Shown here: piece after piece, positions 1 to 64,000 of the stretch | Layout: every line of letters starts with the position of its first letter | Numbering within the stretch: position 1 is the first letter of the stretch | NCBI GenBank assembly: GCA_947054085.1 | Contig: CAMRVD010000001.1 | Location: 24,676-88,675, forward strand | Length of the DNA stretch: 64,000 nt | DNA from: an uncultured Clostridia bacterium | GTDB lineage: Bacteria; Bacillota; Clostridia; Christensenellales; UBA1242 | Reading direction: 5' to 3' | Notes under the pieces: generated by a model | The model's input: only the letters and a program-made list of their open reading frames with translations | What the model was told of the DNA's origin: nothing | Database searches by the model: none | Program-made: the position numbers and the translations under genes

Positions 1-411
1 AAATTCATCATTAGTAATTTCTGCATTTAGTTTGGGCACTTCTTTTTGGTTAGTAAAATTATCTACAGCATCAGTTTGTTGTGTTGTATCATTAGTTTGG
101 TTTAAAATGGCTGGATTTTGGTTTAATATGCAATTGTCATTTAAAACTGTACTATCTACCTTAGGTAGTTCTTGCTGAATTGTTTGAGGTTTTGATTGAG
201 CACTCTCTTTAGTATTTTGTAACTCGCCAGCTAGTTTAGAATATTCTTGTTCTAGGTAAACAATGCTACCTTGTGGATCTTTTATATAATCGCGTTCGTC
301 AATATCGTCAATTTCCCTTATTAAAAAGTGAGTTTCCGGTAAATTTAAAGTGAATATTTTAGAGCAGATTCTATTATACCTTTCTTGTAAATCTCTTGGT
401 AGTAGTGCCAT
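1..411 (-). CDS. hypothetical protein, 3' end cut by window edge (137 aa visible: MALLPRDLQERYNRICSKIFTLNLPETHFLIREIDDIDERDY...)
   Basis: ATG at 411-409 with GGAGG 7 nt upstream on the - strand. I checked triplets 1-411 and found no minus-strand stop. Absent from the ORF track because it runs off the window. No family recognised. Confidence 0.5.
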   Translation of the reverse strand, partial: MALLPRDLQERYNRICSKIFTLNLPETHFLIREIDDIDERDYIKDPQGSIVYLEQEYSKLAGELQNTKESAQSKPQTIQQELPKVDSTVLNDNCILNQNPAILNQTNDTTQQTDAVDNFTNQKEVPKLNAEITNDEF

Positions 412-532
412 AAGCCGTCCTCCATCTGTCTTTAGTGTAACACAAAAATAACTAAATTACAATACCAAATTTTAGTTTTGCGAAAAATACGTTGTAATAT
501 GTAGTTATTTTATATCAAACTAAATTAAATTA

Positions 533-1867
533 TTAAGTGTTAGTTAAGTTTTCTATTTTATTAACAGATTTTTGCAATTTATTTCGACTTGCGAATCTTG
601 CTATATTTTCTATTATAATATGTGCAAAACCGTTAAGAAGTATCGCATAATAACTAATACACCTAAATAGTATTAATGCCCATGCTATGTTATCCCCAAC
701 CGAATACATACCTACACCAAACAAAAATATAAAACATATTTCCATACTGCCAGTACCCCCCGGTAAAGGTAAGCATGTGCTTACCATTATACATAAGTAA
801 TACTGACACATTGTTACAAGCATGCAAACAATTACGTCTAACGAATTAGAAAACGCAAGGTCGCTAAACGCCATAACTACGCAAAACGGAATAAGCCCCA
901 TTGCTAAACATTCTATAACACTAAGCAAAATAGTAACAAAAAGTGTTCCTTTATTTTTATTAAGATACTTTATGGAACTTTGATATTCCTTAACTTGAGT
1001 AAGCATTTTATCAAAAGTTTTACGATAATTTTTTACAATATGCAATTTGTAGCCTAAGCGGACTATCCATTGTACAAAAGATCTACCAATAAGCTTACCA
1101 TTGCCAATAATAAAGTATAAAAAACATGATATAACAATAACAATCAGTCCGATTGCCCCAAGGATTCTAATTATTGCCATTAAAAAAGTTTGAAGTCCGC
1201 CACTTATAGGTATAAGAGGCACTGCAAAAAAATACAAAAGAACACAAGTTATAGTAAAAACAAAGTTATAAACTATAAGCTTAATAATAGGAACACTGGT
1301 AGAAAGACCTGCACTAAGTCCGCTTTTAGTAAGTCTAATAATTTGCGATGGCTGACCTCCTATTTGAGTGGGAGTAATTGCATCGTAGTATTTACCGACA
1401 CTAGCTAAGCGATAACTTAAAAAGAACTTACGTTTACCCGTTGTCTTTTTAATAAGTGCATAAAAGAAAAATGTTTCGCACAAAAAGAATAAAATAAGTA
1501 ATCCAAAGCCACCAGCAAGCCACCAAAGTCTATTACCTTGAGTTGCAGCAACATCCACAAAACTTCCTGTTGCAGAGTCTAGCAAATTCTTTACTATAAA
1601 CATCATTAAAACTATGTTTATTGCTAAAAATATAAGGTTTGTTATAATGCGTTTTTTCTTTTTTGGCTTTTCTTGCGACTCCACCGCCTCGCTCATAAGC
1701 TTATGGACGGTTTCAGTTTCTAGTATAGTTTCGCCAATAATATCATCTATTGTAATTTGGTTAGGATCTATTTGTGGCTCTGCAATAACTTCTTTATTTT
1801 TTTGCTCAACAAAAACCGGAGGCTCTACCCCATCCATGATTATTTGTTCACTCTTCTTTTTAGCCAT
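533..1867 (-). CDS. flippase-like / lysyl-PG-synthase-TM-type (UPF0104, YbhN-like) integral membrane protein
   Basis: Multi-pass membrane ORF with ...YYDAITPTQIGGQPSQI... and C-terminal PLPGGTGSMEI motifs typical of this family. About 90-aa hydrophilic N-terminus. ATG at 1867 preferred over the TTG at 1873; no clear SD. Confidence 0.7.
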   Translation of the reverse strand: MAKKKSEQIIMDGVEPPVFVEQKNKEVIAEPQIDPNQITIDDIIGETILETETVHKLMSEAVESQEKPKKKKRIITNLIFLAINIVLMMFIVKNLLDSATGSFVDVAATQGNRLWWLAGGFGLLILFFLCETFFFYALIKKTTGKRKFFLSYRLASVGKYYDAITPTQIGGQPSQIIRLTKSGLSAGLSTSVPIIKLIVYNFVFTITCVLLYFFAVPLIPISGGLQTFLMAIIRILGAIGLIVIVISCFLYFIIGNGKLIGRSFVQWIVRLGYKLHIVKNYRKTFDKMLTQVKEYQSSIKYLNKNKGTLFVTILLSVIECLAMGLIPFCVVMAFSDLAFSNSLDVIVCMLVTMCQYYLCIMVSTCLPLPGGTGSMEICFIFLFGVGMYSVGDNIAWALILFRCISYYAILLNGFAHIIIENIARFASRNKLQKSVNKIENLTNT

Positions 1868-2100
1868 TATCAAAAGTATACCATATAAAAAATATATTTG
1901 TAAAGTTTAAAAGTGCGTAGTTTAAACATACAAACCAATATTTATAAATATTATTAAAACTTAATTGTCAAAATATATTATGGATTTTATTATTTTGGCA
2001 TCGAATATGCAAGTTAAATTATAGTGACTGATTTTGCAACATTATAAGCTATCGCATCTAATATTTATACAAAAATAACAATCTTTAATTATACTATCTA

Positions 2101-2132
2101 AAATAAAAAGACCTGCTAAAACATGCAGGTCT
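2101..2132 (-). terminator. intrinsic terminator after lipoprotein gene
   Basis: AGACCTGC/GCAGGTCT stem followed on the - strand by TTTTTATTTT. Confidence 0.7.
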
Positions 2133-2151
2133 GTTTATAATAAAACAAAAA

Positions 2152-3030
2152 CTATTCCGCAGCGATACTAGACAATATTAATTTAACACTACTAATACCT
2201 TTATTGATTACATAAATGCTGTAATCTTGAACCATAGATTTACCAACAGTTAGATTATTAAATTGTGTTTTTGTAAGAGGGTACACGCCATAATAATCAC
2301 TACCATCTATTTGGTCTACACCAGTTAAGCCATAACTGTTTAGTTTTCCATCAAATACTTTGCGAGTAACCATAAAGTCATTTGTATCTAAACCTTGTAT
2401 GTTTATACCAAGCATAGTGTACGGGTTACTAACGCCAACATTATATCCGTTTTCCGAAACAGTTATTGTCGAACCTTGTTTACCCACAACCCCTGTAGCA
2501 TTTATTGTGTTGTTATATTCTGTTAAATTAAGCGAAAATTCTTTGTCGTTAAGCTTAATTTTTGTATTAGCCAAAGTTTCAAAGGCCACTATTGGTGCTG
2601 CTACATAAAGTTTGCTATCTTTAACATAGTATGCTTTATCTACAATTTTATTGTTTAGCCCAATAGAAACTGCAACATTTTGATCTTTAGTAAAACTTAC
2701 ATCTTTAAAAGTTAATTTTATAATTTCAGGTGCATTGCTAAGTGTACCAAGTTGAACATAGTAGCCCAGTTCTTCGCCAAGTTTTTGATTAACTTCGGCT
2801 AGAGTAAATGTTGTTTTTCTTTCTTCTTGCCAGCCTGTTCCTAGTTCTGCATTGTTATAAACCTTAGTTTTTAAACTGTTTATAACATTATCTGCATCCG
2901 CTTTAATTTGATTGTTTGCCATAAAAGTAAATTCGTTACTTGGTTTATCTTTGCAACCAACAAAACTTATAGATAGCACTGCTAAAATTGTAAGTGGAAT
3001 TGCAAGTAAAAAACTTTTAAACTTCTTCAT
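2152..3030 (-). CDS. putative lipoprotein, unknown function
   Basis: Signal peptide ending in lipobox-like SFVGC (MKKFKSFLLAIPLTILAVLSISFVGCKDK). SD AAGGAG-like (AAAAAGGAGAATAATC) before the ATG. Confidence 0.7.
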   Translation of the reverse strand: MKKFKSFLLAIPLTILAVLSISFVGCKDKPSNEFTFMANNQIKADADNVINSLKTKVYNNAELGTGWQEERKTTFTLAEVNQKLGEELGYYVQLGTLSNAPEIIKLTFKDVSFTKDQNVAVSIGLNNKIVDKAYYVKDSKLYVAAPIVAFETLANTKIKLNDKEFSLNLTEYNNTINATGVVGKQGSTITVSENGYNVGVSNPYTMLGINIQGLDTNDFMVTRKVFDGKLNSYGLTGVDQIDGSDYYGVYPLTKTQFNNLTVGKSMVQDYSIYVINKGISSVKLILSSIAAE

Positions 3031-3057
3031 GATTATTCTCCTTTTTATCTTATATTT

Positions 3058-3132
3058 CTTACTTTTGTAAGATATATCTACATAATACTCTTACTAATGT
3101 AAGATGTCAAGTATTTTTATTACAATTGTAAG
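3058..3132. promoter_or_regulatory. three operator-like inverted repeats (C)TTAC-N4-GTAAGAT
   Basis: CTTACTTTTGTAAG 3058-3071, CTTACTAATGTAAG 3090-3103, TTACAATTGTAAG 3120-3132. They are spaced about 30 bp apart in the divergent lipoprotein/XRE intergenic region. Confidence 0.6.
3082..3110 (-). promoter_or_regulatory. sigma-A type promoter of the lipoprotein gene
   Basis: - strand TTGACA (3110-3105), 17 nt, TATTAT (3087-3082). The middle operator repeat lies in the spacer. Confidence 0.6.
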
Positions 3133-3145
3133 ATAATATAATTGT

Positions 3146-3352
3146 ATGGAAAATAATTTTAAAGAAAATTTAAAAACCCTAAGATTAGAACGCGGCATCG
3201 GTCAAGTAGAACTAGCAAATGCTCTTATGGTAAGTAAGGGAGTAATTAGTTTGTGGGAAAACGGGCTTCGAGAACCCGGTATGTCGTCGCTGATTGCTAT
3301 TGCCAAATACTTTGGAGTATCTATAGACTACCTAGTTGGGCTAGAAAAATAA
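3146..3352 (+). CDS. XRE/Cro-family helix-turn-helix transcriptional regulator (68 aa)
   Basis: LKTLRLERGIGQVELANALMVSKGVISLWENGLREPGMSSLIAIAKYFGVSIDYLVG is a textbook HTH_3 domain. No SD before the ATG, so possibly leaderless. Confidence 0.88.
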   Translation: MENNFKENLKTLRLERGIGQVELANALMVSKGVISLWENGLREPGMSSLIAIAKYFGVSIDYLVGLEK

Positions 3353-3371
3353 ATTGCATTTTTTTGCTAAC

Positions 3372-3398
3372 AAAAACACATCGCGAGGATGTGTTTTT
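3372..3398. terminator. bidirectional intrinsic terminator
   Basis: AAAAACACATC-GCGAG-GATGTGTTTTT between the convergent XRE gene and the 3415..4086 ORF. Confidence 0.75.
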
Positions 3399-3414
3399 GT
3401 TTATATATTTATTT

Positions 3415-4086
3415 TTATTCTTTATGATAGATTGCATTTGCAGAACTATGTATTAACGTAGCAGTTTTTATTTCTGCATTCCTCTCTAATTGTATTATTC
3501 TTCGCTGAATTTCTTTTTGTTTTAATATGTCGTCGCTAGAAAGTTTATCAAGCTTTTCAGATTCGGCTTTTACCATTATTTCTGTTATTTTTGTAAAAAT
3601 GCGAAGGTAATCATCGTTGTATTTAACTAAAAAGTCACAATAATTTTTAACACTACCTATAAAATAATCCTGCAAATTTGTTGTATAATTTAAAATTTCG
3701 TTATCATCATCGCTAGTATAATCTAAAATTTCGTTATTATCATCGCGTTCTACTTTGGTTACCATTTTGCAGTTAGTTTCGTTTACATCAAAAATTTTTA
3801 TGTGGTGCTTATTATTTAAGTTAAAATCATATTTTATCTGCAAATAATTAGGATAATAGTAACCATCTGGCGAATACGCGTTTAATGCTTCGCACAATTT
3901 ATATTTATTTTCACAACCTAAAATATCAAAATTATAAAAATTGTACTTATTACTAGTTTTGTTATAAAAACCTACTTTTGCAGTTACAGACTCGTTAGGT
4001 TTTAAATTTTCTAAATCTATATCTAAAATATCTTTTAAAAATAATTTTAAATCTTTTATTGTTACATTACTCTTCACGTTGCACAA
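3415..4086 (-). CDS. hypothetical protein (paralog of 4097..4717)
   Basis: Long ORF, co-oriented with and 10 nt downstream of its paralog. N-termini align (SNVTIKDLKLFLKDI vs SNIKIKAVKNFICDV). Start uncertain (TTG 4086 or GTG 4077). Internal repeat DDNNEILDYTS/DDDNEILNYTT. Confidence 0.6.
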   Translation of the reverse strand: MCNVKSNVTIKDLKLFLKDILDIDLENLKPNESVTAKVGFYNKTSNKYNFYNFDILGCENKYKLCEALNAYSPDGYYYPNYLQIKYDFNLNNKHHIKIFDVNETNCKMVTKVERDDNNEILDYTSDDDNEILNYTTNLQDYFIGSVKNYCDFLVKYNDDYLRIFTKITEIMVKAESEKLDKLSSDDILKQKEIQRRIIQLERNAEIKTATLIHSSANAIYHKE

Positions 4087-4096
4087 ACTCCCTGTA

Positions 4097-4717
4097 TTAT
4101 TCTTCGCCGGGCTGACTATTTTTTTGTAAAAATGCTTCTGCCGCCTTTGTAGACTTTTCTATTTTTTTAGAAGTTATTTTTAACAAACTTTTAACATGTT
4201 CTATATTGCTTCTATAATTTTCTATTTCGGATTCTGTTTTATTATAAAAATACCTATGTTCCTGCTCATTATCTTCTATAAGCGCTTTTGCGTAACCACT
4301 ATCCTGCTCCATAAAATACTTTTGCATTTTTTCGGATAAATTTTCCGCATGCATAGCAACTTGGTCAAAATATCTTCTACCATGAGCATCATCATAAAAT
4401 TCTACTTCTTCGTAACGATAACTACAATATTTTTGATCAAGAACCAATCTTTTTTCTAGTGTTATATTATCATACCCACTATATCTATATATACATTCTA
4501 TTTGCATAGGATGGTCAAACCTTAAATCACCGTTGCTTCCTATTAAGTCTCCCAAAGTTTTACTGTCTTTAAGTTCTAACTCTTCAAATTCGTATCCGCC
4601 ATCATAATAATTGTATTTTGACAAATAAACTTCTGCTTTTTTTAGTTCTTCCTTAGAAATACCAAAAACATCACAAATAAAATTTTTAACTGCCTTTATT
4701 TTTATATTAGATTCCAC
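4097..4717 (-). CDS. hypothetical protein (paralog of 3415..4086)
   Basis: GTG start at 4717 with GGAGGG SD. Consensus promoter directly upstream. No family recognised. Confidence 0.6.
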   Translation of the reverse strand: MESNIKIKAVKNFICDVFGISKEELKKAEVYLSKYNYYDGGYEFEELELKDSKTLGDLIGSNGDLRFDHPMQIECIYRYSGYDNITLEKRLVLDQKYCSYRYEEVEFYDDAHGRRYFDQVAMHAENLSEKMQKYFMEQDSGYAKALIEDNEQEHRYFYNKTESEIENYRSNIEHVKSLLKITSKKIEKSTKAAEAFLQKNSQPGEE

Positions 4718-4746
4718 TTTTTAACCCTCCAAGTTTACTTAATAAA

Positions 4747-4775
4747 AGTATACCCCACCATTGTTAATCTGTCAA
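4747..4775 (-). promoter_or_regulatory. near-consensus sigma-A promoter for the 4717..3415 gene pair
   Basis: - strand TTGACA (4775-4770), 17 nt, TATACT (4752-4747), about 30 nt before the GTG start. Confidence 0.7.
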
Positions 4776-4882
4776 CCCCCAACTTTGTAGAAAATTTTAA
4801 TAAAATACAAACAAAAAGATTGGTAATTAAATAATAGATCAAACTAAATCCCTCAGTCTCGTCACAACTCTTGCAATGTTTC

Positions 4883-4964
4883 TCGCAATTTAAAAACTTG
4901 CTCCTCATTAGCAAGGTTGCTCCTCTCCCCACAAAGTGATACTTTGCGGGGACCCCGTAAATAC
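4883..4964 (+). repeat. X-family repeat, copy 1
   Basis: TCGCAATTTAAAAACTTGCTC ... CTCCTCTCCCCA - hairpin (CCCCACAAAGT/ACTTTGCGGGG) - GGGGACCCCGTAAATAC. Homologous to 9174-9260. Confidence 0.6.
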
Positions 4965-5205
4965 TTGCCAACTCCACTTGCAGGGGAGCCACTAGTTACG
5001 CTAAACAAATTGTTACAAAAAAAGGAAACATGGTGTCTCCTTTTATATAATTATTAAAACAACTTTTATCTTTACCAAAAGCTTTTAACGACAAGAATTA
5101 GATGAAATATAAAGAAATAAACCCCTCAGTCAGCCTCTGGCCGCCAGCTCCCCTTGTGTAAATTGCAATTTTTTTATCACCAGCTCTAAATTGGGGGAGC
5201 CCTTG

Positions 5206-5251
5206 GCAGACGAGGATTTTACTAAGCGTAAATGACGATGTCTGCTTTTTT
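5206..5251 (+). repeat. short copy (A) of the palindromic element: stem + conserved apex + T6
   Basis: GCAGAC-GAG-GATTTTACTAAGCGTAAATGAC-GAT-GTCTGC-TTTTTT. Confidence 0.7.
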
Positions 5252-5299
5252 AGATTTTCTACAACTAGTTATTTTTAATGTAAATAATATTCAAACTCC

Positions 5300-5427
5300 T
5301 TTTAACGGCATAATTTTAGATTAGACGAGAGCATAATAAAACCCCACGATGCGATTTTACTTTGCGTAAATGAGCAGTGTGGGGTTTTATGTATAAACGA
5401 AGTATAACTAAAATTATGCCGTTAAAA
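5300..5427 (+). repeat. full-length 128-nt palindromic element (B), also the tuf terminator
   Basis: 19-bp perfect outer stem 5300-5318/5409-5427. Inner stem AAAACCCCAC/GTGGGGTTTT. Apex GATTTTACTTTGCGTAAATGAG. The right arm ends 1 nt from the tuf stop codon (5429-5431). Confidence 0.8.
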
Positions 5428-5428
5428 A

Positions 5429-6646
5429 CTATTTAATAATTTTAGAAACAACACCAGAACCAACAGTTCTGCCACCTTCACGAATAGCGAAGCGAAGTCC
5501 TTCTTCGATAGCAACAGGAGTAATTAGTTTAACTGTCATGCTTGTGTTATCGCCAGGCATAACCATCTCGGTACCTGCAGGTAGTTCGATAGAACCAGTA
5601 ACGTCTGTGGTACGGAAATAGAATTGTGGACGATAGTTGTTGAAGAATGGAGTATGACGACCACCTTCGTCTTTGGTTAGAACGTATACTTCTGCGTTAA
5701 ACTCGGTATGTGGATGTATAGAACCTGGTTTGCAAAGTACTTGACCACGTTCTACATCGGTTCTTTGGATACCACGTAGTAGTACACCAACGTTGTAACC
5801 AGCAACAGCTTCGTCAAGAAGTTTACGGAACATTTCGATACCGGTAACAACTGTAGATTGTTTAGCTTCTTTTAGACCTACGATTTCTACAGTGTCGTTA
5901 AGTTTAAGAACACCACGTTCTACACGACCAGTAACAACTGTACCACGGCCAGTGATTGTAAATACGTCTTCGATAGGCATTAGGAATGGTTTGTCGTTAT
6001 CACGAGCAGGAGTAGGAATGTAAGCGTCTACTGCGTCCATAAGTTCGCGAATAGCTTTTACATTGTCTGAATCCCATTTGCCAGCTTTAGCATCTTCTAG
6101 AGCTTGGAAAGCTGAACCACGGATAATAGGAGTGTTATCTCCGTCGAAACCGTAGTTAGAAAGAAGTTCTCTAACTTCCATGTCTACAAGGTCTGCAAGT
6201 TCTAAATCTGAGCCTAGTTGGTCCATTTTGTTCATAAATACAACAATTTTTGGAACACCAACCTGACGAGCAAGTAGAATGTGCTCTCTTGTTTGAGGCA
6301 TAACACCGTCGGTAGCAGCAACTACAAGGATAGCGCCATCCATCTGAGCAGCACCGGTGATCATGTTTTTAACATAGTCAGCGTGTCCTGGGCAGTCTAC
6401 GTGAGCGTAGTGACGATTTGCAGTTTGGTACTCGATATGAGCGGTATTAATTGTTATACCTCTTGCTTTTTCTTCTGGTGCTGAGTCTATTTGATCGTAG
6501 TCTTTAATTTCTTTGTTACCTGGGTCGTAGTCGTGTCCCATTATAAAAGAAATAGCAGCACTTAAAGTTGTTTTACCATGGTCAACGTGGCCGATTGTAC
6601 CAACGTTAACGTGTGGTTTTGAGTTGTCAAATTTTTGTTTTGCCAT
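5429..6646 (-). CDS. tuf: translation elongation factor Tu
   Basis: [22 protein letters not shown] and the whole-length EF-Tu sequence are unmistakable. 405 aa. Confidence 0.98.
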
Positions 6647-6681
6647 TGTTTGTTTTCTCCTTATTTTTTTGTGATTTATTT

Positions 6682-8760
6682 TTATGCTTTTTTAGCATTC
6701 TCACCAATTATTTTTTCTGCAACATTGCGTGGAACTTCGGCGTAGTGGCTTGGTTCCATAGTGTAGTTACCACGGCCTTGAGTGTTGCTTCTAAGGTCAG
6801 ATACGTATCCGAACATTTCGCTCATTGGAACTTCGGCACGTATAGTTTGTACACCATTTTTTAGGCTTGTTCCGGTAACACTACCACGGCGTTTAGATAC
6901 ATCGCCCATAACATCACCAAGATATTGATCCGGTACTTCTATTTCTACACTCATGATAGGTTCAAGAATTACTGGGTCGCCCTTTTTCATGCCATCCTTA
7001 AATGCCATACTTGCAGCAATCTTAAACGCCATTTCGCTAGAGTCTACTTCGTGGTAGCTTCCGTCGTATACAGTTGCTTTAAAGTCTACAGTTTCGTATC
7101 CAGCAAGCACACCGCTCATTTTGGCTTCTTGTATACCTTTGTCTACTGCAGGAATATATTCTTTAGGAATAGATCCACCAACAGTTTCGTCTACAAATTG
7201 GTAGCCGCTACCAGGTTCTAGTGGCTCAAAGCGTACTACGCAATGACCGTATTGACCTTTACCACCACTTTGACGAATGTATTTGCCTTCTACCGAAACT
7301 GCTTTTTTAATGGTTTCGCGGTAAGCAACCTGAGGCGCACCTACGTTACATTCTACCTTATATTCCCTTCTCATGCGGTCTACAATAATGTCTAAGTGAA
7401 GTTCGCCCATACCCTCTATAATAGTTTGACCAGTTTCTTGGTCGGTATGGCGTCTAAACGAAGGATCTTCTTCGGATAGTTTTTTAAGAGCATTAGCCAT
7501 TTTTTCTTGGTCAGCCTTAGTTTTTGGCTCTACCGCTAGGCTAATAACTGGCTCAGGAAATTCCATTGGGTCTAGTATAATAGGTTTACTTTCGTCGCAA
7601 AGGGTTTCGCCAGTGGTTGTGTCTTTTAACCCAACTAGGGCAACAATGTCGCCTGCATATGCTTCGGTTTCCTCTGTTCGGCTATTTGCGTGCATCCTTA
7701 CTAAGCGGCCGATACGCTCTTTAGTCCCCTTGTTAGAGTTATATACATAGCTACCCGATGTTAATTTACCCGAATATATTCTAAAGAATGTAAGGGTACC
7801 AAATTGGTCTTTAGCTATCTTAAATGCTAAGCCGCTAAGAGGTTCGTCGTCGCTAGCTTTACGAATAATTTTAGCTTCGGTTTTAGGATCAATGCCTTCT
7901 ACTGGAGGTATATCTATTGGGCTTGGGAAGTAATCTACAACTGCATCTAGTAGTAACTGTGTACCTTTGTTGCGGTAACTTGATCCGCAAAGCACTGGAG
8001 TTATTTGCAATGCTATTGTTCCTTTGCGGATTGCCTTTTTAATTTCGGCAACTGTAAGTTCTTCACCGTTAAAGTATTTTTCTAATAATTCGTCGTCTAG
8101 TTCGGCAACTGCTTCTATAAGAGCAGCTCTGTATTTTTCGGCTTCGGCTTTAAGGTCGGCTGGTATTTCGGTAACTTCTATTTGTTTACCTTCGTCGTCC
8201 TTATAAATTTCTGCCTTCATTTCTACAAGGTCTACAATACCTTTAAAGTTGTCTTCCTTACCAATAGGAATTTGAAGTGGTACTGCATTTGCACCAAGTT
8301 GTTCCCTCATGGCATTTACTGCTGCAAAAAAGTCTGCACCTAGTATATCCATTTTGTTTACGTAAGCAATACGAGGAACATGATACTTATCTGCCTGTTT
8401 CCAAACCTTTATAGATTGCGCTTGAACGCCTTCTTTAGCAGTAAATAGCTCTATTGCACCATCTAGGACTTTTAAGCTACGCTCTACTTCGATAGTAAAG
8501 TCTACGTGTCCTGGGGTGTCGATAATATTAATTTTATGATTTTTCCACATACAAGTGGTGGCAGCAGAAGTTATAGTTATACCACGCTCCTGCTCTTGGG
8601 CCATCCAGTCCATGGTAGCTTGACCATCATGAACTTCACCAAGTTTGTGAGATTTACCAGTATAATACAAAATACGCTCGGTGGTGGTGGTTTTACCAGC
8701 ATCGATGTGTGCCATTATACCAATGTTTCTGATTTTTTCTAATGCAAAATCTCTGGCCAT
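6682..8760 (-). CDS. fusA: translation elongation factor G
   Basis: [28 protein letters not shown]...; ATG at 8760 with AGGAGA SD. The 17-codon extension to 8811 in the ORF track is rejected. Confidence 0.97.
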
Positions 8761-8897
8761 ATAAATAATGATTCTCCTGTAAATTAGGTAAAATGGGCAA
8801 AACTCCCCCATTAACCTATAAGATATTATAATTTATTTGTAAAAAAATGCCAACTATTTTTAAACACTTTTTTATAATTTTTACATGTTTTTAGGCT

Positions 8898-8925
8898 ATT
8901 ATACCAAAAAATATGATATTTGCAA
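8898..8925 (-). promoter_or_regulatory. sigma-A promoter for fusA-tuf (extended -10)
   Basis: - strand TTGCAA (8925-8920), 16 nt ending in TGG, TATAAT (8903-8898). Confidence 0.6.
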
Positions 8926-9173
8926 CGTATATGCGTTGTAATTTACCCAAAACTTAAAATTAAACAGACCATAATGTCTGTTTAATTATTTTTTGTTATT
9001 TAAAAATATGTATTTTATTGCTAATTAATAATAATTTTCGCTTTAAGCGGTTGTAAGTTTTATAGCATATTTTTTGCAAAAATCTTACACCTAACACATA
9101 AAATTAACTATAAATGTAACATATTTTAGGGTGAAATTAGATGCTAGACTTCGTCGTAACTTTGCTTTATTTA

Positions 9174-9260
9174 TCGCAAATTTTAATTTGCTCTTTTTTT
9201 TGCAATGATACTCCTCTCCCCATACAGTTTATTCTAAACTTATGGGGCCCCGTATTTACA
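9174..9260 (+). repeat. X-family repeat, copy 2
   Basis: TCGCAAATTTTAATTTGCTC ... CTCCTCTCCCCA - hairpin (CCCCATA..AGTTT/AAACT..TATGGGG) - GGGGCCCCGTATTTAC. It abuts element copy C. Confidence 0.6.
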
Positions 9261-9295
9261 GATAGGAGCTTGACGATTGCGTAAGTGACTATTAG
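9261..9295 (+). repeat. short, degenerate copy (C) of the element apex
   Basis: GATAGGAGCTTGACGATTGCGTAAGTGACTATTAG. Its ATAGGAGCTT..GCGTAAGTGACTA matches copy G. Confidence 0.55.
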
Positions 9296-9404
9296 TACAA
9301 GGCAAGCATCTGCAGTATAGCACTAATTAATACTCTAAAATCATTTTAGCGTTATGATCCTTAGCAAGTCGGCAAAAATTAGAATTTTACTAAGGCTCGC
9401 CATG

Positions 9405-9452
9405 TTTGATCTCCCGCGATTTTACTAAAGCGTAAATGAGCGGGCGTCAAGC
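9405..9452 (+). repeat. short copy (D) of the palindromic element
   Basis: TTTGATCTCCCGC-GATTTTACTAAAGCGTAAATGA-GCGGGCGTCAAGC. Confidence 0.65.
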
Positions 9453-9496
9453 TTGGCAGTATATTTGCTGTAAGTTTAATTCTAACACAGCAACCA

Positions 9497-9624
9497 TTTT
9501 AGTGCGAGAATTTGATTTGCAGCTAGGCTCTCAAAAATTTAATCGTTAGGAGTTTACATAATTGTAAATGACTAATGATAAATTTTTGTAAAAACAACAC
9601 TGCAAACAAATTGTCGCACTAAAA
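9497..9624 (+). repeat. full-length 128-nt palindromic element (E), immediately after rpsG
   Basis: Outer stem TTTTAGTGCGA..AATTTGATTTGCAG / CTGCAAACAAATT.TCGCACTAAAA. Inner stem CAAAAATTTAATCGTTAG/CTAATGATAAATTTTTG. Apex GGAGTTTACATAATTGTAAATGAC. The right arm ends at 9624 and the rpsG stop is 9625-9627. Confidence 0.8.
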
Positions 9625-10095
9625 TTACCAGCGGTAGCTTGCAAAGGCCTTATTAGCTTCAGCCATTCTGTGCATTTCTTCTTTCTTTTTAAATGCACCA
9701 CCTGCTTGGTTGTATGCATCCATAAGTTCGTTGGCTAAACGCAAAGCCATAGTGCGGTCTGTGCGTTTGCGGGCGCTTGCCACAATCCAACGAATAGCAA
9801 GTGTTTGACGTCTAACTGGGCGAATTTCCATAGGAACTTGGTAAGTAGAACCACCTACACGGCGAGCTTTAACTTCTAGCACTGGTTTAACATTTTCTAG
9901 TGCTTTGTCCCAAACTTCCATAGCAGAAACGCCAAGTTTAGACGAACTTATTTCTAATGCTTCGTATACAATTTTTTGAGCGATTGTGCGTTTGCCGTCT
10001 TCCATAACTTGATTAATAAGTTTGGTTATATCTTTGCGGTTATATACAGTATCGGCAAGAACTTCTCTAACTATTGCAGCATTTCTTCTTGACAT
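9625..10095 (-). CDS. rpsG: 30S ribosomal protein S7
   Basis: 156 aa, full-length S7 sequence (…VKARRVGGSTYQVP…ANKAFASYRW). Confidence 0.97.
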   Translation of the reverse strand: MSRRNAAIVREVLADTVYNRKDITKLINQVMEDGKRTIAQKIVYEALEISSSKLGVSAMEVWDKALENVKPVLEVKARRVGGSTYQVPMEIRPVRRQTLAIRWIVASARKRTDRTMALRLANELMDAYNQAGGAFKKKEEMHRMAEANKAFASYRW

Positions 10096-10155
10096 TGTTA
10101 TTCCTCCATTTAATATTTAACTAAATATTTCTATTGCTTAACAGCACATTAAAAT

Positions 10156-10533
10156 TTATTTAGGACGTTTTGCACCATATTTGCTTCTTGCTTGTTTGCG
10201 ATCCTTAACACCAGCAGTATCTAAGGTGCCACGAACAATATGGTAACGCACACCAGGAAGGTCCTTTACACGACCACCACGAATAAGAACAACACTATGT
10301 TCCTGCAAATTGTGGCCAATACCTGGAATATAAACCGTACCCTCCATTTTGTTAGAAAGCCTTACTCTTGCAATTTTACGTAACGCTGAGTTAGGTTTTT
10401 TTGGAGATGTGGTAGTTACAGATAGACAAACGCCTCTTTTTTGAGGACACTCCTCTAGTATTGGAGATTTATCCTTAACGGTTTTGTCTTTTCTGCCCTT
10501 GCCATGACGGACTAATTGAGCGATGGTTGGCAT
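10156..10533 (-). CDS. rpsL: 30S ribosomal protein S12
   Basis: [15 protein letters not shown]…[10 protein letters not shown]…[15 protein letters not shown]: canonical S12. Confidence 0.97.
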
Positions 10534-10668
10534 ATTTTTACCTCCTATAAGTATAAAACGAACCCTCCAGCCCCATGGAGAAATTCTTGAAATTTTTTAT
10601 AGCCTAAATTTACACACCTATAAAAATTAGACACAAAAAAGCTCAAACACGATAATACATGCTTTGTT

Positions 10669-10697
10669 ATTTTACCAAACTAATAAAAATAAGTCAA
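10669..10697 (-). promoter_or_regulatory. sigma-A promoter for rpsL-rpsG
   Basis: - strand TTGACT (10697-10692), 17 nt, TAAAAT (10674-10669). About 130-nt leader. Confidence 0.55.
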
Positions 10698-10832
10698 TAC
10701 AATAACCAAACTTTTTATCACTTTTTTATAGTTTAGAAATATAAAAATAAAGCAAGTAGGGTATTTATTAAATCTACACATTTACTTTTTTACTTTTGTG
10801 CATCAAATTACTAATTTTTGCTGCCATATACT

Positions 10833-10857
10833 AAAAAAATGAGCATAATGCTCATTT
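10833..10857 (-). terminator. intrinsic terminator after 10861..11382
   Basis: - strand AAATGAGCA-TT-TGCTCATTTTTTT. Confidence 0.75.
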
Positions 10858-10860
10858 ATT

Positions 10861-11382
10861 CTATTTTACTCCGTTTTGCTTTATGTAGCCAATTTTATAG
10901 TCTAACTTTTTAAGTTTGCCAAGTACCGGTGCAAGCTCTACCGAAAGTGTGCTTTCTATCATTGACAATATTTTTCGCTCGTTTTGCTTACTAATATTAT
11001 AACTAAAATCGTACCCTTCTTTTTGTATGTCTACACCAACTAATTTACCATAAGTATAAAGTTTGTTGTAAGTAGAGTTTTTGCGATACTCTTCTACCTC
11101 GTATTTTGCAAGATCCAATATATTTGCAATATTTGCCTCGTCAACATTTTTAGTTAATTTTTTTATTTTTTTATTTAATTTTTTGGGCAATACTTCTATA
11201 ATAGTTTCAAAGGTAGAATAATAATTACTAAAATCCAAATTATCGTAAAGCTTAAGTACATGACATAAACTTTCGATATTTTTTATCTTTTGTATGTATT
11301 CGTAACTAGTGTAGCCATTGTCTTTGTAAACCGCAGTCCACCCCACCATTTGTGCTAAACTATTAAGGTCTATATATTTCAT
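10861..11382 (-). CDS. hypothetical protein (173 aa)
   Basis: Clean ORF, ATG start, own terminator. No family recognised. Confidence 0.55.
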   Translation of the reverse strand: MKYIDLNSLAQMVGWTAVYKDNGYTSYEYIQKIKNIESLCHVLKLYDNLDFSNYYSTFETIIEVLPKKLNKKIKKLTKNVDEANIANILDLAKYEVEEYRKNSTYNKLYTYGKLVGVDIQKEGYDFSYNISKQNERKILSMIESTLSVELAPVLGKLKKLDYKIGYIKQNGVK

Positions 11383-11409
11383 AAAAATCCTTTATTTATT
11401 TTTAAATGT

Positions 11410-11434
11410 AAAAGCACCAACGTAGGTGCTTTTA
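11410..11434. terminator. intrinsic terminator (bidirectional form)
   Basis: AAAAGCACC-AACGTA-GGTGCTTTT. Confidence 0.7.
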
Positions 11435-11461
11435 GATATTTTATATTATTAATCTTTTATT

Positions 11462-11974
11462 TTACTGCCATTCTGTTCCATTATATAATACATTATTTAT
11501 AGCAGCTTCCCTCTCGTTTAATTCTTGAAGCATAGGTGCAAAAGTATTACTATTCCTTGCTGCATCAATAACTTGAGCATAAGCAGATGACGCCATTTTT
11601 TTATATTGTTCAAACAACTTATTATTTTTATAAAAATCTAATATCTTTGATGCATCAAGTTCTACATTAATAGATTTATCTGTTGAAGCTGCTTCAAAAT
11701 CTTTTATATTATATAAATTCTTTTTGCTTACAAAATTGCAATATTCTGCAACAATAGCTGTATTATGATAATAGTCTTTTCTTGGCAAGCTTTCTTTACC
11801 TATTGCAAATCCTTTTATTTTTGTTTCGCCATTGTTAGCAAAGTTAGCCATGCACGCAATTTTGTCCATTCTAGAATTATATACAACTTGCATGCCAGCA
11901 TTTATTGCTTCGCTGATTAAAATCGCTTTAGTTAGATCGTTGTTTGTGTGCGACCCCGTATTTATTAATTCCAT
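11462..11974 (-). CDS. hypothetical protein (170 aa), translationally coupled to the HicB-like gene
   Basis: ATG at 11974, 2 nt after the upstream stop (11977-11979), with AAGGAGG inside the upstream gene's end. The 50-codon extension to 12124 overlaps that gene and is rejected. Confidence 0.6.
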   Translation of the reverse strand: MELINTGSHTNNDLTKAILISEAINAGMQVVYNSRMDKIACMANFANNGETKIKGFAIGKESLPRKDYYHNTAIVAEYCNFVSKKNLYNIKDFEAASTDKSINVELDASKILDFYKNNKLFEQYKKMASSAYAQVIDAARNSNTFAPMLQELNEREAAINNVLYNGTEWQ

Positions 11975-11976
11975 AG

Positions 11977-12312
11977 TTATGCCTCCTTGGATACCAGTAG
12001 TTTGCCAATAAAGTTTTTGTAGTCTTGCTCGTAAGTTGTAAGTGCAAATTCGTCCGAAACTTCGCACGCAGCAAGTAGTACTACGCGTTTTGGGTTTAAG
12101 CTTACAGCTTCCTCGTAAGTGCAAGCACCAGAAACGTCCGACTCCATTTTACCAGCAAAGTCCAAAAACATTTCGAGGTTTTCTAATGCAGACAAATAAG
12201 CTTGTTCTACAGTATCGCCTCTTGCAATTAAATCCAAATCCGGAAACATTGCAAGGTAATTATTTTCCTCGTGGTCCGCGTAAACAACTAATGGATAGAC
12301 ACATTTTTTCAT
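11977..12312 (-). CDS. HicB-like (UPF0150-type) antitoxin-fold protein
   Basis: N-terminus YPLVVYADHEENNYLAMFPDLDLIARGDTVEQAYLSALENLEMFLD matches the HicB N-terminal domain pattern. No HTH/RHH tail recognised. Confidence 0.55.
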   Translation of the reverse strand: MKKCVYPLVVYADHEENNYLAMFPDLDLIARGDTVEQAYLSALENLEMFLDFAGKMESDVSGACTYEEAVSLNPKRVVLLAACEVSDEFALTTYEQDYKNFIGKLLVSKEA

Positions 12313-12408
12313 GGAATTCCCCTTTAGTAATAATTAATACATTTTTATATTAACACGCTAAGAACCAAAAAGTAAAATGTTTTTTAACTTTTAGTTTTGA
12401 CTATTTAG

Positions 12409-12437
12409 AGTATACTACACATTTTTACTTTTGTAAA
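12409..12437 (-). promoter_or_regulatory. sigma-A promoter for the HicB-like operon
   Basis: - strand TTTACA (12437-12432), 17 nt, TATACT (12414-12409). Confidence 0.5.
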
Positions 12438-12498
12438 TACCCTTTTTTAACAAATTTTGACAAAATTTACAAGGAAATTTTTTAACATCTAACATAAA

Positions 12499-12528
12499 CA
12501 AAACGAGGGAGTATTTCCTCGTTTTTTT
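12499..12528 (-). terminator. intrinsic terminator after 12535..14562
   Basis: CGAGG/CCTCG stem flanked by A- and T-runs. Confidence 0.65.
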
Positions 12529-12534
12529 ATTGTT

Positions 12535-14562
12535 TTAAGCTGCCTTACCAAGATTTAAAGTTATTTGTGCTTCGTAAGTATTTACAAACACATCGTACAT
12601 ACTAGTATCCTGCAAAACAGGATTTTTAATAGACGATGCTTTATCGCCAAGCAGATCGCCATCTGCAAACACTGCACAAAGCTGACCTTTAGTGCTGTTT
12701 AAAAAGTAAGTGACTTTATTGTAAGCAGTACTTAACATATTTAAAGTTACTTTTCGGCTTATACCTTTGGTTTCTACCCTAACTTTGCCGCTAAGTTCTG
12801 CAAAGGTAAGATTAATGTCGCTTTCCGAATAAACGCGTACGTCACCTTTTAAATTACTAGCATTAATACTTCCTCTGCCAGTAAATACATCCACACCTTG
12901 AATGTTTGCGTCGCGGTTTATCCTTATATCTGTACTAGAGGCATTTGTAAAATCTATATGACCGTTTGCACATATATTAACTTTGCCGGTAGTGTTTTTT
13001 AAAGTAATATCGCCGTTGCCGCTATTTATTTTAGCTGCACCAACGTTACCAAGTTCGCCCACATTAACATTTCCCGAACTTGTTATTTCTACACCATCTA
13101 TTGCCGCACCTACATAAATATGGCTATAATTAGATGACACTTTTGCATGCCTTACACTCTGTACATTAACTTGCGAGCTATTACTATTAAGTGTAAGGTT
13201 TCCGCCAATAGTAGCTATATTTACAGCACTTGATGATGTGGTAACGGTAACATCTTTTCCGATGCTATTTAGCTTTATTTCGCCACTGTTACATGTTATT
13301 GTTGCCGTACCTTTAACTACTGGCGGAGTATTTCCAAAAATACTGCCACTTTCTGACACAACCAATAAGTTATTACAAGAAACAAACTTAATGTTACCAC
13401 TTTTTGTGTTTGCAGTAAAATCACCATCAATTGCACCAGTAAAAGTAATGTCGCCTGTCCTTGTATTGGCTACCGCATTTCCAGTAACTGCTCCGCACAA
13501 AATATCTCCACTAGCAGATGCTTCTGCATTTAAATTACCAGCAACTTTATTTATGTTAATGTTGCCAGTAGTAGTAACTATTTTTAAGTTATTAACACTT
13601 CCAAGCGTAACGGTAGACCTATTAGTTTGAATATCTAAACTGCCTAAACAACTTTCGATATTAATATATCCTGTGCGGCTGACAATTTTATTATTGTTGC
13701 CACGAACGCTTCCAAGATCGATATTACCACTAGTAGTTGTAACATTTATACTACCTAAAATTTGACCGCTAATTGGTTTTTTAATGCTACCCGAACTTGT
13801 TTCAACATTTAAGTTATCGCAACCTGCAAAACTTAAATCGCCACTGCCCGAATTAAAAGTTATGTCGCCACCAACAATATTTGTTATGCTTAAACTTTCG
13901 TTTGTAAGGTTTGCAATAACATCTCCATTAACTTTTACATTAGAACCTAAACTTACATATCGGTGAGTGTTAATTGTAAGTTGGTTAGTTATAGTAAGAT
14001 TACTATTATTAATATTTAGTCCGCCATTACTACTAAAGCTTAGATTATTTAAGGTTTGATTACCTCCGTTAAAATTAGCCTGGCTTTTTTGCGAATTAAT
14101 ATAAATATTATTATAATTTTCATATTCGCTAGGAAGATTTACATTTAAATAAAATTTTATATTTTCCCTTGCCCAAATAAATTTTTGATACTCGGTAACA
14201 TTAATGTAAACTGCACTATCTTTTGCGGGGTCAAACGTTTGCCCATCTTTGTTGGTGAGTGTTACATTTGGTACAACCTTAGCTTTTGCAAAACCTTGAT
14301 AATACTGTACAAACTCTACACCAAGAGGCGACTGACTGCCACTAAAATTAATATTTATTGGAACTTTGCTAGCGTTTATATATATATCTTTACTAGTAAA
14401 AGTTTGAATTATTGTTTGCTCGTGCTTACCAACCACACCCGAAACATATTTTATACCAAATATCTCTATTCCTGGGGCAAGCATCATAATAACAACTAAT
14501 GCAAAAATGGCGAACAGTATTACTCCTAAAATTATAGATATATAAATAAGTGCCTTTTTCAT
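12535..14562 (-). CDS. membrane-anchored beta-strand-repeat protein (DUF4097 / putative-adhesin-like)
   Basis: N-terminal TM helix followed by about 20 short repeats of the type TSGNIDLG, TTGNININ, ASGDILCG, RTGDITFT, KSGNIKFV, GNGDITLK. Confidence 0.6.
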   Translation of the reverse strand: MKKALIYISIILGVILFAIFALVVIMMLAPGIEIFGIKYVSGVVGKHEQTIIQTFTSKDIYINASKVPININFSGSQSPLGVEFVQYYQGFAKAKVVPNVTLTNKDGQTFDPAKDSAVYINVTEYQKFIWARENIKFYLNVNLPSEYENYNNIYINSQKSQANFNGGNQTLNNLSFSSNGGLNINNSNLTITNQLTINTHRYVSLGSNVKVNGDVIANLTNESLSITNIVGGDITFNSGSGDLSFAGCDNLNVETSSGSIKKPISGQILGSINVTTTSGNIDLGSVRGNNNKIVSRTGYINIESCLGSLDIQTNRSTVTLGSVNNLKIVTTTGNININKVAGNLNAEASASGDILCGAVTGNAVANTRTGDITFTGAIDGDFTANTKSGNIKFVSCNNLLVVSESGSIFGNTPPVVKGTATITCNSGEIKLNSIGKDVTVTTSSSAVNIATIGGNLTLNSNSSQVNVQSVRHAKVSSNYSHIYVGAAIDGVEITSSGNVNVGELGNVGAAKINSGNGDITLKNTTGKVNICANGHIDFTNASSTDIRINRDANIQGVDVFTGRGSINASNLKGDVRVYSESDINLTFAELSGKVRVETKGISRKVTLNMLSTAYNKVTYFLNSTKGQLCAVFADGDLLGDKASSIKNPVLQDTSMYDVFVNTYEAQITLNLGKAA

Positions 14563-14689
14563 AATCCGCTCCCCTTTTTTACATAGATATTATATATATT
14601 ATAATGCCTACTATTATTATTGTCAATATATATGCTTTTTATGGATTGACAGAATTAAAAAAACCTTAACCCGCAATCTTAGGTTGCAT

Positions 14690-14800
14690 AAGCTAAGGCC
14701 ATTATTTATGAAGGACGAGTGCACTATGTCTGCCCACTCACGGATTTTAATTAAGCGTAAATGAATAGTAGCGGGCAGGCATAAGAAAATATAGGATTTA
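14690..14800 (+). repeat. degenerate copy (F) of the palindromic element
   Basis: AAGCTAAGGCCATTATTTATGAAGGACGAGTGCAC..GTCTGCCC..GGATTTTAATTAAGCGTAAATGAA..GGGCAGGC ATAAGAAAATATAGG. Boundaries approximate. Confidence 0.55.
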
Positions 14801-14831
14801 AGAAATTTAAACTCACTTCTTATTGTTATAT

Positions 14832-14961
14832 AATTAAGGCTATTATTTTATGAAAGGCGAGTGCTCAAAAAATGCTAGCGATAGGAGCTTACTTATGCGT
14901 AAGTGACTAGTGCTAGCATTTTTTAGAAAGCGAATTATTTTATGAAAGAATAGCCTTAATT
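14832..14961 (+). repeat. full-length 130-nt palindromic element (G); right arm lies inside the alaS CDS
   Basis: AATTAAGGCTATT 14832-14844 is the exact reverse complement of 14949-14961. Inner stem AAAAAATGCTAGCG/TGCTAGCATTTTTT. Apex GGAGCTTACTTATGCGTAAGTGAC. Confidence 0.8.
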
Positions 14962-16763
14962 CGGCGGACGCCGGCAGAAGAAGCCTCTTCCTTAACAATC
15001 TTAAACTTACCTAAAGAACCGGTATTTTGTACATGCGGACCACCGCAAATTTGAAAGTCGATATCACCAATTTTATAAACGCTGACAACTTCGTCCGCAG
15101 TGCCGTTATAAATACCATATGCACCACTGTTTAATGCCTCTTTATAAGGCATCTCGTGCCTAGTTACTGCAATATTTTGTTCTATAACATTATTAACAAA
15201 ATCTTCTAGAGTTTTAATTTCTTCGGATGTCATCTTATGGTCTAAATTAAAGTCAAAACGCATACGCTCATGGGTTATATTGCTGCCCTTTTGTACCGTT
15301 TTTTCGCCAAACATACGTCTAAGCCCTGCAAGCATGATATGAGTTGCTGTATGGTACGCAGTTTCCTTTTCTCCAGTAGCTGATAGTCCGCCCTTATTTT
15401 CACCCTTATGAGCGGTTCTTGCTAGTTCTTGATGCTCAGAAAAAGCTTTGTTGTATCCGTCCATATCTACGGTTAGTCCTTGTTCTGCCGCCATTTCCGA
15501 AGTAATTTCTACCGGAAAACCATAGGTTTCGTATAGCCTAAAGGCCTGTTTGCCGCTTATAGTTGTTTCTGGCATATAACCTGGGTTAGATTTTGCCATA
15601 AATTCGTTTTTACGATTAATCCCACTAACAACTTTTTCAAACTCCTTAGTACCGGCAATTATCGTTTTTTCAAACTTGTCAGCCTCGGCTTTAATACTAT
15701 CTAGTATGTATTGTTGTTTTTCTACAAGAAGTGGGTATGCTTTATCATAAACTTTTGTAATATAAATGTTGCAAATGTTTAGTAAGTCCTGTGTTGTAAG
15801 CCCTAGTTTACGAGCATGACGAATAGAGCGGCGAAGCAGTCTGCGTAAGATGTATCCGCTGCCGACATTGCTTGGAAGTATTCCGTCTTTGTCGCCAATA
15901 AGCATAACGCTAGTACGCATATGGTCAGCAACGATTCGCATACTTTTGGTTTTTTGCTCGTCCTCGCCATACTTAATGTTTAAGGCGTCTTCCATATAAT
16001 TAATTACGCCCAAAAATAGGTCGGTTAAATAGCCGTCGGTAAGGCCGTTAACATACATAAGTAACCGCTCAAACCCAAAACCGGTGTCTACGTTTTTATT
16101 TTTTAATGGAGTGTAGCCGCTATCGGTTTTAAGATACTGCATATAAACATCGTTGCCGACTTCTACCCACCTGCCGCAATCACAAGTAACATCGCAATGC
16201 TCGCTGCAAGGCTTATCTGTTATTGGATAAAACCATTCGTTATCGGGCCCACAAGGGGTGTTGGTTGTACCCTCTAGCTCCCACCAGTTATCTTTTAGGT
16301 AATAGATATTTTGCGGCTTAACCCCTGCCTTTACTAGGCAATCTACAGCCTCATCGTCTTTTGGAACATCACTATTCCCCGCAAAAACGGTGGCACAAAT
16401 TTTATCTTTGTTAAACCCTATAACCTTTGTTAAAAATTCAAACGACCATTGAGTTTTTTGCTCTTTAAAATAATCGCCCAAACTCCAGTTACCCATCATT
16501 TCAAAAAAAGTAAAGTGACTAAAATCGCCAACTTCGTCTATATCAACCGTACGTACACAGCCCTGAACATTACAAAGCCGAGTTTTTCCGCTTGGATGCT
16601 TTTTACCAAGTAAATACGGCATAAGCGGTTGCATTCCCGCAACATTAAACATAACACCAGTGCTTCCATCGCCAATAAGCGATACCCCACCAATATCGAT
16701 GTGCCCTTTTTCTTTATAAAAATTTAGCCACTTTTCTCTAAGTTCTTTAGAAGTTAATTTCAT
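14940..16763 (-). CDS. alaS: alanine--tRNA ligase, short form without C-Ala domain (607 aa)
   Basis: Class II AlaRS core (…FTFFEMMGNWSLGDYFK…), editing domain (HTATHIM…, CGGPHV). Ends at …SAGVRRIKAILS. Confidence 0.92.
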   Translation of the reverse strand: MKLTSKELREKWLNFYKEKGHIDIGGVSLIGDGSTGVMFNVAGMQPLMPYLLGKKHPSGKTRLCNVQGCVRTVDIDEVGDFSHFTFFEMMGNWSLGDYFKEQKTQWSFEFLTKVIGFNKDKICATVFAGNSDVPKDDEAVDCLVKAGVKPQNIYYLKDNWWELEGTTNTPCGPDNEWFYPITDKPCSEHCDVTCDCGRWVEVGNDVYMQYLKTDSGYTPLKNKNVDTGFGFERLLMYVNGLTDGYLTDLFLGVINYMEDALNIKYGEDEQKTKSMRIVADHMRTSVMLIGDKDGILPSNVGSGYILRRLLRRSIRHARKLGLTTQDLLNICNIYITKVYDKAYPLLVEKQQYILDSIKAEADKFEKTIIAGTKEFEKVVSGINRKNEFMAKSNPGYMPETTISGKQAFRLYETYGFPVEITSEMAAEQGLTVDMDGYNKAFSEHQELARTAHKGENKGGLSATGEKETAYHTATHIMLAGLRRMFGEKTVQKGSNITHERMRFDFNLDHKMTSEEIKTLEDFVNNVIEQNIAVTRHEMPYKEALNSGAYGIYNGTADEVVSVYKIGDIDFQICGGPHVQNTGSLGKFKIVKEEASSAGVRRIKAILS

Positions 16764-16952
16764 GATAATTTCCTTGATATTTTTGTTGATATTATTTACA
16801 TAAGCTTTAGAAAAATAACTTATGTTTTTTTACCGGCGAAAGATTATTGCCTTATAGATAAAAGATCCTTCGACTTGCGTACCGCTCGCTCGAGGACTAG
16901 CTAAAAAGTATTACATTTTATAGATTTTTGTAAGCTTACTCAAAATCAAAAT

Positions 16953-18635
16953 CTAATTTATTGTATTTGGTTTATAACTATCTTTAAGTGATACTGTGCG
17001 GTTAAACACAAGTTTGTCTGCAGTGCTGTCTTTATCTAGGCAGAAGTAGCCCGTACGCAAAAATTGATAGCGGTCGGTATAATTAAATTCTACATCGTCC
17101 TCTGCGTAGCAATTGTTTAAAATTGTTAGCGAATTTGGATTAAACTCGTCGTCCGCCGCCGTCTGCTCCTTGCCGCCAGCAGCATTATCTTCTTTTGGAA
17201 GTGTCAAGTTTTCGAATAGCCTAACTTCTACTTGTTTTGCGTGGTTCTGGTTAATCCAGTGAATTGTACCCTTAACTTTTTTAGTACAGTTACTACCAGA
17301 CTTTGTTTCTGGGTCGTAATCTGCATAAACAGTTGCAACATTACCGCTATCGTCCAAATCGTAGCCCGTACATTTTACAATAAATGCACCGTTTAACCTA
17401 ACTTCGTTACCTACAAAAAGTCTGCGATATTTTGGTGGCGGAGTAATTTCAAAGTCCGAACGCTCTATATATAAATTTTTACCAAAATAGTATTTGCGTT
17501 TAGAGGTTTCTTCCTTTTGAGGGTAATCTGCTAAACTTATTTCTATCTCCTCGTCATCTGCTAGGTTGTTTATAACAAGTTTAATAGGATCGGTTACAAC
17601 CATAACACGCTTAGAGCAATCGTTAAGGGTATTTCGCACAAAGTAGTCTAGCATTGCAGGATCTATAACCGACACTGCCTTACTTATGCCTGCCGCATAC
17701 ACAAAATCTATTAGGCTTTGAGGCAGTATTCCGCGGCGACGAAGCCCTCGGATTGTATAAAGCCTTGGGTCGTCAAAACCGCTAACTTTGCCCTCGTTTA
17801 CTAGTTTTTTTATAAACCTTTTGCCTAGTATTACGCCCTTTATATAAAGGTTAGCGTACTCTATTTGGCGGCTATGATTAGTAAGCCCGCTATTTTCTAC
17901 CACCCAGTTATATAGTGGACGGTGATCCTCAAACTCGGGACCGCAAAGTGAATGCGTTACCCCCTCGATGCAGTCGTCTAGTGGGTGCGAAAAGTCGTAC
18001 GATGGATAAATTTTCCACTTGTCGCCAATGCGTTGATGATGTAAGTATTGTATGCGGTAAATAACCGGGTCACGCATATTTATGTTAGGGTGAGCCATAT
18101 CTATTTTAGCCCTTAAGCACCTTTCGCCCTGCTTAAACTCGCCGTTTTTCATACGCTCAAAAAGGTCTAAATTCTCCTCTACACTGCGGTCACGGTATGG
18201 GCTGTTTTTGCCGGGAGTTGTAAGCGTTCCGCGGTAAGCAGAAACCTCTTCTGCAGAAAGGTCGTCTACATACGCCTTACCCTCTTTAATAAGTTTTACC
18301 GCTATTTGATAGTTTTGCTCAAAATAGTCGGTAGCGTAATAAATATTGCCCCAATTATACCCCAGCCATTTTACATCTTCCTGGATGGCGTCTACAAACT
18401 CTTGACTTTCCTTTTCGGGGTTGGTGTCGTCGTAACGCAAATTACAAACGCCGCCGTATTTTTTTGCCGTGCCATAGTTAAGTACAATGTTTCGTACATG
18501 GCCTATATGCATGTATCCGCTAGGCTCTGGTGGCTGACGGGTTTGAACAAAACCCTTAACCTTGCCCTCTAAAATATCTTTGTTAATTTCGGCTTCTATA
18601 AAGTTAGTCACCTCTATTGGTTTAGATTTTTCCAT
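16953..18635 (-). CDS. glnS: glutamine--tRNA ligase
   Basis: PEPSGYMHIGH (HIGH motif), …FDDPRLYTIRGLRRRG…, GlnRS-type C-terminal anticodon-binding region. ATG at 18635 preferred over the upstream extension. Confidence 0.88.
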   Translation of the reverse strand: MEKSKPIEVTNFIEAEINKDILEGKVKGFVQTRQPPEPSGYMHIGHVRNIVLNYGTAKKYGGVCNLRYDDTNPEKESQEFVDAIQEDVKWLGYNWGNIYYATDYFEQNYQIAVKLIKEGKAYVDDLSAEEVSAYRGTLTTPGKNSPYRDRSVEENLDLFERMKNGEFKQGERCLRAKIDMAHPNINMRDPVIYRIQYLHHQRIGDKWKIYPSYDFSHPLDDCIEGVTHSLCGPEFEDHRPLYNWVVENSGLTNHSRQIEYANLYIKGVILGKRFIKKLVNEGKVSGFDDPRLYTIRGLRRRGILPQSLIDFVYAAGISKAVSVIDPAMLDYFVRNTLNDCSKRVMVVTDPIKLVINNLADDEEIEISLADYPQKEETSKRKYYFGKNLYIERSDFEITPPPKYRRLFVGNEVRLNGAFIVKCTGYDLDDSGNVATVYADYDPETKSGSNCTKKVKGTIHWINQNHAKQVEVRLFENLTLPKEDNAAGGKEQTAADDEFNPNSLTILNNCYAEDDVEFNYTDRYQFLRTGYFCLDKDSTADKLVFNRTVSLKDSYKPNTIN

Positions 18636-18793
18636 ATAATTTCTCTTGATTAATATAATTTTATTTGTTTTTAAATTTTGTTTTAACAATAAGCATTAAA
18701 ATTAATGCGTAGATAAATTTGCTTTATCTTTAAAATAACTAAATTATCTTTTTGTATGTACCTATATGCTAAAAATAGCATTTAAATATTTTT

Positions 18794-20344
18794 CTAGCTA
18801 TCAAAAATATCGTCTACTGGAGGCATTGTGGCCTGCTGCTCTGGTGGAATATCACCGCCAGTATAACTAAATCCGCCGTAATCCGCCGACAAATCGTCAA
18901 AGCCCTTAGGTAGTTCGCTTTGCGGAATATCGCTAAAAATATCACTGACATTGCTGTCGTCTATAACTGCACCATGCATCGCTTCGTAGGCTTGCTCTAA
19001 ACTCTTTTCGTTTTGGTCTTTAGAAAGGTTTACAAAACTTACGCGGTTGCCGTCCCAACCAACATTAACGCTGCCTGGCTGACCATTACGGAATTTTGCA
19101 ATAATAAGCTCTGCAACATAGCTTTCGTTTTTAATTGGCTCGCCTTCTGGCTGATCTTTGCGGTCGATAAATATAATCATATCCGCGTCTTGCTCTATCG
19201 CACCGGACTCTCTTAGGTCGCTTAGCATTGGGCGATGACCTTGTCTGCTTTCTACCGCACGTGATAACTGCGAAAGCACAATTACTGGCACATCTATTTC
19301 TTTGGCTAATATTTTCATGTTACGACTCATCTCCGATACTTCGGTTTGACGATTATCGGTTTTAGAATCGCCCGTCATAAGCTGAAGATAGTCTACAACC
19401 ACTAGGTCTAGTCCGCGTTCGCGTTTAAGCTTACGGCATTTTGCTAGTATTTGCGATGGTTTATTTAAGCTATTGTCGTCGCAATAAATGCTAGCCCCCG
19501 CAAGTTTTTTATGCGCACCCCAAAGCTTAACCCAATCGCGTTCGTTTAACTCGCCCGCTCTGGCCTTACCCATATCTACACCTGCAATCGAGCATAGCAT
19601 ACGCTGTGCAAGTTGCTCTCGCCCCATTTCCAAGCTAAATATGGCACATTTTGCTTTGTCATCTATAGCGGCGTTGCTAACAATGTTCATAGCTAAACTG
19701 GTTTTACCTATGCCGGGACGTGCAGCTAAAATAATTAAATCGGTCTTTTGAAGCCCACCTATTTTTTTATCTAAAGCAATAAATCCAGTACGAACACCAC
19801 GTTTAGTACCACCATCTTGATTAATTTCTTCAAAAATTTCCATGGCGTTATTAAACGCACCACTCATGTTTTCTAGCCCACTAGAAGAACCGTCTTCGCC
19901 AATTTCGTACAATGCCTTTTCTGCATCGGCTAAAATATCTGTACTGTCTGCTTCGTAAGCTTTGCTTGCAACATTAGAACATGTTTCGATTATCTGGCGA
20001 AGAACACTATCGCGTTTTACAATCTCGGTATAACTTGCATGATACGCACTACTAGGCACAGCATTAGTAAGGCTTGTTATGTAGTTTATGCCTCCAACAG
20101 CTTCTAACTTTTCACGTTTTTCTAGTATATCTATAAGAGTTACAAAATCTACTGGTTTTGCTTGCAAATATAAGTCCTTCATAGCCTCAAAAATTATTTT
20201 ATGAGTTTCGCTATAAAAATCCTTAGGCTCTAGCTGCCCCACTATTGTTTCTGCAGCTAAGCTATCTATAAGTGCACTGCAAAGCACTGCTTGCTCTGCC
20301 TCCAAATTATTTGGCATAACCCTTGCTGTAACTTTTTTTGCCAT
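18794..20344 (-). CDS. dnaB: replicative DNA helicase DnaB with about 80-aa acidic C-terminal extension
   Basis: NLEAEQAVLCSALID…, Walker A ARPGIGKTS, …VVVDYLQLM…SQLSR. ATG at 20344 with AGGAG SD. Confidence 0.93.
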   Translation of the reverse strand: MAKKVTARVMPNNLEAEQAVLCSALIDSLAAETIVGQLEPKDFYSETHKIIFEAMKDLYLQAKPVDFVTLIDILEKREKLEAVGGINYITSLTNAVPSSAYHASYTEIVKRDSVLRQIIETCSNVASKAYEADSTDILADAEKALYEIGEDGSSSGLENMSGAFNNAMEIFEEINQDGGTKRGVRTGFIALDKKIGGLQKTDLIILAARPGIGKTSLAMNIVSNAAIDDKAKCAIFSLEMGREQLAQRMLCSIAGVDMGKARAGELNERDWVKLWGAHKKLAGASIYCDDNSLNKPSQILAKCRKLKRERGLDLVVVDYLQLMTGDSKTDNRQTEVSEMSRNMKILAKEIDVPVIVLSQLSRAVESRQGHRPMLSDLRESGAIEQDADMIIFIDRKDQPEGEPIKNESYVAELIIAKFRNGQPGSVNVGWDGNRVSFVNLSKDQNEKSLEQAYEAMHGAVIDDSNVSDIFSDIPQSELPKGFDDLSADYGGFSYTGGDIPPEQQATMPPVDDIFDS

Positions 20345-20581
20345 CAACATGCTCCTATGTATAAAAATATATATAAAATATACTACTAATAAAGCCAAAC
20401 TGTCAAGAACAAATAATAAACCGAGCATACATTGTATAATTTGGTTTATTTAAACAACATGTTCCACAAATTTTATAAATATAATTTCTACTCAAAACAA
20501 AAACACCAGCATAACGCCAGTTGTTTTTTTATTAATATATTTCCTAAGTTTTATGGTTAAACCAAAAAAATTACTATACCC

Positions 20582-20710
20582 TTTAAACGGCGAGAATTAG
20601 TGCAAGATGAGTGCTCTAAAAAAGCCAGCGATGGAAGTTTACTTTGCGTAAATGACCAGTGCTGGCGTTTTTAAGAAAGCGAAATATTGTACTAATTATC
20701 GCCGTTTAAA
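20582..20710 (+). repeat. full-length 129-nt palindromic element (H) overlapping the rpsR stop codon
   Basis: TTTAAACGGCGA/TCGCCGTTTAAA and GAATTAGTGCAA/TTGTACTAATT outer stems. Inner stem AAAAAAGCCAGC/GCTGGCGTTTTT. Apex GGAAGTTTACTTTGCGTAAATGAC. Confidence 0.8.
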
Positions 20711-20969
20711 TTGTTTTGTATGGAAGCAATGCCATAACCCTTGCCCTTTTAATAGCGCCCTGAAGTTCGCGTTGATGTTTTGCACAAACGCCGGTTGTTC
20801 TACGAGGTAAAATTTTACCTTTTTCGGTCATAAATCTACGAAGTTTAGTTGTATCTTTATAATCGATAGAAGCTTTTTCTGTGCAGAAAGCACAAACTTT
20901 TTTTACGCTTTTACGGGTTTTTTTAGGGTTTTTATCATCGCCATCGTTTTTTACGATCTTTTTGTTCAT
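20706..20969 (-). CDS. rpsR: 30S ribosomal protein S18
   Basis: …[46 protein letters not shown]… canonical S18. Confidence 0.93.
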
Positions 20970-21134
20970 GATATATCTCCTATTATTTTTTTCTTAATTG
21001 TGGGCAAAAATTTGCCACAAAACACGCAAAATTAATGCAAAAATCATTAAAAATGCAGTAAATTTTGATGATTTTGGCCTGTTGGCTAACTAATAGCACT
21101 AATTAAAATGGATGACCCTGCTCTTTTATTTTAA

Positions 21135-21554
21135 TTAGAATGGCAAATTGTCATCGTCGATAGGCTCAAACTTATTTACAACATTAGTTGTTGGTTTTTC
21201 GCCTACTTCTGTTTCGCCGTCGTCTTCTGACATAGCCGACTTGGTAGATAAAAATTCTACATCGTCAGCCACAATTTCGGTCATGTATCTTCTTGTACCC
21301 TCTGGAGTATCGTATACTCTAGTTTGAATAGTACCGCTAACAGCTGCTTTGCTACCTTTTTTTAAATATTTATAGCAGTTGTCGGCTGCCCCCCTCCAAA
21401 CGATGATAGAAAGAAAATCAGCTTCTCTTTCCCCGTTAGGGCTAGTGTATCTTCTTGGTACTGCAAGGGTAAATTTACACAAACTTACACCATTTGTAGT
21501 TGTGCTTAATTCTGGATCCTTTGTTAAGTTTCCAATTAAAATTACTTTGTTCAT
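21135..21554 (-). CDS. ssb: single-stranded DNA-binding protein
   Basis: MNKVILIGNLTKDPEL… OB fold; C-terminal tip DDDNLPF. Confidence 0.93.
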   Translation of the reverse strand: MNKVILIGNLTKDPELSTTTNGVSLCKFTLAVPRRYTSPNGEREADFLSIIVWRGAADNCYKYLKKGSKAAVSGTIQTRVYDTPEGTRRYMTEIVADDVEFLSTKSAMSEDDGETEVGEKPTTNVVNKFEPIDDDNLPF

Positions 21555-21578
21555 AATTACTCCTAAAGATTGGCAAAC

Positions 21579-21860
21579 TTATTTTGCAACAATCATATGT
21601 CTAACAACATTTTCGGTAATGTTTAGTAGATCAGATATTGGTTTTATTGCATTAACTTCTGCTTTAAAAGTTAGTAAGCAATAATATCCTTCGGTTGTGT
21701 AGTTAATAGCATAAGCATATTTTTTTACGCCCCATTTATCTACACTTAGTTCTTTACCGCCATTAGCTTCTACAATAGAACTAACCTTATCTACTAATGC
21801 TTGTTTTTGCTCGTCAGAAAGACTTGCATTTATTATATAAAGCATTTCGTAAGATTTCAT
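21579..21860 (-). CDS. rpsF: 30S ribosomal protein S6
   Basis: MKSYEMLYIINASL…; rpsF-ssb-rpsR gene order. Confidence 0.9.
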   Translation of the reverse strand: MKSYEMLYIINASLSDEQKQALVDKVSSIVEANGGKELSVDKWGVKKYAYAINYTTEGYYCLLTFKAEVNAIKPISDLLNITENVVRHMIVAK

Positions 21861-22100
21861 TGATAACTACCTCCTTATGGACTCATTCGGTTAAAGTTAA
21901 TATCTTTAACAAGGAATTGCTAAGTAGGATTATAACATACCGACTATACATAAATCAAGTACTTTACAAAAATAGCCAAGACTATTTATAAACTAAAAAC
22001 ATATACTAATATATATTATCTTAATTAAATACTTTTAGGTTGACAATACATGTTTTTTTGTGTACTATATATACTAGAATAGTTTAAAGTGGAGAGAATT

Positions 22101-24860
22101 ATGGCAAAAAAATCTTTACCAAATCAAGTAAATTTAGACGACGTTTTAAATGGCGGAGCTAAGTCTTCTGCTACCAAAAAAACAACAAAAAGTTCAAAAA
22201 ATGTTGCCAAAAATAACTCTACCAATAAATCTACCACAAATAAACAAAAAACAACTAAATCAAAAACCCAAAACAAACAATACGAGCAAAGTGTAATGGA
22301 ATCACCACTTGCAAAATCAGAAAATGAAGTTGTAATTAAAGTTAATTTAGACGACGTTGCACTTGACGCAGAGCAAAAAATAGAAAAACCTAAAAAGAAA
22401 AACAAAAACGAAACCAAAAAAGACAAATCTTTAAAATCCGATAAAAAAAGAGGTTTACACATTACTTTACCGTTTTCTAAAAAACAAGAGCCCGAAGTTG
22501 TGCCAAAACGTGTTAAACGTGTACGTGCAGACTATAATGTAGGTCTTACTGGCGATCAAGTTCAAGAACGTATAACAAAAGAGCAAACAAATAAAACTCC
22601 AAACCAAAACGTAAAAACCTATAAGAGTATTTTTATAGAGAATATCTTTACATTTTTAAACATTTTGTGTTTTGGTATAGCCATAAGCTTAATGTGCGTA
22701 GGTGCGTTTAGCGATTGCTTAGGCATAATTATAATCCTAGTTAATATTTGCGTAGGTATTTTCCAAGAAATCCGTGCTAAAATTACAATCGAAAAGCTAA
22801 GCCTTTTAACCGCTCCTGCCGTAAAAGTAATGCGTGAAGGAATAGAAACCACTATCTCTACCGACGAAGTTGTTATAGACGATATTATTATGCTTAGCAC
22901 TGGTAAACAGATAGTAGCCGATAGCGTAATTGTGGAAGGCAGCCTAGAAGTTAACGAAAGTATGCTAACTGGCGAAAGTCAGCCTATAAAAAAGAATAAG
23001 GGCGATACAATTTTTGCTGGTAGCTTTGTTGTAAGCGGACACGCTTACGCAAGGGTAGAAAAAGTTGGTAAAGCCAACTACATTCAGCAACTTGCTGGCA
23101 AAGCCAAAAAATATAAAAGACCAAAATCCGAACTTTTTAGTTCGCTTAAAAATATAATTAGAGTTATTGGCTTTATAATTATCCCAGTCGGAATACTTAT
23201 GTATGTTAATAACTATATTCGCTCGGACGGAAGCATTACCACAACAATTACCGGAACTGCTGGTAGCCTTATGGGCATGATACCATCTGGAATGTTTTTG
23301 CTTTGTACTGTGTCTTTAGCGTTATCGGTAATTAAACTTGCCCGCAAAAAAGCACTTGTTCAAGACCTTTATTGCGTAGAAATGCTAGCACGCGTAAATG
23401 TGCTATGTCTAGACAAAACCGGTACTATAACAGACGGCACTATGAAAGTTTATAACTGCTTACAACTAACTGATACCGACTTTACCTTAAAACGCATAAT
23501 GGGTAGTATGTTATCGGCACTGGGCGACAACAATCAAACTAGTCAGGCACTTATTAACTATTTTGGTTACAATAAGGAACTAAAGCCTGTAACTACTCTT
23601 CCGTTTAGCTCTAGCCGTAAACTTAGTGCCGTAACTTTCGAAAATGCTGGTACATATATAATGGGTGCTCCAGAGTTTGTTATACCAAATAATCCAGACC
23701 AAAAACTTAATAATATGGTAGAACAATATTCTAAAGACGGCTATCGAGTACTGTTATTGGCTCATAGTAACTACAGCATTACCAAGGAAAATCCACCAAG
23801 TAATCGTCATGCAATAGCTCTGCTGATACTAGAAGATCGCATCCGTGACGACGCAGTAGAAACCATTAAATGGTTTAAAAATAACAATGTAAATATAAAA
23901 ATTATCTCGGGTGACAACCCACTAACCGTTTCGGAAATTGCAAAACGCGTGGGCGTAACCGGCACAGAAAATTTAATAAGCCTAGAAGGTTTAAACGAAA
24001 AACAAGTTATAGCTGCTGCAAACAAATATACAGTTTTTGGCAGAGTTACTCCAGAACAAAAAGCAATACTTGTAAAAGCTCTAAAAGCAACTGGCAACAC
24101 AGTAGCCATGACAGGCGACGGCGTAAACGATATATTGGCTCTTAAAGAAGCCGACTGCTCTATTGCTATGGCTAGCGGTAACGAAGCAGTTAGAAGTGTT
24201 TCGCATATGGTTCTGCTAGACAGTAACTTTAGCAGTATGCCTGCAACTGTACTAGAAGGCAGACGCGTTATTAATAACATGCAAAAAGCAAGTGCACTAT
24301 TTTTTATGAAAACGCTGTTTACTATAGTGCTTTCGGTTCTGGTGCTTATATGTGGACTAAGTTATCCACTAAGAACCGTAAATATGCTAATGATGGAGAT
24401 GTTTGTAATTGGAATACCGTCGTTCTTCTTGGCATTTTTACCTAACGATAAACAGGTAGAAGGTAAATTTATATTAAATCTATTTAAAAATGCCCTACCT
24501 GGTGCATTAACACTAATAATTAACACCGCTGCTGTTTATATATTCTGCTTAGTTGTAGACGGCTCGGCAGTTGCAGACAATATTGTACCAATCATAACTA
24601 CAATGCTTACCATAACAATAACATTTAGTGGACTTGCAATGCTAGCACGGCTTTGTAAGCCATTTAGAACACTAACCGCTATTATGTGGTGCGTTATGGC
24701 AGCAATCTGCTTAATATTTATTGCTACGATGCCAAGCTTCTTTGGGTTAGTAGCACTGGATTTAAGTCACACATTGTTTACTATAATTTTGGTACTTTTG
24801 TCACCATCACTAATAAACTTAATGTTTACCCTAACTGATAAAATACGATTTAAAGACTAA
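22101..24860 (+). CDS. cation-transporting P-type ATPase (HAD-IC type) with Lys/Thr/Asn-rich N-terminal extension
   Basis: TGESQP, CLDKTGTIT (phosphorylation site), MTGDGVNDILALKEAD. GGAGAG SD then ATG at 22101. Confidence 0.88.
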   Translation: MAKKSLPNQVNLDDVLNGGAKSSATKKTTKSSKNVAKNNSTNKSTTNKQKTTKSKTQNKQYEQSVMESPLAKSENEVVIKVNLDDVALDAEQKIEKPKKKNKNETKKDKSLKSDKKRGLHITLPFSKKQEPEVVPKRVKRVRADYNVGLTGDQVQERITKEQTNKTPNQNVKTYKSIFIENIFTFLNILCFGIAISLMCVGAFSDCLGIIIILVNICVGIFQEIRAKITIEKLSLLTAPAVKVMREGIETTISTDEVVIDDIIMLSTGKQIVADSVIVEGSLEVNESMLTGESQPIKKNKGDTIFAGSFVVSGHAYARVEKVGKANYIQQLAGKAKKYKRPKSELFSSLKNIIRVIGFIIIPVGILMYVNNYIRSDGSITTTITGTAGSLMGMIPSGMFLLCTVSLALSVIKLARKKALVQDLYCVEMLARVNVLCLDKTGTITDGTMKVYNCLQLTDTDFTLKRIMGSMLSALGDNNQTSQALINYFGYNKELKPVTTLPFSSSRKLSAVTFENAGTYIMGAPEFVIPNNPDQKLNNMVEQYSKDGYRVLLLAHSNYSITKENPPSNRHAIALLILEDRIRDDAVETIKWFKNNNVNIKIISGDNPLTVSEIAKRVGVTGTENLISLEGLNEKQVIAAANKYTVFGRVTPEQKAILVKALKATGNTVAMTGDGVNDILALKEADCSIAMASGNEAVRSVSHMVLLDSNFSSMPATVLEGRRVINNMQKASALFFMKTLFTIVLSVLVLICGLSYPLRTVNMLMMEMFVIGIPSFFLAFLPNDKQVEGKFILNLFKNALPGALTLIINTAAVYIFCLVVDGSAVADNIVPIITTMLTITITFSGLAMLARLCKPFRTLTAIMWCVMAAICLIFIATMPSFFGLVALDLSHTLFTIILVLLSPSLINLMFTLTDKIRFKD

Positions 24861-24872
24861 TATTAAAACATC

Positions 24873-24903
24873 AAAAGCCTAGCAGAATTTAGCTAGGCTT
24901 TTG
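24873..24903 (+). terminator. intrinsic terminator after the ATPase gene
   Basis: AAAGCCTAGC-AGAATTTA-GCTAGGCTTTT. Confidence 0.75.
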
Positions 24904-24905
24904 TA

Positions 24906-24933
24906 TTGACAAAATTATTTTTTATGGTAAAAT
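24906..24933 (+). promoter_or_regulatory. sigma-A promoter (extended -10) for 24956..26191
   Basis: TTGACA, 16 nt ending in TGG, TAAAAT; AAGGAG SD follows. Confidence 0.6.
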
Positions 24934-24955
24934 TAAAAGGCGTTAAGGAGATATT

Positions 24956-26191
24956 ATGGATAAAAAAGATATTGACGAATTAAATAATATAATTAAATAC
25001 ATAAATCATGCTCAAGAAACAGACGATACCTTTACCCAAACATTAGCTACTATTTCCAAAACTCTCCCCGAAAAATTGCTATATGTTATGAATAATTGCA
25101 ATAATTTTTTATTAGCAATAAAAAACAACGATGATCTTGTTTGTGACGTTTATGCAACAATTAATAGTGCAGACAGTAATTTACTATATGATTATATAAA
25201 AGATCCACAAATTTTAAATTTTAGTAGTAAAATGACGCAAATATTTTGCAAAAAACTTTTAGCCGACAATAATTTTGATAATAATTATTTAGCAGAGTTA
25301 CTAATTGCAAATAAAAGTAAAATAGGCAAAATTTTATTTGAAAAGCTTTATAATTTAGTGGATTTACAAACTCAAATAAATCTTGCGTTAAATAAAAAAC
25401 AGCTTAGTGGCGAATATCCGTCTTTAAATATGCTTAATAATTTGTCTAATATTGCATATATAAATAACGACTTCGATTTGGCTATAAAGTTATTAGACAC
25501 ATACAAAAATTTATATAATAATATAACGGATTTGAAAGATCAAAAAGTTTTGCAAAATATGTCTGATAATTCGGCTTTACAAACAATATCTTCTGCCAGT
25601 GACTATTTGTATCTTGTAATGCAAAATTCTGCTAATATAAATAATTATAATCAAGCATTGGAGTTTTGTAATAAACTATCAGAACTTAGCATTAATCCAA
25701 TTAATTTTTACTATACATTAGCGAATTTACAAGTAGAATCAGATAATATAAAAGACTACGAAAATTTACTTTTAAAACTAAGCGAATTAAATTTACAAGA
25801 CGATGCTTATAAAATTTTTGAGCAGAATTTTTGTAAATATATAACTGATCCTACAAAGTACGTAAAAGTATTTGATAACCCATGTGCAGACCATGATAGA
25901 TTGATAATGGGGTTTCATTCGCTCACTAAATTTGATAATATTAACGACTATTTTAACGCCGCACTAGAAATTGCAAAAAAAACACATGCAAACAAATATT
26001 TGCAATCTCAAATTTTTGCAACATGTGCAAACCCTAAACTAATTAAGGAATACATTAGCACTTGTAACGACGAAGACATTGCTTATCTTAAAACCCTACA
26101 AAGTCATAATAAATACTTAAAAAAAGTACTTGATAAAGGCGATTTTAAAATAGTGGAGCAATCCATAACCCAGCCAAATACCCTGTTTTAA
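24956..26191 (+). CDS. hypothetical Asn/Leu-rich helical-repeat protein (411 aa)
   Basis: Clean ORF with promoter, SD and terminator. No family recognised. Confidence 0.55.
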   Translation: MDKKDIDELNNIIKYINHAQETDDTFTQTLATISKTLPEKLLYVMNNCNNFLLAIKNNDDLVCDVYATINSADSNLLYDYIKDPQILNFSSKMTQIFCKKLLADNNFDNNYLAELLIANKSKIGKILFEKLYNLVDLQTQINLALNKKQLSGEYPSLNMLNNLSNIAYINNDFDLAIKLLDTYKNLYNNITDLKDQKVLQNMSDNSALQTISSASDYLYLVMQNSANINNYNQALEFCNKLSELSINPINFYYTLANLQVESDNIKDYENLLLKLSELNLQDDAYKIFEQNFCKYITDPTKYVKVFDNPCADHDRLIMGFHSLTKFDNINDYFNAALEIAKKTHANKYLQSQIFATCANPKLIKEYISTCNDEDIAYLKTLQSHNKYLKKVLDKGDFKIVEQSITQPNTLF

Positions 26192-26211
26192 AATATTATA
26201 ATTCTACACAG

Positions 26212-26243
26212 AAAAATCCACTTTTAACTAAGTGGATTTTTTT
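26212..26243. terminator. bidirectional intrinsic terminator
   Basis: AAAAATCCACT-TTTAACTA-AGTGGATTTTTTT between convergent genes. Confidence 0.75.
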
Positions 26244-26310
26244 AATAATAATTTTTACTTTTATTTTATTTTATTTTTAAATTTATTATTTTATCTTGCT
26301 TACTTTAAAT

Positions 26311-26859
26311 TTATTTTTTACTACTACCAAAAAGCCCCGTGCCACGCTCGGAAGATATTTGCATAAGATCCTCGTAGCTAATTTCGTTTATTTGCATTTT
26401 AGGTACTGGTAGCACAATTAATTGGGCTATGGCTTTACTATACGGATAATATATACAACTGTTTGTTTTGTGCTTTTTACCGCCACTTACAAAAGTTTTG
26501 CCAAGTTCCTCTGGTGATTTTTTAGTAATTACCACATCTTTTTTATTTACATTACTAAGCAATATTAGATACTCGCCGCGATAACCGCTATCTATTACTC
26601 CAGCACTTTTTTTAAGCCCAATTTTGCCTGTACTACCGCGTTCTTCTACTTGAACATAATAATCCTTACTAAAAGCACTTGCAACTCCCGTTGGTACAGC
26701 ATAAGTCGTGTGAGCTTTTATAACCAAAGTATCTTCTGCAAAGTCTGCATAAATATCGTAACCCGCATCCTCTTCCCTCTTTGTTGGAATTTTAGCAGTT
26801 GGGCGTACTTTTGCAAAATATATTTGATTATCTTGTTGTGTTTTTAAACCTTTTTCCAT
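26311..26859 (-). CDS. dut: dUTP diphosphatase (trimeric dUTPase family)
   Basis: Motifs AGYDIYA, ERGSTGKIG, GVIDSGYRGE, C-terminal RGTGLFGSS. Confidence 0.85.
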   Translation of the reverse strand: MEKGLKTQQDNQIYFAKVRPTAKIPTKREEDAGYDIYADFAEDTLVIKAHTTYAVPTGVASAFSKDYYVQVEERGSTGKIGLKKSAGVIDSGYRGEYLILLSNVNKKDVVITKKSPEELGKTFVSGGKKHKTNSCIYYPYSKAIAQLIVLPVPKMQINEISYEDLMQISSERGTGLFGSSKK

Positions 26860-26966
26860 AAAAAAGCTCCTAAAATCTATTTTAAATAATTATAGCACAC
26901 ACCATGTAAATATCAAAATAAAATAATGTACATAAAAACTCAACTTGTAATAAATACTAACCGTAA

Positions 26967-28403
26967 ATGAAGTATACACAAAAATTAGTAAATTCCTATT
27001 TTGCAAAAAACAGCGGCGTTACCTGCCGCACTTTAAACGTGCAAAACACCAACATTAACGTATTTTATGTAGATTGTTTAATAGATAAAACTTACCTAGC
27101 CCAATCAATAATAGACCCTATTGTAAAAATTGGCAATAAAGTTTCGCCAGAGGCTATAAAAACTGCAGTTAGTGGCGTGGAACTTAAAAGCTTACAACAA
27201 AAATCTGACATAGTTACCGATATACTTAATGGCTATGCAGTATTTTTTATAGAAGATACTCAAGATGTATATTCGGTTGCTTGCCAAGGGTACACAACTC
27301 GGTCGATAGCCGAACCTCCAACAAGCCAAGTAACTAAAGGTCCAAGAGAAGGCTTTGTAGAGGATTTAAGCGTAAACCTAAGCCTAATAAGACGAAAGAT
27401 AAAATCGCCCGAACTAAGTATAAAAAATCTTGTTGTAGGTAAAGTTACACAAACAAAACTCGCTGTTGTTTACATAGATAACATTGCCGACCATGGTCTT
27501 GTTAAAAAACTAGAAAAACAATTATCTAAAATAGACATAGACGGAATTATCGATAGCTTTTACATATCAACTTTACTAGAAGAAGGCAAACTGAAATTTT
27601 TACGACGCATAGGCAATAGCGAAAAGCCCGATGTTATTTGTAGCCGTCTATTAGAAGGCAGGGTTGCAATTGTAGTTGATGGCTCTCCCATAGTGCTTAC
27701 CGTTCCATTTTTGCTAGTAGAGGATTTACAAAGCCCAGAAGACTACTACTCCATTCCAGCCCGAGCTACAACGCTTAGAATCATCCGATTTATTGGTTTA
27801 ATTTTAGGTTTTACACTGCCAGGCATTTATGTAGCACTACAAAGTTACCAGTATAAAGTTCTACCTTTAAACTTTTTAGTAACGTTGCTTAGCAGTATAC
27901 AAGGTATAAGTTTTCCTCCGCTTATAGAAATACTGTTTGTACTATTTTTATTTGATATTTTAGCAGAAGCCAGTGCCCGAATGCCAAAACTTCTGGGCAT
28001 GGCGTTATCTATAATCGGTGCACTTGTTCTTGGTGAAACAACAGTAAAAGCAGGTATAATTAGCCCTCCAAGTATAGTAGTTGTTGCAATATCTAGTATT
28101 ATGCTTTTTATTGTACCCGATCAAGTGCCACAGGTATCGCTTCTTAGAATGATTTTTACTATTGTTGGAGGAATTGCAGGGTTTTATGGCATGATTATGT
28201 GTTTTGTAGCTCTTACAACTTACTTAATTAGTGCAAATGGTTACGGAGCACCATTTTTAGCTCCGTTTGCACCAAGCGTATCTAACGATAAACAAGATGG
28301 CATTATCAAAAAACCATTAACCGAATTAAAACAACGACCAACAAGTATTTCAACGCGAAATAAAACACGGTATAAACCGGCTGAGGGGGTGGATAATGAA
28401 TAA
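26967..28403 (+). CDS. spore germination protein, GerA (A-subunit) family
   Basis: …EPPTSQVTKGPREGFVEDL…RRKIKSPEL…EGRVAIVVDGSP… typical of the GerAA/KA family. Confidence 0.85.
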   Translation: MKYTQKLVNSYFAKNSGVTCRTLNVQNTNINVFYVDCLIDKTYLAQSIIDPIVKIGNKVSPEAIKTAVSGVELKSLQQKSDIVTDILNGYAVFFIEDTQDVYSVACQGYTTRSIAEPPTSQVTKGPREGFVEDLSVNLSLIRRKIKSPELSIKNLVVGKVTQTKLAVVYIDNIADHGLVKKLEKQLSKIDIDGIIDSFYISTLLEEGKLKFLRRIGNSEKPDVICSRLLEGRVAIVVDGSPIVLTVPFLLVEDLQSPEDYYSIPARATTLRIIRFIGLILGFTLPGIYVALQSYQYKVLPLNFLVTLLSSIQGISFPPLIEILFVLFLFDILAEASARMPKLLGMALSIIGALVLGETTVKAGIISPPSIVVVAISSIMLFIVPDQVPQVSLLRMIFTIVGGIAGFYGMIMCFVALTTYLISANGYGAPFLAPFAPSVSNDKQDGIIKKPLTELKQRPTSISTRNKTRYKPAEGVDNE

Positions 28404-29622
28404 TAGGTTTATGATAACCCGAAAGCAGGCAATAATGTTGTTTTTAATATGCACTATTAGTAGTAAGTTGCAAAAACTGCCTTGTCTTCTTGCATGCGAA
28501 GTGTCTAGCGATATTTGGCAAGTACTGCTTCTTGGGGCATTATTTGATATTGTGTTTATAATTTTAACTATTGCAATAACAAATCTTTGTCCGCAAACTA
28601 CAATAGCCGACATGCTTAATAAAACTTTTGGAAAAACCTTTGGTTTTATAATAGGAGCAATGCTACTATTTTACTTTATCTGTACTTCTCTTATGCCGTA
28701 CCAAGCAGTGCGTGATGTATTTGCAAGTAACTTATTTGATAAGCTGTCGTGGCAAATTTTTTCTATATTTTTACTACTTACCGTTGGATATTTGGCGTTT
28801 TCGGGTATGCGAACAATAGGAAGAACTGCCGAACTATATTTTTGGATAATATCAGTAAGTGTTGTAGCACTAATTACTTTAGGTTTAATAACCTCACCCC
28901 TATCTAACGTACTACCTGCCTTTACCACACCTTTTAACAAAGTTTTACGATGCACAACAAAACATTCTATATGGTTTGGAGATTACTTAATTTTTTATGT
29001 ATTAATTGGACACATTAAGCCCGATAAAACCGCATTAAAATTTACCGACACCTTTTATTATCTTGGTGCTATACTTATATATTCAGCAGCATATGTAGCT
29101 TTTTACGGACTGTATACTGTGCTATTTTCTACCCAAACAAGTCTACTTACAAGTATTTCTAGTTTTTCGCTTTTAGATTTAGATATTGGTAGAGCCGATT
29201 GGTTTTTGGTTTTATTTAGCCAAATTGCCAGCGTAATAAGTTGCTCTACGTACATATATTGTGCAACCAATTGTTTAAATAGATTAACTGGTAATAAACA
29301 TTATGGTTTATGTTTAATTGCATGCCTTTTGGTTTTATATTTTACAGACATTTTTGGTTTTGGAAATATAGATGTAGGTATAACGATGTTTATTCTTATA
29401 ACTAAATGGCCTGCCACTATAATACAAACAATAGTGCCCGTAATCTGCTTTATTTCTGCATTAATTTTATACCGACGCAATAAAAAACAAAGTAGTAATG
29501 GTATAAGTTTAAAACAAAATAATCTAGCTAAAACAAAAACTCTAAATAAAAATTTATCTAACAGCGGAAACAAAGTTAATAGACACTGTAAACCACTAAA
29601 AAAAGCGAGGGAATCATGTTAG
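28396..29622 (+). CDS. spore germination protein, GerAB (permease-like B-subunit) family
   Basis: 10-TM permease-like ORF. Overlaps the A-subunit gene by 8 nt and the C-subunit gene by 7 nt. Confidence 0.78.
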   Translation: MNNRFMITRKQAIMLFLICTISSKLQKLPCLLACEVSSDIWQVLLLGALFDIVFIILTIAITNLCPQTTIADMLNKTFGKTFGFIIGAMLLFYFICTSLMPYQAVRDVFASNLFDKLSWQIFSIFLLLTVGYLAFSGMRTIGRTAELYFWIISVSVVALITLGLITSPLSNVLPAFTTPFNKVLRCTTKHSIWFGDYLIFYVLIGHIKPDKTALKFTDTFYYLGAILIYSAAYVAFYGLYTVLFSTQTSLLTSISSFSLLDLDIGRADWFLVLFSQIASVISCSTYIYCATNCLNRLTGNKHYGLCLIACLLVLYFTDIFGFGNIDVGITMFILITKWPATIIQTIVPVICFISALILYRRNKKQSSNGISLKQNNLAKTKTLNKNLSNSGNKVNRHCKPLKKARESC

Positions 29623-30983
29623 ATTTTATAAAAAAACATTTGTGGTTATTTTTGGTAGTTGCATTGTTGCTATTGTTTCCTCAAAGTTTAACCGACCAAG
29701 CACGACTTAATATGCGTGTTATAATTACTGGCATTGGTATAGACTATAAAGATGACAAATACATTGTAACCTCTCAAATAGTTTTACCCGCAAGCGGCAG
29801 CGAAAGTGGAGGGATTAGTGCTCATATTAACTATATAACAGCCGAGGGTGATTCGGTTAGCGAGGGGGTACAAAAGGTAAGCTATAAAATCGGTAAAGTG
29901 GCAGAACTTTCGCATATCGAATTCATATTAGTTGGTAAAACCATGCAAGATCATAATATTGCCAGTAGTTTAGATTACTTTTTTAGAAATTACAAACTAA
30001 AAAATAGCGTGATGCTATTGGGTTGCAATAACGATGCCAAAGAAGAAATTCAAAAAACTTCTTCTTTGGAACTAAGTGTTGCCCTAGGTATGCAAAAAGT
30101 ATATACATCTAACGAAGCATCTTTAAATGGCATAGCTAAAAGTTATGTAGAGTTTATTAACGATACATACAGTGCATCGGGCACTAGCGTTTTAGACACT
30201 TTGGAAATTATAGCCGGTTCGTCTAACAGTGATAGCCAAAGCGACACAAGTTCGGGCGATGCTTCTGGTGACAACCAAAGCTCGGGTGGTCAAAGTTCAA
30301 CCGGTACAGAAGGTCAGCAAGGTAGTGCAAGTTCGGGCAGTGGCGGACAAAGCTCTGCATCTTCTGGGTCAAGCTCCGGTCAATCCAGCGACTCTGGTAG
30401 CCCTAGTTCTAGCGGAGGATCTCAGGGCGGTAATATTGCAATTCAAACCCCACTACTATTATACAAACGCGGTAATCTAGTAGGTAAAATAGAAGACAAA
30501 GATGCAATTTTAGGATACTACTATACCCTTAAAAATTCTAATACTGGCAATATATTTATTACCGATTTTAGTTACGCAGAAGCACAAAACGCTAACATAA
30601 ACATACAGATAGATCGAATGAAAAAAAGTAATAAAATTAATTTTATAAATGGAAAACCCGTGCACGAGATAAATATTAAAATAACCGAAGCAAAAATAGA
30701 CGAAATAGCAAGCAAAACTTTAAATAATACCGAACTTTACAAAACAATGAAACCCGATATGCAAGCCGAAATTTTAAAGGCGGCATCGCAAAAGATTGAA
30801 AGTTTTGTAACAAAAGCATTTACTATAGCAAAAGAGCAAAACTTTGATGTATTTAATTCTGCAACACTTGCTAATAAGTTTAAGTATGGTGATTATCAAA
30901 ACTACATTACAACTTTTGGCGAAGAAAATTTTGTAAAAGATTTATCGGTAATTGTTAATGTAACATTTGATAATGTTTCTTAA
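29616..30983 (+). CDS. Ger(x)C-family germinant receptor C-subunit with Ser/Gly-rich insertion
   Basis: Third gene of the A-B-C operon; …RVIITGIGIDYKDDKYIVTSQIV… is Ger(x)C-like. 71-aa S/G/Q low-complexity insertion encoded at 30219-30431. Confidence 0.72.
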   Translation: MLDFIKKHLWLFLVVALLLLFPQSLTDQARLNMRVIITGIGIDYKDDKYIVTSQIVLPASGSESGGISAHINYITAEGDSVSEGVQKVSYKIGKVAELSHIEFILVGKTMQDHNIASSLDYFFRNYKLKNSVMLLGCNNDAKEEIQKTSSLELSVALGMQKVYTSNEASLNGIAKSYVEFINDTYSASGTSVLDTLEIIAGSSNSDSQSDTSSGDASGDNQSSGGQSSTGTEGQQGSASSGSGGQSSASSGSSSGQSSDSGSPSSSGGSQGGNIAIQTPLLLYKRGNLVGKIEDKDAILGYYYTLKNSNTGNIFITDFSYAEAQNANINIQIDRMKKSNKINFINGKPVHEINIKITEAKIDEIASKTLNNTELYKTMKPDMQAEILKAASQKIESFVTKAFTIAKEQNFDVFNSATLANKFKYGDYQNYITTFGEENFVKDLSVIVNVTFDNVS

Positions 30984-31098
30984 TTGCAGAATGTACTAAA
31001 AATACTCGACAATATAATAAGAATAAGCAAACACGCATTGCGGGAATAAATTTTTCCCCTAACAAAAACAGGATAATATTTTAGTCACTTAGTATCAC

Positions 31099-31132
31099 AA
31101 AAAAATCTGCCTATCATTTGGCAGATTTTTTT
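31099..31132. terminator. bidirectional intrinsic terminator
   Basis: AAAAAAATCTGCC-TATCATTT-GGCAGATTTTTTT. Confidence 0.75.
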
Positions 31133-31153
31133 ATATATACATTTACCCTTACT

Positions 31154-32608
31154 TTATTTCTTTTTTGTTTTTTTTACATTGGTTTTTGGCTTATCTTCTT
31201 CTACATTTGCAACATAAGCCACCATTGGGGCAGGCTCGGCACTAATTGCAGAAACTTGAGTTGTGCTAATTACATTTATAGTTTCTGCTGCACCGTAATC
31301 CTTGTGAGCATTTTTATTGCGATTAATTTTTTTCCAAACAGGTTTACAAAATGCTCCGATGCACATGGTTAAGCAGTACACAACGGTAAACATCGGGAAC
31401 ATTAACGCACCATCCATAAGCTCGCGTCTGTGTTTTGCCCCTAGTTTTTTATAATCGAACATTACAAGCAGTGTACCTTGTCCTATGCCAGCTAGCAAAA
31501 ATAGAACTCCTAAAATAATGCCTATAAATATCAACTGATTGGTTGCACCCATAGTATTAATACCAACAGCCGTGGCGGCAGCATCGGTAAATAAACCCAT
31601 GCCCCACAAGTATGCAAAGTTATAAATATAATATGCAGGTATCCATGTACAAAGTATTACGCAAATTATATTAAACATGTAGGTTAAAATTTGTTCTATA
31701 TAACTAAAGTTAAATGTTGTAAAGAACTTACCTATCATTTTAAAGGAGTATTTACCAAGCAACCTTACATTTCCTGCGGCAATTCGCTTGTTTCGAGCAA
31801 ACGTGTCTTTAAATGTGGATGGCAAATCTTCGTAAACAACTGCGTCCTCTACAAAGTGACACCTGTGACCCTCTAGCATACGTTTAAAAATAAACTCGGT
31901 ATCCTCGGTAATAGACGTTGTGTCGTAGCCACCAATCTTTTTTATAATGCTGAAGTCTACCATGCTGCCCGGACCATTTACATGGGCGTCCATATGTAAT
32001 CTTTCGCGAACACGCGAACTAAACCTACTATCAAACGAATAATATAGTCCGCAAGCTTTTGTGTATAAGTTTTGTGTCATGTTTAATGCACTTTCGTATG
32101 GACGTGCTATTTTGCAGCCTGCCTGAAAAGCATCGTTCATTAAACTAAAAAATTGATCGTTAGCATGGTTATCTGCATCGAAACGTATAACAAAATCGTA
32201 CTCTTTTCCGCTTGCAAGAATTTGTTCGTAACCATGTTTTAGTGCATAGCTTGCAATGTGACGTGATTTATCGGGGTCGTTAAATTCAAAAACTATAGCT
32301 CCTGCTCTTTTTGCCTCTGACGCCGTATTATCGGTGCAGTTATGAGCAACTACGTATATATCGTACATATCCTTAGGGTAATCTTGTAATTTTTTTAGCC
32401 TATCTACAGTATCAAAAATTACGTCCCCCTCGTTATGTGCAGGTATAAATACACATATTTTACCTTTTTTGTCACTTTTTTTAAACTTCTTTTTTGGTAG
32501 CCAAAATAATAGCAAATATAAAAATTGTAACATAAACGGGATGCCAATAAACATTAGCACTATATTGTTTATAATAAACAATATATTATACATATCTACA
32601 TGCCACAT
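31154..32608 (-). CDS. family-2 glycosyltransferase, membrane-embedded (processive synthase-like)
   Basis: …CVFIPAHNEGDVI…, RFDADNH (DxD), N- and C-terminal TM segments. GGAGGG SD before the ATG at 32608. Confidence 0.72.
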   Translation of the reverse strand: MWHVDMYNILFIINNIVLMFIGIPFMLQFLYLLLFWLPKKKFKKSDKKGKICVFIPAHNEGDVIFDTVDRLKKLQDYPKDMYDIYVVAHNCTDNTASEAKRAGAIVFEFNDPDKSRHIASYALKHGYEQILASGKEYDFVIRFDADNHANDQFFSLMNDAFQAGCKIARPYESALNMTQNLYTKACGLYYSFDSRFSSRVRERLHMDAHVNGPGSMVDFSIIKKIGGYDTTSITEDTEFIFKRMLEGHRCHFVEDAVVYEDLPSTFKDTFARNKRIAAGNVRLLGKYSFKMIGKFFTTFNFSYIEQILTYMFNIICVILCTWIPAYYIYNFAYLWGMGLFTDAAATAVGINTMGATNQLIFIGIILGVLFLLAGIGQGTLLVMFDYKKLGAKHRRELMDGALMFPMFTVVYCLTMCIGAFCKPVWKKINRNKNAHKDYGAAETINVISTTQVSAISAEPAPMVAYVANVEEDKPKTNVKKTKKK

Positions 32609-32752
32609 AAAACCCTCCAAAGCAAGACATTTTTGGTTTTGCTTTATAAAAAATAATCTATAAAAAATATTTTAATAATTGTAGTGTCTTTTATATTTAC
32701 TATACTACAATATTTAAATTTGTGTGTAAACCCTTTTTACTTATTTAGTAAA

Positions 32753-33781
32753 TTAAAAGCAAATTAGTACTGCTATAACGCCCGCAGCAATTGCAGCTAG
32801 TATACTTCCTGCTATTGCCATAATTTTACCTATCGACTTTGGCGACTTACCGACAACTTCGCCTGTAATCCCGTTTATATAGCAATGATAATTTTTACCT
32901 TTATAACTATAATGGTTCATAAATACCGGAAAATATAAATGACTAAATGTAAGGTTTTGCAAACTAGTTTCTGCATGTAAATGTACAATCTCGTCGTACT
33001 TTTCCTTAAGCTTATGCCTAACTATATTTTCGCCAGTGTTAATGCAGCTTTTATTTAAGTTTTCTACAGCTTGTTGTATAGATATATTAGTATTAGCTGC
33101 ACAATATCCAAACAAGTAATCCAGGCTATATGGTACAATATCTGATGGCTCTATTTTACAAATTTTATCAATCAAATCAGAATCTACAACGCTATTAGCT
33201 GACATTACACTATTTTTTATAGGAAGCGTTTCTACATCCCTTAGCGTATGTACAGTACTAAAAATTGTATCTGTGCTGCTATCTGTATGAACCTTTTTAA
33301 CTGTAGCAACGTATCTACTTACCGCAACACCATTTAAATTATAAATAGGAACATAAACGCTACTTATTTTTTTATTGCGTGCCATCACAATTAAGTTTTT
33401 GGGTGCTAATTTGCGTTTATGAAGCCAGTTAAAAAATATTTCCGACGCTTTATCTTTTGCAAACTTAAAGGGAATAATTCCATCTGGTGTATTGGTTTCG
33501 TTTTGGGATTTAACAAGCGTTGTCGCACCGCAACTTGGGCATCGAGTGCTTATTTTATCTGTTTGTACACTGTGTGTAGATTTGCAAGTATTACAAAAAA
33601 ACACACTTTGATTAAAATTATTTTGCGGAGTATAATCACTTTCGTACTTTCTAATAAGTTTTGCGTTTTTGCTGGCAGATATTGGATAGGTACTGTCGCA
33701 ATGGTCACAACATAGCATTTCTTTGTGTGGATTAAACTTAACGCTAGACCCACAATTAATGCATTTGGTAATTTGTTTCAT
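32753..33781 (-). CDS. double zinc-ribbon protein with C-terminal TM anchor, unknown function
   Basis: CINCGS…CCDHC and CNTC…CPSCG cysteine pairs; C-terminal hydrophobic helix. Confidence 0.55.
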   Translation of the reverse strand: MKQITKCINCGSSVKFNPHKEMLCCDHCDSTYPISASKNAKLIRKYESDYTPQNNFNQSVFFCNTCKSTHSVQTDKISTRCPSCGATTLVKSQNETNTPDGIIPFKFAKDKASEIFFNWLHKRKLAPKNLIVMARNKKISSVYVPIYNLNGVAVSRYVATVKKVHTDSSTDTIFSTVHTLRDVETLPIKNSVMSANSVVDSDLIDKICKIEPSDIVPYSLDYLFGYCAANTNISIQQAVENLNKSCINTGENIVRHKLKEKYDEIVHLHAETSLQNLTFSHLYFPVFMNHYSYKGKNYHCYINGITGEVVGKSPKSIGKIMAIAGSILAAIAAGVIAVLICF

Positions 33782-33893
33782 AAATTATCCTTAACAAGAT
33801 TAAAATAACTTTTTTGTATATGATTATTAATTTTACTACAATTTTTACATTTTTGCAATTATTTTAACAATTAAAGACATTGTTTTAAAAAAT

Positions 33894-33920
33894 AAAAAAC
33901 CACCTAATACTAAGGTGGTA
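33894..33920 (-). terminator. intrinsic terminator after the ABC operon
   Basis: - strand ACCACCT-TAGTATT-AGGTGGTTTTTTATT. Confidence 0.7.
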
Positions 33921-33932
33921 TTTATACTGCTA

Positions 33933-35756
33933 CTAATTATTATCTATCAAAAACTGCGAATTATATAACTCGGCGTAACTACCATTTTTAGCAAGTAGTT
34001 CTTGGTGAGTTCCCTGCTCTACAACATCACCATCTTTTAAAAGTAAAATCAAATCGGCGTTTTTAATAGTAGAAAGCCTATGTGCTATTACAAAACTAGT
34101 TTTACCCTTGGACAAATTATCCATAGCCTCTGCAATAATTTCTTCGGTGCGAGTATCTACACTGCTTGTCGCTTCGTCTAAAATTAGCATCGAAGAGTTT
34201 TGCACCATTGCTCTTGCTATGGTAAATAACTGACGCTGACCGGCAGACAAACTAGATTTTTCGTCTATATAGTGATTTAGTCCGTCTGGAAGTGACCCAA
34301 TAAAGTGCCAAATATTGCTAGCCTTACAAGCCGAAATAATATCTTTTTCGGTAGCACTACTATTGCCATACATTAAATTTTCGCGAATAGTCCCGTCAAA
34401 CAACCAAGTATCCTGAAGCACCATTGCAAATTTACTACGAACATCTTCTCTTTTTAAATCTTTAATGTTTACTCCGTCGATAAGTATTTCACCTTCGTTA
34501 TAATCATAAAATCTCATAAGAAGGTTTACAATAGTAGTTTTGCCCGCACCCGTTGGGCCTACAATTGCAATTTTTTGTCCGGGATATGCAACAAAAGATA
34601 AATCCTTAATTATAACTTTATCTTCCGTATAACCAAATTTTACATGTTTAAACTCTACTTTGCCACTAAAATTATCTATTTTTGCAGTTTTAGAACTTTC
34701 ATCCTCTTGTTCCTTTTCGTCCAAAAATTCAAAGACTCTTTCGCTTGCTGCAACAGTAGACTGCAAACTACTAGAAATATTAGATAATTGATGAAGAGGG
34801 TTATTAAATTGTCTTATATAGGTTAAAAATATAGGAATCTGTGCAATAAAAGCAATAGCATTATATCTGCCGTTAATAATTAATATTGCCGATACTACAC
34901 AGCAAAGTACATAGCTAAAGTTTGTAACCATACCCATTATAGGGTGCAATATTCCACCTAAAAACTGACTTTTATATGCACTTTTATATAGTTTACTATT
35001 AGTTTTTTCAAATTTTTGGTTTTCACGTTTTTGACCGTTATATACTTTTACTATTTGCTGAGCCGAATATACTTCTTCTATCTGACCATTAACTAATCCT
35101 AACGACTTTTGTTGCTCCCTAAAGTATTTTTGCGAAAATTTAACAACAATTAATGCCAAAACAATTGTAATAGGTATACTACCAATTGCAAGCAGTGTTA
35201 GTTCCCAACTTATTGTAAACATAAATGCCGGAACAGCAATTATTGTTACAATACTTGTAATTAATGTAGTGATACTACTGTTTAAATTAAACGAAATGGT
35301 ATCTACATCGTTAGTAATTCGGCTTAAAATATCACCGTATGTATTATTATCAAAATAACTAAGTGGTAATCTGTTTGTTTTTTCGCTAATCTCGCCACGC
35401 AGTTTACGACAAATTCTTGCATTAATGTTTGCCATTATAAAATTTTGAATAATACTTAAAAATACCCCGCTTACAATTATAAGCAAAAAGTATATACAAA
35501 GTTCGCCAATTTGGCTTATTGCGTAACTTTTTAGTTCTAATAACTTAGAAATTTTAGTTAAATATTTAGGTGCGTAAATAGTTAAGATTGTTCCTCCAAT
35601 AGCAAGCAATACACTTATTATTATCATTGGCAAAAATGGCTTTATATATATAAGCAATTTACCCAAACTCTTTTTAAAATTTTTAGCTTTTTGCCCGCCT
35701 GGAGCACCTTTAATTGCCATACTTGGCATTTTACCAGCTGGAGATTTATTTGCCAT
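33933..35756 (-). CDS. ABC exporter, fused permease/ATPase (heterodimer partner 2)
   Basis: 6-TM domain followed by GPTGAGKTT, LSAGQRQL, ILDEATS. Confidence 0.9.
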   Translation of the reverse strand: MANKSPAGKMPSMAIKGAPGGQKAKNFKKSLGKLLIYIKPFLPMIIISVLLAIGGTILTIYAPKYLTKISKLLELKSYAISQIGELCIYFLLIIVSGVFLSIIQNFIMANINARICRKLRGEISEKTNRLPLSYFDNNTYGDILSRITNDVDTISFNLNSSITTLITSIVTIIAVPAFMFTISWELTLLAIGSIPITIVLALIVVKFSQKYFREQQKSLGLVNGQIEEVYSAQQIVKVYNGQKRENQKFEKTNSKLYKSAYKSQFLGGILHPIMGMVTNFSYVLCCVVSAILIINGRYNAIAFIAQIPIFLTYIRQFNNPLHQLSNISSSLQSTVAASERVFEFLDEKEQEDESSKTAKIDNFSGKVEFKHVKFGYTEDKVIIKDLSFVAYPGQKIAIVGPTGAGKTTIVNLLMRFYDYNEGEILIDGVNIKDLKREDVRSKFAMVLQDTWLFDGTIRENLMYGNSSATEKDIISACKASNIWHFIGSLPDGLNHYIDEKSSLSAGQRQLFTIARAMVQNSSMLILDEATSSVDTRTEEIIAEAMDNLSKGKTSFVIAHRLSTIKNADLILLLKDGDVVEQGTHQELLAKNGSYAELYNSQFLIDNN

Positions 35757-37485
35757 TTTTTAGTTCCTCCTCGCTTAGTTGAGATAACGCAATTTGTTTA
35801 TATACTAAACAACTATCTAGTAGTTCCCGATGCGTTCCTTTGCCCACAATTTCGCCGTTATCTAGCACTATTATTTGGTCGGCATCTAAAATTGTTCCTA
35901 TACGCTGAGCAACAATTAATTTTGTAGTATCCTTATAATTTTGTTTAAGAGCTTCTCTTAAACTGTGGTCGGTTTTATAGTCTAATGCCGAAAAACTATC
36001 GTCAAATATCAAGATTTCGGGATTTTTGATTAATGCCCTTGCTATTGCTAAACGCTGACGTTGACCGCCCGACAAATTTTTGCCCCCTTGCGAAACCATA
36101 AAGTTTAGCCCGCCGTCTAAGCTTTGTACAAAATCTTTAGCTTGAGCAACAGAAAGAGCCTTATCTATTTCCTCCTTTGTTGCGTCTAGTTTACCATAAG
36201 TTACATTTTCGGCAACACTTGCCCCAAACAAGTAACTTTTTTGCGGAATGTACCCTAGTCGATTATTAAGTGCCCCAAACTTATAATTTTTAATATTTAT
36301 ACCGTCGATTAAGACTTCGCCCTCAGTGCAATCGTAAAATCTGCTTACAAGATTTATAAGTGTACTTTTTCCACTACCGGTAGAACCAATAAAAGCTACA
36401 GTTTGCCCAGTTTTTGCAGTAAAATTAATATCTTTTAAAACATACTCTTCTGCTCCCGGGTACTTAAAACTTACATTTTTAAATTCTACCGTACCAACTG
36501 TATCTGTTTGCGTAGGGTTTAAATCCCCGGATTTTATGCTAGGTACAGTGCTAAGGACTTCGGTAATTCGCTTTGCAGATACACTTCCTCTTGGTAGCAT
36601 TACAAAAAGCATACTTACCATTAAAAAGCTCATAATAACCTGAATTGCATACTGCGAAAACTCGCTTATTTGTAAATACCCAATACCAAGGCTTGGGTTT
36701 AAAATAAGTTTTGCACCAATAAAATACAAAGCAATATTTAAACCGTTCATAATAAGCTGCATACCGGGAAACATAAACGATGTTACTCTGTTAATATATA
36801 AATTCGTGCCAGTTAGCTTATTATTAACATCTTTAAATTTGTCTTCTTGTATTTTTTCGGCGTTATTTGCTCTAACCACTCTTATGCCCGTTAAGTTTTC
36901 ACGTGCAACATTATTAAGTTTGTCTGTTTGTTTTTGCATAACAATAAATTTACGCATAACAAGTAGCATTATTGTAATTACAAACACAAACATAGCTGCT
37001 ACAAAAATAAAAGTTGTCCAAGTAAGTGTAGCGTTTATGCTAGTTATTTTTAAAATTGCACTTACCGCCATTACCGGTGCATATAAAAACAATTTTAACA
37101 ACATAGTTATAACTTGGCTTACTTGGTTAACATCGTTAGTACTCCTTGTTATTAAGCTGGCAGTAGAAAACTTGTTGACCTCTGCCATACTAAACTGACC
37201 AACTTTGTTAAACACTAAACTTCTTAATCTTTTAGCTAAACTACTGGATATTTTACTTGCAATGTACCCGATACAAAGTGAAATTACCGAACTTACAGTT
37301 ACAAAGCCCATCATTTTAAGCCCTTCTGACCAAACCGTCTTTGTTCCGCCACCAATGCCCATAAGTATTTTTACCATATACTCTGGCATTTTTAAATCGC
37401 ATGTAACTTGCATAATAGTTAATCCAACCACTACTAAAACGCAAAGCCATTCGTACCATTTAAGATACTTTAAAATTTTAAACAT
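35746..37485 (-). CDS. ABC exporter, fused permease/ATPase (heterodimer partner 1)
   Basis: 6-TM domain followed by GSTGSGKST, LSGGQRQRL, IFDDSFS. Overlaps its partner by 11 nt. Confidence 0.9.
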   Translation of the reverse strand: MFKILKYLKWYEWLCVLVVVGLTIMQVTCDLKMPEYMVKILMGIGGGTKTVWSEGLKMMGFVTVSSVISLCIGYIASKISSSLAKRLRSLVFNKVGQFSMAEVNKFSTASLITRSTNDVNQVSQVITMLLKLFLYAPVMAVSAILKITSINATLTWTTFIFVAAMFVFVITIMLLVMRKFIVMQKQTDKLNNVARENLTGIRVVRANNAEKIQEDKFKDVNNKLTGTNLYINRVTSFMFPGMQLIMNGLNIALYFIGAKLILNPSLGIGYLQISEFSQYAIQVIMSFLMVSMLFVMLPRGSVSAKRITEVLSTVPSIKSGDLNPTQTDTVGTVEFKNVSFKYPGAEEYVLKDINFTAKTGQTVAFIGSTGSGKSTLINLVSRFYDCTEGEVLIDGINIKNYKFGALNNRLGYIPQKSYLFGASVAENVTYGKLDATKEEIDKALSVAQAKDFVQSLDGGLNFMVSQGGKNLSGGQRQRLAIARALIKNPEILIFDDSFSALDYKTDHSLREALKQNYKDTTKLIVAQRIGTILDADQIIVLDNGEIVGKGTHRELLDSCLVYKQIALSQLSEEELKNGK

Positions 37486-37673
37486 AAATACCTCTAATTT
37501 TAGATTATATATAAAAGAATATAATAAATTATATAATTTTGCTCATAGCAAGTATTATATGTATAGTATTTAAATTTTGTCAAATACTTTATTTTAATTA
37601 TTCTACTTATTACAGGCAAAAAATATTGGCTATATTAATTGCCAACCACATAAAAATATGCTAACTTATTTAT

Positions 37674-38462
37674 ATGATAAAAAACGATCAAATACATAAA
37701 AATCATCGTAATCGAATGAAAAACACATTTTTAGAGCATGGGTTTACAACTTTTACCGAAATTCAAAAACTAGAATTTATGTTGTTTTTTGCAATTCCGC
37801 AAAAAGATGTAAATCCGCTAGCACATGCACTACTTGCCGAGTTTGGTTCACTAAATAAAGTATTGTCAGCAGACTTTGAAAATTTATTAAAGATAGATGG
37901 CGTAGGGACGCATACCGCATTACTACTAAAAACTTTTAAAGCCGTGGCGGCGGAAGTTCCAACGTTAGAGCCCTTAACAAAAATTAGCGGTTCACTAGTT
38001 GCAAAAGAATATTGCTATCATCTTATGCGTCACAGCGATGTAGAAGACTTTTATGTAATTTGTTTAAACGACGTAAACAAAATTCTTAAAACCAAAAAAA
38101 TAAATTCTGGAACAGCCAACAAAGTTCATGTAGAAATCAGCGAAATAACCAAAGTAATAATTACAAACAAAGCTACTAAAGTGATAGTTGCACACAATCA
38201 TCCAAGCGGCAGCATGGAATTTTCGGATGACGACATGCACATAACTAATAATATAATGTGTAATTGTTTACTAAACGATGTGGAACTTATAGACCACGTA
38301 CTAGTAAGCCCAACCGAGGTTATGAGCCTTGCAGAGGACGGCAGGCTAGACTTTGTAAAAAATACCTGCGTAAATTCTTTAAACCTTCCTGTTAAAATCC
38401 CTAGCCCATCCGCTCCTTACGAAGATTATATAGTTTTTGGAAAAGATACAGAAAACAAATAA
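37674..38462 (+). CDS. radC: RadC-like JAB-domain protein
   Basis: N-terminal HRNRMKNTFLEHG…FGSL…, JAMM-like HNHPSGS motif. Confidence 0.85.
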   Translation: MIKNDQIHKNHRNRMKNTFLEHGFTTFTEIQKLEFMLFFAIPQKDVNPLAHALLAEFGSLNKVLSADFENLLKIDGVGTHTALLLKTFKAVAAEVPTLEPLTKISGSLVAKEYCYHLMRHSDVEDFYVICLNDVNKILKTKKINSGTANKVHVEISEITKVIITNKATKVIVAHNHPSGSMEFSDDDMHITNNIMCNCLLNDVELIDHVLVSPTEVMSLAEDGRLDFVKNTCVNSLNLPVKIPSPSAPYEDYIVFGKDTENK

Positions 38463-38536
38463 CCTACCTATCGAATTGTAATATTAATATTAAATTTAAA
38501 ATTAAAAATGTTAATTGCTATTATAAACATTTATGC

Positions 38537-38570
38537 AAAAACCACCAATAAAACTGGTGGTTTTTGTTTT
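38537..38570 (+). terminator. intrinsic terminator after radC
   Basis: AAAAACCACCA-ATAAAAC-TGGTGGTTTTTGTTTT. Confidence 0.8.
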
Positions 38571-38730
38571 GTGCGAGTAATTGTATCGTAAGCTGAGTAG
38601 ATTTTATGTAAATTTTAATCTAATATATTTTGGATTGTGCAATTTAAAATTTAAAATATGTCATACATTTTCTCAAAAAACGACCTTATCCATTAAAATT
38701 GTAGTAGGTTAATTTACAAGGAGAAAGTGA

Positions 38731-39334
38731 ATGAAGGAATTTACTATTAAGGCTAATAAGTTTTTAGAAAAAAAATATTCAAGGTTTTTATAACTGCGAG
38801 TACTTAGGCTACCAAAAACCAAATAACCCAGATTTTTTTAATAGGCTTAAAAATATGTCTGGTCAAATTGACGAATTAAATTTAGTAGAAGATTTTGTTG
38901 ATATTAGCGAAAGATTAATAGAAGATTTTAAAAAGTTAGCACAAAAATATCATAATTATTCTGTCTGCGTTATACCTAGGTCTAAAGCAGATAAAAGTTA
39001 TTCGGCTCGTCAACTTATGTTTAAAAAGGCTGTGTCAAGCATTGCAAATAAATTGGGTTTAACAAATGCAACAGAAGTTATAAAAAGAGTAAAAAATACC
39101 AGAACAACTCATAACTGGCGACTAGAAAATAATTTTGGCAACTTACCTTATGTTGGCATAACAAAAGACACTTGTGAAATTGATATAAACAAAATAAATG
39201 GCAAAAATATCATTCTTGTTGACGATATCTATACTGAGGGGGTAAATGTTGCCGAAGATTGCATTGAAACTTTGTTGGATCTGGGTGCTAAAGATGTTAT
39301 AATGTATGCAGTTGCAAGAACAACAAAAAATTAA
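38731..39334 (+). pseudogene. ComFC-like phosphoribosyltransferase-domain gene, frameshifted in an A8 tract
   Basis: ATG 38731 with AAGGAG SD; that frame stops at 38791-38793. The +1 frame is open from 38768 and carries the PRTase motif NIILVDDIYTEGVNVAED…AVART. The two frames meet in A8 at 38768-38775; A7 would give one ORF. Confidence 0.65.
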
Positions 39335-39406
39335 CTTTTTGACAATTAAGCAACAAATAGCTTATATAAAATTTACTCTATCTAAAAGCGAAAATCAGGA
39401 GTTAAA

Positions 39407-40246
39407 ATGTACTCAAATATTGCATTAAAAATATTTGCAGCCTTGTGCGAAGGTAAAATAAATTCCAGAACTATGTTTTGGAAAAGTTTTGCAGATCAAA
39501 AAATTTTTGAAAACCTTGAAATAGATTTTCAAAAATATATTAATATATTAAAATCTGCGGATTATAATTTAGTTTGCTATTTTGACGAAAACTTTCCTAT
39601 TATAGAACCAAATATCAAACCCGCCGACCGCCCATTTTTATTTGCATACAAGGGTGATATTAGTTTGCTTAGTCATGTGCAAAAAAATATCGCTGTGGTT
39701 GGGGTGCTAACCCCAGTGCAAAATATAGAACAGAGGGAGCAAAAACTTGTTGCCGACTTAGTTGCAAAAAAAGTTTAACATAGTAAGTGGACTGGCCACT
39801 GGTTACGACACTATTGCACACAAATCTTGCCTAGCATGTGGTGGTAAAACTATTGCTATTTTACCAACAACGTTCAGCAATGTTTTCCCTAAAGAAAATG
39901 CTGGTTTGGTAAACGAAATAGTTAATGCTGGTGGGCTGATTATAACCGAATATGTTAGCGAGCCAAAATCTCGTGGAGAACGGATAAATCGCTTTATTGA
40001 ACGCGATCGCTTGCAAGCCATGTTTGTAAAAGCTGTTGTTTTGGTAGCAAGTTATTTGCCCGGTGCGGGAGATAGTGGCTCTCGCCACGCTATGCAAAAG
40101 CAAAAGAATATGGCAAACATCGCCTAGTTATGTATAACCCTATAATTGACTTAGATAGTCCGCTTTTTGGACTGAATAAAAAATTGCTCAGCGAAGGCGT
40201 TGAACAAGTAACAGCAAAGAGTTTAAGGCCTTGGGAGAACCCATGA
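39407..40246 (+). pseudogene. dprA: DprA/Smf-like (SLOG fold) gene broken by two frameshifts
   Basis: …IAVVGV…SGLATGYDTIAH…TIAILPTTFSNVFPKENAGL…FIERDRLQA…GDSGSRHAM. Shift 1 is in A7 at 39766-39772, shift 2 near A4 at 40096-40099. The last fragment ends in TGA overlapping the next gene's ATG (ATGA, 40243-40246). Confidence 0.75.
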
Positions 40247-40782
40247 CTATAATATGCGATCTTGATGACACACTAATTTATACAACACAATTAAACAATG
40301 ACGCATATAATTATGCTTTGGAGCATTTTGGGTATAAACGAATAGATGATACTGATAGAATAATAAGGCAATGCTTAAATTTTATAAATAAAACAGCATT
40401 AGATAAAATAATTGCTTTAAAACAGATTTACTTTAACCAAAATTGGTTAAAATATAGAACAATTATAAACGAAATTTTACTAAACAAACTAAAAACTTAT
40501 GGCAAACAAAATTGTTATCTTTGGACAACAGCAGATAAAACCCGAGTTTCATCAATAACTTGGCACTACCAACTAGACCGTTACTTTTCAGATATTATTT
40601 TTGACCCTAAAACAAATTTTGTTAATTCTCTAGACCTTATCAAGACAAAATGTTGCTTTAAAAATTGCATTATTTACGAAAACAACCCTAACAATTTTAA
40701 CCCGCTGTTTCATCAAATAAAAATGGTCGACCACATAAGTACTAACTCTTTTGACGTAAAAGGGTATATGATAAATTTATAA
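40243..40782 (+). CDS. HAD-superfamily hydrolase-like protein
   Basis: N-terminal motif I DLDDT (MTIICDLDDTLIY). ATGA overlap with the dprA-like reading frame. Confidence 0.6.
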   Translation: MTIICDLDDTLIYTTQLNNDAYNYALEHFGYKRIDDTDRIIRQCLNFINKTALDKIIALKQIYFNQNWLKYRTIINEILLNKLKTYGKQNCYLWTTADKTRVSSITWHYQLDRYFSDIIFDPKTNFVNSLDLIKTKCCFKNCIIYENNPNNFNPLFHQIKMVDHISTNSFDVKGYMINL

Positions 40783-40785
40783 AAT

Positions 40786-40819
40786 AAAATCACTCAGAAA
40801 ATTTTTCTGAGTGATTTTT
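40786..40819. terminator. bidirectional intrinsic terminator
   Basis: AAAATCACTCAGAAA-ATT-TTTCTGAGTGATTTT between the HAD gene and the tRNA-fMet 3' end. Confidence 0.8.
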
Positions 40820-40821
40820 AA

Positions 40822-40898
40822 TGGTTGCGGGAGCAGGATTTGAACCTGCGACCTTCGGGTTATGAGCCCGACGAGCTTCCGAGCTGCTCTATCCCGCG
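40822..40898 (-). tRNA. initiator tRNA-fMet (CAU), CCA encoded
   Basis: The reverse complement reads CGCGGGATAGAGCAGCTCGGAAGCTCGTCGGGCTCATAACCCGAAGGTCGCAGGTTCAAATCCTGCTCCCGCAACCA. C1/A72 mismatch and three G-C pairs closing the anticodon stem are initiator hallmarks. Confidence 0.93.
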
Positions 40899-40929
40899 AT
40901 ATTAAATTATTGACCTTGATTTATTTTTA

Positions 40930-41026
40930 CCCGAAGGTCTTCGGGTTATACTCGGGCAAGCCTCGTGGCGTTCGCTATCGCTCGGCTAAGGAGCTAACGA
41001 ACTATCCAAGCTTACTATCCCGCGAT
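40930..41026 (-). pseudogene. decayed tRNA-fMet-derived segment inside the tRNA-fMet leader
   Basis: ATCGCGGGATAG (41026-41015) and ATAACCCGAAG repeat tRNA positions. They are interrupted by …CTTAGCCGAGC…GAACGCCACGAGGCTTGCCCGAGT. No T-arm or acceptor 3' strand. Confidence 0.5.
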
Positions 41027-41050
41027 ATGCGGCTTTTGCAAAGCCCTTAT

Positions 41051-41079
41051 ATAATATAGCAATATTTAAATATTGTCAA
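41051..41079 (-). promoter_or_regulatory. consensus-like sigma-A promoter for the tRNA-fMet transcript
   Basis: - strand TTGACA (41079-41074), 17 nt, TATTAT (41056-41051). Confidence 0.7.
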
Positions 41080-41128
41080 GGTTATTTAAAAATAAAATAA
41101 TATTTTTTATCTAACATTTTTAAAAAGG

Positions 41129-41157
41129 TTGACAAATGTCTTTTTTTATACTATTAT
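41129..41157 (+). promoter_or_regulatory. consensus-like sigma-A promoter for the tRNA-Met/tRNA-Glu transcript
   Basis: TTGACA (41129-41134), 17 nt, TATTAT (41152-41157). Confidence 0.7.
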
Positions 41158-41264
41158 ACAAAAGCATAAACTTTAAGTTTTGTATTTGTAGCTGCTTAGC
41201 GATAGTATTGCTAGAGTGACTGATTTGTGCCCTGTAGGGTCTACTTGGTACAAATTTACATAAT

Positions 41265-41372
41265 ATTGTGGCGGCTTTGTACAAGATTATTAAAGCATCT
41301 GGTTCCTCAGCCGAAGCACAAAAAGTGCCGAACGCCACGAGGGCTTGCCCAAGTATAACTAGTAGGTCGTAG
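41265..41372 (+). pseudogene. decayed tRNA-Met-derived segment inside the tRNA-Met leader
   Basis: ATTGTGGCGGCTT (= 41413-41425), CTGGTTC, then …CTCAGCCGAAGC…GAACGCCACGAGGGCTTGCCCAAGT, then ATAACTAGTAGGTCGTAG (cf. ATACCCAGTAGGTCGTAG in the tRNA). Confidence 0.5.
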
Positions 41373-41417
41373 AACTACTGGGGAAATGGTTTACTTAGGG
41401 TGCAATTTAATAATTGT

Positions 41418-41494
41418 GGCGGCTTAGCTCAGTTGGCTAGAGCGCCTGGTTCATACCCAGTAGGTCGTAGGTTCAAATCCCACAGCCGCTACCA
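41418..41494 (+). tRNA. tRNA-Met (CAU), elongator type, CCA encoded
   Basis: GGCGGCTTAGCTCAGTTGGCTAGAGCGCCTGGTTCATACCCAGTAGGTCGTAGGTTCAAATCCCACAGCCGCTACCA. The anticodon loop TTCATAC resembles elongator Met; a tRNA-Ile2 (lysidine) identity cannot be excluded. One A/C mismatch in the T-stem. Confidence 0.85.
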
Positions 41495-41508
41495 CAATCT
41501 TTTAATAT

Positions 41509-41583
41509 GGTCCCATGGTCAAGCGGTTAAGACATCGCCCTTTCACGGCGGTAACAGGGGTTCGATTCCCCTTGGGACTACCA
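41509..41583 (+). tRNA. tRNA-Glu (UUC), CCA encoded
   Basis: GGTCCCATGGTCAAGCGGTTAAGACATCGCCCTTTCACGGCGGTAACAGGGGTTCGATTCCCCTTGGGACTACCA. Confidence 0.92.
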
Positions 41584-41587
41584 AAAC

Positions 41588-41616
41588 AAAAGCTGCCTTT
41601 TGGCAGCTTTTTGTTT
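41588..41616 (+). terminator. intrinsic terminator after tRNA-Glu
   Basis: AAAGCTGCC-TTTT-GGCAGCTTTTTGTTTT. Confidence 0.8.
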
Positions 41617-41868
41617 TGTCCTAAATAAGCGAACAGCAACAAGGTTGCAAGGCACATAGCCGAGCAACTTACAGTGTCCCCCCCCCCAACGAGTTTTAAA
41701 ATCAAACTTTTTGAGGAGAGGCACTTATGTTGTAAGCTGATATTTACGTAAAGCAAACCGAAACAAAACCATAAGTGTGAAGACGCCACAAAGAATGGAC
41801 TCAAGTATAACATAAAAAGTTGAGGTAAAATTAATAAAGCCAACTACACTAGTTGACTTTTTATTTTA

Positions 41869-42153
41869 TTATTTTGTTGGTACATAAATTTTATCTCCGG
41901 GCTGAGCAAGGCCTAATTCCTCACGGGCTTGTTGCTCTAAATAGCTGCCGGTTTCCTGAAGTTTAATGTTGTTTTCTAATTGCTTTTGCTGTTGGGTTAA
42001 CGCTATAGACATTTGATCTAATTTTTTAGACTTAGCTTTAAGCACGCCAATTTTTATACACTGATAACTTATTATGCACACAGCGCATAACACAAAAGTT
42101 GTAACCAAAATTGTTGTTAATTTTACTACTCTTTTAAATTTTTGTGGTGTCAT
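41869..42153 (-). CDS. divIC: septum formation initiator (DivIC/FtsB family)
   Basis: N-terminal TM, coiled coil, C-terminal …EEQAREELGLAQPGDKIYV. yabP-yabQ-divIC synteny. Confidence 0.72.
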   Translation of the reverse strand: MTPQKFKRVVKLTTILVTTFVLCAVCIISYQCIKIGVLKAKSKKLDQMSIALTQQQKQLENNIKLQETGSYLEQQAREELGLAQPGDKIYVPTK

Positions 42154-42156
42154 AAT

Positions 42157-42522
42157 TTACCTTAATAATTTACTGCCAAATTTGGTAGTTTTTATTTTGC
42201 TAACAGCTTTAGCAAAAACATTATACACCATATTATAAAATTTTGTAAAGAAAAATCCAATAGAAATTTGTTCTAAAATTATTCCAAGTATGCTTGCAAA
42301 AATTGTGTAAAAAAACACTCTGCCGTTTGTATACTTAAGCAAAAAAACGCAAAAACAAGTACCGATCAAGCTAAAATATATAAATTTTACAACATTTACA
42401 ATCCAAATATTGTTTTTTGTTATAAGTTTTGTAAACTTACAAACTTCGTATAAAAAGCCAAAGCTTAAACCCAAAACTAAAAACCTTAAAAATAAAATTC
42501 CGCTAAATAAACTTTCGAACAT
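42157..42522 (-). CDS. yabQ: spore cortex biosynthesis protein YabQ-like membrane protein
   Basis: Small polytopic membrane ORF located between yabP and divIC as in Bacillus. Called mainly from synteny. Confidence 0.55.
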   Translation of the reverse strand: MFESLFSGILFLRFLVLGLSFGFLYEVCKFTKLITKNNIWIVNVVKFIYFSLIGTCFCVFLLKYTNGRVFFYTIFASILGIILEQISIGFFFTKFYNMVYNVFAKAVSKIKTTKFGSKLLR

Positions 42523-42525
42523 AAA

Positions 42526-42798
42526 CTATTTAAACAACTTTTTAAAGAAATTTTTGCTACTTAGTGTATTGTATTTTATACTATTAACTAAGCCCGATAT
42601 AATCAGTAACTTTTCTTCTGGGGATAGTTTTTCTACCTTTAAATTCTCGCCCGAAATTTCCATTTGACCATCGTAAAGCTTAATGTATACGCCGCCTTGG
42701 GTTGCAGAAAGCACTTCTTGTACGCCGGTAATTATTGTTTTGCTTCGATTTTCCATAGTTACGTTGTGTTGAGGTTTTATTGTTTGTTTAGTTTCCAT
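42526..42798 (-). CDS. yabP: sporulation protein YabP
   Basis: …HNVTMENRSKTIITGVQEVLSATQGGVYIKL…MEISGENLKVEKLSPEEKLLIISG matches the YabP/YqfC pattern. Confidence 0.78.
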   Translation of the reverse strand: METKQTIKPQHNVTMENRSKTIITGVQEVLSATQGGVYIKLYDGQMEISGENLKVEKLSPEEKLLIISGLVNSIKYNTLSSKNFFKKLFK

Positions 42799-42942
42799 AA
42801 TTTACTCCTCTTATTTTATATCTATGCTTAAAAATTTAAAATAATAACCATAACAAAACCTAAAATTAATTGTATTTATAAACTAATTTATGTAACAAAA
42901 AAACACTCTTTTATAAGAGCGTTTTTACTATTGCTATTTATA

Positions 42943-43164
42943 CTATACGTTTAATAGTCTTAGTATATGTTTGTTAAGAATCATTAGAACAAGGTCGCAA
43001 ATCCAAATGATGTTCCAACCAAATACTAGTCTAAGAATTCCGGCAACAATTTTACCATCTTGAAATCTGGTTAATGCACCGCAAATCCAAGAAGTAAATG
43101 GTATTATTGCTAGCACAAGGCTTACAATATAACTTAAACCAAAGTAATCTGATTTATGTGCCAT
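42943..43164 (-). CDS. small two-TM membrane protein, unknown function
   Basis: 73-aa ORF with two hydrophobic helices; GGAGG SD upstream. Confidence 0.5.
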   Translation of the reverse strand: MAHKSDYFGLSYIVSLVLAIIPFTSWICGALTRFQDGKIVAGILRLVFGWNIIWICDLVLMILNKHILRLLNV

Positions 43165-43293
43165 TATACTTACCTCCGTTTTTATTTACTATTTATAGTA
43201 TACTCTGGTTTAATAAATTTTCCAACAAAAATAATAAGTTTTTATTAAAATTTTGAAATTTTTAAATTTTATTGGTAACAATTATTACATCCC

Positions 43294-44688
43294 ATGAGTA
43301 CTAAATCTTATGTTAAATTTTTGTTAATTATTCCAATCGTATTTACAATTGTATTTCTTTTTGGCTGCTCACCAAAATATAACTATTGTACAATAGACAC
43401 ATCCAACTATTCTGCAAATAGCGACTATTTAAACTTGCCCGAAGCCCCAATAATAGAATTAACACCCGAATATCTTCAGTCTTTGCAAGATACGGATGCA
43501 GATTTTTATATATTAAAAAATGATAATCTATGTAACTACGTTATTAATAATGTTTCATCTAAACCATTGGTATTTTTGTCAGATGCTATTGTAACAGTAT
43601 CAGCTAATATCAACAATATAAATAAACCTTTTATTATTAGTATTGCAAACAACTTATATATAAATTTAAACGCGAATATTTTTAGTAATATTACAGAGCA
43701 AATAACACTAAACAATGTAATCCCTGACGACACCCCATCAAATTACATAGTTACTGATGAGTTTGTAAACACTAATCAATCGGAAAACACTTTTAGTCAC
43801 TTAATTAATGGTAAAATCATAAACGTTTATGGAAAAGGCAGAATATCCGAACAGTCTAATGCAATAATTAACTGTAATACTGTTAATATGTGTAATGCAG
43901 ATATAATTCTTTCTAGTTTAAACCCAATTATATGTGATCATGTAAATTTTTATGGTGGCAGTTTTAATATAGTAAATAGCAAAATAGGCATAAACACAGA
44001 TAACATTAATATATATGGCGGAAATTTTAACCTAAATAACTGCAATACCGGAATAAAATGCAACAATGCTAATGTTTATAATGGTAAAATTGATATAAAT
44101 AATAGCAAAAATGCAATAATAGCTACAAGTGTATCTAAATTAGGCGGGTTTATAACAATAGAAAGTACTTATGGTATATTAAGTGAAAGTATTAGCATAT
44201 TAGATGGCTATTTATATGCAAATTGTAAGCAGTATTGCGTTAAAGCAACTAAAGATTTATTTGTAAACGGAGGAACTAATTTACTAATTACAAAAACAGC
44301 AAACTTTTCTGCCATAGAAGCGGAAGCCGCTAAATTTATTGTGAGTGGAGGTTTATTAATTCAAAACAGCGATTACGTATGTACTCCTCAATATAACTGG
44401 CTAGCATTTAGTTGCACCAGCGGAGATATATTGTCGGTTGCCAATAACAGGCAAGCTGTAAATGTGTGCGTATATACATCTGGAAGCATCCTTATAAGCG
44501 GAATTATTAACTATACCCAGTATAGCAATAGTGGCACTATAGTAGACTATAAAGATAACTTTTATGGTTTGCTTTTACAAGCAAAAGTAAATAATTGGGA
44601 TGTTAAAACAATAACCCAAGATCAAAAAAACTATGGTGCTAAAATATTTACTAGTGCCAATAATTATGTAAATGGTCAATTATTTTAA
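43294..44688 (+). CDS. putative lipoprotein with Asn-rich beta-helix-like repeats
   Basis: Signal peptide + lipobox LFGC. Reiterated …VN(F/I)YGG(S/N)FN(I/L)(V/N)N… motifs. Confidence 0.6.
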   Translation: MSTKSYVKFLLIIPIVFTIVFLFGCSPKYNYCTIDTSNYSANSDYLNLPEAPIIELTPEYLQSLQDTDADFYILKNDNLCNYVINNVSSKPLVFLSDAIVTVSANINNINKPFIISIANNLYINLNANIFSNITEQITLNNVIPDDTPSNYIVTDEFVNTNQSENTFSHLINGKIINVYGKGRISEQSNAIINCNTVNMCNADIILSSLNPIICDHVNFYGGSFNIVNSKIGINTDNINIYGGNFNLNNCNTGIKCNNANVYNGKIDINNSKNAIIATSVSKLGGFITIESTYGILSESISILDGYLYANCKQYCVKATKDLFVNGGTNLLITKTANFSAIEAEAAKFIVSGGLLIQNSDYVCTPQYNWLAFSCTSGDILSVANNRQAVNVCVYTSGSILISGIINYTQYSNSGTIVDYKDNFYGLLLQAKVNNWDVKTITQDQKNYGAKIFTSANNYVNGQLF

Positions 44689-44698
44689 TTATTGTAAT

Positions 44699-45184
44699 AT
44701 GCAAAAAAAGTATCTATTTTTAACATTTTTTACAATTAGTGATATTTTTTTAGTAATAATATTTTTTACTGGTTGTACATATGGTCAAATAGTTAATCTA
44801 AGCGAGCAAGTTGCTATTTATCAAAATATGGGGTTTTATAAATACACTAATAACGAGCACGTCAACATAGAAAATATATCTATAAATATAAATTATTTAG
44901 ATGATATAAACCAAGATTTGGCTGTTAATAATCAAGACTATAGCTTACAAGAACTAACCATACTTATAAAACCCACGGAAGATAAAATAGAGGGATTACT
45001 ATTTATTTACAGATTTAATAATCAAGATAATGCTAATAAGTTTTGTAAATTTTATCACATTTCGGCTAATAATTATTATATAATTAGTAATTATGTTATA
45101 CAAAAAGGGCTGGCTTCTAATATTTTAAGCCAAGCACAAAATACTTACTATTTTAATAACTTTTATAAAAGCATAAAAAAATAG
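44699..45184 (+). CDS. putative lipoprotein, unknown function
   Basis: MQKKYLFLTFFTISDIFLVIIFFTGC lipobox. ATG 44699 preferred over 44672, which overlaps the upstream gene. Confidence 0.5.
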   Translation: MQKKYLFLTFFTISDIFLVIIFFTGCTYGQIVNLSEQVAIYQNMGFYKYTNNEHVNIENISININYLDDINQDLAVNNQDYSLQELTILIKPTEDKIEGLLFIYRFNNQDNANKFCKFYHISANNYYIISNYVIQKGLASNILSQAQNTYYFNNFYKSIKK

Positions 45185-45217
45185 ATATTTACATAAAAGT
45201 ATATATCTATTTTTTGT

Positions 45218-45838
45218 TTATTTAATTATTCCTATTTGCTTTAATCCACTTAAAATTTGGTCAAAAACTTTGTCAGGATTTTGTGTTCCGTCTACAACTA
45301 AAAACCTACTTGGATTATCTTTTATAATATTTTTGTAACCAATATAAACTTTTTCCATAAAAGTATTGCCAGCCATTTCTATGCGATCGAGTTTATCGAT
45401 TAGTCTACTATTACGATTTTCGCCAATACTTGCTGGTACATCTAAAAATACAGTACAAACGGGCGAAATTCCTTCGGTTGCTATGCTATTAAGTTTACTT
45501 ACGACATCTATATCTATTCCTCTGCCATAGCCTTGATACGCCAAGCTACTATCGGTAAATCGGTCGCAAATAACTAACTTGTTCGGATTATTTAAAATAG
45601 TATCATGCAAATGTTGATTTCGGGCTGCTTCAAATAATAACAATTCGCAAATATCGGTCATGCTAGCGTTTTCTTTATCTTTAATAACACCCCTGATTTC
45701 TTCGCTTATTTTGCCGCCTCCCGGCTCACGAGTAAATACTGCAGGCTGATTAGTACGCTTTAGATACTCTTCTAGCATTTTTAGCTGAGTACCCTTCCCC
45801 GAACCGTCAATGCCTTCAAAAACAATAAAATTTTTCAT
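45218..45838 (-). CDS. tmk: thymidylate kinase
   Basis: MKNFIVFEGIDGSGKGTQ P-loop, …DRFTDSSLAYQG…. Confidence 0.9.
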   Translation of the reverse strand: MKNFIVFEGIDGSGKGTQLKMLEEYLKRTNQPAVFTREPGGGKISEEIRGVIKDKENASMTDICELLLFEAARNQHLHDTILNNPNKLVICDRFTDSSLAYQGYGRGIDIDVVSKLNSIATEGISPVCTVFLDVPASIGENRNSRLIDKLDRIEMAGNTFMEKVYIGYKNIIKDNPSRFLVVDGTQNPDKVFDQILSGLKQIGIIK

Positions 45839-45924
45839 ATTTCCCCCGATAGTTTTTTGCAAAACTTGCATAAAAATATATTTAATAAAAACTAATTTAT
45901 CTTATTTACAAATAATTTACTTTT

Positions 45925-46419
45925 TTAATCTTCTTTTCTGCCAGTTAAATGACCTATTGTTTCTAGCCCTGCAAAATTATTCTGCCTTAAAGCTTCGTAA
46001 ATAATAATTGCCACACTATTAGACAAATTTAAGCTTCGTAAATTTTCTTTCATTGGTATACGAATACAGTTATTGTAGTTCTGCTTTAGAATATCTTCGC
46101 TAATTCCGTAACTTTCGCGACCAAAGCAAATTGCAACATCACCAGTGTAACTAATATCTGTATACTTTTTTTGTGCTTTGGTGGTAGCAAAGTACATAGG
46201 GATACCCTTCAAAAATTTCCGCAACTCGCTAAAACTATCTACAATAGTAATATTAGATTTATCAAAATAATCAAGCCCTGCTCGCTTATAGTGTTTATCG
46301 TCCAAACTAAAACCAAGAGGTTTTACCATATATAATTTGCTTCCAGTGACCGCACAAGTTCTGATAATGTTTCCTGCATTTTGGGGTATTTCTGGCTCTA
46401 TCAATACAATATGTAACAT
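45925..46419 (-). CDS. trmL: tRNA (cytidine/uridine-2'-O)-methyltransferase, SpoU/TrmL family
   Basis: MLHIVLIEPEIPQNAGNIIRTCAVTG…, C-terminal …LNLSNSVAIIIYEALRQ. Confidence 0.8.
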   Translation of the reverse strand: MLHIVLIEPEIPQNAGNIIRTCAVTGSKLYMVKPLGFSLDDKHYKRAGLDYFDKSNITIVDSFSELRKFLKGIPMYFATTKAQKKYTDISYTGDVAICFGRESYGISEDILKQNYNNCIRIPMKENLRSLNLSNSVAIIIYEALRQNNFAGLETIGHLTGRKED

Positions 46420-46518
46420 AATATCCTTAAACAAAAACTGCAAATTACTATAATTTTTAGGTAATTTTTGCAGTTTTTTTATAATTTTTATTTAAATTTC
46501 TAATATTAAAAAATATCA

Positions 46519-48927
46519 CTAAACAATAAAGTTCAATATTTTTTTAGGTACATAAATTACCTTTTTTATATCACCTGTAACATACTTTAAAACTTCCGTT
46601 ACTTGCAAAGCAATATTTTTAACTTCGTCAGCCGAAGCGTCTGCTGCAACTTTTATAACCGCCCTAACTTTTCCGTTTACTTGTACAGGTAATTCTATTT
46701 GGGTAAGAACAAGTTTGCTTTCATCTACCGTTGGCCAAGTTTGATCTTTAAATTCACCAAAACCACATTCTTCAAAAATTTCTTCTGCAATATGTGGAGC
46801 AAATGGGCTAATAAGTGTAACAAAATTTTTGTACTGGGCTTTTCCTATTTTATTAAGCTTGTATATTTCGTTAGTGCAAGTCATAATTTCGGCAATTGCA
46901 GTGTTAAACTTAATGTTATCTATATCTTCTGTAACTTTTTTAATAGCATGATTAATGGCGTAATCTAGCTCTGTAACATTATTTTCTACCAAAACTTCTT
47001 TCATGTTCCAAATTCTGTTCAATAGTCTAAATGCCGATTTTGTTCCGTCGTCGCTCCAATTGACTGTTTCAAAGTAGTCACCCATAAAGGCTTCCCACAC
47101 GCGTAGAGCATCTGCGCCGTACTGGTTTATAACATCTAATGGGTCTACAACATTACCAAGGCTTTTGCTCATTTTAACGCCGTTAGCACCAAGCACAATA
47201 CCTTGCGAAACGCGGCTATCAAACGGTTCTTTTACAGGACTTAAGCCAATATCGAACAAAAATTTATTCCAAAATCTTGCAAATAGCAGATGTCTTGTAG
47301 TATGTTCGTTGCCGCCATTATATAAATTTACCGGTAGCCATGCTTTAAGGGCGTCGCTACTTGCAAATTCCTTACTATTGTTTGGGTCGCAATAACGCAT
47401 ATAGTACCACGAACTACCTGCCCAACCCGGCATTGTATCGGTTTCGCGTTTTGCGACTCCCCCGCAACATGGGCAAGTTGTGTTTACAAAGCTATCTATA
47501 CGTGCAAGCGGGCTATTGCCCTCTTTATCCGGCTCGTAATTATCTACAATCGGAAGAGTTACCGGTAGCTGATCCTCTGGCACTGGCTGCCAGCCACATT
47601 TGTCACAATACACCATAGGAATAGGCTCGCCCCAATACCTTTGACGCGAGAAACACCAGTCGCTTAACCTATAGTTTTGATTTTTGCGAGCAATCCCTTT
47701 TTTTACTAAATAATCGGTAATATTCTTTTTGGCTTCTTCTACAATCTGACCAGTAAACTGTTCGCTATTAATAAGTATGCATCCTTTGCCAAGGTAATCG
47801 GTTTTTTCAAACGCATGCTCGGTTACATCCCCGCCGCTTATTACCTGAATGTTTCCGCCGATATTATGTTTTGCTGCAAACTCAAAGTCGCGTTGGTCGT
47901 GGGCAGGTACTGCCATAACAGCACCAGTACCATAACTAGCTAGCACAAAATCCCCAGCATAAATAGGCACTTGTTTGCCATTTACTGGGTTGATTGCCAT
48001 AACACCTTTAAGTTGTACGCCGCTCTTATCTTTGTTAAGTTCGCATCGCATAAAGTCAGACTTTTTAGCCGTCTGCTTTTGATATTCTGATACTTCGTCC
48101 CAGTTTGTAATGTATGGTTTAAGCTCTTTTACGATTTTACCGTCTGGAGCTACAACCATAAAGGTTATGCCGTAGATAGTTTCTATACAAGTTGTAAAAA
48201 TGCTAAAATTAACCCCTGCAGTTGTAGCAAAATCTACCTCTACACCCTCCGATCTACCTATCCAGTTTATTTGGCTAGTTTTTATATGAGGCATATAATT
48301 AGTAAGTGCTAAATCATCTATTAGTCTATCTGCATAGTTAGTTATTTTTAGGATCCATTGCTCTTTTGGTTTTTGAGTGGTATCTCTACCGCACTGGCAG
48401 CACTTGCCATCCTCTACTTCTTCGTTGGCAAGCACTCCGCAATTAGGGCAGTAGTTTACAAGCATTTCGCGTTTTTCGGCTAGTCCATGCTTGTAAAATT
48501 GTAAAAATTGCCACTGTGTCCACTTGTAATAATCTGGGTCACTGGTATTAATTTCTCTGCTCCAGTCTACCGATAAGCCTAGTTTTTGAAGCTGCTTTTT
48601 AAAAGTTGCAATATTTCTGGCTACTATTTCCTGTGGTAACTTTTTTTCGCGGATTGCTGTACGCTCAGCCTCTAGCCCAAACGCATCGCAGCCCATAGGA
48701 AATAGTACATTATAGCCTTGAATGCGTAATTTTCGTGCTACTGCGTCCATGGCAGAATAACTGCGAACATGCCCTGTGTGTAGTCCCTTACCACTAGGGT
48801 ACGGAAACTCTATAAGCACATACCTATTTTGCTTGCCGGGCTGATGATTTTGCACTTCAAATCTTTTTTCTTCCTTCCATTTTTGTTGCCACTTGTTTTC
48901 TATTTCGGCTGGATTATATTGCTTCAT
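46519..48927 (-). CDS. leuS: leucine--tRNA ligase
   Basis: MKQYNPAEIENKWQQKW…PYPSGKGLHTGHVRSY…, KMSKSLGN. ATG at 48927. Confidence 0.96.
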   Translation of the reverse strand: MKQYNPAEIENKWQQKWKEEKRFEVQNHQPGKQNRYVLIEFPYPSGKGLHTGHVRSYSAMDAVARKLRIQGYNVLFPMGCDAFGLEAERTAIREKKLPQEIVARNIATFKKQLQKLGLSVDWSREINTSDPDYYKWTQWQFLQFYKHGLAEKREMLVNYCPNCGVLANEEVEDGKCCQCGRDTTQKPKEQWILKITNYADRLIDDLALTNYMPHIKTSQINWIGRSEGVEVDFATTAGVNFSIFTTCIETIYGITFMVVAPDGKIVKELKPYITNWDEVSEYQKQTAKKSDFMRCELNKDKSGVQLKGVMAINPVNGKQVPIYAGDFVLASYGTGAVMAVPAHDQRDFEFAAKHNIGGNIQVISGGDVTEHAFEKTDYLGKGCILINSEQFTGQIVEEAKKNITDYLVKKGIARKNQNYRLSDWCFSRQRYWGEPIPMVYCDKCGWQPVPEDQLPVTLPIVDNYEPDKEGNSPLARIDSFVNTTCPCCGGVAKRETDTMPGWAGSSWYYMRYCDPNNSKEFASSDALKAWLPVNLYNGGNEHTTRHLLFARFWNKFLFDIGLSPVKEPFDSRVSQGIVLGANGVKMSKSLGNVVDPLDVINQYGADALRVWEAFMGDYFETVNWSDDGTKSAFRLLNRIWNMKEVLVENNVTELDYAINHAIKKVTEDIDNIKFNTAIAEIMTCTNEIYKLNKIGKAQYKNFVTLISPFAPHIAEEIFEECGFGEFKDQTWPTVDESKLVLTQIELPVQVNGKVRAVIKVAADASADEVKNIALQVTEVLKYVTGDIKKVIYVPKKILNFIV

Positions 48928-48972
48928 AACATTGTCCTTATATAAAATTTTGTATATATTTTTATTAAAAAG

Positions 48973-49002
48973 ATAGTACCACAAAAGTTCACTATTTGTC
49001 TA
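48973..49002 (-). promoter_or_regulatory. probable sigma-A promoter for leuS (extended -10)
   Basis: - strand TAGACA, 18 nt ending in TGG, TACTAT. Short leader, no T-box. Confidence 0.45.
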
Positions 49003-49025
49003 CTTATTAAAATAATTAACCAATT

Positions 49026-49057
49026 AAAAAGCAAGGAATTTTTCCTTGCTTTTTTTG
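49026..49057 (-). terminator. intrinsic terminator after the giant gene
   Basis: AAAAAGCAAGGA-ATTTTT-CCTTGCTTTTTTT. Confidence 0.8.
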
Positions 49058-49138
49058 AACCTTTTACAGCCATTTAACTAAAATTTAAGCTTAAGTATTT
49101 AATTACTTTTTTATTTCTATCTTAGCTAATAGTTTAGC

Positions 49139-52100
49139 TTAACTTAAAGTTATTGTAATATTGTCAAACTCTACACCATCAGCACCCGAGTCATCCATAT
49201 TAATAATAGGATTATCCAGTTCGCTATCGTTATCGTTAGAGATTTTAATATGGCTATATTGTCCCGCACATGCACCAGTAAAGAAGAATAAGTAACTTTG
49301 AACAGTTCCTGTATTATCTACAGGCACAACACCAATCATATCTATGTTGCAAGCTTTTACATAGCTACCATCTTGCTGGTTAAATATTATACCTGCCCTA
49401 GTAGCATTTTGTATTTGCATACGATAAATGGCTGCACCTTTTTCCTCTGTATTTTCGTCTTTACTTGCAGAGTTTATGTATAGTTCGCCAATTACATTAA
49501 ATAATGTTAGACCTTGACCATCGCCATAATCTATATTTATAGCCGCACTATTTGGGTTGCCCGAATTAAATTTAAGTACGCTACCAGCACTAACCTCGAA
49601 TACACTACCACCAGTGAATGTACCACCAGTTTTTGTAATTTTTAATGTAGCACTGGTACCGTTTGTAGTACCCTCTACTTCGTCACCCGAAACAACTAAT
49701 CCTAAAGTATTGATTGTAAGTTTTATAGGACTACCATTATTAGTCGTTAGCTTAATAGTTTTATTTATATTATAAACTCTACTATTTATACCATCGTTGT
49801 ATAGATTAATTATAGCGTCAGTAATATTATTTTCTACAATCCAGTTGTAGGCAGCCATAAAGTCGTTTGCACAGGTTTCTGTATCGGTTTGTTTAAAGTT
49901 TCCAAAACCTTTATGCTTTTTATAGCCATCGCCATACTCTACCCAAACACTAACAGGTTTCCATTCGCCAGCTAATTTAATATTACCAGCGTCTTTGTTA
50001 TCCCAAAGCAAGATTGTAGAATTATCTCCACCTATGCTTTGTAAATAGCCCTTAAGAATACTAAACTCGTTGTACTGATTTAATGTTCCGTCACTACCAT
50101 AAATAGACCACTCGCCTTGGTTATTTGTGCTATAACCAACCAATCTATAATGCGTTATATCAGCGATTTGATTTAGTGTAAAGTGGTTATAATCCACATT
50201 TCCTTCTGGTATTGTTTGAGTGTATTGTTCTAGAGGATCATCATTACTGTCTGCATAATAGTATATTGTACCATATTTATTAAACTGAACATTAACTACA
50301 ATATTGCGGTTAAATAAATTTTGATTAGTTTCGACTTTAGCCGCTAAGCTATGACCCGCACCGCTTTGATCAGCTTCGCTAGTAATGTTGTAATTAATTT
50401 TACTACCAGTTATAACGCCTTCGTCAGAATGCTGTTCTGTATAAACTTCTGTTAGCTTGTAGAAGTAATAGAAGGTTTCTACCTTTACATCGGCTTTATC
50501 CCAATAGGTTATAAAGTCGCCATGAACAAGTGAACTAAAGCTATTGCCATTTTCGCTAGATATTACCAAATAATTACTACCTATCATAGCGTAAGCAGTT
50601 TTACTAGTGTAACTATTTTGTACTTCTGCACTTAAGTTAGCAATGGTATTATCATATTTAGTTCTGTCTATATTAGTAAATGTCAATAATCGTTCGATAG
50701 CTGTTCCCTTAAACAGTTTAACAGTTATTTCTACCTTAGCTGCACCTTGTTGTAATGATCCGCCAGAATATATATTAATTAAGTCGTTTAAGCTTACGTT
50801 AGAATATATTGGATCACAATCTACTATTGCACCTATTGTAGTAAGATTTCTTGTTATATCACTAAACTGCACAACATATTTTCTGTCAGTACCTTCGCCC
50901 TCCAACTTAATTGATCCAAAATTAATTGTGTTTATAATTATAGGAACTTCTGCAGAACTTAGTAAAGTTTTATTTTCTCCATTGTAAATTGCATCATTAT
51001 TTGCATAATTTAAGATATCATCATGAGGAGTTAGTGTAACTCTTTCGCTTTGGTAAGCAGTTATAACAATATCGTTGGTAAACAATACTTCATCTTCTAT
51101 TCCAGCAAAGTTAGAAGTCGGTACTTTACGAATTACTCTATTAGTAACAGTAAACTGCATTTTATGATACCAATTAGCAGTTAAATTTAGAGTAATATCG
51201 CCAGAATTATTTCCGTTTAAGACAACTACTTCCCAATTGTTATTATCATAAATATTAATACCATTAATATTATCAAACACTAATTCGCCTAACGTTCCGT
51301 CAGCTTTTAGGTTCTCTCTGTACGCAAATGTAATAGCACTACCACCATTAATAGGTGTACTTACAATATTTGCAAGTTTACGAGGACCATTATCTACATC
51401 CTTTAGTAAATCGTAAAGGTCGCTGTTTTGTAAGTTTATTATGTCTTTATACCAACCTGTGACTGTGCCCATAATGCGATTTGAATCGGCATCAAAAACT
51501 TTAAGCGTAATCTTTGCTTGGTTATAAGTAACGGTAATTATATCACCTTGTGCTAGTGGCAAGTACGTTGTTTCGCCGTTTATAGTTGTAGAACAATATT
51601 CGCGACTTATAGTACCTAATATGTTACCTGTTGTTTCGCTATTAGTATTTACATCACTTACATAGCTAATTCCACTTATGTAATAACCATTATTTACTTT
51701 TGCCGTTGCTGTATATTTTATACGATCACCGGCGTAAATAGTTATAGTTTTACGAACCGAAGTATTAATAGTAGCACTAGCAATATCTGCAACTACACTA
51801 TCCGCATAATAGTAATTTAAAGTGCTATCTGCATTATTTACTAATCTGTTGTGTCTATCAAACTCTTCTAAATAATTTATACCTTGAAGTGTAAACTCGC
51901 CAGCATCTGCAGTTATATTATCCAACCCACCAGTATGCTCTGCATCTAACACGCTATCTACATTAATTTGGATTGTCTTTAATGTTAATAGTACAACAAT
52001 GTATATATCGTCACCATTATTTGCATCAAATGCAGGAAGAATTGTGCTATCAGTTTTTTGTGTAATTATAACTTTTCCGCTTGAAGTTATAATAGCGTAA

Positions 52101-55100
52101 CCAAATAGATTGTAATAATCAAATTGTTCGGTATCAGAAAGCCCAAGGACAGAGCCTGTAGCAATACTATTATCAGTTAAGTATAATCCGTAGCTTTGTT
52201 TAAAGTTATAGGTTACACCTAACCTATCTGATAACACTAAACCACCAGACAAATCTGCCGATAGTTGCTCGAAGTCTGATGCGTCTATAGCTATAATTGA
52301 TTTTGCAGGGTTTTCTACCACATTATAAACATTAGCTGACCAAATAGGAGATAATCTTGTACCATTGTTAGTTTTATTAAATGGGTTTTTAAGGTTTACA
52401 GAAGTTTGCGATATTTCTACTTGGTCTTTGCTATCTGCTAAATCAAAACCAGATAAGTGGTAACCAGTTTTTGTGCCAATAATGCTTGTTATCTTATAAA
52501 CATCAGTAGTTTTACCGTTATATTCTGGATTTTGGTTAGACCAATATAATCCAGTATCTGCAAACAATCCATAAATGTTACCAACAGCTGTAGTCGAATT
52601 GTAAACTTCGCCATTAGTACCTGCTATAAAGCTAATATTTTCGCCATCCTTAGCATTAACATTTAAGCTAAAGTATTTTGCCGCCATTGTAGCAGTAAGT
52701 TGTAGCTCACCAGTATATGTATAAGGTTTATCTAAACTATTAAAGTTGTTCATTTCTCCTGCTACTAAGTTATATAGAACACTATTAGAGCTTCCGCTTG
52801 CAGCCACAAACTGATAACCATTATTGGTAGAAACACCACCAAGTGTTACTTCTTTATTTATGTTTAAATTAGAAATTCTGTGAGCAATACCGCTACTATC
52901 TTTTACATAAAGTTCGGTAGAATCAAACTTAATAAATATATTGTCTATATCGTTAAAGGCTTGACTACTACTTGTAATAAATGCACTTAAGTTATCTGTT
53001 GTTTTATTTGTAAAGCTTATATTATATAAATTAGCTTCCCAAATAGCATAAATTGTAAGTTCGCCATCGTATATCCATCTGCCGTCTACATCTGCAAACG
53101 AAGAGCCTTTTACGATTGTTCCAGTTTCGTCAAACACCATTTGACCATCTACAGTGTTACCTGCGGAATAGAATCCTTTAAATGTATATCCATTTACACT
53201 ATAAAGTAATTTTACTGTTACTTTTTGATCGTAAGTAACAACATGGCTTGTTTTAAAGTTTCCTGTTGTATCTGTTATAGGTGTTCCAAAGTAGCTTATT
53301 GTATTATAAGTACTCATATAAACTGGACTATCTGGGTTTGCACTGGCATTTGCGTTAAGTGTTACCGTGTAGTTTTTAGCAGTCCATCTAGCAAATAAAG
53401 TTAGTGAATTTCCATTTGCAGGAATATGTTTCCATACTCCATCTATAATGTAAGCGTTAGTAGTGGTATCTGTTATTGGATTACCATTACTATCGTATAC
53501 AAGCACGCCGTCTTCGCTAGCCCAGCCGCCAAATGTGTAACCAGCAGCCGTTGGGTTAATATACCCCGATAGACCACTTAAGCTATTAACTGCATCGTTG
53601 TATCTAATTATAAACTGAGAAATACCCATCTCTACAGATGTATTTGGTTTGTCTGCATCTGCAGCTTTTGGCGTGTTAGGATTTAGATAAATTGTATAAC
53701 TTTGTGCCGACCAGTTTGCAGTTAAACTAAAGCTTCCCCAAATTCCTGCAGATAGTATTAGATTTTCGCCTTCGGCAATAATGTTCACTTCGCCAAAAGT
53801 ACTATTAACGCCCGTACTATCAACCGACCAACCAGTAAAGTTGTATCCATCCTTTGTAGGATTACTTAATTGTAAAGTCTGCTCGTCTGCATTGTAAGTA
53901 TACTCTTTTGGTGTATTTAAGCCTTCTGTTCCGCCGTCTAAATTATAAGTTATCTGATATTCGCCAGCTGCATAAATTGCCTTAAGGGTAACGTTTCCAT
54001 AATTTCCTTTACCTAAGTGCATGTCTGTTAACTGAGCACCATTTACAAAACTGCCAGATGTTGACATAACTAAATAGTAAGCTAAATTAAAGCCAGGATT
54101 TTTTGCTTTAGGTAATGTAATATCGCTTTCGTAAGTATACTCTAATGGTTCTATTGCTTCGCCGCCATTAGTATCAAAAGTGATAGTATATTTATTAACT
54201 TGCCATTTTGTGTATAGGTCTATGGTAGCATTAGCAGCCGCTGCGTACACCCACTTACCATCTGATATATATCCATTAACATCTGTAACCGCAACACCGC
54301 TGTTTGTAAACAACTGCACACCATTTTCGGTTCTGGAAGTATAGTAACCAAGTAATGTATAACCATTAGCTGTTGGCATACTTGTAATTTGAGCTATGCT
54401 ATTGTCAAATATTACATTTACAGTAGTTGTTCCAGCAGTAATATCACTAGTCATTCCGCTAATTGGAGTCTGGTTTAGGTTAAGTGTATATGTATGTGCC
54501 TGCCACCTAGCATAAAGGTTAACGACTCTTTCGCCATTGCTATTTTCGGCAGCGTCATAAATCCAGTTGCCAGCTTCGCTTACATAAGAGGTTCCAAGAA
54601 CCACTCTTCCATCAGCCCCAAACACTTGAACGCCAGTAGATTGACCCGAGTAGAAGCCCATAAATGTATAACCATTAGCCGATGCCATAGCTTGTATATT
54701 TACACCACCATCAAACCTTACTTGTGGATTTGGTACTTGAACGCCGCCAGATGTAATATTAATGGTTATAGTGCTGCTCATATTAATTGGCTTATTATTG
54801 TTAAAGCTTAAAGTAATGCTATTAGCACTCCAAACTGCATATAAAGTAAATACCTTTGCATTATTTACTACACTTGCACGGTTGTACCACGAGTTAACAT
54901 ACTCGGTAATACTTGCATCTCCGCTATTTGTAGCTGGTATACGATTAGTAGAAAGAACATCGCCATTTGTAGTTGTAGACCAACCCATAAATGTGTATCC
55001 GCTAAGAATGTAATTATTAACAGATAGGGTTAAGCTACTATCGTAAGTCGCAATACTATTTGCTGTATTTCCGCTAATATTGCTGCTTGCACCATTAGGT

Positions 55101-58100
55101 TTGTTGCTATTATATTCCACAATAAATGTATCTGCTTGCCAAGACGCGTACAATTGTACATTTTGACTACTGTTATCTTTTATCCATTTACCATCTAAAA
55201 TATATTCGCCATTTACAACATAGCCATTTTCGTCAAATACTTTTTCGCCGCCTACACTTGCACTATAGTATCCCATAAATGTATAACCGGCAGCCGATGC
55301 ATAACTTCTAATGTTTACAACAGCATCAAAGGTTACTTTGTATTCTGTAATAACAAAGCCTTGCAAATTAGTTACAGTTTTAATAATCTCACTGGTCATC
55401 GCTTTAGAGCCAGTTGGTTTGTTATCATTAAATACTAAATTATAAGTTTTATTCTCCCATACTGCGTAAAGCGTCTTTGTACCATTTTCTTTATACTCGT
55501 CGCTATTAAACCAGCTATTCACCATTGTACTATCTGCAGTAGCACCATTTGTTAATACAACAGCACCATCCGAAGTTTCTGCCCAACCCATAAATGTATA
55601 TCCACTTAAAATGTAAGTGTTTATATTTAATGTTAAGCTTTGATCAAATGACACTACGCTACTTGTCATAGGTTCGGAAGATACACTTGTACTAGCATCT
55701 TCTACTTGGTTAGAGTTGTAAACAACTTCTATTGTATTTGCTTGGAAGTGTGCATACAATGTTAGCCATTCGTCATTTTCGGCATAAGCCCATTTACCTT
55801 CGTCGTTAGTATAGCCTGTTACACCTTTTACAACTGCTCCGGTTTCGTCAAATATTTTTTCGCCACCATCGCTTTCGGTGTAAAAACCTGTAAATGTATA
55901 ACCAAATGCACTTGCTTTTGCACTAATATTAACAGCTAAATCAAAAGTAACTGCATTTGATAACGAGTAAGATCCGTTGGTAATTGGTACTTCATTGCCA
56001 TCTATAATAACAACAATATGACTAGACATATCGCCCTTGTTTGTACTAAATACCAAACCCATGGCTTTGTTAGCCCAGTTTGCATATAAAGTAAAGCTTT
56101 GATCATGTGTTAAATTATATGCATTTTCTACATAATCTTTATCGCCGCTAACCGCTTGTATACCATCAGTTATTGTCCATGCGTTTGGTTGATAACCGTT
56201 TGCAGTCATTGAGTTTGTTTGAAGAATAACATCTTCGCCAAAGACTTTGTAAGTTGCACTAGGAAGCCCAACTGCAGCAGGTACTAATGAGTTTTGAGCG
56301 TATGTAATTATGTATTGCTCTCTTAAATAAAGTGTAATATTAGATTCTTTATTTTCTGCACTACCAGTAGGAAGCCAACTATATTCGATACTATTTGTAT
56401 TACTATTAACAGTAGGAACACTATTAACATCCAAATAATATTGATAATCTCCGTTAACTGTAGAAATTGTAATTATAACTTGGTTTGTTTCGCTATAATT
56501 AGCTTTAATTTGTCCGGTAAGGTTGCTAGCATTAAGAATAAATTCTGTGTCGCCAGCAGAAACTCTAACACCAGTTGCATGAGTTGTTCCTGCGTCTAGG
56601 CTGATATTTAAAGTAATCTCCCAAATCTTCCAGTTAGAATATAATTGTAAATCTGCATTTGCCGAGTATACTGCACCCGAAACATATGTAGGTTCGTCTA
56701 AAATAGCAGATTTATCTGTTACCCAGCCATTAGCACTATAACCGGTAGTTACCAGCGAGTTATTTGCCAATGTTACATCTGTACCATACACCTTGTCGAT
56801 ACTTACAGGAAGTGTACCAGTTACTGGCTTGCCTGCAAGATTATTTAATGTATGATTATAGCTAATTGTATAATGTTTATATGCAGATAAAGTTATATGT
56901 GCATCTTCTGTAGAAATCCAGTTATATGTTGTGCTGTTTAGATCACTACTTGTTGTAATATTGCCATTTGTAGATAGATAATATCCGTCTAATGCAAAAG
57001 TAACAACTACAGGCTCACCATTAAACTCGTGATTTTTTACAATAGTAACACTGCTGCCGTTATAGGTAATAGACGATGCACTAAGAACGCCGCCTTCGCT
57101 AGCTTCGCCCGTTACTGGAAGCACTCCGTATTTTGCGGTAATTAGAGCAATAAGACTATCACCATCAAAACCTGCATCTGTAAAGTCTATGGTTAAAGTA
57201 TATTTATTAATATTACAATTACTTGTAAACGTTACGTTTTTACCATTAAAGGTATTATATAATTCGTTGGCACTAACTTCTTCGTTTTGATTATATGTAA
57301 CTAAGTTGTTAGTTTCTGCACTACCAGTACTCCAAATACTAGTAAGAGCATTATATCCTAAATCTGCAAGTATTATTGGTGTAGTAAATGTTTGGTCGTA
57401 TGTAGCAGTTATGCTATTTACACTAGATGTACCATTATTTACAACCCAGTTGACTTTATATGTATTTGCTGTAAATGTTGCATAAACAATAGCATCACTA
57501 CTATGTATCCACTTACCATCCTTAGTAAACTCAGGAACATTAGATACAATGTTTCCGTTTGCATCAAATATAAGTTTAGCATCTTCGCCACTGGTGTAAT
57601 ATCCTGTAAAAGTATAACCGTTTGCCGAAGCAATAGCTAAAATACTTACTGTTTGATTAAATATAACTTTTGCTTTATTTATACTATGAGATACCTCACT
57701 AGTCATTGTGCTTGGCTTATCAAAAGTAAAGGTAATATTATACTCGTTAGCTTGCCAAACAGCTTCTAATGCTACATTGCCATAATAAGTAGATCCTGCA
57801 ACTGATGCTCCGCCGTTTAAAGTTGTATCTACTTCCCAGTTTCCTGTAGACTGAGTAACCTTCCAGTTAATAAATGTATATCCTGCTTTTGTAGCAGTAG
57901 CTATAGTAATATCGTCTGTATAAATATAGTTTGTTGTATGATCAACAGAAGAAATCACTCCGCCATTTAACTGGTAATTAACTTGGTAACTTGTATACTT
58001 AACATATACAGAACAAGCAATATCTTGATTTACAGTTAATAGAGTGCTGTAATTGGTGGTTTTTTCAGCATCTAACATAATGTAAGGTAAATCTGCTTTA

Positions 58101-61100
58101 TAATTATCTATAGTAACTTCGCTACCTTTTTTAATATAATACTCCGATGTACCCAAAACTTTGGTAGCCTTACCACCAGTAATAACATTTACACTGCTAT
58201 TAGCATCAGACACACTTTCGTTATTAAAGTAGAAAGCCACGTCTAATTTGCTTAATTGATCTATATATAGATAAACTATAGTATCATTATTTGCAGGCAT
58301 AACTATCGAAGTACTAACTTCGGTAGATATGTCGCCGTTGTTTAAATACAACGTATTTTCTAATGCTTTGCTCAAAAAGCTAATATAGTAAACCTTATCA
58401 GAATCTGCAGCTTTAATATACAAACCTACTCTTTCACCAAAGTTTCCATAGATACTAAAGTCTTGAATATCTTCTACAGCCGTCCATTCACTAATGCTGT
58501 TGGTTTTATATAATAAATTAGGAATATCGCTTCCGATAACATTTACCGTAAATTTATATTTAGCAACTTGATATTCTGCTTTTAATGTAATGTCGCCGTA
58601 TTTACCACTACTAATACTAAAGTCGCCATCGCCACTATAAGAAATAATATTATCGGTTAATTCTGCATCCCAGCTATTATTTTGTTGACTAGCAATCGAA
58701 TATCCAATAAAGTCGTACCCTTGTTTTGTTGGAACTGGTAAAGTTATTGTATCATTTATTGTATACTTACTGGTGTAATCACCGTCTACATTGCCATCAT
58801 CAAAATTATAGCTAATAGTATAAGTATTAATTGTCCAATCAATGGTAAATGTTACATTACCATATGCGTTAGTTATTTCTACAGCACCGCTTTCTGCAAT
58901 ATTTGCAAATACTTGGTTTGGTTTAAAGCTACTATCTGCATCTGCTTTTGTAACTTTAAAGCCACCAAAGCTATACCCATTGTTTGTAGGAATACTTAAC
59001 GAAAGACCACTTTCTATAGAATAATCTACATTTGTAGTGTCGTCACCATTAACTATAGTTGCTGTATAGCTATTTAAAGTAAACGTAGCAACAACTGTAA
59101 TATCTCCAAGATAAATATAGGTACGAGTTTCGCTTATGTAGTTAGCATTTTTAACAACGTTTCCGTCTTCGTCAAAAATTTTAACACTAGCATCGTCTTT
59201 TAATACATAGCCGGTAAATGTATAACCATTTGCTACCGCCATTGCATTAAAGTTTATTATGCTATCAAATAGTACACCTTTAGTGGTATAAGTTTGTACT
59301 ATTTCCACACTTTGCGGCATCGAATCTAATCTGCCATCGTTAAAGGTTATGGTGTACCGATTTGCACTCCATATTGCATAAAGTTGTTTTGTACCGTCTT
59401 TGCCAACACCGGCTTCCGAATACCAAGAATTAACAACTTCTTTGTCTATTTTTGAACCCTCGCTAAAGGAAGTTCCTTTTCCGTCTGCTCTGGTATTCCA
59501 ACTATCAAATGTATAGCCCGGTAAAACAAAGTTATTATTACTTAAAACAGCACTTTCACCATAAGTTGCAACTGAACTTTCGGTTACAGAGTCTTGTAAC
59601 TGAGTACTTGCAGATGATGGTTGATTACCGCTGTAGCTAATAGTAAAATTATCTGCTGTAAATACTGCTGCAATGTTACTTTGAGTAGTTAAAATATAGT
59701 CGCTTGTAAGTTCTGCTGTATTTAAGTTAACATTTACATCACCATTAAACCCTTGTAATGTGCTGCCAAATAAAGATCCTGTTATTGCAGTAATCTTATA
59801 AACTTCAGCATTATAACCTACATACTTAGGGTTAGAACTTGCAAAATACAATCCTTTTTGACCATAAATTGCATATAGTGTTCCGTTAGCAGTAATGGTA
59901 TATTCGCTTGCTGTGCTTCCTGCTGTATAAGCAAAATGCAATATACCACCATTAGCATCTATAAATATCTCATAGTAGTTAGCAGCTAACACAATTGTAA
60001 GAGTGTCAGTTGCATCTTTATTATAAACAGTGCTTAAGTTTGCAACATTATCGCTACCAATTATTACACTATTATCTGTAAGATTAGCAGCTGTTAAAGT
60101 AAATCCTGCTTTTGTTATAACTAAGTTTGTTACAGCAACATAATCGTCACCATCTTTAATAAATAATGTTTTGCTATCGTACTGAACATATAGTTTAAAA
60201 TCTGCATTAATTAAATTATCGTTTGCTGTAATGCTAGCACCATTATCGTTAATACTTAAAGCATAGTAATTTGCTGTAAATTTAGCTGTAAATACTAAAT
60301 CTCCATATGTTAAAGCATCTATACTTAATTTTCCATCTACAATGTCAGCACCATTATTATTGCAATCGAACGCTACAAAAGTGTAGCCTGTTTTAGCCAC
60401 AATAATGTTACTAGCTATTAAGTTATCACTTTCGCTTACTGTATAGGTAGTAGGAAGTATAGATTCTGCATTACCACCATTTAAATTAAAGGTTATTGTA
60501 TATGTGTTTCCGGTATATCTTGCGTAAAGATTAATACTTACATCTGTATTTGAAGTGCCAGCAAGATTTAATAGGGTTTGACCAGCAATATAAATTGTTT
60601 CGGTTTCGCCAGCAATTCTAGATGTACCTTGTGTTGTTGCCCAACCAGTAAGAGTCCAGCCACTAATAGAGCTATTTTGCAACTCGTCCTCGGTTAATGC
60701 ATTTTTTGCAGTATCGTATATATAAGTACTTTCGCCAAACAGCACTAAACCATTAAACGAATAGTATTTAATTGTATATTCGTTCGCCTTCCAAACAGCA
60801 TACAATGTAATTTCTTCGCCAGTTTTATCGGTAAGATTTAGTACCTGTTCCTCGTCGTTATATACTTTTGCTCCAGTGCTTGTGAGTGCCCAGCCTGTAA
60901 AAGTATAACCAATTAAACTAAATTGATTTGCACTTAAAGTAGTAGCGGTATCGTATTTATGATCTTGATTAGCCATAATACCGGATACTTCGCCACTGGT
61001 ATTAGCAGGTTTATTACTATTAAATTTAACTTGATACTCGTTAGCTTCCCACTGAGCTACAAAAGTTATATCGTAATAGATATGCTCTACAACTTGACTA

Positions 61101-64000
61101 AGAGTATAATTTTTTTCTGCCTTGTCTGCATCTTGCAAGTTAGGATCATTAATATTTGTAGGTTTGCCTTTAAAGCCAGTGAGAGTCCAACCTGTTAAAG
61201 TAAACATGCTAGTTTCGGTAGGCAATGTTATACTGTTATTAAAATTGTTAGTAAAATTAACAGAACCCTCGCCACCAACAATTACAACATTATTACTTGC
61301 ATTAATTGGTTTATTAGAGTCAAAAGTAACATTATACGATTTTACCGACCAATGAGCATAAAGAGTGATATTTGATTTACCAATCCACTCGGCATTTTGA
61401 TCTTCGCCTGCAACTAAATCTTGGTTGTTTGTAGTTACCAGTCTACCATTTTCGTCTATTACTTTATTGCCACCGTTTATACCAGTAAAGTAACCTATAA
61501 AGTTATAACCGGCAACACTGCAACTTGCAACTGGTGTATTTATAATCAATATGTCATATAAATTAGCACCAAAGTCTACATTTACATTATCTACCGATTG
61601 ACTAGCCTCGGTAACTCCTGCAATTTCCTTATCTGTAAAGTTAGTATCAAAGGTAATAACATAGGTGTTTGCTGTAAACTTAGCGGTTAACGTAACACTA
61701 CCATCGTGTATCCATGTACCTTCATTTACATAACCATCTGCGTCCACTAAAAGGCCATCTTTGCTTATAACAAGCAAAGTATCGCTGTAGTATCCATTAA
61801 ATGTATAACCATCTGCTTCTACTACTATAGGTTTTATAGCTTCGTCAAATACAACCTCTACACTGTTTGGTGCAGTTATTGTAGTGTGTTTTAGGTCTGG
61901 ATTTTGTAAAGTTATAGTATATGTTTTAGCTTTCCAATTAGCATACAAGTTAAGTGTGCTTTCTTTTATAATATTGCCGTCTTTATCGGTAATACCCTCT
62001 ACCGATGCAACAATGTTTCCTGTGTTTGTTATAAGTTTGTCGCCATTTTCGGTAAAGTATCCTAAGAATTCGTAACCCGTTGCAGAAGCGTTTGGCTTAT
62101 CTGTTATTGTTTGCCCTACGTTTACGGTAAGTTTATCTATACTCTGAGTAGCCGCAGAACTACCCGCAAAGTTTAAGTTAAATACTATATCAATTTGACT
62201 AGCTTTCCAAATAGCAAGCAGTGTTACATTGCCGTATTTTCCGCTAATAGGGTTTATAGTATTATTTTCTACATTAAATTGTTCGTTTAATACCCAGTTA
62301 CCGTCGGCAACAATAACCTTATATCCAACCAATACAGAGCCGGAACTTGTAATTATTGGTAAAGTTATATCTTGACCATTAGTGTAAGATAAAGTTTGTT
62401 GACCATTGCCGTCGGTATCTATGGTAATGGTATATTCGCTGGATTTATAGTTTGCGGTAAATACCAAATCCCCGTAAGTATAAGCTGGAATAGTAATTCG
62501 GTTACCATTAATTATGATGTTATCGTTATTAACCGTCCATTTGTCAAATGTAAAGCCTTGTTTAGTAGGAGCAGTTAAAGTTTTGCCCTGACCAGCCGGC
62601 ATGGTTGTATAACTAGACTCGTTAGACCCAACTATCGAACCGCCATCGTAATTATAAGTAATACTGTATGTATTATATTGTAAATCTGCTGTAGCCGATG
62701 TGTTTTGTGTTATTACTATGTCCTCGCCAATGTTTGTTACAGAATTAATATGTAAGTATTGAGGCAATGTAAAACCATAATTTACCGAATTATCACCGAT
62801 TTTTAAGGTACTATTTTTTGCAAATAATGCACTATAACTATTTGCTTTTGTTATAACGTTACCGCCAACAAATATATCGGTAAATATATTGTTTTGATCG
62901 CTAACCATTACACCTTTTAGAGTGGTTGTAAATGCAAACTCGTATAATCTAGCAGAATATACATTTATAGTTACATCATCGGTAATAGTTATATCTCTAT
63001 TAACAATTATCGTACCCGTTCTGCCTTGTTTAGAATAAGGAGTATCTACCGACACATCTTCGGTAAGTGAAATATAATAGTATTCACCCTCAGCAGTTTT
63101 TGCAGATAAGTTTAAGGTTAATAATGTGTTATAGTCTACAGTATAAGTATAAGTTTGTGCAGATATTTTTGTACTTAAGCTTTTTGCAATTCTAGATACA
63201 TTAGGAGCAAGTACATCGTCACCTATCTTAGCTATTAAACCAACATCTAAAAGACCATCTATATCTGTACCGTTAATAACCACTGTAATTGTATATGTTC
63301 TTACTTCCCAAACAGCAACTAAAGTAGCATTACCAAACATATCTTTACCAACATTCATGTCAGTAATTACGCTGGTTATATTTTTCCAAGGAGAATTTGC
63401 GTCTGCATCTTTAACTGACCAACCTACAAATGTATAACCATTTCTGCTTGCTACCGGTAAAACAACATCTTCTCCGTTTACTGGTGGATGCGAATACACA
63501 AGTGAATTTGGTAAAAGTACGTTATCTGTATTACCTTCTGGTAAACCGCTTTCGAAGTTTATTACATAATCGCCTTCTTTTTGTATACCAAACTTAGCAA
63601 TTACGCTAATATCTTGTGAAATGGTGTAACTTTCGTCTATTTTTTGATCATCTGTAGTAAAGTAGCCAATAAATACATAGTTATCGTTAGCTTTTGCTGT
63701 TAATACTTCTAAATAAAGGTTAGCACCATAAACGTTACAGTTTGGTTTTACTTGTGCCGTTCCACCAACTGTGCTTTCTATAAATTCGTTATTGCTTTGT
63801 TCTGTATAAGAAATAACGCTTACACTATATTTAGTACGTTCATACTTAGCACTAATAACCGTACTACCATCACCATTTATTTTTCTTGATGCATCAGTCG
63901 ATATATCAGAAGTGTTCAAATAATACTTAGCAGAATCGCCTAAGTAAGGATATTTTGTTTCTACAAGCTGTTTAATTGTATCAAAAGATACGATTTCGTC
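49139..64000 (-). CDS. giant (>4,950 aa) surface/secreted repeat protein, 5' end outside the window; Listeria-Bacteroides-type (Flg_new-like) repeats
   Basis: At least 28 repeats of about 70-80 aa carrying G(Y/F)TFxG(W/Y/F) and …LYA(V/I/H)W… motifs. The frame stays open from the track's TTG at 63919 to base 64000 (…DEIVSFDTIKQLVETKYPYLGDSAKYY-LNTSDIS…), so the true start lies beyond the window. Confidence 0.85.
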   Translation of the reverse strand, partial: DEIVSFDTIKQLVETKYPYLGDSAKYYLNTSDISTDASRKINGDGSTVISAKYERTKYSVSVISYTEQSNNEFIESTVGGTAQVKPNCNVYGANLYLEVLTAKANDNYVFIGYFTTDDQKIDESYTISQDISVIAKFGIQKEGDYVINFESGLPEGNTDNVLLPNSLVYSHPPVNGEDVVLPVASRNGYTFVGWSVKDADANSPWKNITSVITDMNVGKDMFGNATLVAVWEVRTYTITVVINGTDIDGLLDVGLIAKIGDDVLAPNVSRIAKSLSTKISAQTYTYTVDYNTLLTLNLSAKTAEGEYYYISLTEDVSVDTPYSKQGRTGTIIVNRDITITDDVTINVYSARLYEFAFTTTLKGVMVSDQNNIFTDIFVGGNVITKANSYSALFAKNSTLKIGDNSVNYGFTLPQYLHINSVTNIGEDIVITQNTSATADLQYNTYSITYNYDGGSIVGSNESSYTTMPAGQGKTLTAPTKQGFTFDKWTVNNDNIIINGNRITIPAYTYGDLVFTANYKSSEYTITIDTDGNGQQTLSYTNGQDITLPIITSSGSVLVGYKVIVADGNWVLNEQFNVENNTINPISGKYGNVTLLAIWKASQIDIVFNLNFAGSSAATQSIDKLTVNVGQTITDKPNASATGYEFLGYFTENGDKLITNTGNIVASVEGITDKDGNIIKESTLNLYANWKAKTYTITLQNPDLKHTTITAPNSVEVVFDEAIKPIVVEADGYTFNGYYSDTLLVISKDGLLVDADGYVNEGTWIHDGSVTLTAKFTANTYVITFDTNFTDKEIAGVTEASQSVDNVNVDFGANLYDILIINTPVASCSVAGYNFIGYFTGINGGNKVIDENGRLVTTNNQDLVAGEDQNAEWIGKSNITLYAHWSVKSYNVTFDSNKPINASNNVVIVGGEGSVNFTNNFNNSITLPTETSMFTLTGWTLTGFKGKPTNINDPNLQDADKAEKNYTLSQVVEHIYYDITFVAQWEANEYQVKFNSNKPANTSGEVSGIMANQDHKYDTATTLSANQFSLIGYTFTGWALTSTGAKVYNDEEQVLNLTDKTGEEITLYAVWKANEYTIKYYSFNGLVLFGESTYIYDTAKNALTEDELQNSSISGWTLTGWATTQGTSRIAGETETIYIAGQTLLNLAGTSNTDVSINLYARYTGNTYTITFNLNGGNAESILPTTYTVSESDNLIASNIIVAKTGYTFVAFDCNNNGADIVDGKLSIDALTYGDLVFTAKFTANYYALSINDNGASITANDNLINADFKLYVQYDSKTLFIKDGDDYVAVTNLVITKAGFTLTAANLTDNSVIIGSDNVANLSTVYNKDATDTLTIVLAANYYEIFIDANGGILHFAYTAGSTASEYTITANGTLYAIYGQKGLYFASSNPKYVGYNAEVYKITAITGSLFGSTLQGFNGDVNVNLNTAELTSDYILTTQSNIAAVFTADNFTISYSGNQPSSASTQLQDSVTESSVATYGESAVLSNNNFVLPGYTFDSWNTRADGKGTSFSEGSKIDKEVVNSWYSEAGVGKDGTKQLYAIWSANRYTITFNDGRLDSMPQSVEIVQTYTTKGVLFDSIINFNAMAVANGYTFTGYVLKDDASVKIFDEDGNVVKNANYISETRTYIYLGDITVVATFTLNSYTATIVNGDDTTNVDYSIESGLSLSIPTNNGYSFGGFKVTKADADSSFKPNQVFANIAESGAVEITNAYGNVTFTIDWTINTYTISYNFDDGNVDGDYTSKYTINDTITLPVPTKQGYDFIGYSIASQQNNSWDAELTDNIISYSGDGDFSISSGKYGDITLKAEYQVAKYKFTVNVIGSDIPNLLYKTNSISEWTAVEDIQDFSIYGNFGERVGLYIKAADSDKVYYISFLSKALENTLYLNNGDISTEVSTSIVMPANNDTIVYLYIDQLSKLDVAFYFNNESVSDANSSVNVITGGKATKVLGTSEYYIKKGSEVTIDNYKADLPYIMLDAEKTTNYSTLLTVNQDIACSVYVKYTSYQVNYQLNGGVISSVDHTTNYIYTDDITIATATKAGYTFINWKVTQSTGNWEVDTTLNGGASVAGSTYYGNVALEAVWQANEYNITFTFDKPSTMTSEVSHSINKAKVIFNQTVSILAIASANGYTFTGYYTSGEDAKLIFDANGNIVSNVPEFTKDGKWIHSSDAIVYATFTANTYKVNWVVNNGTSSVNSITATYDQTFTTPIILADLGYNALTSIWSTGSAETNNLVTYNQNEEVSANELYNTFNGKNVTFTSNCNINKYTLTIDFTDAGFDGDSLIALITAKYGVLPVTGEASEGGVLSASSITYNGSSVTIVKNHEFNGEPVVVTFALDGYYLSTNGNITTSSDLNSTTYNWISTEDAHITLSAYKHYTISYNHTLNNLAGKPVTGTLPVSIDKVYGTDVTLANNSLVTTGYSANGWVTDKSAILDEPTYVSGAVYSANADLQLYSNWKIWEITLNISLDAGTTHATGVRVSAGDTEFILNASNLTGQIKANYSETNQVIITISTVNGDYQYYLDVNSVPTVNSNTNSIEYSWLPTGSAENKESNITLYLREQYIITYAQNSLVPAAVGLPSATYKVFGEDVILQTNSMTANGYQPNAWTITDGIQAVSGDKDYVENAYNLTHDQSFTLYANWANKAMGLVFSTNKGDMSSHIVVIIDGNEVPITNGSYSLSNAVTFDLAVNISAKASAFGYTFTGFYTESDGGEKIFDETGAVVKGVTGYTNDEGKWAYAENDEWLTLYAHFQANTIEVVYNSNQVEDASTSVSSEPMTSSVVSFDQSLTLNINTYILSGYTFMGWAETSDGAVVLTNGATADSTMVNSWFNSDEYKENGTKTLYAVWENKTYNLVFNDNKPTGSKAMTSEIIKTVTNLQGFVITEYKVTFDAVVNIRSYASAAGYTFMGYYSASVGGEKVFDENGYVVNGEYILDGKWIKDNSSQNVQLYASWQADTFIVEYNSNKPNGASSNISGNTANSIATYDSSLTLSVNNYILSGYTFMGWSTTTNGDVLSTNRIPATNSGDASITEYVNSWYNRASVVNNAKVFTLYAVWSANSITLSFNNNKPINMSSTITINITSGGVQVPNPQVRFDGGVNIQAMASANGYTFMGFYSGQSTGVQVFGADGRVVLGTSYVSEAGNWIYDAAENSNGERVVNLYARWQAHTYTLNLNQTPISGMTSDITAGTTTVNVIFDNSIAQITSMPTANGYTLLGYYTSRTENGVQLFTNSGVAVTDVNGYISDGKWVYAAAANATIDLYTKWQVNKYTITFDTNGGEAIEPLEYTYESDITLPKAKNPGFNLAYYLVMSTSGSFVNGAQLTDMHLGKGNYGNVTLKAIYAAGEYQITYNLDGGTEGLNTPKEYTYNADEQTLQLSNPTKDGYNFTGWSVDSTGVNSTFGEVNIIAEGENLILSAGIWGSFSLTANWSAQSYTIYLNPNTPKAADADKPNTSVEMGISQFIIRYNDAVNSLSGLSGYINPTAAGYTFGGWASEDGVLVYDSNGNPITDTTTNAYIIDGVWKHIPANGNSLTLFARWTAKNYTVTLNANASANPDSPVYMSTYNTISYFGTPITDTTGNFKTSHVVTYDQKVTVKLLYSVNGYTFKGFYSAGNTVDGQMVFDETGTIVKGSSFADVDGRWIYDGELTIYAIWEANLYNISFTNKTTDNLSAFITSSSQAFNDIDNIFIKFDSTELYVKDSSGIAHRISNLNINKEVTLGGVSTNNGYQFVAASGSSNSVLYNLVAGEMNNFNSLDKPYTYTGELQLTATMAAKYFSLNVNAKDGENISFIAGTNGEVYNSTTAVGNIYGLFADTGLYWSNQNPEYNGKTTDVYKITSIIGTKTGYHLSGFDLADSKDQVEISQTSVNLKNPFNKTNNGTRLSPIWSANVYNVVENPAKSIIAIDASDFEQLSADLSGGLVLSDRLGVTYNFKQSYGLYLTDNSIATGSVLGLSDTEQFDYYNLFGYAIITSSGKVIITQKTDSTILPAFDANNGDDIYIVVLLTLKTIQINVDSVLDAEHTGGLDNITADAGEFTLQGINYLEEFDRHNRLVNNADSTLNYYYADSVVADIASATINTSVRKTITIYAGDRIKYTATAKVNNGYYISGISYVSDVNTNSETTGNILGTISREYCSTTINGETTYLPLAQGDIITVTYNQAKITLKVFDADSNRIMGTVTGWYKDIINLQNSDLYDLLKDVDNGPRKLANIVSTPINGGSAITFAYRENLKADGTLGELVFDNINGINIYDNNNWEVVVLNGNNSGDITLNLTANWYHKMQFTVTNRVIRKVPTSNFAGIEDEVLFTNDIVITAYQSERVTLTPHDDILNYANNDAIYNGENKTLLSSAEVPIIINTINFGSIKLEGEGTDRKYVVQFSDITRNLTTIGAIVDCDPIYSNVSLNDLINIYSGGSLQQGAAKVEITVKLFKGTAIERLLTFTNIDRTKYDNTIANLSAEVQNSYTSKTAYAMIGSNYLVISSENGNSFSSLVHGDFITYWDKADVKVETFYYFYKLTEVYTEQHSDEGVITGSKINYNITSEADQSGAGHSLAAKVETNQNLFNRNIVVNVQFNKYGTIYYYADSNDDPLEQYTQTIPEGNVDYNHFTLNQIADITHYRLVGYSTNNQGEWSIYGSDGTLNQYNEFSILKGYLQSIGGDNSTILLWDNKDAGNIKLAGEWKPVSVWVEYGDGYKKHKGFGNFKQTDTETCANDFMAAYNWIVENNITDAIINLYNDGINSRVYNINKTIKLTTNNGSPIKLTINTLGLVVSGDEVEGTTNGTSATLKITKTGGTFTGGSVFEVSAGSVLKFNSGNPNSAAINIDYGDGQGLTLFNVIGELYINSASKDENTEEKGAAIYRMQIQNATRAGIIFNQQDGSYVKACNIDMIGVVPVDNTGTVQSYLFFFTGACAGQYSHIKISNDNDSELDNPIINMDDSGADGVEFDNITITLS

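Follow-up and report, generated by a model that had tools for sequence, protein, structure and literature searches.

ERIC-type repeats adjoining the stop codons of translation genes in an uncultured gut Clostridia lineage

The DNA analysed here, referred to as the window, is a 64-kb stretch of an uncultured Clostridia genome in which tuf, rpsG, alaS and rpsR lie on the − strand. Eight ERIC-type copies, all on the + strand, occur between positions 5206 and 20713. They were located with a covariance model of the inner part only (R1), seeded with seven copies and applied to the whole window with all filters disabled. R1 matched 5206–5245, 5342–5384, 9256–9299, 9406–9450, 9539–9582, 14732–14775, 14874–14917 and 20624–20666, with E values from 1.7e-14 to 7.4e-7, and it recovered the first copy (c1) although this was absent from the seed. 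A ninth copy was not found in the 64 kb, the next best match having E = 0.65. Because R1 gives exactly these eight matches, eight copies lie within about 16 kb and the remainder of the window has none, as an initial annotation of this DNA had claimed. A second model (R2) was built from 24 enterobacterial-type ERICs only. The features, with model scores and NCBIfam gene assignments, are as follows.

4868–5429, no strand assigned: strain-variable segment holding c1 and c2 (comparison of assemblies)
5016–5044, − strand: terminator of the conventional kind (hairpin, then T7), beyond c2 and c1 when read in the gene sense
5206–5245, + strand: c1, short copy consisting of the core hairpin, with TTTTTT after it on the + strand (R1 32.1 bits, E = 7.4e-7)
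5297–5430, + strand: c2, long element, core 5342–5384, TA-flanked (R2 full length, E = 4e-5; R1 54.8 bits)
5429–6646, − strand: tuf (TIGR00485, EF-Tu, 713.6 bits)
8958–8987, no strand assigned: conventional terminator, bidirectional, beyond c5, c4 and c3 when read in the gene sense
9256–9299, + strand: c3, short copy, core only, one extra base in the apical stem (R1 37.1 bits)
9374–9486, + strand: c4, degenerate, nearly full length, core 9406–9450 (R1 38 bits; R2 positions 13–123, E = 0.09)
9494–9627, + strand: c5, long element, core 9539–9582 (R2 full length, 49.4 bits, E = 2.6e-11)
9625–10095, − strand: rpsG (TIGR01029, 209 bits)
14690–14800, + strand: c6, core 14732–14775 (R1 42.5 bits)
14829–14964, + strand: c7, long element, core 14874–14917 (R2 full length, E = 2.4e-7)
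14940–16763, − strand: alaS, short 607-aa form, 3′ end inside c7 (NF002436, 699 bits)
20505–20521, − strand: terminator of the conventional kind, beyond c8 when read in the gene sense, ahead of dnaB
20579–20713, + strand: c8, long element, core 20624–20666 (R2 full length, E = 7.7e-5)
20706–20969, − strand: rpsR (TIGR00165, 99.5 bits)

The four long copies are imperfect palindromes of 128–136 nt (134–136 nt as matched by R2). At the apex of each, a 5-bp stem (YTTAC/GTAAR) under a loop of 4–6 nt stands on a 3 × 3 internal loop (GAG/TGA) and a 3-bp helix, below which a variable stem leads through an internal loop to a long outer stem; the conserved apex has the consensus AGGAGYTTAC-N4–6-GTAARTGACT. 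A kink-turn was considered for the 3 × 3 loop and rejected, as the alignment has the loop symmetric, with no 3-nt bulge before the tandem G·A/A·G. The remaining copies are incomplete to different degrees. The right flank of c4, GCTTGGCAGTA, is also present in a second element behind rpsG of one relative (L013; flank comparison), and the left arm of c6, AAGGCCATTATTTATGAAGGACGAGTGC, nearly duplicates that of c7, with the matching right arm absent in c6. We infer that decay or partial duplication of elements gave rise to the short copies. Beside c3, window position 9223 is a breakpoint in several independent assemblies.

The long copies make direct contact with the ends of the − strand genes. 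The arm of c2 reaches 5427, leaving 1 nt to the tuf stop codon (5429–5431); that of c5 reaches 9624 and abuts the rpsG stop codon (9625–9627) at a distance of 0 nt; and that of c8 ends at 20710, overlying the rpsR stop codon (20706–20708). The right arm of c7 (14940–14961) includes the alaS stop codon together with the last seven codons (RIKAILS, then stop). The 813-nt spacer between rpsG and fusA (6682–8811) contains c5, c4 and c3. Docking at these four stop codons had been described before, as had the coordinates and the layered hairpin, and the sequence at those positions and the NCBIfam identities agree. The orientation is not particular to the window: among copies with a stop codon 20–70 nt from the core, the same orientation outnumbers the opposite one by 52:4 over three classes (18:1 in Clostridia, 12:2 in the enteric class and 22:1 in the other class).

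Each long copy folds as a single hairpin, with z scores against 200 dinucleotide shuffles of −9.35 (c2), −12.11 (c5), −8.88 (c7) and −10.19 (c8), and none of the 200 shuffles of any copy folds as well as the native sequence. In 11 full-length Clostridial copies, pairing is kept in 93.1% of cells and, in shuffles, in 63.7%, with changes on both sides in 27 of 32 pairs; these values were reached by 0 of 500 shuffles, and slid registers pair at 45.5% at most. The compensatory change proposed for the arms is thus borne out, and pairing at the level of shuffled AT-rich sequence is excluded. Conservation is highest at the centre and lowest in the arms, the sequences of which vary between copies and species while complementarity is retained. 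A generic MITE has terminal inverted repeats that are conserved in sequence between copies and match an autonomous IS. Such conservation does not occur here: the outer arms differ and stay complementary.

The initial annotation had assigned the repeats to no named family, remarking in passing that their layout recalls ERIC. The remark was right and the assignment wrong, because the apex is the ERIC core and R2 matches the long copies at full length. The family, ERIC/IRU or RU-1 (enterobacterial repetitive intergenic consensus), was reportedly described by Sharples and Lloyd in 1990 and by Hulton et al. in 1991. The conserved apex corresponds to the ERIC/IRU core, at which the ERIC1R and ERIC2 primers are aimed, and the two primer sequences are found together in 233 papers; GTGAATCCCCAGGAGCTTACATAAGTAAGTGACTGGGGTGAGCG includes ERIC2 and the reverse complement of ERIC1R. 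The inner 26–30 nt are common to the window copies and the ERIC central inverted repeat, and c7 has exact AGGAGCTTAC and GTAAGTGACT in common with the GTGAATCCCCAGGAGCTTACATAAGTAAGTGACTGGGGTGAGCG core; the GC-rich CCCC/GGGG of the ERIC core stem is replaced in the window by variable sequence. A core pattern derived from the window pulled canonical ERICs from metagenomes, one of them 100% identical to Escherichia coli DNA, and the corresponding element is present in 5,426 of 5,426 complete E. coli genomes at a median of 12 places per genome.

R2 matches all four long copies over model positions 1–133 on the + strand (E = 2.6e-11 to 7.7e-5); the match to c4 is marginal, and in c1, c3 and c6 only the core matches. 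Core-only R2 matches score 21–28 bits. Because the core supplies about 24 bits of each R2 score, and covariance models reward long hairpins, the flanks of c2 and c8 (26–28 bits) add little, and full-length homology of these two is argued from architecture and from the Clostridial relatives, which R2 matches at full length (63 bits for L056 and 50 bits for L083). The junction motifs that flank the ERIC core stem (..AAGGCGGCAAG.. on the left, ..GCAGCCAACGCA.. on the right) were scored as AAGG/AGGC and AACG/ACGC, respectively, with both required. They occur together in 19 of 28 enteric, 33 of 46 other and 6 of 18 Clostridial relatives' copies, compared with 0–1 copies in controls with swapped sides or the complementary strand; in the window they are degenerate, and no copy (0 of 8) has both. 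Rfam has no family for these elements: only tRNAs attain a gathering score in the window, the overlaps at E values up to 10 are limited to miRNA hairpin models (mir-7940 and MIR7996, both on c5), far below gathering scores, and no overlap with elements was found in 20 other loci. The match to a described repeat that the annotation had allowed for therefore exists in substance, in ERIC, and not in Rfam itself. Taken together, the window repeats are very probably a divergent branch of the ERIC/IRU family in an uncultured gut Clostridia lineage.

The likeness to ERIC extends to length (128–136 nt compared with 127 bp), to the single long imperfect palindrome with helices and internal loops in the same order, to the near-identical apex, to the TA at both ends that reviews report for ERIC, to an extragenic position adjoining or overlapping stop codons in one preferred orientation, and to the presence of shortened variants beside full ones. 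The window elements differ in being AT-rich, in having arm sequences that are unconserved between copies, in carrying GAGTGC and AAAGCGAA in place of the junctions AAGGC and AACGCA, and in clustering as eight copies in 16 kb behind translation genes; Clostridial copies also have A5–7/T4 tracts beside the core that enterobacterial ones lack. Yersinia ERIC copies at stop codons are also said to share one orientation (De Gregorio et al., 2005).

Other repeat systems are more distant. Integron attC sites, such as the Vibrio cholerae repeats, are imperfect palindromes of about 60–140 nt that directly follow ORFs in one orientation, conserve structure rather than arm sequence, and are active as one folded strand. 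The window elements are likewise palindromic, right behind ORFs, in one orientation and conserved in structure over arm sequence. However, inspection finds no R″/R′ boxes (RYYYAAC...GTTRRRY) at their ends, they have no integrase or cassette array, and their apex is conserved, whereas the terminal structure of attC is variable. SPRITE, BOX and RUP of Streptococcus pneumoniae and Correia/NEMIS of Neisseria are also small folded repeats of 100–200 nt in transcribed intergenic DNA, co-transcribed at gene 3′ ends as the window elements presumably are, and SPRITE is terminator-like. They are unrelated to the window elements in sequence and conserve their terminal inverted repeats, in contrast to the conserved centre seen here; in Correia RNA it is the paired ends that are cut by RNase III. 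Both Correia elements and ERIC influence mRNA processing (PMC3049150, PMC10969869).

Conventional terminators lie farther downstream of the clusters at tuf, rpsG and rpsR, that at 8958–8987 just preceding promoter-like sites upstream of fusA (8925–8898 and 8853–8825). Long copies with the stop codon of a translation gene on one side and a conventional terminator on the other occupy a 3′-UTR position. In the Clostridial branch the core hairpin lies between A5–7 and T4 tracts (median runs A5/T4, compared with 0/0 and 1/0 in the other two classes), so that the gene sense reads a hairpin followed by U4–6 in c2, c5, c7 and c8. The earlier reading of a U-run in the mRNA sense was incomplete in this respect: with an A run on one side and a T run on the other in these four copies, either strand reads a hairpin and then a U tract. 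The core hairpin would probably serve for intrinsic termination or attenuation before the conventional terminator is reached. It is nevertheless unlike an ordinary intrinsic terminator, being a 43–44-nt hairpin that contains two internal loops, has an apex conserved across phyla and is set within a second, outer stem the distal arm of which lies beyond the U tract; 43-nt irregular core stems are atypical of intrinsic terminators, a simple consensus scan flagged none of the core hairpins, and three short copies (c3, c4 and c6) lack a T run, whichever strand is read. The initial annotation had argued that a plain terminator leaves the conserved apex and the outer stem unexplained, and we concur.

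ERIC is described as a 127-bp MITE with TA duplication that is co-transcribed with its neighbours and affects upstream mRNA in an orientation-dependent manner through an RNase E site (PMC2229807, PMC10969869, PMC3049150). The most likely role of the window elements, with about an even chance, is that of co-transcribed 3′-UTR hairpins that affect termination or mRNA stability. In such a mechanism the element would be transcribed along with the upstream gene. The hairpin begins over the stop codon or 0–6 nt past it, so that a ribosome terminating there would have to melt the base of the outer stem, which would couple translation to the 3′-UTR fold. This coupling, which we put forward only tentatively, would match the mechanism proposed for Yersinia ERIC, in which the distal arm holds an RNase E site that becomes unmasked.

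The strand on which the elements fold best is unexpected if an mRNA-sense hairpin is the selected form. The + strand, which runs antisense to the docked genes, is the better-folding one in 95 of 99 distinct elements (mean difference −12.6 kcal/mol) and in all eight window copies; the better-folding strands hold 447 G·U pairs and the others 194. Outside the core, the better-folding strand has 239 G·U pairs and 81 A·G mismatches and just 10 A·C, the A·C and C·U mismatches falling on the mRNA-sense strand outside the core as well. The 3 × 3 loop forms tandem G·A plus G·U on the + strand and pyrimidine mismatches (UCA/CUC) on the other, and the T6 run of c1 is on the + strand only. An mRNA-sense description alone is thus incomplete, since the canonical loop and the G·U pairs are antisense to the genes. 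Nor would deamination account for the bias: the − strand is G-rich by GC skew and presumably leading, and deamination would then place G·T pairs on the − strand, contrary to observation. The functional form might therefore be the + strand, which is the ERIC-consensus strand, working either as a small RNA, antisense or independent, or as a hairpin of single-stranded DNA that serves in copying or moving the element, with the anti-orientation docking a consequence of strand use. We consider this unlikely. A consistent promoter-like site upstream of the copies on the + strand was not found, only c6 and c7 having one (14578–14605 and 14806–14834), and promoter-like matches in the AT-rich region barely exceed those in shuffles (63 compared with 51). 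Copies from outside the Clostridial set often lie in either orientation with respect to their neighbouring genes (26 ‘−−’ and 14 ‘++’), and IS200/IS605-type single-strand transposition would expect the active strand on the lagging-strand template, which here would be the − strand.

Still less probable is that the repeats are selfish, MITE-like DNA with no host function, their place behind stop codons a TA target preference in A/T-rich sequence near TAA/TAG, and their orientation bias and retained pairing merely what is tolerated there. ERIC is classed as a MITE with TA target duplication (PMC2229807, PMC3184786, PMC10969869), and TA flanks all four long copies, although this is weak evidence of insertion in DNA of 34% GC in which pairing extends past the TA. 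Copies also differ between strains: the 562-nt segment with c1 and c2 is replaced, in two assemblies otherwise about 99% identical to the window (L004 and L008), by 93 nt with only a plain terminator that resembles 5016–5044 and directly follows tuf. Presence/absence polymorphism, which the initial annotation had suggested as a check, thus exists, but this sole site is a replacement, and a clean insertion with duplicated TA was not seen there. The pile-up of decayed or partly duplicated copies (c1, c3, c4 and c6) beside intact ones, in a cluster that is itself a site of assembly breaks, would suit selfish DNA. Conservation that is highest at the centre is the reverse of that in a transposase-bound MITE, palindromic termini alone cannot produce the 52:4 orientation bias, and the same sites are occupied in other species, with compensatory changes. 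In other Clostridia metagenome-assembled genomes, R2 also matches orthologous copies that follow rpsG, tuf and rpsR (rpsG in L013, L014, L024, L056 and L083; rpsR in L020 and L023), and these belong to several species in which S7 is just 66–79% identical to that of the window. Occupation of the same sites at this distance, together with the compensatory changes, indicates long residence under selection for structure.

That the repeats are instead elaborate bidirectional intrinsic terminators of a Clostridial lineage, unrelated to ERIC and similar by convergence, would fit their place at gene 3′ ends, the A/T tracts found beside the core in Clostridial copies only and the degenerate window junctions, but is very improbable given at least 20 specified apex bases in common with ERIC, full-length matches to an ERIC-only model, junction motifs in Clostridial relatives, an identical docking orientation in all classes, conventional terminators farther downstream of each cluster, and copies (c3, c4 and c6) without a T run on either strand.

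Members of the ERIC/IRU family serving as 3′-UTR hairpins in gut Clostridia are, overall, the best explanation of these repeats, and one that we consider reasonably likely. In reviews up to 2024 the host range of ERIC is confined to Enterobacteriaceae and Vibrionaceae (PMC10969869). The window falls outside this range, its nearest relatives being Clostridia metagenome-assembled genomes, which is a matter of distribution rather than of structure; ERIC homologues are found on Bacteroidota contigs too. The ERIC-type repeats described here lie in a Clostridia genome, far outside the bacteria in which ERIC is stated to occur.

Eight copies of a hairpin element lie in a part of the window (34% GC overall) where, from position 533 to 21860, every gene is on the minus strand. 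The genes that matter here were named with NCBIfam.

Genes around the elements
5429-6646, minus strand, tuf
6682-8811, minus strand, fusA
9625-10095, minus strand, rpsG
10156-10533, minus strand, rpsL
14940-16763, minus strand, alaS (short form)
16953-18689, minus strand, glnS
18794-20428, minus strand, dnaB
20706-20969, minus strand, rpsR
21135-21554, minus strand, ssb
21579-21860, minus strand, rpsF

Hairpin copies
c1, 5206-5245, plus strand, shorter or degenerate copy
c2, 5297-5430, plus strand, long copy at tuf
c3, 9256-9299, plus strand, shorter or degenerate copy
c4, 9374-9486, plus strand, shorter or degenerate copy
c5, 9494-9627, plus strand, long copy at rpsG
c6, 14690-14800, plus strand, shorter or degenerate copy
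c7, 14829-14964, plus strand, long copy at alaS
c8, 20579-20713, plus strand, long copy at rpsR

The closest named relatives of the S7 protein encoded in the window are from uncultured Clostridia MAGs (66-79% identity), and an identical S7 occurs on ten metagenome contigs, each ~99% identical to the window. Away from the elements, a single 4926-aa ORF (49139-63919, minus strand) contains many internal direct repeats, with repeat families D1-D7 recurring at spacings of 615-1716 nt, and presumably encodes a giant repetitive surface protein. Two inverted tRNA-Met genes lie 521 nt apart (40822-40898, minus strand; 41418-41583, plus strand), the second adjoined by a tRNA-Glu gene.

Read directly, the sequence at the copies matches its description in the initial annotation. 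The count of eight was also reproduced by R1, a covariance model of the inner part seeded with seven window copies, which in an unfiltered run on the entire 64 kb gave exactly eight matches, all on the plus strand. Their E-values range from 1.7e-14 to 7.4e-7, the one copy outside the seed was recovered, and the next best match in the 64 kb has an E-value of 0.65. Each of the four long copies folds into one hairpin, and does so better than shuffled sequence: 0/200 dinucleotide shuffles were as good, with z-scores of -8.9 to -12.1 on the plus strand and -6.9 to -10.2 on the minus strand.

Searches of Rfam at gathering and permissive thresholds matched the elements to none of the described RNA families; the only hits were to miRNA hairpin models and fell far short of the gathering scores. 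Metagenome contigs scanned with the apex pattern AGGAGYTTACN{4,6}GTAARTGACT yielded at least 120 stretches, and many among the matches listed carry GTGAATCCCCAGGAGCTTACATAAGTAAGTGACTGGGGTGAGCG within a 127-nt palindrome. We take GTGAATCCCCAGGAGCTTACATAAGTAAGTGACTGGGGTGAGCG to be the core of ERIC (enterobacterial repetitive intergenic consensus, or IRU), an identification that we then checked in three ways. Its two halves are primer ERIC2 and primer ERIC1R in reverse complement, and the two primer sequences co-occur in 233 papers. One element of this type is 100% identical to E. coli DNA and is found in every one of 5426 complete genomes of that species (median, 12 matching places per genome), and the enterobacterial sRNA sraL occurs on one contig bearing three ERIC copies. 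ERIC has been known since 1990, and ERIC-PCR typing, used on all kinds of bacteria, is named after it.

We then compared the window with R2, a covariance model seeded with 24 enterobacterial-type elements and zero Clostridial sequence, run with filters off. On the plus strand, R2 covers all 133 model positions in the four long copies (E 2.6e-11 for c5, 2.4e-7 for c7, 4e-5 for c2 and 7.7e-5 for c8, the flanks of c2 and c8 contributing little) and gives a marginal match to c4 (E 0.09); Clostridial relatives are also full-length matches (63 bits at locus L056, 50 bits at L083), but the apex by itself accounts for about 24 bits of each R2 score, and a covariance model favours any long hairpin. The ERIC junction motifs (left AAGG/AGGC, right AACG/ACGC) occur together in 19/28 enteric elements, 33/46 elements of a class we call 'other' and 6/18 Clostridial relatives, against 0-1 in controls. 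None of the eight window copies has the pair; these positions are occupied by GAGTGC and AAAGCGAA. Because the apex, the architecture and closer relatives tie it to the canonical form, and given the full-length R2 matches, the family, which the initial annotation had left unnamed, is a divergent branch of ERIC. What is new is a divergent member in an unexpected phylum, the family itself being already known. In reviews, up to one from 2024, true ERIC is confined to Enterobacteriaceae and Vibrionaceae and is described as a 127-bp MITE-like palindrome with a TA duplication, co-transcribed with its neighbours, which in Yersinia acts on upstream mRNA by way of an RNase E site, with an effect that depends on orientation (PMC2229807, PMC10969869, PMC3184786, PMC3049150).

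The copies are built around the apex.

Parts of the element on the plus strand, from the apex outward
Apical loop of 4-6 nt
5-bp stem, YTTAC/GTAAR
Symmetric 3x3 internal loop, GAG (or GAT, AAG) opposite TGA
3-bp helix, CAG/CTG, TAG/CTA, TGG/CCA or TGC/GCA
G.U plus an A/G mismatch, then a variable stem
A run and T run, internal loop and outer stem of 20-25 bp (long copies only)

On this strand, the contacts in the 3x3 loop are G.A, A.G and then G.U or U.U. The apex motif is present in 12/80 related Clostridia loci, mostly directly behind rpsG, tuf or rpsR, and covariation is seen in each of the three inner helices (among the pairs are TTTAC/GTAAA, CTTAC/GTAAG, TTATC/GATAA, TGTAC/GTACA and TTTAT/ATAAA). 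Compensatory change between the arms, first suggested from the window copies, held when 11 full-length Clostridial copies were aligned to an outside model: 93.1% of cells are paired versus 63.7% in shuffles, in an alignment fitted to the model's structure. Among these copies, 27/32 pairs changed on both sides, no shuffle equals the observed values, and sliding the register lowers pairing to 45.5% or less. The strongest constraint falls on the centre of the element, not on its ends.

Other identities were rejected or lacked support. The symmetric loop has no 3-nt bulge, as a kink-turn or L7Ae-type site would; the hammerhead- or hairpin-ribozyme-like GAUGAG...CGAAA of the outer loop was found on inspection to lie at a two-way, not a three-way, junction and to be window-specific; and inspection found no attC R boxes. 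IS200/IS605 or REP-RAYT-type single-strand hairpins were not supported, as the better-folding strand is on the leading-strand template, judged by GC skew, and there is no GTAG-type motif. On the plus strand, the apex of c7 (14874-14917), c2 (5342-5384) and c8 (20624-20666) has a Shine-Dalgarno-like AGGAG ahead of a three-codon ORF, AGGAG-N7-ATG CGT AAG TGA in c7 and TTG CGT AAA TGA in c2 and c8. A start codon is missing here from many copies, and the stem shows covariation, so we rejected a plus-strand mini-ORF in the apex; as it is not conserved across copies, the ORF is probably a coincidence.

Docking on stop codons is directly readable. The gene-proximal arm lies 1 nt from the tuf stop and 0 nt from the rpsG stop, covers the rpsR stop and, at alaS, includes the stop together with the last seven codons. 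There the right arm of c7 (14940-14961) encodes the end of the short-form protein, RIKAILS*, so that the repeat supplies the C-terminus. Nearby, a perfect sigma-70-like promoter, TTGACA-17-TATAAT (14626-14598, minus strand), overlaps an 11/12 promoter match on the plus strand (14578-14605), from which transcription would run through c6 and c7 in the antisense direction relative to alaS. Orientation was counted for all distinct elements with a stop codon 20-70 nt from the core, the window type being that in which the ERIC consensus strand is complementary to the strand found in the mRNA.

Orientation relative to the docked gene
Clostridial class: window-type 18, opposite 1, both 0
Other class: window-type 22, opposite 1, both 1
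Enteric class: window-type 12, opposite 2, both 1

The lone Clostridial exception, a tuf-docked copy on contig L012 (13976-14017), has flanks in the usual orientation and only its asymmetric apex inverted, so the centre of the palindrome can flip. TA stands at both flanks of all four long window copies. Stop-codon docking and preferred orientation are common to the window branch and ERIC, for which reviews also describe TA at the flanks.

Runs of A and T flanking the core set the Clostridial branch apart. Their medians are A5 and T4 in Clostridial copies and 0/0 and 1/0 in the other two classes, the 'other' class lacking them though equally AT-rich. Read in the gene sense, the core is therefore a hairpin followed by U4-6. 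Conventional terminators lie past each cluster, which places the elements after the stop codon but ahead of such a terminator.

Conventional terminators
5016-5044, further downstream of the cluster
8958-8987, bidirectional
20505-20521, further downstream of the cluster

Strains that are ~99% identical differ at tuf. On contigs L004 and L008, c1 and c2 are absent and a plain terminator directly follows tuf, with c3-c5 retained; the 562-nt segment 4868-5429 (c1, c2 and GC-rich sequence) corresponds to 93 nt at L004:5251-5343 and L008:5653-5745. This is segment replacement, not clean insertion, with a breakpoint within the last tuf codons marked by synonymous differences (ATT ATT AAA TAG versus ATA ATA AAA TAA). 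Several species share tuf ends that bear the element (ATT AAA TAG TTTTTAG...), and the docked copy therefore seems to be ancestral in this clade. Next to c1 (~4870-5200) and c3 (9205-9255) are short blocks whose GC-rich sequence contrasts with the AT-rich surroundings; examples on one strand or the other are GGCTCCCC, GGGGTCCCC, GGGGAGCTGGCGGCCAGAGGCTGACTGAGGGG, GGGGGAGCCC and GGGGCCCC, some of them mutually complementary. They have no Rfam match and may be a second small repeat or structured RNA. The 813-nt rpsG-fusA spacer (8812-9624) holds three elements, the 8958-8987 terminator and promoter-like sites before fusA, and the str operon therefore appears split there. Four independent assemblies stop at position 9223, within the repeat cluster. 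The elements account for the long str-operon spacers, the assembly breaks there and the alaS 3' end in these MAGs.

The two strands are not equivalent. Of 99 distinct elements drawn from all classes, 95 fold better on the strand of the ERIC consensus than on the complementary one, by a mean of 12.6 kcal/mol and with 447 versus 194 G.U pairs. This asymmetry extends beyond the core, where 239 G.U pairs and 81 A.G mismatches but just 10 A.C mismatches fall on the consensus strand, and the mismatches of the complement are A.C and C.U. For the window copies it is the plus strand, antisense to every docked gene, that folds better. The minus strand is G-rich by GC skew and is presumably the leading strand, so deamination bias would predict the opposite asymmetry. 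Two explanations remain. The strongly folding orientation may be selected against right behind a stop codon, or the consensus strand may be the one that is used, as RNA or single-stranded DNA. On the plus strand, promoter-like sites do not consistently precede the copies, and an antisense promoter was rejected for that reason.

The position, structure, conservation, orientation bias and tracts of the elements were observed, and all that concerns transcription, termination and decay is inferred. The reading that we find best supported is a co-transcribed 3'-UTR hairpin. A terminating ribosome would melt the base of the hairpin, as proposed for Yersinia ERIC, and in this lineage the core with its U and A tracts would also cause termination or attenuation before the conventional terminator is reached.

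The family also reaches other phyla. Three contigs of the AT-rich 'other' class encode proteins with a T9SS type A sorting domain, for which the curated cut-off is 23 bits.

T9SS type A sorting domain proteins
L131, 49.1 bits
L126, 46.3 bits
L138, 32.5 bits

T9SS is a marker of Bacteroidota, to which these contigs belong on this evidence. R2 matches are full-length on L126 (E 3.7e-8) and L138 (E 2.8e-4) and limited to the apex on L131. Two further contigs carry the purD RNA motif, which is characteristic of Campylobacterota, and are tentatively assigned there. Among IMG/VR viral or prophage contigs (L211-L232), 22 stretches carry the apex pattern, mostly near contig ends; blastn of one window copy and one Bacteroidota-type copy against a plasmid collection gave no match. 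An incomplete literature search found no report of ERIC homologues outside Gammaproteobacteria.

True homologues stand at conserved rpsG, tuf and rpsR sites in gut Clostridia, and those on Bacteroidota contigs have the same docking and orientation, so the family has either spread very widely by horizontal transfer or is of great age. It is possible, though we consider it doubtful, that ERIC is not an enterobacterial MITE but only the branch found in enterobacteria of an old family, whose structured, strand-specific elements would extend across Gammaproteobacteria, Bacteroidota, Clostridia and perhaps Campylobacterota. In that case, the 26 nearly invariant nucleotides of the apex, where a tandem G.A loop lies under a 5-bp stem, would be a candidate site for binding by a conserved factor, either cellular or from a mobile element. 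The fixed docking, by which the mRNA receives the weaker complement, would then come from a conserved coupling with terminating ribosomes, or from the opposite strand being the one in use. The value of the finding lies in comparative evidence, namely cross-phylum apex conservation, common stop-codon docking and strand asymmetry, which bears on the question of how the apex is recognised, and by what, and on the reason for structure on one strand, and the cross-phylum homologues offer fresh material on the unsettled origin, movement and function of ERIC.

Follow-up and report, generated by a model that had tools for sequence, protein, structure and literature searches.

The region behind alaS in the window (the whole 64-kb stretch of DNA that was analysed) probably consists of one complete and one decayed ERIC/IRU-type palindromic repeat, here called copies B and A. 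We consider it likely that the repeats at the end of alaS are the paired arms of copy B; the element may have a translation-coupled role in the 3′ UTR of the gene. A first-pass annotation had noticed the repeats, without mention of their likeness to ERIC. The pattern it described is real and is explained mostly by the structure of a repeat of the ERIC family, in hosts outside its reported range. Its reading of the pattern as the footprint of a mechanism, and not of a fold, is only partly supported.

Paired arms at the end of alaS

The alaS gene (14940–16763, − strand) encodes a short AlaRS of 607 amino acids without a C-Ala domain, which ends in GVRRIKAILS* (Pfam PF01411 and PF07973 on homologues). 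On the + strand, sequence comparison finds the 15-nt ATTATTTTATGAAAG twice, in the far arm (14842–14856) and on the gene side (14934–14948), with 15/15 identical positions. The gene-side copy takes in the alaS stop codon (14940–14942, − strand) and the final two codons (L and S), and both copies abut a 77-nt core (14857–14933). AATTAAGGCTATT (14832–14844, + strand) is the exact reverse complement of 14949–14961, where alaS reads (R)IKAI on the − strand. All these coordinates, including the overlap with the stop codon, had been given correctly. In first-order Markov shuffles of 14563–14990, a direct repeat of at least 15 nt within 200 nt occurred 2 times in 3000, and an inverted repeat of at least 13 nt 11 times in 3000.

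The segment that holds the alaS stop codon, TTTTATGAAA, is a near-palindrome and is found in both arms of copy B. As a consequence, the two direct copies around the core also pair with each other (10 consecutive pairs, two of them G.U on the + strand), and 14832–14961 folds as a single hairpin. The 13-nt inverted copy is the outermost stem of this ERIC-type hairpin. Its far arm is a sense-oriented copy of the (R)IKAI codons, and its gene-side arm is formed by the native codons themselves. The base of the hairpin extends 19 nt into the coding sequence, which is why the far arm is complementary to the IKAI codons.

Copy B as a whole spans 130 nt (14832–14961) on the + strand, the purine-rich strand of the apex motif and antisense to alaS. 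Its inverted repeat is 14832–14855 / 14938–14961, and its arms measure 53 and 55 nt; in the family, a 21-nt apex stands between arms with a median length of about 50 nt. The single hairpin has a folding energy of −55.3 kcal/mol on the + strand and −39.0 kcal/mol on the − strand, with z about −8 on both (−8.7 is given for B). Within the core (+ strand), A6 and T6 flank an inner hairpin, and two boxes, GGCGAG and AGCGAA, are conserved. At its centre lies the apex motif GAGCTTAC-TTATGC-GTAAGTGA (14885–14906, + strand), which in E. coli ERIC is GAGCTTAC-ATAA-GTAAGTGA.

Copy A (14690–14800, + strand) is an older, partial copy with a left arm, a hairpin and an apex (14743–14764), but without a gene-side arm. 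Its stem-extension score is 15, against 58 for copy B. It bears AAGCTAAGGCCATTATTTATGAAGG at 14690–14714, and its left arm agrees with that of copy B at 22/27 positions, so that the degenerate upstream copy does have its own left flank, as had been remarked before.

The next gene has a consensus sigma-70-type promoter (TTGACA, 17 nt, TATAAT; 14598–14626, − strand; 12/12 match). Hence, transcription of alaS should end upstream of that point, and the element, which sits between the alaS stop codon and this promoter, belongs to the alaS 3′ UTR. A possible terminator at 14655–14683 (− strand), a hairpin followed by U7, folds weakly (−5.3 kcal/mol, z 0.16) and was not relied on. Open reading frames of 18 codons start at the ATG of a repeated ATGAA in copies B (14850–14906) and A (14706–14762), both on the + strand. 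We rejected a small-protein gene, since a third copy (copy C, behind rpsR) has a 1-nt indel and with it another frame and stop, as judged by eye. Rfam found no T-box upstream of alaS, and an exact look-up of the window AlaRS sequence gave no match. Homologues of this AlaRS are found in gut Clostridia MAGs of the Christensenellales type. The AlaRS of the whole clade (window 14940–16763, − strand, and L004–L083) is about 607 amino acids long, lacks the C-Ala domain and ends right after the editing-domain motif GVRRIKA.

A palindrome family related to ERIC

The alaS element is one of many. The apex motif (GA-N-YTTAC, 5–6 nt, GTAARTGA) occurs eight times in the window, always on the + strand, and at least eight element copies lie at four loci within 21 kb. 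All are intergenic and form arrays of 2–3 with a period of about 140 nt, directly 3′ of the − strand genes tuf, rpsG, alaS and rpsR (identified with Pfam). The window holds multiple dispersed copies that are extragenic and next to gene ends, as ERICs are. Each gene-proximal copy is enclosed by a long inverted repeat, the start of which is at or over the stop codon. Distal copies in the arrays keep the left arm and the hairpin and have no gene-side arm.

We built a covariance model, R1, from 72 metagenome copies only, with no enterobacterial sequence. It scores the window copies at 29–47 bits, with copy B at 29.3 bits (E 1e-5). Behind tuf, the complete copy (5300–5427, + strand, 41 bits) has arms complementary at 20/20 positions (5300–5319 / 5408–5427) from 1 nt past the stop codon, and a partial copy lies distal to it (5196–5252, + strand, apex motif and R1). 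The complete copy behind rpsG (9496–9625, + strand, 40.9 bits) has arms complementary at 20/22 positions (9496–9517 / 9604–9625) from the stop codon on. Two more partial or degenerate copies (9247–9481, + strand, apex motif and R1) share its 813-nt rpsG-fusA spacer. Behind rpsR lies the complete copy C (20572–20720, + strand, 46.8 bits), whose arms (20572–20608 / 20684–20720) cover the rpsR stop codon (20706–20708). The rpsG-fusA spacer of the str operon (8812–9624) holds three ERIC-like copies in all, and the spacer downstream of tuf (4718–5428) two.

A metagenome pattern scan for GAKTTTACTWNGCGTAAATGA returned at least 120 loci, and the scanned loci have the same apex within hairpins about 120 nt long, each arm measuring about 50 nt. 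The element consists of an apex (GAG-YTTAC-loop-GTAAR-TGA), internal loops that are purine-rich on one strand, and the two arms, in which the sequence drifts while complementarity is kept. Asymmetric internal loops in the arms, AAGGC on one side and GCGWAAC on the other, are conserved in the family. The stems covary, with 4–6 pair types at most paired columns among 72 copies. For this the consensus structure was derived from folds of the individual sequences, because RNAalifold on MAFFT alignments gave almost no structure.

The placement of the hairpins is as regular as their shape. In complete copies the base of the hairpin sits on the stop codon of the upstream gene, almost always in one orientation. 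At 33/79 loci the base lies at −6 to +2 nt relative to a convergent gene's stop codon, and at 26/79 it reaches into coding sequence. Of 68 copies, 35 adjoin a gene end on the antisense side only, 2 on the sense side only and 5 on both. The adjoining genes are varied and mostly housekeeping (S12, IF2, Obg, SecY, Ffh, AsnRS, YchF and others). Several subfamilies probably derive from Bacteroidota, to judge from neighbouring TonB-receptor-like C-termini and a lipoprotein-type N-terminus. In the Bacteroidota-type copies, as in the enterobacterial ones, the arms are conserved to their very ends.

The family also has variants (L161:60-270, L179 and L185; also L134 and L177). In these the 3′ arm has an insertion of about 140 nt, itself structured, between the conserved boxes; other copies are chimeric, with the right half replaced. 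The insert variants recall the long forms of ERIC. Eight loci (L101, L102, L111, L122, L146, L152, L210 and L214) have a further small hairpin, about 35 nt left of the element, in which the loop (CTAAAAAGTAAAWTAG) is conserved, the stems covary and A and T runs form the flanks. This hairpin accompanies Bacteroidota-type copies and resembles a bidirectional terminator between convergent genes. Near-identical tandem arrays with periods of 116 and 105 nt occur behind obg and another gene (L117:385-715; L119, L147, L211), and in these the gene-side arm is present only in the gene-proximal unit.

The apex and its flanking boxes match the corresponding parts of ERIC/IRU. The 44-nt core GTGAATCCCCAGGAGCTTACATAAGTAAGTGACTGGGGTGAGCG of the E. 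coli ERIC matches 5424/5426 E. coli genomes, and copy B shares GGAGCTTAC and GTAAGTGAC exactly with it. Between ybhJ and ybhI, the E. coli ERIC is a 127-nt palindrome (TATACTC...GAGTATA) whose end lies 2–3 nt away from the stop codon of ybhI; its orientation is that of the copies described here. Copy B, at 130 nt, is likewise an imperfect palindrome of about 127 bp. A plasmid BLAST search with a metagenome copy gave matches in Halomonas and Pseudomonas veronii. Both are full hairpins of the same build, and the end of the Halomonas copy lies 5 nt from a convergent gene's stop codon.

R1 recognises these two copies with 53 bits (Halomonas) and 45 bits (Pseudomonas). Seven enterobacterial ERICs were collected by BLAST with the E. 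coli copy, and R1 finds six of them at full length and on the same strand, with 16–37 bits (E 1e-9 to 3e-3); the E. coli ERICs score modestly, at 16 bits. The central core is conserved in the R1 alignment of ERICs and window copies. These matches lead us to regard the element as an ERIC-family repeat beyond the reported host range, which comprises Enterobacteriaceae and Vibrionaceae (review PMC10969869). BLAST of the Halomonas copy against E. coli gave no match, and BLAST with the E. coli ERIC matched almost only Enterobacterales among the named genera (six minor genera were unnamed in the output). With curated Rfam models, the window, the metagenome loci and the Halomonas and Pseudomonas sequences gave no relevant match at gathering or E-value thresholds, only generic miRNA-like noise from long hairpins.

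The likeness to ERIC/IRU/RU-1 extends to a hairpin of about 127–130 nt with apex GAGCTTAC..GTAAGTGA and the boxes AAGGCG and GAGCGAACGCA, to an extragenic position abutting the stop codon of the upstream gene, and to many dispersed copies. It also includes internal-insertion variants, occasional fusion to a gene 3′ end, and recognition of both groups by the one model R1. ERIC is described as a 127-bp MITE-like repeat with terminal inverted repeats, TA termini and a TA duplication (PMC2229807; PMC2759123), and ERIC fusions that remove the normal stop codon of a gene have been reported (PMC2759123). The alaS of one relative (L003) is fused in the same way, with a C-terminal extension DFGE* encoded by the element arm.

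There are also differences from ERIC, among them the hosts: Christensenellales-like gut Clostridia, probable Bacteroidota, Halomonas and Pseudomonas. Between copies of the window species the arms have diverged to near background; moreover, copies stand in same-orientation arrays of 2–3, and the inner hairpin has A/T-run flanks. Every complete window copy has arms, and the termini TTTAAA, TTTTAA and ATTTTAG contain TA; copy B ends inside coding sequence (AATT|CGG) without a clear flanking TA duplication.

Correia/NEMIS, RUP and YPAL/RU-2 are also small, non-coding, hairpin-forming MITEs that are co-transcribed with their neighbours in 3′ UTRs. The target duplications of YPAL, 3–26 bp next to dyad symmetries (PMC2229807), resemble the direct repeats of 11–22 nt at a few loci here. 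However, these families have no sequence similarity to the element and conserve their terminal repeats, not the apex. REPs and RAYT-associated REPINs are also palindromes, extragenic and biased in orientation, that lie downstream of genes. A REP unit has 20–40 nt, a GTAG or CGTC head and a conserved stem sequence (PMC3733652), whereas here the apex is conserved and the stems vary.

Several other identities were rejected. An integron attC site needs an outer R″ (RYYYAAC), then R′ (GTTRRRY) and a variable centre; here the centre is conserved and the GTT/AAC-like boxes stand in reversed order (alignment by eye). The arrangement of the boxes does not fit a dif/Xer-like site either. ARAGORN found only three tRNAs, elsewhere in the window, and no tmRNA or tRNA at the element. 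The apex pattern has 16 matches in IMG/VR, none of them in a hairpin, and there was no phage BLAST match, which speaks against a viral origin. A CRISPR/tracrRNA or omega-RNA had been suggested by GTTTTAG and by a neighbouring ORF of 1023 amino acids at L161, which proved to be DUF6562 with a lipoprotein-like N-terminus. Some copies contain GAUGAGCGAAAC, as hammerheads do, but they have no stem II and no Rfam match. Look-alikes of the apex in 16S rRNA and RNase P were ruled out by the variable loop positions.

Origin and maintenance of the arms

How did the arms come to match the gene? Relatives show that the element behind alaS is sporadic, with R1 finding it in only 5/80 alaS loci. A contig of the same species (L001) has the window structure, with one SNP in the gene-side direct repeat (AATACT). 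L002 (AlaRS 80% identical) has a plain terminator behind alaS, with no element and no flank copies, and carries a copy behind rpsR. About 75 other relatives have no inverted repeat that involves the coding end of alaS. The comparison with element-free relatives, which had been proposed as a check, thus supports the first-pass annotation on this point. The IKA[IV]L C-terminus is conserved in about 80 relatives. Since the outer 13 bp of the gene-side arm are these conserved native codons, the far arm has come to match alaS and not the reverse.

The first-pass annotation held that the repeats look less like selection on an RNA fold, and this part of its reading is not supported. The inverted repeat is the basal stem of a hairpin that covaries throughout the family. 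Moreover, the stem recurs in L017 (AlaRS 66%), where the copy behind alaS has the outer stem AATTAAGGCTGTT / AACAGCCTTAATT at the same position and with the same boundaries as in the window. It differs by a compensatory change from A:T to G:C (GCTGTT paired with AACAGC). Identical boundaries, the compensatory change and the covariation of the family together argue that the pairing at alaS has been maintained. The arms of rpsR-linked copies in three species are unrelated in sequence and complementary within each copy. Copies B and C also differ by compensatory changes in the stem of the core (TGCTAGC/GCTAGCA versus GCCAGC/GCTGGC). Maintenance of the fold is therefore better supported than had been thought.

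Pairing could be kept in two ways, by selection on the transcript or by DNA-level correction between the arms. Mismatches on the motif strand are purine-purine in 487 cases and pyrimidine-pyrimidine in 30, and the motif (+) strand folds better in 107/116 copies (mean −47.6 versus −40.1 kcal/mol). Counts of G.U (G.T) and A.C in the stems, 190 versus 241, show no strand preference, which makes maintenance at the DNA level equally possible.

One could also argue that the repeats record movement of the element and not its function. The mobile unit would then be the core, or the core with one arm; its arrival would have duplicated the 15-nt target, and the hairpin would have been extended by fold-back or template-switch copying of the alaS end. 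We regard this as a possible but distinctly weaker reading than paired arms. It accounts for an exact direct repeat that borders directly on the core at either end and is rare in shuffles. Such a repeat is not predicted by a pure paired-arms reading, since, given the inverted repeat, four specific base differences are needed to yield it. Direct copies of the gene end that include the stop codon are also found at L130 (16 nt), L003 (22 nt), L156 (12 nt) and tuf (11 nt). The absence of flank copies from element-free relatives and the restriction of both arms to the gene-proximal copy of an array fit this account as well.

The arms of copies B and C give the same account further support. They are no more alike than shuffled sequence (16/27 versus a mean of 14.7), while the cores are 84% identical (64/76 between 14857–14933 and 20609–20683). 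This leaves room for cores that move or convert independently of their arms. It is unlike the copies of a classic MITE and counts against the reading that we prefer. Hybrid and half copies recombined at the apex occur in L003 (AlaRS 79%), whose copy behind alaS has an arm that encodes the C-terminal extension (..ISTDFGE*), and where the gene end and half of the hairpin are directly repeated three times. In that relative, tandem duplications of about 270 nt behind alaS (L003:9267-9880) and about 157 nt behind rpsR (L003:4900-5170) have units in which the gene end is copied directly together with the 5′ half of the hairpin, and the breakpoints fall at the apex.

Other findings count against this account. 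First, a direct repeat of at least 11 nt is present at 5/73 family loci and absent from the other 68. Second, the conserved asymmetric internal loops mean that the arms are not simple fold-back copies, and arm length is constant at about 50 nt. Third, enterobacterial and Bacteroidota-type arms are conserved to their ends, and the L017 stem fits long-term maintenance. Inspection of flanks elsewhere, another check that had been proposed, gave a divided answer. Complementarity of the flanks recurs at tuf (20/20), rpsG (20/22) and rpsR (27–37 nt), and direct repeats are not family-wide. The 15-nt repeat at alaS is the one feature best read as a duplication footprint, and it may be a real one.

A bolder form of this idea, which we regard as improbable, is that ERIC-type hairpins are an ancient cross-phylum device anchored at stop codons. 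Rather than being inherited, their basal stem would be templated anew at each host gene, whose 3′ end would be copied across the hairpin by fold-back or template switching. Re-templating would account for locus-specific and perfectly complementary arms, inverted coding copies, occasional direct copies of the stop region and half-copies in arrays. If true, it would be a mode of propagation and palindrome growth that has not been described for bacterial MITEs.

It is similarly improbable that the element functions as an independent + strand molecule, either a small RNA or single-stranded DNA, antisense to gene ends and with a basal stem that masks or pairs with the 3′ end of the mRNA. The better folding of the motif strand and its purine-rich internal loops would suit such a molecule, as would a −35/−10-like site at 14806–14834 and the T6 after the inner hairpin. 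However, promoter-like sites occur at chance level (5 found versus 3.5 expected), Bacteroidota-type copies lie too close to the upstream hairpin for a promoter to fit in between, and placement tied to the stop codon of the gene fits a role in cis. Least probable is insertion of the core into a pre-existing hairpin at the alaS end (X-loop-X′ with the stop codon in the loop, AATTAAGGCTATT...AATAGCCTTAATT) with duplication of the loop: if the core and one of the two direct repeats are taken out, what remains is a perfect 13-bp stem around a 12-nt loop, and tuf has a local 11-bp stem around its stop codon (TCTAAAATTAT / ATAATTTTAGA), but 0 of about 75 element-free relatives have an inverted repeat at the alaS coding end, and in L080 (AlaRS 63%) the element lies just past the alaS stop codon, without overlap with coding sequence and without such a stem.

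Possible function and wider occurrence

For the paired-arms reading, a function can be proposed by analogy. In Yersinia, ERIC is co-transcribed with the upstream gene and lowers the upstream transcript in an orientation-dependent manner, with ribosomes unmasking an RNase E site in the 3′ terminal inverted repeat (PMC2229807; PMC10969869); Yersinia is the sole source of experiments on this effect. The element in the window would be transcribed as the 3′ UTR of alaS. A ribosome that terminates at the alaS stop codon would melt the basal stem and free the AU-rich far arm for an endonuclease, and in this way mRNA decay may be coupled to translation. Compensatory changes, or templated correction of one arm by the other, would keep the far arm complementary to alaS.

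Two points weaken this proposal. To our knowledge, Firmicutes have no RNase E, which leaves the nuclease step as no more than an analogy. A6 and U6 flank the inner hairpin, which is probably also a terminator, perhaps a two-way one. If it terminates efficiently, the far arm would be missing from most transcripts, which weakens the reading at the RNA level. Should alaS transcripts end at the inner hairpin and U6, the far arm would not be in the mRNA and could not act there.

ERIC is the textbook “enterobacterial” repeat and is used worldwide for PCR typing, while its origin, movement and function are unsettled. The same apex and the same placement at stop codons in gut Clostridia, probable Bacteroidota, Halomonas and Pseudomonas suggest that the family is far older, or far more mobile across phyla, than assumed. 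The diverged copies provide the covariation needed to define the structure of ERIC. Anchoring at stop codons in a single orientation makes the Yersinia model of translation-coupled decay testable in unrelated bacteria. For annotation, the elements account for unusually long spacers inside ribosomal-protein operons and for altered C-termini such as that of the L003 alaS.

Two further features of the window lie outside the element loci. A giant ORF (49139–63919, − strand) of 4926 amino acids has many internal repeats spaced about 615–1700 nt apart and probably encodes a repetitive surface protein. Two tRNA-Met genes (40822–40898, − strand, and 41418–41494, + strand) are inverted, 71% complementary and separated by a 520-nt spacer; a tRNA-Glu gene follows.

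What the first reader, a model, noticed from the sequence alone, without database searches (positions are those of the whole stretch)
20619..20670. Element apex is strand-asymmetric, and all eight copies point the same way, antisense to every flanking gene
Read on the + strand, each apex is …GA-(U/G)-YUUAC-loop-GUAAR-U-GA….
- The 5-bp helix shows a C-G/U-A swap: TTTAC/GTAAA in most copies, CTTAC/GTAAG at 14888-14904.
- It is closed by a U.U or G.U opposition.
- Two opposed GA dinucleotides follow, a candidate tandem sheared G.A motif of the kind bound by proteins in loop-E or K-turn-like motifs.

The reverse complement would oppose UC with UC. So the conserved GA…TGA is not a by-product of palindromy and implies a strand-specific reading.

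All 8 copies carry the GA strand on +, while every gene from 3415 to 21860 is on -. Two readings seem possible:
1. The functional form is an RNA antisense to the mRNA 3' ends.
2. The element works as a single-stranded DNA hairpin with a replication-strand bias, as REP/RAYT and IS200/IS605-type palindromic elements do.
Basis: partly seen in the sequence, partly recalled or inferred. Interest (0 to 1): 0.7.

Follow-up and report, generated by a model that had tools for sequence, protein, structure and literature searches.

The report
Strand-specific GA-capped hairpin repeats after stop codons
Eight copies of a long hairpin element with a conserved, one-strand-only "GA…UGA" cap sit just after the stop codons of housekeeping genes, and the same unnamed element occurs in distant bacterial phyla, so it is probably an undescribed structured RNA or repeat family.

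Summary
A covariance model finds exactly eight copies in the 64-kb window. All are on the + strand, in four intergenic regions between 5.2 and 20.7 kb, where every gene is on the - strand.

The apex (GA-K-YUUAC-loop-GUAAR-UGA) caps hairpins that are 125-131 nt long in four copies. Their stems differ completely between copies, while their internal loops are conserved.

- **Distribution:** the same architecture occurs in Helicobacter, Staphylococcus, Clostridia, Bacteroidales and Gammaproteobacteria.
- **Structure:** stems covary strongly. The apical helix has four compensated variants while GA…UGA stays fixed.
- **Strand asymmetry:** the GA strand folds better than its complement in 39 of 43 elements.
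- **Known families:** no Rfam family matches, and no partner gene recurs nearby.
- **New finding:** the element's 3' arm abuts the stop codon of a convergent gene in about half of the members. It lies between the stop codon and the native terminator.
- **Turnover:** copies vary between strains and form tandem arrays.
- **Orientation:** family-wide it is biased towards antisense but is not exclusive.

My best reading is a strand-specific structured RNA module, with a box C/D-like tandem G.A motif, carried by a proliferating palindromic repeat. In this genome it doubles as a bidirectional terminator. A single-stranded DNA or transposase reading remains a serious rival.

The parts
20582..20712 (+). 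Copy 8, full rod hairpin. It has a variable outer stem P1 whose 3' arm includes the S18 stop codon. Its internal loop reads 5' GAUGAGUGCUC / 3' AAGAAAGCGAAAU. P2 is an A-run, GC stem and U-run. The inner module is CGAUGG/CCAGUG and the apex lies at 20635-20655. The reported 20619-20670 is P2 plus the apex.
   Evidence: Fold -59 kcal/mol, z -9.6. CM 40.4 bits, E 3e-10. Stop codon 41 nt after the model end. Identical in 10 other strains.
14832..14962 (+). Copy 7, full rod hairpin. The apex at 14885-14906 has CUUAC/GUAAG. The 3' arm of P1 overlaps the last 7 codons and the stop codon of alanine-tRNA ligase.
   Evidence: Fold -55.8 against -40.1 kcal/mol on the other strand. CM E 8e-10. Junction shown.
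14725..14783 (+). Copy 6, a shorter and degenerate hairpin. Its apex at 14743-14764 reads GAU-UUUAA-UUAAGC-GUAAA-UGA, and the C-G pair is lost.
   Evidence: CM 15.4 bits, E 0.02. Sequence. Fold.
9496..9625 (+). Copy 5, full rod hairpin with its apex at 9550-9571. Its 3' arm ends at the S7 stop codon (9625-9627).
   Evidence: Fold -54.4 kcal/mol, z -11.6. CM E 1e-8. Junction.
9395..9460 (+). Copy 4, a short form. The stem CCCGC/GCGGG is directly flanked by GAU…UGA, with the apex at 9418-9439.
   Evidence: CM E 3.5e-9. Fold.
9257..9297 (+). Copy 3, a degenerate apex at 9266-9288 (GAG-CUUGAC-GAUUGC-GUAAG-UGA). It is preceded by a CUCCCC…GGGG hairpin.
   Evidence: CM 22.5 bits, E 1.4e-4. Sequence.
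5302..5427 (+). Copy 2, full rod hairpin with its apex at 5353-5373. Its 3' arm ends 1 nt before the EF-Tu stop codon (5429-5431). It is absent from two related strains.
   Evidence: Fold -50.8 kcal/mol, z -9.3. CM E 6e-12. Absence in L002 and L003.
5205..5251 (+). Copy 1, an apex hairpin (apex 5215-5235). It is followed by U6 on the + strand only, with no A-run upstream, so it looks like a terminator in the GA direction alone. It is absent from two related strains.
   Evidence: Sequence. CM E 6e-10. Alignment.
5017..5044 (.). Native bidirectional terminator downstream of EF-Tu. Strains that lack copies 1 and 2 keep it. The elements lie between the stop codon and this hairpin.
   Evidence: Alignment of window, L002 and L003.
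20505..20521 (.). Second terminator hairpin after copy 8, on the gene side of the dnaB promoter. Copy 8 lies between the S18 stop codon and this hairpin.
   Evidence: Terminator scan. Alignment of strains.

Best explanation
The eight loci belong to a family of rod-shaped, strand-specific structured elements that is not in Rfam and that I did not find in the literature. The functional single strand is the GA (+) strand, most likely as RNA.

**Anatomy.** Each member is a long hairpin of variable, compensating helices separated by conserved purine-rich internal loops. The apical loop is a tandem sheared G.A/A.G plus U.U (or G.U) stack on a 5-bp helix. This is the arrangement of the non-canonical stem of a box C/D-type kink-turn. 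The Helicobacter and some Staphylococcus copies carry a 3-nt bulge, which makes them a complete K-turn consensus.

**Inferred role.** I infer that this cap, and probably the other loops, is a binding site for a trans-acting factor.

**In this genome.**
- The inner stem is flanked by an A-run and a U-run. The element therefore also acts as a bidirectional intrinsic terminator, placed directly after the stop codon and ahead of the native terminator.
- In the gene direction the mRNA carries the weaker pyrimidine-mismatch version.
- Transcripts running antisense into the gene would fold the stable GA version and stop there.

**Spread.** The family proliferates like a palindromic repeat: strains differ in copy content, there are tandem arrays, and some genomes hold near-identical copies.

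**Shown:** structure, covariation, strand asymmetry, distribution, stop-codon docking and indel polymorphism.
**Inferred:** that RNA rather than DNA is the active form, that a protein binds the cap, and the terminator or insulator role.
For: - **Copies:** exactly 8, all on +.
- **Folds:** z-scores of -8 to -12 for the four full copies.
- **Strand asymmetry:** the GA strand is more stable in 39 of 43 elements, mean -6 kcal/mol, p 3e-7. Single A.C mismatches number 8 on the GA strand against 27 on the other. G.U 20 against A.C 6 in alignment A8. A strain variant in copy 7 turns G-C into G.U on the + strand.
- **Covariation:** 25 of 33 pairs carry double changes. 92.9% of cells are paired, against 70% when shuffled and 35-46% when slid. 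The inner stem covaries across phyla.
- **Fixed cap:** GA…UGA is kept through four compensated helix variants.
- **Shared architecture:** the same layout is seen in five or more phyla.
- **Transcription signals in the GA direction:** each unit in L032 is followed by a unidirectional terminator. Copy 1 has a U-tract only on +. A/U runs flank the inner stem of copies 2, 5, 7 and 8 and of L009, L018, L020, L041 and L059.
- **Sense copies:** in Staphylococcus some copies lie in the sense direction upstream of genes, so the GA strand is transcribed there.
Against: - No expression data, and no convincing promoter upstream of the + strand copies.
- The copies lie between a stop codon and the gene's own terminator. 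The RNA certain to be made is therefore the complementary (UC) strand.
- Tandem G.A and G.T are also tolerated in single-stranded DNA hairpins. Compensated stems can arise in DNA palindromes by template switching, without any selection on RNA.
- No binding protein was identified. The window copies lack the 3-nt bulge of a true K-turn.
- Nearest-neighbour energy rules favour purine-rich loops, which inflates the strand difference.
- The cross-phylum sample was collected with an exact 18-base apex pattern, so apex conservation within that sample is circular.
Confidence: 0.4

Rival explanations
1. The element is a non-autonomous mobile palindromic element (REP, REPIN or MITE-like). It would act as a single-stranded DNA hairpin recognised by a transposase or recombinase encoded elsewhere in the genome. 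The conserved asymmetric loops would mark the active strand, as the extrahelical bases of integron attC sites do. The orientation bias would come from strand-specific insertion during replication.
For: - Copies 1 and 2 are absent from strains that encode an identical EF-Tu.
- There are clusters of 2-3 copies per spacer.
- Tandem arrays reach 96-97% identity.
- Near-identical copies lie on different contigs of one Helicobacter genome.
- The distribution is patchy and centred on animal-associated lineages of unrelated phyla.
- The neighbouring genes share no function.
- As with attC sites, structure is conserved rather than sequence, the element abuts the stop codon, and the marked strand is antisense to the gene.
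Against: - No Y1, tyrosine-recombinase or other transposase gene lies in the 64-kb window.
- No such gene recurs in 37 loci of 0.9-8 kb each.
- No GT[AG]G foot, no conserved AAC/GTT boxes and no target-site duplication could be defined.
- The GA strand lies on the leading-strand template, the wrong strand for IS200/IS605- or REP-type chemistry.
- The A-run/U-run flanks make sense only for RNA.
- The apex is conserved, whereas the tip of an attC site is variable.
- The flanking genes are essential housekeeping genes.
Confidence: 0.3
2. The element is an ordinary 3'-UTR hairpin or terminator of the upstream gene. It would work only in the mRNA (UC) strand to end transcription and block 3' exonucleases. 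The GA asymmetry would be a frozen accident of a repeat family.
For: - The hairpin starts at the stop codon of the gene that reads into it: 14 of 17 inspected junctions, with the stop 40-47 nt from the model end.
- U-tracts are present in the gene direction for copies 2, 5, 7 and 8.
- The hairpins are very stable on both strands.
Against: - In the mRNA strand the conserved positions are pyrimidine-pyrimidine mismatches with no known role, and they weaken the hairpin.
- They are nevertheless conserved across phyla while the helices change.
- Many members lack U-tracts (Helicobacter, Staphylococcus, L034, L055).
- At least ten members are in the sense orientation.
- The genes already have a native terminator downstream.
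Confidence: 0.15
3. The element is an independent small RNA gene, or a sponge-like array of them, that sequesters an RNA-binding protein. Its position next to genes would be incidental.
For: - There are head-to-tail arrays: L026 with at least 4 units, L032 with 2.1 units and L017 with 2.1 units.
- Each L032 unit has its own terminator in the GA direction.
- A motif of the protein-binding type is repeated along the rod.
Against: - No promoters were identified.
- Most copies have no terminator of their own at the 3' end of the rod and would read into the convergent gene.
- Docking at stop codons is too regular to be incidental.
Confidence: 0.1

Closest known systems
Kink-turn of the box C/D or U4 type (binding site of the L7Ae family)
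   Same: A tandem G.A/A.G is followed by U.U and then a Watson-Crick helix. The 3' strand reads N-U-G-A followed directly by a helix, as in a D box. Helicobacter and S. pettenkoferi copies have a 3-nt bulge (AGG/AGA) before GA, which gives the full consensus.
   Different: The window copies have no 3-nt bulge, so the loop is a symmetric 3x3 loop. There is no RUGAUGA/CUGA pair with guide segments. No L7Ae-family gene was seen. Bacteria of several carrier phyla are not known to have such a protein (my own knowledge).
REP/REPIN elements and their RAYT (TnpA_REP) transposases
   Same: Both are intergenic, multi-copy, hairpin-forming and strand-asymmetric. Both are often found after genes, and both can stabilise mRNA or terminate transcription (features as summarised in bioRxiv 10.1101/279083).
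   Different: REPs are 21-65 nt with a GT[AG]G foot and a conserved sequence within a species, and they flank a RAYT gene. Here the hairpins are 120-150 nt, have no GT[AG]G, have stems that differ between copies of one genome, and share an apex across phyla.
Long palindromic intergenic repeats transcribed within mRNAs (ERIC, Correia/NEMIS, BOX, Bacillus bcr1)
   Same: They are 100-150 bp imperfect palindromes in 3' UTRs and operon spacers. They are present or absent between strains. Orientation-dependent effects on RNA are known (my own knowledge).
   Different: Those families are confined to one genus or family and are conserved in sequence along the whole element. This one keeps only the loops and spans phyla.
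Integron attC sites
   Same: Folding is conserved with little sequence conservation, and unpaired bases mark one strand. The site begins at the stop codon of the preceding gene, and the marked strand is antisense to the gene. In chromosomal arrays that strand lies on the leading-strand template (my own knowledge).
   Different: attC sites have R/L boxes (AAC/GTT) and a variable tip, and they need an integron integrase. Here the tip is the most conserved part, there are no conserved AAC/GTT boxes, and the neighbours are essential housekeeping genes.
K-turn-containing repeated RNAs sRkB/sRkC of Pyrococcus abyssi (PMC3124441)
   Same: These are repeated intergenic loci that give structured transcripts. 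Their sheared G.A K-turns were shown to bind L7Ae.
   Different: They are archaeal, are linked to an IS200/IS605 OrfB element, and have a different fold. No such link was found here.

Membership tests
Kink-turn (standard) | Tandem sheared G.A and A.G pairs next to the non-canonical helix | tested here: met
   By sequence only. 5' GA opposes 3' GA in 7 of 8 window copies and in nearly all family members; L026 has AA like copy 8. The sheared geometry itself was not tested.
Kink-turn (standard) | Three-nucleotide bulge on the 5' strand between the canonical helix and the G.A pairs | tested here: not met
   The window copies pair directly up to GA, for example GC-GAU…UGA-GC and GG-AAG…UGA-CC. The bulge is met only in Helicobacter (GC-AGG-GA) and S. 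pettenkoferi (GC-AGA-GA) copies.
Kink-turn (standard) | Bound by an L7Ae-family protein encoded in the genome | tested here: inconclusive
   No PF01248 hit appears among the window proteins that were scanned or that had precomputed hits. The rest of the genome was not available.
Box C/D guide RNA | C box RUGAUGA and D box CUGA at the termini, with guide segments complementary to rRNA | tested here: not met
   Only the GAU/UGA core is present. Rfam C/D models score 13-16 bits against gathering scores of 43-58.
REP/RAYT | Hairpin of 21-65 nt with a GT[AG]G tetranucleotide 0-2 nt 5' of the foot (bioRxiv 10.1101/279083) | tested here: not met
   The hairpins are 120-150 nt. The feet read CTCC|TTTTAAC, AACC|ATTTTAG, TATA|TAATTAA and TACC|CTTTAAA.
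REP/RAYT | Y1 (HUH) transposase gene flanked by the repeats | tested here: inconclusive
   None is in the window. No protein recurs in 37 loci. Whole genomes could not be scanned.
IS200/IS605-type single-strand elements | Active strand on the lagging-strand template | tested here: not met
   GC skew on + is negative along the whole window, and the EF and ribosomal genes are on -. The GA strand is therefore on the leading-strand template. Caveat: skew is confounded with gene strand.
Integron attC | Conserved R''/R' boxes (RYYYAAC … GTTRRRY) and a variable tip | tested here: not met
   AAC/GTT is seen in copies 2 and 8 only. It is explained there by the TTAA/TTTAAA palindrome around the stop codon. 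The tip is the conserved part.
Intrinsic (Rho-independent) terminator | GC-rich hairpin followed by a U-tract | tested here: met
   The inner stem has a U4-U6 tract in both directions for copies 2, 5, 7 and 8, and in the + direction only for copy 1. Copies 3, 4 and 6 have none. Function was not tested.
Any Rfam 15 family | Score at or above the family's gathering threshold | tested here: not met
   The window and 20 loci gave only tRNAs. E-value mode on three elements gave only noise.

The most novel reading that the evidence does not exclude
The elements may be members of a previously undescribed class of bacterial structured RNAs found across phyla. Each is a 120-150 nt rod with three or four conserved purine-rich internal loops and a box C/D-like K-turn cap. 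It would be read from the strand antisense to the neighbouring gene and would be docked at that gene's stop codon. On this reading it assembles an unknown ribonucleoprotein that controls what happens at gene 3' ends, such as antisense insulation, 3'-end processing or decay.
Probability: 0.25. Interest if true: 0.85.

Novelty: new variant of a known kind. Interest (0 to 1): 0.66.

Why it matters
Intergenic palindromic repeats are usually lineage-specific and conserved in sequence. This family behaves the opposite way: the helices are free to change, while a set of unpaired, strand-specific purines is held constant from Clostridia to Helicobacter and Staphylococcus. That is the signature of a structure that something reads.

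If it is a transposase, it would be a new hairpin-recognising mobile system with a preference for the first bases after a stop codon.

Either way, the family is a tractable handle on how bacteria mark and protect gene 3' ends. It occurs in cultivable isolates in which the decisive experiments are easy.

Tried and rejected
- **Rfam.** Gathering mode on the window and 20 loci, and E-value mode on three elements, gave nothing.
- **Literature.** Searches for the sequence itself, for K-turn repeats, for long multi-copy hairpins and for YlxQ/YbxF found no description. The 'cuckoo RNA' family has CCUCCUCCC loops and is unrelated.
- **Partner gene.** All-against-all clustering of ORFs from 37 loci found no recurrent protein. 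Pfam and NCBIfam scans of window proteins found no transposase, recombinase, reverse transcriptase or L7Ae.
- **Phage or plasmid origin.** One chance-like viral hit and no plasmid homologue. This also argues against a plasmid single-strand origin (ssoA). I considered ssoA because the loop resembles its TAGCGT motif.
- **Cis-regulator of a pathway.** Rejected, because the docked genes are unrelated: RecN-like, Fe-S assembly, PPDK, SDR, AcnX and F420 ligase.
- **Self-cleaving ribozymes.** Hammerhead and hairpin ribozymes were considered from UGAUGAG and AGAAACA strings. They were rejected because the element is an unbranched rod and the cores do not match.
- **Mimicry of rRNA.** The sarcin-ricin loop and the L11-binding region of 23S rRNA resemble only copies 7 and 8 (AGAAAGCGAA). 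Judged to be chance.
- **Short peptide from the AUGA in the cap.** Rejected, because the downstream frames are not conserved.
- **Promoters for the GA strand.** None was convincing.
- **Metagenome scan.** It added only about four true members.

Full report
**1. What is in the window**

The window is a low-GC stretch (about 33%) of a gut metagenome contig (ERZ14865207 NODE_159, 143 kb). The organism is a spore-forming member of the Clostridia: germination genes GerA, GerAC and a spore permease and the spore cortex gene YabQ are present.

Every gene between 3.4 and 21.9 kb is on the - strand. They include S6-SSB-S18, DnaB, GlnRS, AlaRS, a DUF4097 protein, S12-S7, EF-G and EF-Tu.

**2. Check of the observation**

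I built an apex covariance model from 39 sequences and ran it with filters off over both strands. It finds exactly eight matches, all on +.
- Six are strong (E 6e-12 to 1e-8). Two are degenerate (9257-9297, E 1e-4; 14743-14764, E 0.02).
- Nothing lies between 21 and 64 kb.
UGA is on the 3' side in 8 of 8 copies, and GA is on the 5' side in 7 of 8 (AA at 20635). Next comes U.U (4 copies) or G.U (4 copies), then UUUAC/GUAAA or CUUAC/GUAAG, with a 5-6 nt loop that usually ends in GC.

The eight copies lie in only four spacers: two after EF-Tu, three between S7 and EF-G, two after AlaRS and one after S18. The "8 of 8 same orientation" count is therefore worth about four independent observations.

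**3. The apex is the tip of a larger object**

Four copies are hairpins of 125-131 nt: 5302-5427, 9496-9625, 14832-14962 and 20582-20712. Their folding energies are -51 to -59 kcal/mol, with z-scores of -8 to -12. From the outside in, they share this plan:
- an outer stem whose sequence is unrelated between copies;
- an internal loop with conserved strands (5' RYGAGWGC, 3' GAAAGCGAA/AAACGAAG);
- an inner stem made of an A-run, a GC-rich helix and a U-run;
- a short module CGAUNG/CNAGUG that contains an A.G and a G.U;
- the GA…UGA loop, the 5-bp helix and the terminal loop.

The reported 20619-20670 is the inner stem plus the apex of copy 8. Copies 1, 3, 4 and 6 are shorter hairpins that carry the same cap.

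**4. The family spans phyla**

One scan of 185,579 species genomes with the 18-base apex pattern returned 58 loci. About 45 of them have the apex flanked by complementary arms. They come from:
- Helicobacter zhangjianzhongii and three uncultured Helicobacter;
- Staphylococcus pettenkoferi, S. marylandisciuri and S. croceilyticus;
- many Clostridia and Lachnospiraceae MAGs from animal guts;
- Alistipes and other Bacteroidales;
- three Gammaproteobacteria.

Folding each one gives the same rod. It has a mid loop of 5' AC(A/G)AGG against 3' (A/G)AC(G/A)(C/A)AG, and an inner purine loop (GCA/AA, GAA/AA or GA/GA). Many also have an outer loop of 5' UGAUGAG against 3' UCGCAAA.

Because this sample was collected with the apex pattern, apex conservation within it is circular. 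Independent support comes from copies that do not match the pattern. These are window copies 3, 5, 6, 7 and 8, the L026 array, L030:4277, L032:4766, L058:584, L014:6583, L035:4340 and L060:4108. In them the apical helix is CUUAC/GUAAG, UUUAG/CUAAA or UUACC/GGUAA, and GA…UGA is unchanged.

**5. Structure is under constraint**

- In 15 Helicobacter copies, 33 predicted pairs are 92.9% paired. The figure is 70% after shuffling and 35-46% when the partner is slid by one to three columns. Twenty-five pairs show changes on both sides.
- Across phyla, the two pairs next to the GA loop alternate between GC/GC, GG/CC, AG/CU and AC/GU, and the inner stem covaries.

**6. Strand asymmetry**

- The GA strand folds better than its complement in 39 of 43 elements. 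The mean difference is -6 kcal/mol (Wilcoxon p 3e-7), and 32 of 35 elements outside the window show it.
- Single A.C mismatches inside helices number 8 on the GA strand and 27 on the other strand. Those positions are therefore G.U on the GA strand.
- In the Helicobacter alignment, G.U outnumbers A.C by 20 to 6 (p 0.009), and G.A outnumbers C.U.
- One strain-level substitution in copy 7 converts G-C to G.U on +.
- Energy rules favour purine loops, so the energy gap is partly built in. The mismatch counts do not have that problem.

**7. Position relative to genes (new finding)**

In many members the 3' arm of the rod, read on the GA strand, ends at the stop codon of a gene on the opposite strand.
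- The stop lies 40-47 nt past the end of the apex model in 14 of 17 junctions inspected. These are in Clostridia, Staphylococcus and Helicobacter. A gammaproteobacterial copy (L039) has the stop at 51 nt.
- In copy 8 the TAA of S18 is inside the outer stem.
- In copy 7 the outer stem overlaps the last seven AlaRS codons.
- In copies 2 and 5 the stem ends 0-1 nt from the stop.
- Elements after S18 (window, L030, L059) and after EF-Tu (window, L027) sit at the same place in different species, yet their stems are unrelated.

The elements lie between the stop codon and the gene's own terminator. After EF-Tu, the native terminator at 5017-5044 is retained. After S18, a second hairpin at 20505-20521 follows copy 8. 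The docked genes are functionally unrelated.

**8. Orientation across the family**

Outside the window I counted 16 elements antisense to both neighbours, 7 between convergent genes, 10 sense to both and 2 between divergent genes. Orientation is therefore biased towards antisense but is not exclusive.

GC skew on + is negative along the whole window, and the ribosomal and EF genes are on -. The GA strand is thus the leading-strand template and the transcription template. The strand exposed as single-stranded DNA at the fork carries the UC version. This is the wrong way round for an IS200/IS605- or REP-type mechanism acting on the GA strand. In the 8-kb loci, skew simply followed gene direction, so replication and transcription could not be separated.

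**9. Turnover**

- Two strains that encode an identical EF-Tu protein lack copies 1 and 2 altogether, about 400 bp. They keep the three copies between S7 and EF-G.
- Ten further strains keep copy 8 unchanged.
- Lachnospiraceae and Staphylococcus genomes hold head-to-tail arrays at 96-97% identity.
- One Helicobacter genome holds near-identical copies on several contigs.
- I could not define a target-site duplication.

**10. Signals of transcription**

- In the window subfamily and its relatives, the inner stem has A- and U-runs on both sides. These are bidirectional terminator features.
- Copy 1 has a U-tract only in the GA direction.
- In L032, each unit is followed by a separate intrinsic terminator that works only in the GA direction.
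- In Staphylococcus, copies lie in the sense direction just upstream of genes.
- No convincing promoter for the GA strand was found in the window.

**11. Comparison with known systems**

- Nothing in Rfam 15 matches, and text searches found no description.
- The cap equals the non-canonical stem of a box C/D-type K-turn (G.A, A.G, U.U, then a helix). The 3-nt bulge is present only in some lineages, so the window copies fail the K-turn membership test.
- REP/RAYT features, taken from bioRxiv 10.1101/279083, are not met.
- attC sites share the logic (structure over sequence, docking at the stop codon, an antisense marked strand) but not the defining boxes.
- ERIC-, Correia- and bcr1-type repeats share size and location but not the pattern of conservation.
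- An archaeal precedent exists for repeated, K-turn-bearing intergenic RNAs that bind L7Ae (PMC3124441).

**12. Verdict**

The most likely reading (0.4) is a strand-specific structured RNA module on a proliferating palindromic repeat. In this genome it also serves as a bidirectional terminator set against stop codons. A single-stranded DNA or transposase reading (0.3) and a plain 3'-UTR hairpin reading (0.15) remain open. Expression data and closed-genome orientation statistics would decide between them.

Noticed in passing
window 4915-4990, 5147-5200 and 9213-9258 (+ strand): A second small repeat family lies next to copies 1 and 3. It consists of CUCCUCUCCCC(A)…GGGG(A/C)CCCGUA(A/U)AUAC hairpins, and CCAGCUCC(CC)…GGGGAGCC hairpins. 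Part of this block is also missing from strains L002 and L003.
   Followed up: partly
window about 4845-5044 and 5119-5251 (+ strand): There are two candidate + strand small RNAs antisense to the gene row. Both begin AAA(U/C)CCCUCAGUC and end at a hairpin plus U-tract: the 5017-5044 terminator and copy 1. A shorter version is present in L002 and L003. A weak -10-like TATAAA lies at about 5109-5114.
   Followed up: no
window 8812-9624: The spacer between the S7 and EF-G genes is 813 bp, unusually long for the str operon. It holds three element copies plus other hairpins, and it is kept in all three strains examined.
   Followed up: partly
window 5408-5417 and 5436-5445; L027: The EF-Tu coding end (+ strand 5436-5445, ATAATTTTAG) is the reverse complement of part of the 3' arm of the rod (5408-5417, CTAAAATTAT), and ATAATTTTAG also recurs in the 5' arm (5312-5321). 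A similar relation is seen in the orthologous element of another species. This may mean alternative pairing or arm extension by template switching. No statistical test was run.
   Followed up: partly
L062, L063 and L066-L069, compared with window 20430-20530: Several near-identical strains carry a 212-215 aa methyltransferase gene inserted between the terminator that follows copy 8 and dnaB. The window strain and L065 lack it.
   Followed up: no
window 39407-40127 (+): The DNA-processing protein A (DprA) gene is split into two overlapping ORFs, 39407-39778 and 39762-40127. This is probably a frameshift or a pseudogene.
   Followed up: no
window 49139-63919 (-): A giant ORF of 4926 aa contains many internal repeats with a spacing of about 615 to 1700 bp.
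   Followed up: no
window 18794-20428 (-): The dnaB ORF as listed is 544 aa, but other strains aa. A consensus promoter (TTGACA-18-TATATT) lies inside the first 50 bases, so the true start is probably downstream.
   Followed up: no
L017 2276-2536 and L048 1769-2213: In two Staphylococcus species the element keeps its place next to the same left-hand gene. The neighbouring Fe-S assembly gene is inverted between the two species. The element is therefore upstream and sense in one species, and downstream, antisense and docked at the stop codon in the other.
   Followed up: partly
L076 768-900: A gammaproteobacterial member carries a roughly 30-nt hairpin insertion inside its 3' arm, compared with the near-identical L039 copy.
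   Followed up: no

Follow-up and report, generated by a model that had tools for sequence, protein, structure and literature searches.

Long tRNA leaders in an uncultured Clostridia bacterium are probably leftover tRNA-gene pieces split at the anticodon by a hairpin repeat

Introduction

REP/REPIN sequences with RAYT and the miniature derivatives of IS200/IS605 (PATEs) are small non-autonomous hairpin elements, and elements of the IS200/IS605 type insert as single-stranded DNA beside a fixed short word without target duplication. Rickettsia palindromic elements are short (~100-150 bp), palindromic, gene-less insertions within functional genes, RNA genes included, which are tolerated in working genes and leave no spare gene fragments. 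Repeats linked to tRNA genes in Escherichia coli were reportedly noted by Egan and Landy in 1978 and by Rudd in 1999. These tRNA-linked repeats (TLRs) are gene-less units of tRNA or rRNA operons in which part of an adjacent gene is duplicated; they end in 18-19 bp identical to the 3' end of that gene and are co-transcribed, their general function being not known (PMC8144298). Ssn hairpin repeats (NTS/SRM) are short hairpin repeats that act as single-stranded DNA, together with the single-strand nuclease SsnA (PMC11893778).

Here we examine a tRNA locus in a 64,000-nucleotide stretch of DNA from an uncultured Clostridia bacterium (hereafter the window), in which two divergent promoters precede long tRNA leaders. 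Each of these long leaders is probably a leftover piece of its own tRNA gene, split at the anticodon by a small, gene-less hairpin repeat of a kind that enters tRNA genes of gut Clostridia, and not a purpose-built regulatory leader.

Results

Architecture of the locus

The locus comprises two divergent units with the following features.
40786..40818, minus strand: terminator hairpin of tRNA-fMet, a 15-pair stem followed by a T run
40822..40898, minus strand: intact initiator tRNA-fMet (CAU), from tRNA calling
41051..41079, minus strand: promoter of the fMet unit, TTGACA-17-TATTAT, from the promoter scan; kept in genomes G001 and G004
41129..41157, plus strand: promoter of the Met-Glu unit, TTGACA-17-TATTAT, from the promoter scan; kept in genomes G001 and G003
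41418..41494, plus strand: intact tRNA-Met (CAU), from tRNA calling
41509..41583, plus strand: tRNA-Glu (UUC), from tRNA calling
41588..41611, plus strand: terminator hairpin of tRNA-Glu, from the hairpin scan

The divergent promoters described in a first-pass annotation, at 41079-41051 (minus strand) and 41129-41157 (plus strand), were recovered as the top two sites of the region, each scoring 11/12, and tRNA calling confirmed the three tRNAs placed behind the leaders (fMet at 40898, Met at 41418, then Glu). Initiator marks read from the minus-strand tRNA include a C1/A72 mismatch and a GGG/CCC anticodon stem, while the tRNA-Met at 41418..41494 is presumably the elongator, given its likeness to Firmicute elongator tRNA-Met. 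Promoter and terminator scans detected no further same-strand promoter-like site and no terminator inside either leader, which sets the leader lengths at ~146 nt on the minus strand and ~254 nt on the plus strand, as unusually long as had been claimed, and which indicates that both are probably co-transcribed with essential single-copy tRNAs. The inverted repeat between 40945-40974 and 41329-41359 was also found as described (30 versus 31 nt, two differences), being detected as two abutting arms (18 nt, 94%; 14 nt, 100%) with one 1-nt indel.

Anatomy of the two leaders

Read 5' to 3', both leaders contain the 5' part of a tRNA (to C34), a module that we call M, a further 11-18 nt of tRNA and a fold-back hairpin, with the intact gene behind it. 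Their parts, and one further stretch past tRNA-Glu, are as follows.
41025..41050, minus strand: ancestral short leader with a small hairpin, like the leader in G004 (sequence reading, congener comparison)
40991..41024, minus strand: spare tRNA-fMet copy, nt 1-34 (repeat search and alignment, 74% identity overall)
40950..40990, minus strand: module M, 41 nt, between C34 and A35 of the spare tRNA-fMet copy (sequence reading, repeat-family matches)
40929..40949, minus strand: tRNA-fMet nt 35-45 (11/11 identical to the gene), then its own reverse complement, making a fold-back hairpin (repeat search, alignment)
40899..40928, minus strand: A+T-rich spacer from the scar to the intact tRNA-fMet (sequence reading)
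41190..41266, plus strand: psi1, a decayed whole tRNA-Met copy (repeat search, alignment)
41270..41305, plus strand: psi2, a spare tRNA-Met copy, nt 1-36 (repeat search and alignment, 69% identity overall)
41306..41354, plus strand: module M, 49 nt, between C34 and A35 of psi2 (sequence reading, repeat-family matches)
41355..41383, plus strand: tRNA-Met nt 35-52 (16/18 identical), then a complementary stretch, making a fold-back hairpin (repeat search, alignment)
41384..41417, plus strand: spacer ahead of the intact tRNA-Met (sequence reading)
41628..41695, plus strand: possible decayed third M-like stretch past tRNA-Glu, weak, with a run of ~10 C inside (inverted-repeat search)

The cut in the spare copies falls at exactly C34|A35 of the CAU anticodon in both leaders. 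A shared element at an equivalent place, as noted in the first-pass annotation, is thus present in both, but the place is that junction within a decayed tRNA copy and not a position in a conserved leader; because M is co-oriented with each of two divergent tRNAs, its two copies read as an inverted repeat. The spare copies are mosaics, with overall identities of 69-74% and yet 100% identity over the first 8-10 nt and 4-5 upstream nt. In the spare tRNA-fMet copy the first 10 nt and 4 upstream nt match the gene at 100%, so that the 4 nt preceding the intact tRNA-fMet recur before its spare copy, and in psi2 identity to the gene is complete over the 13 nt at 41265-41277, made up of 5 upstream nt and tRNA nt 1-8. 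Simple duplication followed by decay does not explain this mosaic, which counts against reading the leaders as scars. The remaining copy, psi1, matches tRNA-Met at 69% identity over 72 columns, is without M and escapes tRNA calling. A T-box, a tmRNA piece, a hammerhead and a class II tRNA fragment were considered as identities for M and dropped on reading the sequence, and a closing helix GGGAAT/ATTCCC, at first taken to mark a three-way-junction RNA, is better read as a fold-back.

Relatives with short leaders

The same promoters are followed by leaders of only ~27-30 nt in genomes of the same genus, namely G001 (both tRNAs), G003 (tRNA-Met) and G004 (tRNA-fMet), where the hexamers and the 17-nt spacing are identical and the spacer sequences differ. 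Since these congeners pair the same promoters with such short leaders, the long leaders are the derived state. The first-pass annotation implied conserved leaders with a role beyond RNase P processing, and absence of the repeat from relatives had been named as the observation that would speak against this; the repeat is absent from the otherwise identical loci of G001, G003 and G004, and the proposal was not borne out.

A dispersed family of modules

Module M consists of the fixed words CTCAGCCGAG, CGAACGCCACGAG and GCGAGT, with variable hairpins between words 1 and 2 and between words 2 and 3. The core measures 37-57 nt, and its conserved ends (CTCAGCC... and ...GCGAGT) abut tRNA sequence. 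Fuzzy matching gave nine copies in the bacterium's own genome against none in the reversed genome, and as a member of this family the inverted repeat lies far beyond chance. Seven of the nine matches are at most 214 nt from a tRNA on the same strand (by arithmetic estimate, ~1.6% of the genome is that close to a tRNA). Near tRNAs, every copy in the bacterium's own genome has the orientation of its neighbouring tRNA and is probably part of the same transcript, which would also fit an RNA role. A total of 62 distinct instances were found in public Clostridia and Christensenellales-type genomes, with 4-12 copies per M-bearing genome and a patchy distribution (6/301 genomes of the family, 3/121 of the order). 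At locus L033 the third copy of M runs into a housekeeping methyltransferase gene, and genome G319 has several tRNA-Arg(ACG) copies, the first of which is cut by the contig end.

The first hairpin of M is fully paired in 24 of 43 distinct variants as compared to 8% of shuffles, with 14 different stems and loops that are mostly GAA, GCA or GTA, which suggests that the hairpins are under selection. Nearest-neighbour folding of M as DNA was no better than for shuffles (z -0.9 to +0.8), so the evidence for the hairpins is their covariation. Rfam covariance models matched only tRNAs in the window region at E <= 10, and the same was true of nine loci where M is more complete, at thresholds of E <= 0.5 or 0.1. 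Literature searches by theme and by 12-nt word returned no description of M.

Insertion sites

M is inserted without target duplication at the target word Y-S^A-T-W. Among 50 sites, Y was found at -2 in 50/50, S at -1 in 48/50, T at +2 in 42/50 and W at +3 in 45/50, with positions +1 (A) and +2 (T or C) preset by the search pattern. Within tRNA genes the sites fall in the D loop, anticodon loop, T loop and acceptor stem, and insertion is precise, in that in-silico deletion of M restored a full tRNA in five of 56 instances. At locus L105, M lies in the D-loop of tRNA-Ser fragments in six units that precede the intact gene; each unit includes 29 nt of the flank upstream of the tRNA and stops 11 nt past M. 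Copies in the T loop end with the last 19 nt of the tRNA, some of them in tandem arrays (L033), and such units continue to the tRNA 3' end and terminator. BLAST of the flanks placed 16 instances sense and eight antisense to tRNA sequence, with four mixed, and matching of right-flank patterns placed 12 inside non-tRNA hairpin repeats of the TGTC^ATTGCGAG type; the antisense and non-tRNA insertions follow the same target word on M's own strand.

Search for a mobilising enzyme

The bacterium's own genome yielded neither a Y1 transposase (PF01797) nor a RAYT-like gene, and a search of it for GIY-YIG genes returned UvrC and no small GIY-YIG gene. As no candidate enzyme was found there, its M copies are probably relics. 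All-against-all clustering of the ORFs around M in 49 loci produced no recurrent neighbour protein family, reverse transcriptases included, no integrase adjoined M in the loci examined, window included, and a scan of viral contigs for the M words gave 0 matches. No pair of M ends enclosing a gene was found in a search for a full-length parent, in the course of which L149 was recognised as another fMet array. The IS200 copies of G317, G318 and G320 end in different hairpins and lack the M words. In G317, the repeats on either side of a RAYT-like gene are of the TGTC-ATTGCGAG kind and are not M, and homologues of this gene in G320, G321 and G401 likewise have no flanking M. An SsnA-type GIY-YIG gene of 99 aa lies ~190 nt from a copy of M in Pumilibacter intestinalis, G317 only. 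M-rich genomes thus contain IS200 copies, RAYT-like genes and one SsnA-like gene, but none of these is regularly found next to M. Ssn is not known to have a joining activity.

Discussion

We consider it likely that the two leaders are scars, each composed of a truncated spare copy of the 5' part of a tRNA and one gene-less hairpin module M of a dispersed Clostridia family. Within tRNA genes M prefers the D, anticodon and T loops, and it also favours hairpin repeats of the Ssn type. Its movement may take place as DNA, probably in single-stranded form and with mobilisation in trans. The short stretch of tRNA that ends in the fold-back hairpin could be the trace of a repaired break, after which an intact tRNA was preserved or reconstructed next to the copy that M had entered, and the intact tRNAs would still be expressed by read-through of the scar from the original promoters, with RNase P freeing them.

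The M-bearing leader could alternatively be a functional, structured RNA that is co-transcribed with the tRNA and under selection (a regulator of processing or expression, an anticodon-arm decoy or a stable small RNA released by RNase P), its spread being secondary. Such a role would suit the sense orientation of all own-genome copies near tRNAs, the transcription of leaders lacking internal promoters and terminators along with essential single-copy tRNAs, the covariation of the M hairpins and the fact that small RNAs do come from E. coli tRNA-linked repeats in rRNA operons (PMC8144298). We nevertheless regard it as unlikely, as M is absent at the same locus in congeners, patchy in distribution and without a match to any Rfam family, varies in its position within the tRNA (D, anticodon and T loops, acceptor stem), and includes eight instances antisense to tRNA sequence and 12 more inside non-tRNA hairpin repeats.

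Two further explanations concern how the module spread. It is very improbable, in our view, that the scars are att remnants of tyrosine-integrase elements (islands, prophages or integrase-less cis-mobilisable derivatives) accreting at the anticodon or T loop of tRNAs. The anticodon loop and T loop are the two classic integrase sublocations in tRNA genes, and junctions occur at both; T-loop copies finish with the final 19 nt of the tRNA and in some cases form tandem arrays (L033), and long M variants carry short direct repeats resembling arm sites. However, the window repeats 5' fragments upstream of the gene, neither an integrase nor any other recurrent gene lies beside M, viral contigs gave no pattern match, the core is 37-57 nt with conserved ends abutting tRNA sequence, and further copies of M occupy the D loop, the acceptor stem and non-tRNA repeats or run antisense to tRNAs. 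Spread at the RNA level would involve an intron-like RNA that reverse-splices into pre-tRNA loops, with partial cDNAs (from the transcript end to just past M) re-inserted beside the gene. This would account for insertion into loops exposed in the folded tRNA, for the L105 units that include 29 nt of upstream flank and end 11 nt past M, and for T-loop units that reach the tRNA 3' end and terminator, but the antisense and non-tRNA insertions share the target word on M's strand, there is no recurrent reverse transcriptase nearby, and the intact tRNA-fMet of the window has no repeat of the ancestral leader. The antisense copies and those inside non-tRNA hairpin repeats argue for spread of DNA rather than RNA, and we hold the RNA route to be highly unlikely.

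More tentatively, and with considerable doubt on our part, M and its look-alikes may form a distinct class of tRNA-gene parasite: tiny single-stranded DNA hairpin elements that would recognise loop-plus-stem shapes (Y-S^A-T-W) and be resolved by fold-back or template-switch repair, leaving a capped gene fragment beside the rebuilt tRNA. On this view the same process would long ago have left the so far unexplained tRNA-linked repeats of E. coli, which carry 18-19-bp 3'-end repeats.

Where tRNAs of small gut-bacterial genomes have long or odd leaders or trailers, these may pass for regulatory RNAs, and reading them as invasion scars guards against wrong annotation. M, an element of 40-55 nt, is of interest for its precise 5-nt target, which singles out tRNA loops, and for its regular association with a truncated, fold-back-capped gene copy beside the intact gene; such capped copies point to an undescribed way for essential single-copy RNA genes to survive invasion. 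M also offers a testable origin for tRNA-linked repeats, and its mobiliser, if a site- and structure-specific single-strand DNA enzyme, could be a possible tool.

Comparison with described systems

Known systems share some properties with M and differ in others. Integrase att scars likewise leave pieces of a tRNA next to the intact gene and have their junctions at the anticodon or T loop, whereas M has no integrase, repeats 5' parts, occurs in both orientations and uses non-tRNA sites too. Unlike tRNA introns (group I; archaeal bulge-helix-bulge), the M copies of the window lie in truncated, decayed tRNA copies, antisense copies exist, excision gives a full tRNA in just 5/56 instances, and M is far below group I size. 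M resembles the IS200/IS605 miniatures in its lack of target duplication, its fixed word and its two hairpins, but its ends are not those of the IS200 copies in G317, G318 and G320, and the search gave no full-length TnpA-encoding element that shares them. It differs from REP/RAYT in having no GTAG/CGTC end tag and a low copy number (4-12 per genome); moreover, its own genome is without a RAYT gene and RAYT-like genes elsewhere are not M-flanked. In contrast to Rickettsia palindromic elements, M occupies truncated spare copies beside an intact gene.

The Ssn repeats are related to M by position, as M sits inside repeats of CGTC/TGTC-ATT...AAT-C design, and the tRNA T loop and stem resemble the NTS 5' half. 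M itself, however, is without SRM words and without the CGTC-ATT(stem)...(stem)AAT-C design, and interrupts such repeats; its own genome has no ssnA homologue, and the SsnA cut falls a few nt upstream of NTS rather than at the M junction (PMC11893778). With the tRNA-linked repeats of E. coli, T-loop copies of M, among them those elsewhere in the bacterium's own genome, share the boundary after T-loop position 57 and a repeated 19 nt of the 3' end, whereas the M units of the window repeat the 5' part of the gene, lie upstream and are cut at the anticodon. The conserved words and hairpins of M are not reported for tRNA-linked repeats.

Structure of the divergent tRNA locus

Repeat analysis and pairwise alignment indicate that neither long leader of the divergent tRNA locus is plain spacer. 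Each contains one copy of M, a small gene-less hairpin-forming insertion module, placed exactly at the C34/A35 junction of the CAU anticodon within a spare tRNA fragment, and the plus-strand leader is built on the same plan as the minus-strand leader. The locus appears to hold two scars of a small, seemingly undescribed hairpin element targeting tRNA loops.

Features of the locus (tRNAs by ARAGORN and Rfam; leader parts in transcription order)
40822-40898, minus: tRNA-fMet, initiator type
41418-41494, plus: tRNA-Met(CAU)
41509-41583, plus: tRNA-Glu
41079-41051, minus: promoter TTGACA-17-TATTAT
41129-41157, plus: promoter TTGACA-17-TATTAT
Minus leader, part 1: old short leader
Minus leader, part 2, 41024 to 40991: spare copy of tRNA-fMet nt 1-34; first 10 nt and 4 nt upstream identical to the gene, 74% identity overall
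Minus leader, part 3, 40990 to 40950: M, 41 nt
Minus leader, part 4: tRNA-fMet nt 35-45, 11/11 identical to the gene
Minus leader, part 5: reverse complement of part 4, giving a fold-back hairpin
Minus leader, part 6: 30-nt spacer, then the intact tRNA-fMet gene
Plus leader, about 41190-41266: decayed whole tRNA-Met copy, 69% identical, 5' of the spare copy
Plus leader, 41270-41305: spare copy of tRNA-Met nt 1-36
Plus leader, 41306-41354: M, 49 nt
Plus leader, after M: tRNA-Met nt 35-52, 16/18 identical
Plus leader, last parts: complementary stretch and spacer, then the intact tRNA-Met gene

The paired consensus promoters described in the first-pass annotation, with the same hexamers and 17-nt spacing, are borne out, each scoring 11/12 and ranking among the region's two best promoter-like sites. 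As the scan found neither a terminator nor a further correctly oriented promoter inside either leader, these measure ~146 nt (minus) and ~254 nt (plus), and are as unusually long as had been claimed. The 30/31-nt inverted repeat with two differences was likewise recovered (one mismatch and one indel), and is explained by both M copies pointing in the direction of their tRNA, the genes being divergent. Since the initiator tRNA is single-copy in this genome, its transcription would have to start at the old promoter and cross the scar, with RNase P freeing the tRNA; the precursor would thereby gain stable hairpins as well as a duplicate of the acceptor 5' strand, which is evidently tolerated.

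Several other features were noted. A ~10-C run (41679-41688) directly 3' of tRNA-Glu, within a possible decayed M-like stretch, may be prone to slippage or mark a weak point of the assembly. Upstream, dprA (DNA_processg_A; 39407-40127, plus) is split into two overlapping ORFs matching profile positions 3-74 and 72-174, a frameshift near 39770 that is either a pseudogene or a sequencing error. A yabP-yabQ-divIC sporulation/division trio (41869-42798, minus) places the organism among spore-former-derived Firmicutes. ARAGORN counts 38 tRNAs in the genome (1.19 Mb, 33% G+C; assembly 94.7% complete) and detects no gene for tmRNA. On contig C81 (630-1400), a ~370-nt unit follows tRNA-Gln(UUG) and again tRNA-Gln(CUG), a tandem duplication that comprises gene and trailer and contains no M words. 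Contigs C54 and C55 carry near-identical Pro-Met-Asp tRNA clusters followed by Thr-Tyr-Phe versus Phe-Thr-Tyr, which may reflect strain mixture or misassembly (assembly contamination 4.7%).

Comparison with relatives

Genomes of the same genus retain the promoter hexamers and 17-nt spacing despite differing spacer sequences, a point in favour of the promoters being genuine. G001 (whole divergent locus), G003 (Met-Glu unit) and G004 (fMet unit) have leaders of just ~27-30 nt; G004 has an M copy in an fMet anticodon-arm fragment, but 3' of the gene. Judged from sequence comparison, the long leaders are derived. The proposal of conserved leaders, for which comparison with relatives had been suggested as the check, therefore fails, and a regulatory reading of these leaders is unsupported.

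M is a repeat family

Fuller copies of M consist of CTCAGCCGAG, a hairpin, CGAACGCCACGAG, a second hairpin and GCGAGT, spanning 37-57 nt, with some copies in the genome's own family reaching 73-115 nt through an expanded second hairpin. A fuzzy search of the genome returned nine matches, whereas its reversed version gave none. Of these nine, seven lie ≤214 nt from a tRNA on the same strand (Met, fMet, two Cys copies, Gly(CCC), Gly(UCC) and Trp), a distance covering only ~1.6% of the genome by our arithmetic; a tenth, degenerate copy adjoins tRNA-Leu(CAG). The exact word pattern occurs in 6/301 family and 3/121 order genomes, was not found in viral contigs, and recurs across numerous public records of Clostridia, Christensenellaceae and Pumilibacter, where genomes carry 4-12 copies each. 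High-G+C matches, most without the module end, are probably chance. No Rfam family matches M in the window region or in loci with fuller copies, and literature searches by theme or 12-nt word found no description of it.

Hairpin 1 is fully paired in 24 of 43 distinct variants versus 8% of shuffles, through 14 different stems with loops mostly GAA, GCA or GTA, and hairpin 2 is paired in 28/35 versus 29% of shuffles. Energy folding gave no signal (z from -0.9 to +0.8), so the structural claim rests on this covariation. C-GNA-G mini-hairpins and tandem G.A pairs in C-GA-G context are unusually stable in single-stranded DNA and uncredited by standard energy rules.

Insertion sites and target word

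Flank BLAST of 62 distinct instances placed 16 in tRNA sense, eight in tRNA antisense and four in mixed context; 12 more lie within non-tRNA hairpin repeats (TGTC^ATTGCGAG...GCAATC, by pattern match of the right flank), and many flanks of the remaining 22 are T-loop-like (GGTTCG^ATTCC). In the following, G numbers are genomes (G000 being the present one) and L numbers loci.

Position of M in tRNAs
D loop: tRNA-Ser (L105)
Anticodon loop: fMet (at least G000, G004, L149), Met (G000, L152), Ile (L078, G164)
T loop: tRNAs Glu, Gly, Thr, Arg and Cys
After acceptor-stem nt 5: tRNA-Arg(ACG) (L102, L086, L109)

In silico removal of M regained a complete tRNA in five cases, and insertion therefore adds M alone. 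Read on the strand of M itself, the junction word stays the same across host features and orientations: -2 is Y (50/50), -1 is S (48/50), +2 is T (42/50) and +3 is W (45/50), with +1 = A and +2 = T/C preset by the search pattern. Such word-specific, orientation-independent insertion, non-tRNA repeats included, argues for a DNA-level event rather than an intron.

Truncated gene copies beside M

Wherever an intact tRNA is nearby, M was found in a spare fragment. At 5'-proximal sites the fragment lies 5' of the gene and ends 11-18 nt beyond M (11 in G000 fMet, L105 and L152; 12 in L149; 13 in G004; about 15 in L078; 18 in G000 Met), while at T-loop sites it lies 3' of the gene, begins 5-8 nt ahead of M and includes the tRNA's last 19 nt. 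In many cases the short flank makes up one arm of a fold-back hairpin, as in the two window copies, in C6 copy 1 and C11:24219 of this genome, and in G279, G211, G076, L088 and L144. M units also occur in arrays: L105 has six, L102 three to four.

The closeness of breakpoints to M at many independent loci suggests a coupling of insertion with partial duplication, as would result, for instance, if a break near the M site were repaired through fold-back priming or template switching. Alternatively, as these tRNAs are single-copy and essential, it may be that only rearrangements of this kind survive. The spare copies are mosaic, with 100% identity at the extreme 5' end and about 70% further on, a pattern for which duplication followed by decay does not account.

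Two arrays showed further peculiarities. In unit 4 of the tRNA-Arg(ACG) array (L102:471-750; G319:C38), M follows nt 5 and is succeeded by ~230 nt of unrelated structured-looking sequence, then the tRNA 3' acceptor end and CCA; every visible tRNA-Arg(ACG) copy in G319 is interrupted, the first being cut at the contig end. Three tandem T-loop-type units lie 3' of tRNA-Thr in G279 (L033:1440-1900), the middle one with a terminator-like hairpin in place of the M core; the long second hairpins there, as in G211, bear short direct repeats (CTTAGTCTAT-like).

Candidate mobilisers and known elements

The 94.7%-complete genome yielded no Y1 transposase or RAYT-like gene, and UvrC as its only GIY-YIG protein; no protein family recurred beside 49 M loci. 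The M copies found here are probably relics. Pumilibacter intestinalis (G317) has a RAYT-like gene (L163:1230-2340; NF047646, E = 1e-7, below cut-off) with inverted pairs of TGTC-ATTGCGAG...GCAATC hairpin repeats on both sides; among the same repeats, about 190 nt away from a copy of M, it also has a GIY-YIG gene of 99 aa and a single domain. Neither gene type is consistently present or next to M.

The layout around the RAYT-like gene is classic REP/RAYT, but the repeats are of Ssn-related design, sharing the motif plan of the NTS hairpin repeats described with the single-strand nuclease SsnA (CGTC-ATTCCC...GGGAAT-C; PMC11893778). The tRNA T loop and 3' stem mimic the 5' half of this design; SsnA cleaves a few nt upstream of its own motif (PMC11893778), a position different from the M junction. 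M behaves like REP/REPIN, IS200/IS605 miniature elements and Rickettsia palindromic elements, but does not fit their definitions. Among published elements, the closest to M in layout is the tRNA-linked repeat (TLR) of E. coli, a gene-less unit of tRNA/rRNA operons with no known general function, closing with 18-19 bp from the 3' end of the gene upstream (PMC8144298), a boundary equivalent to the T-loop junction of M.
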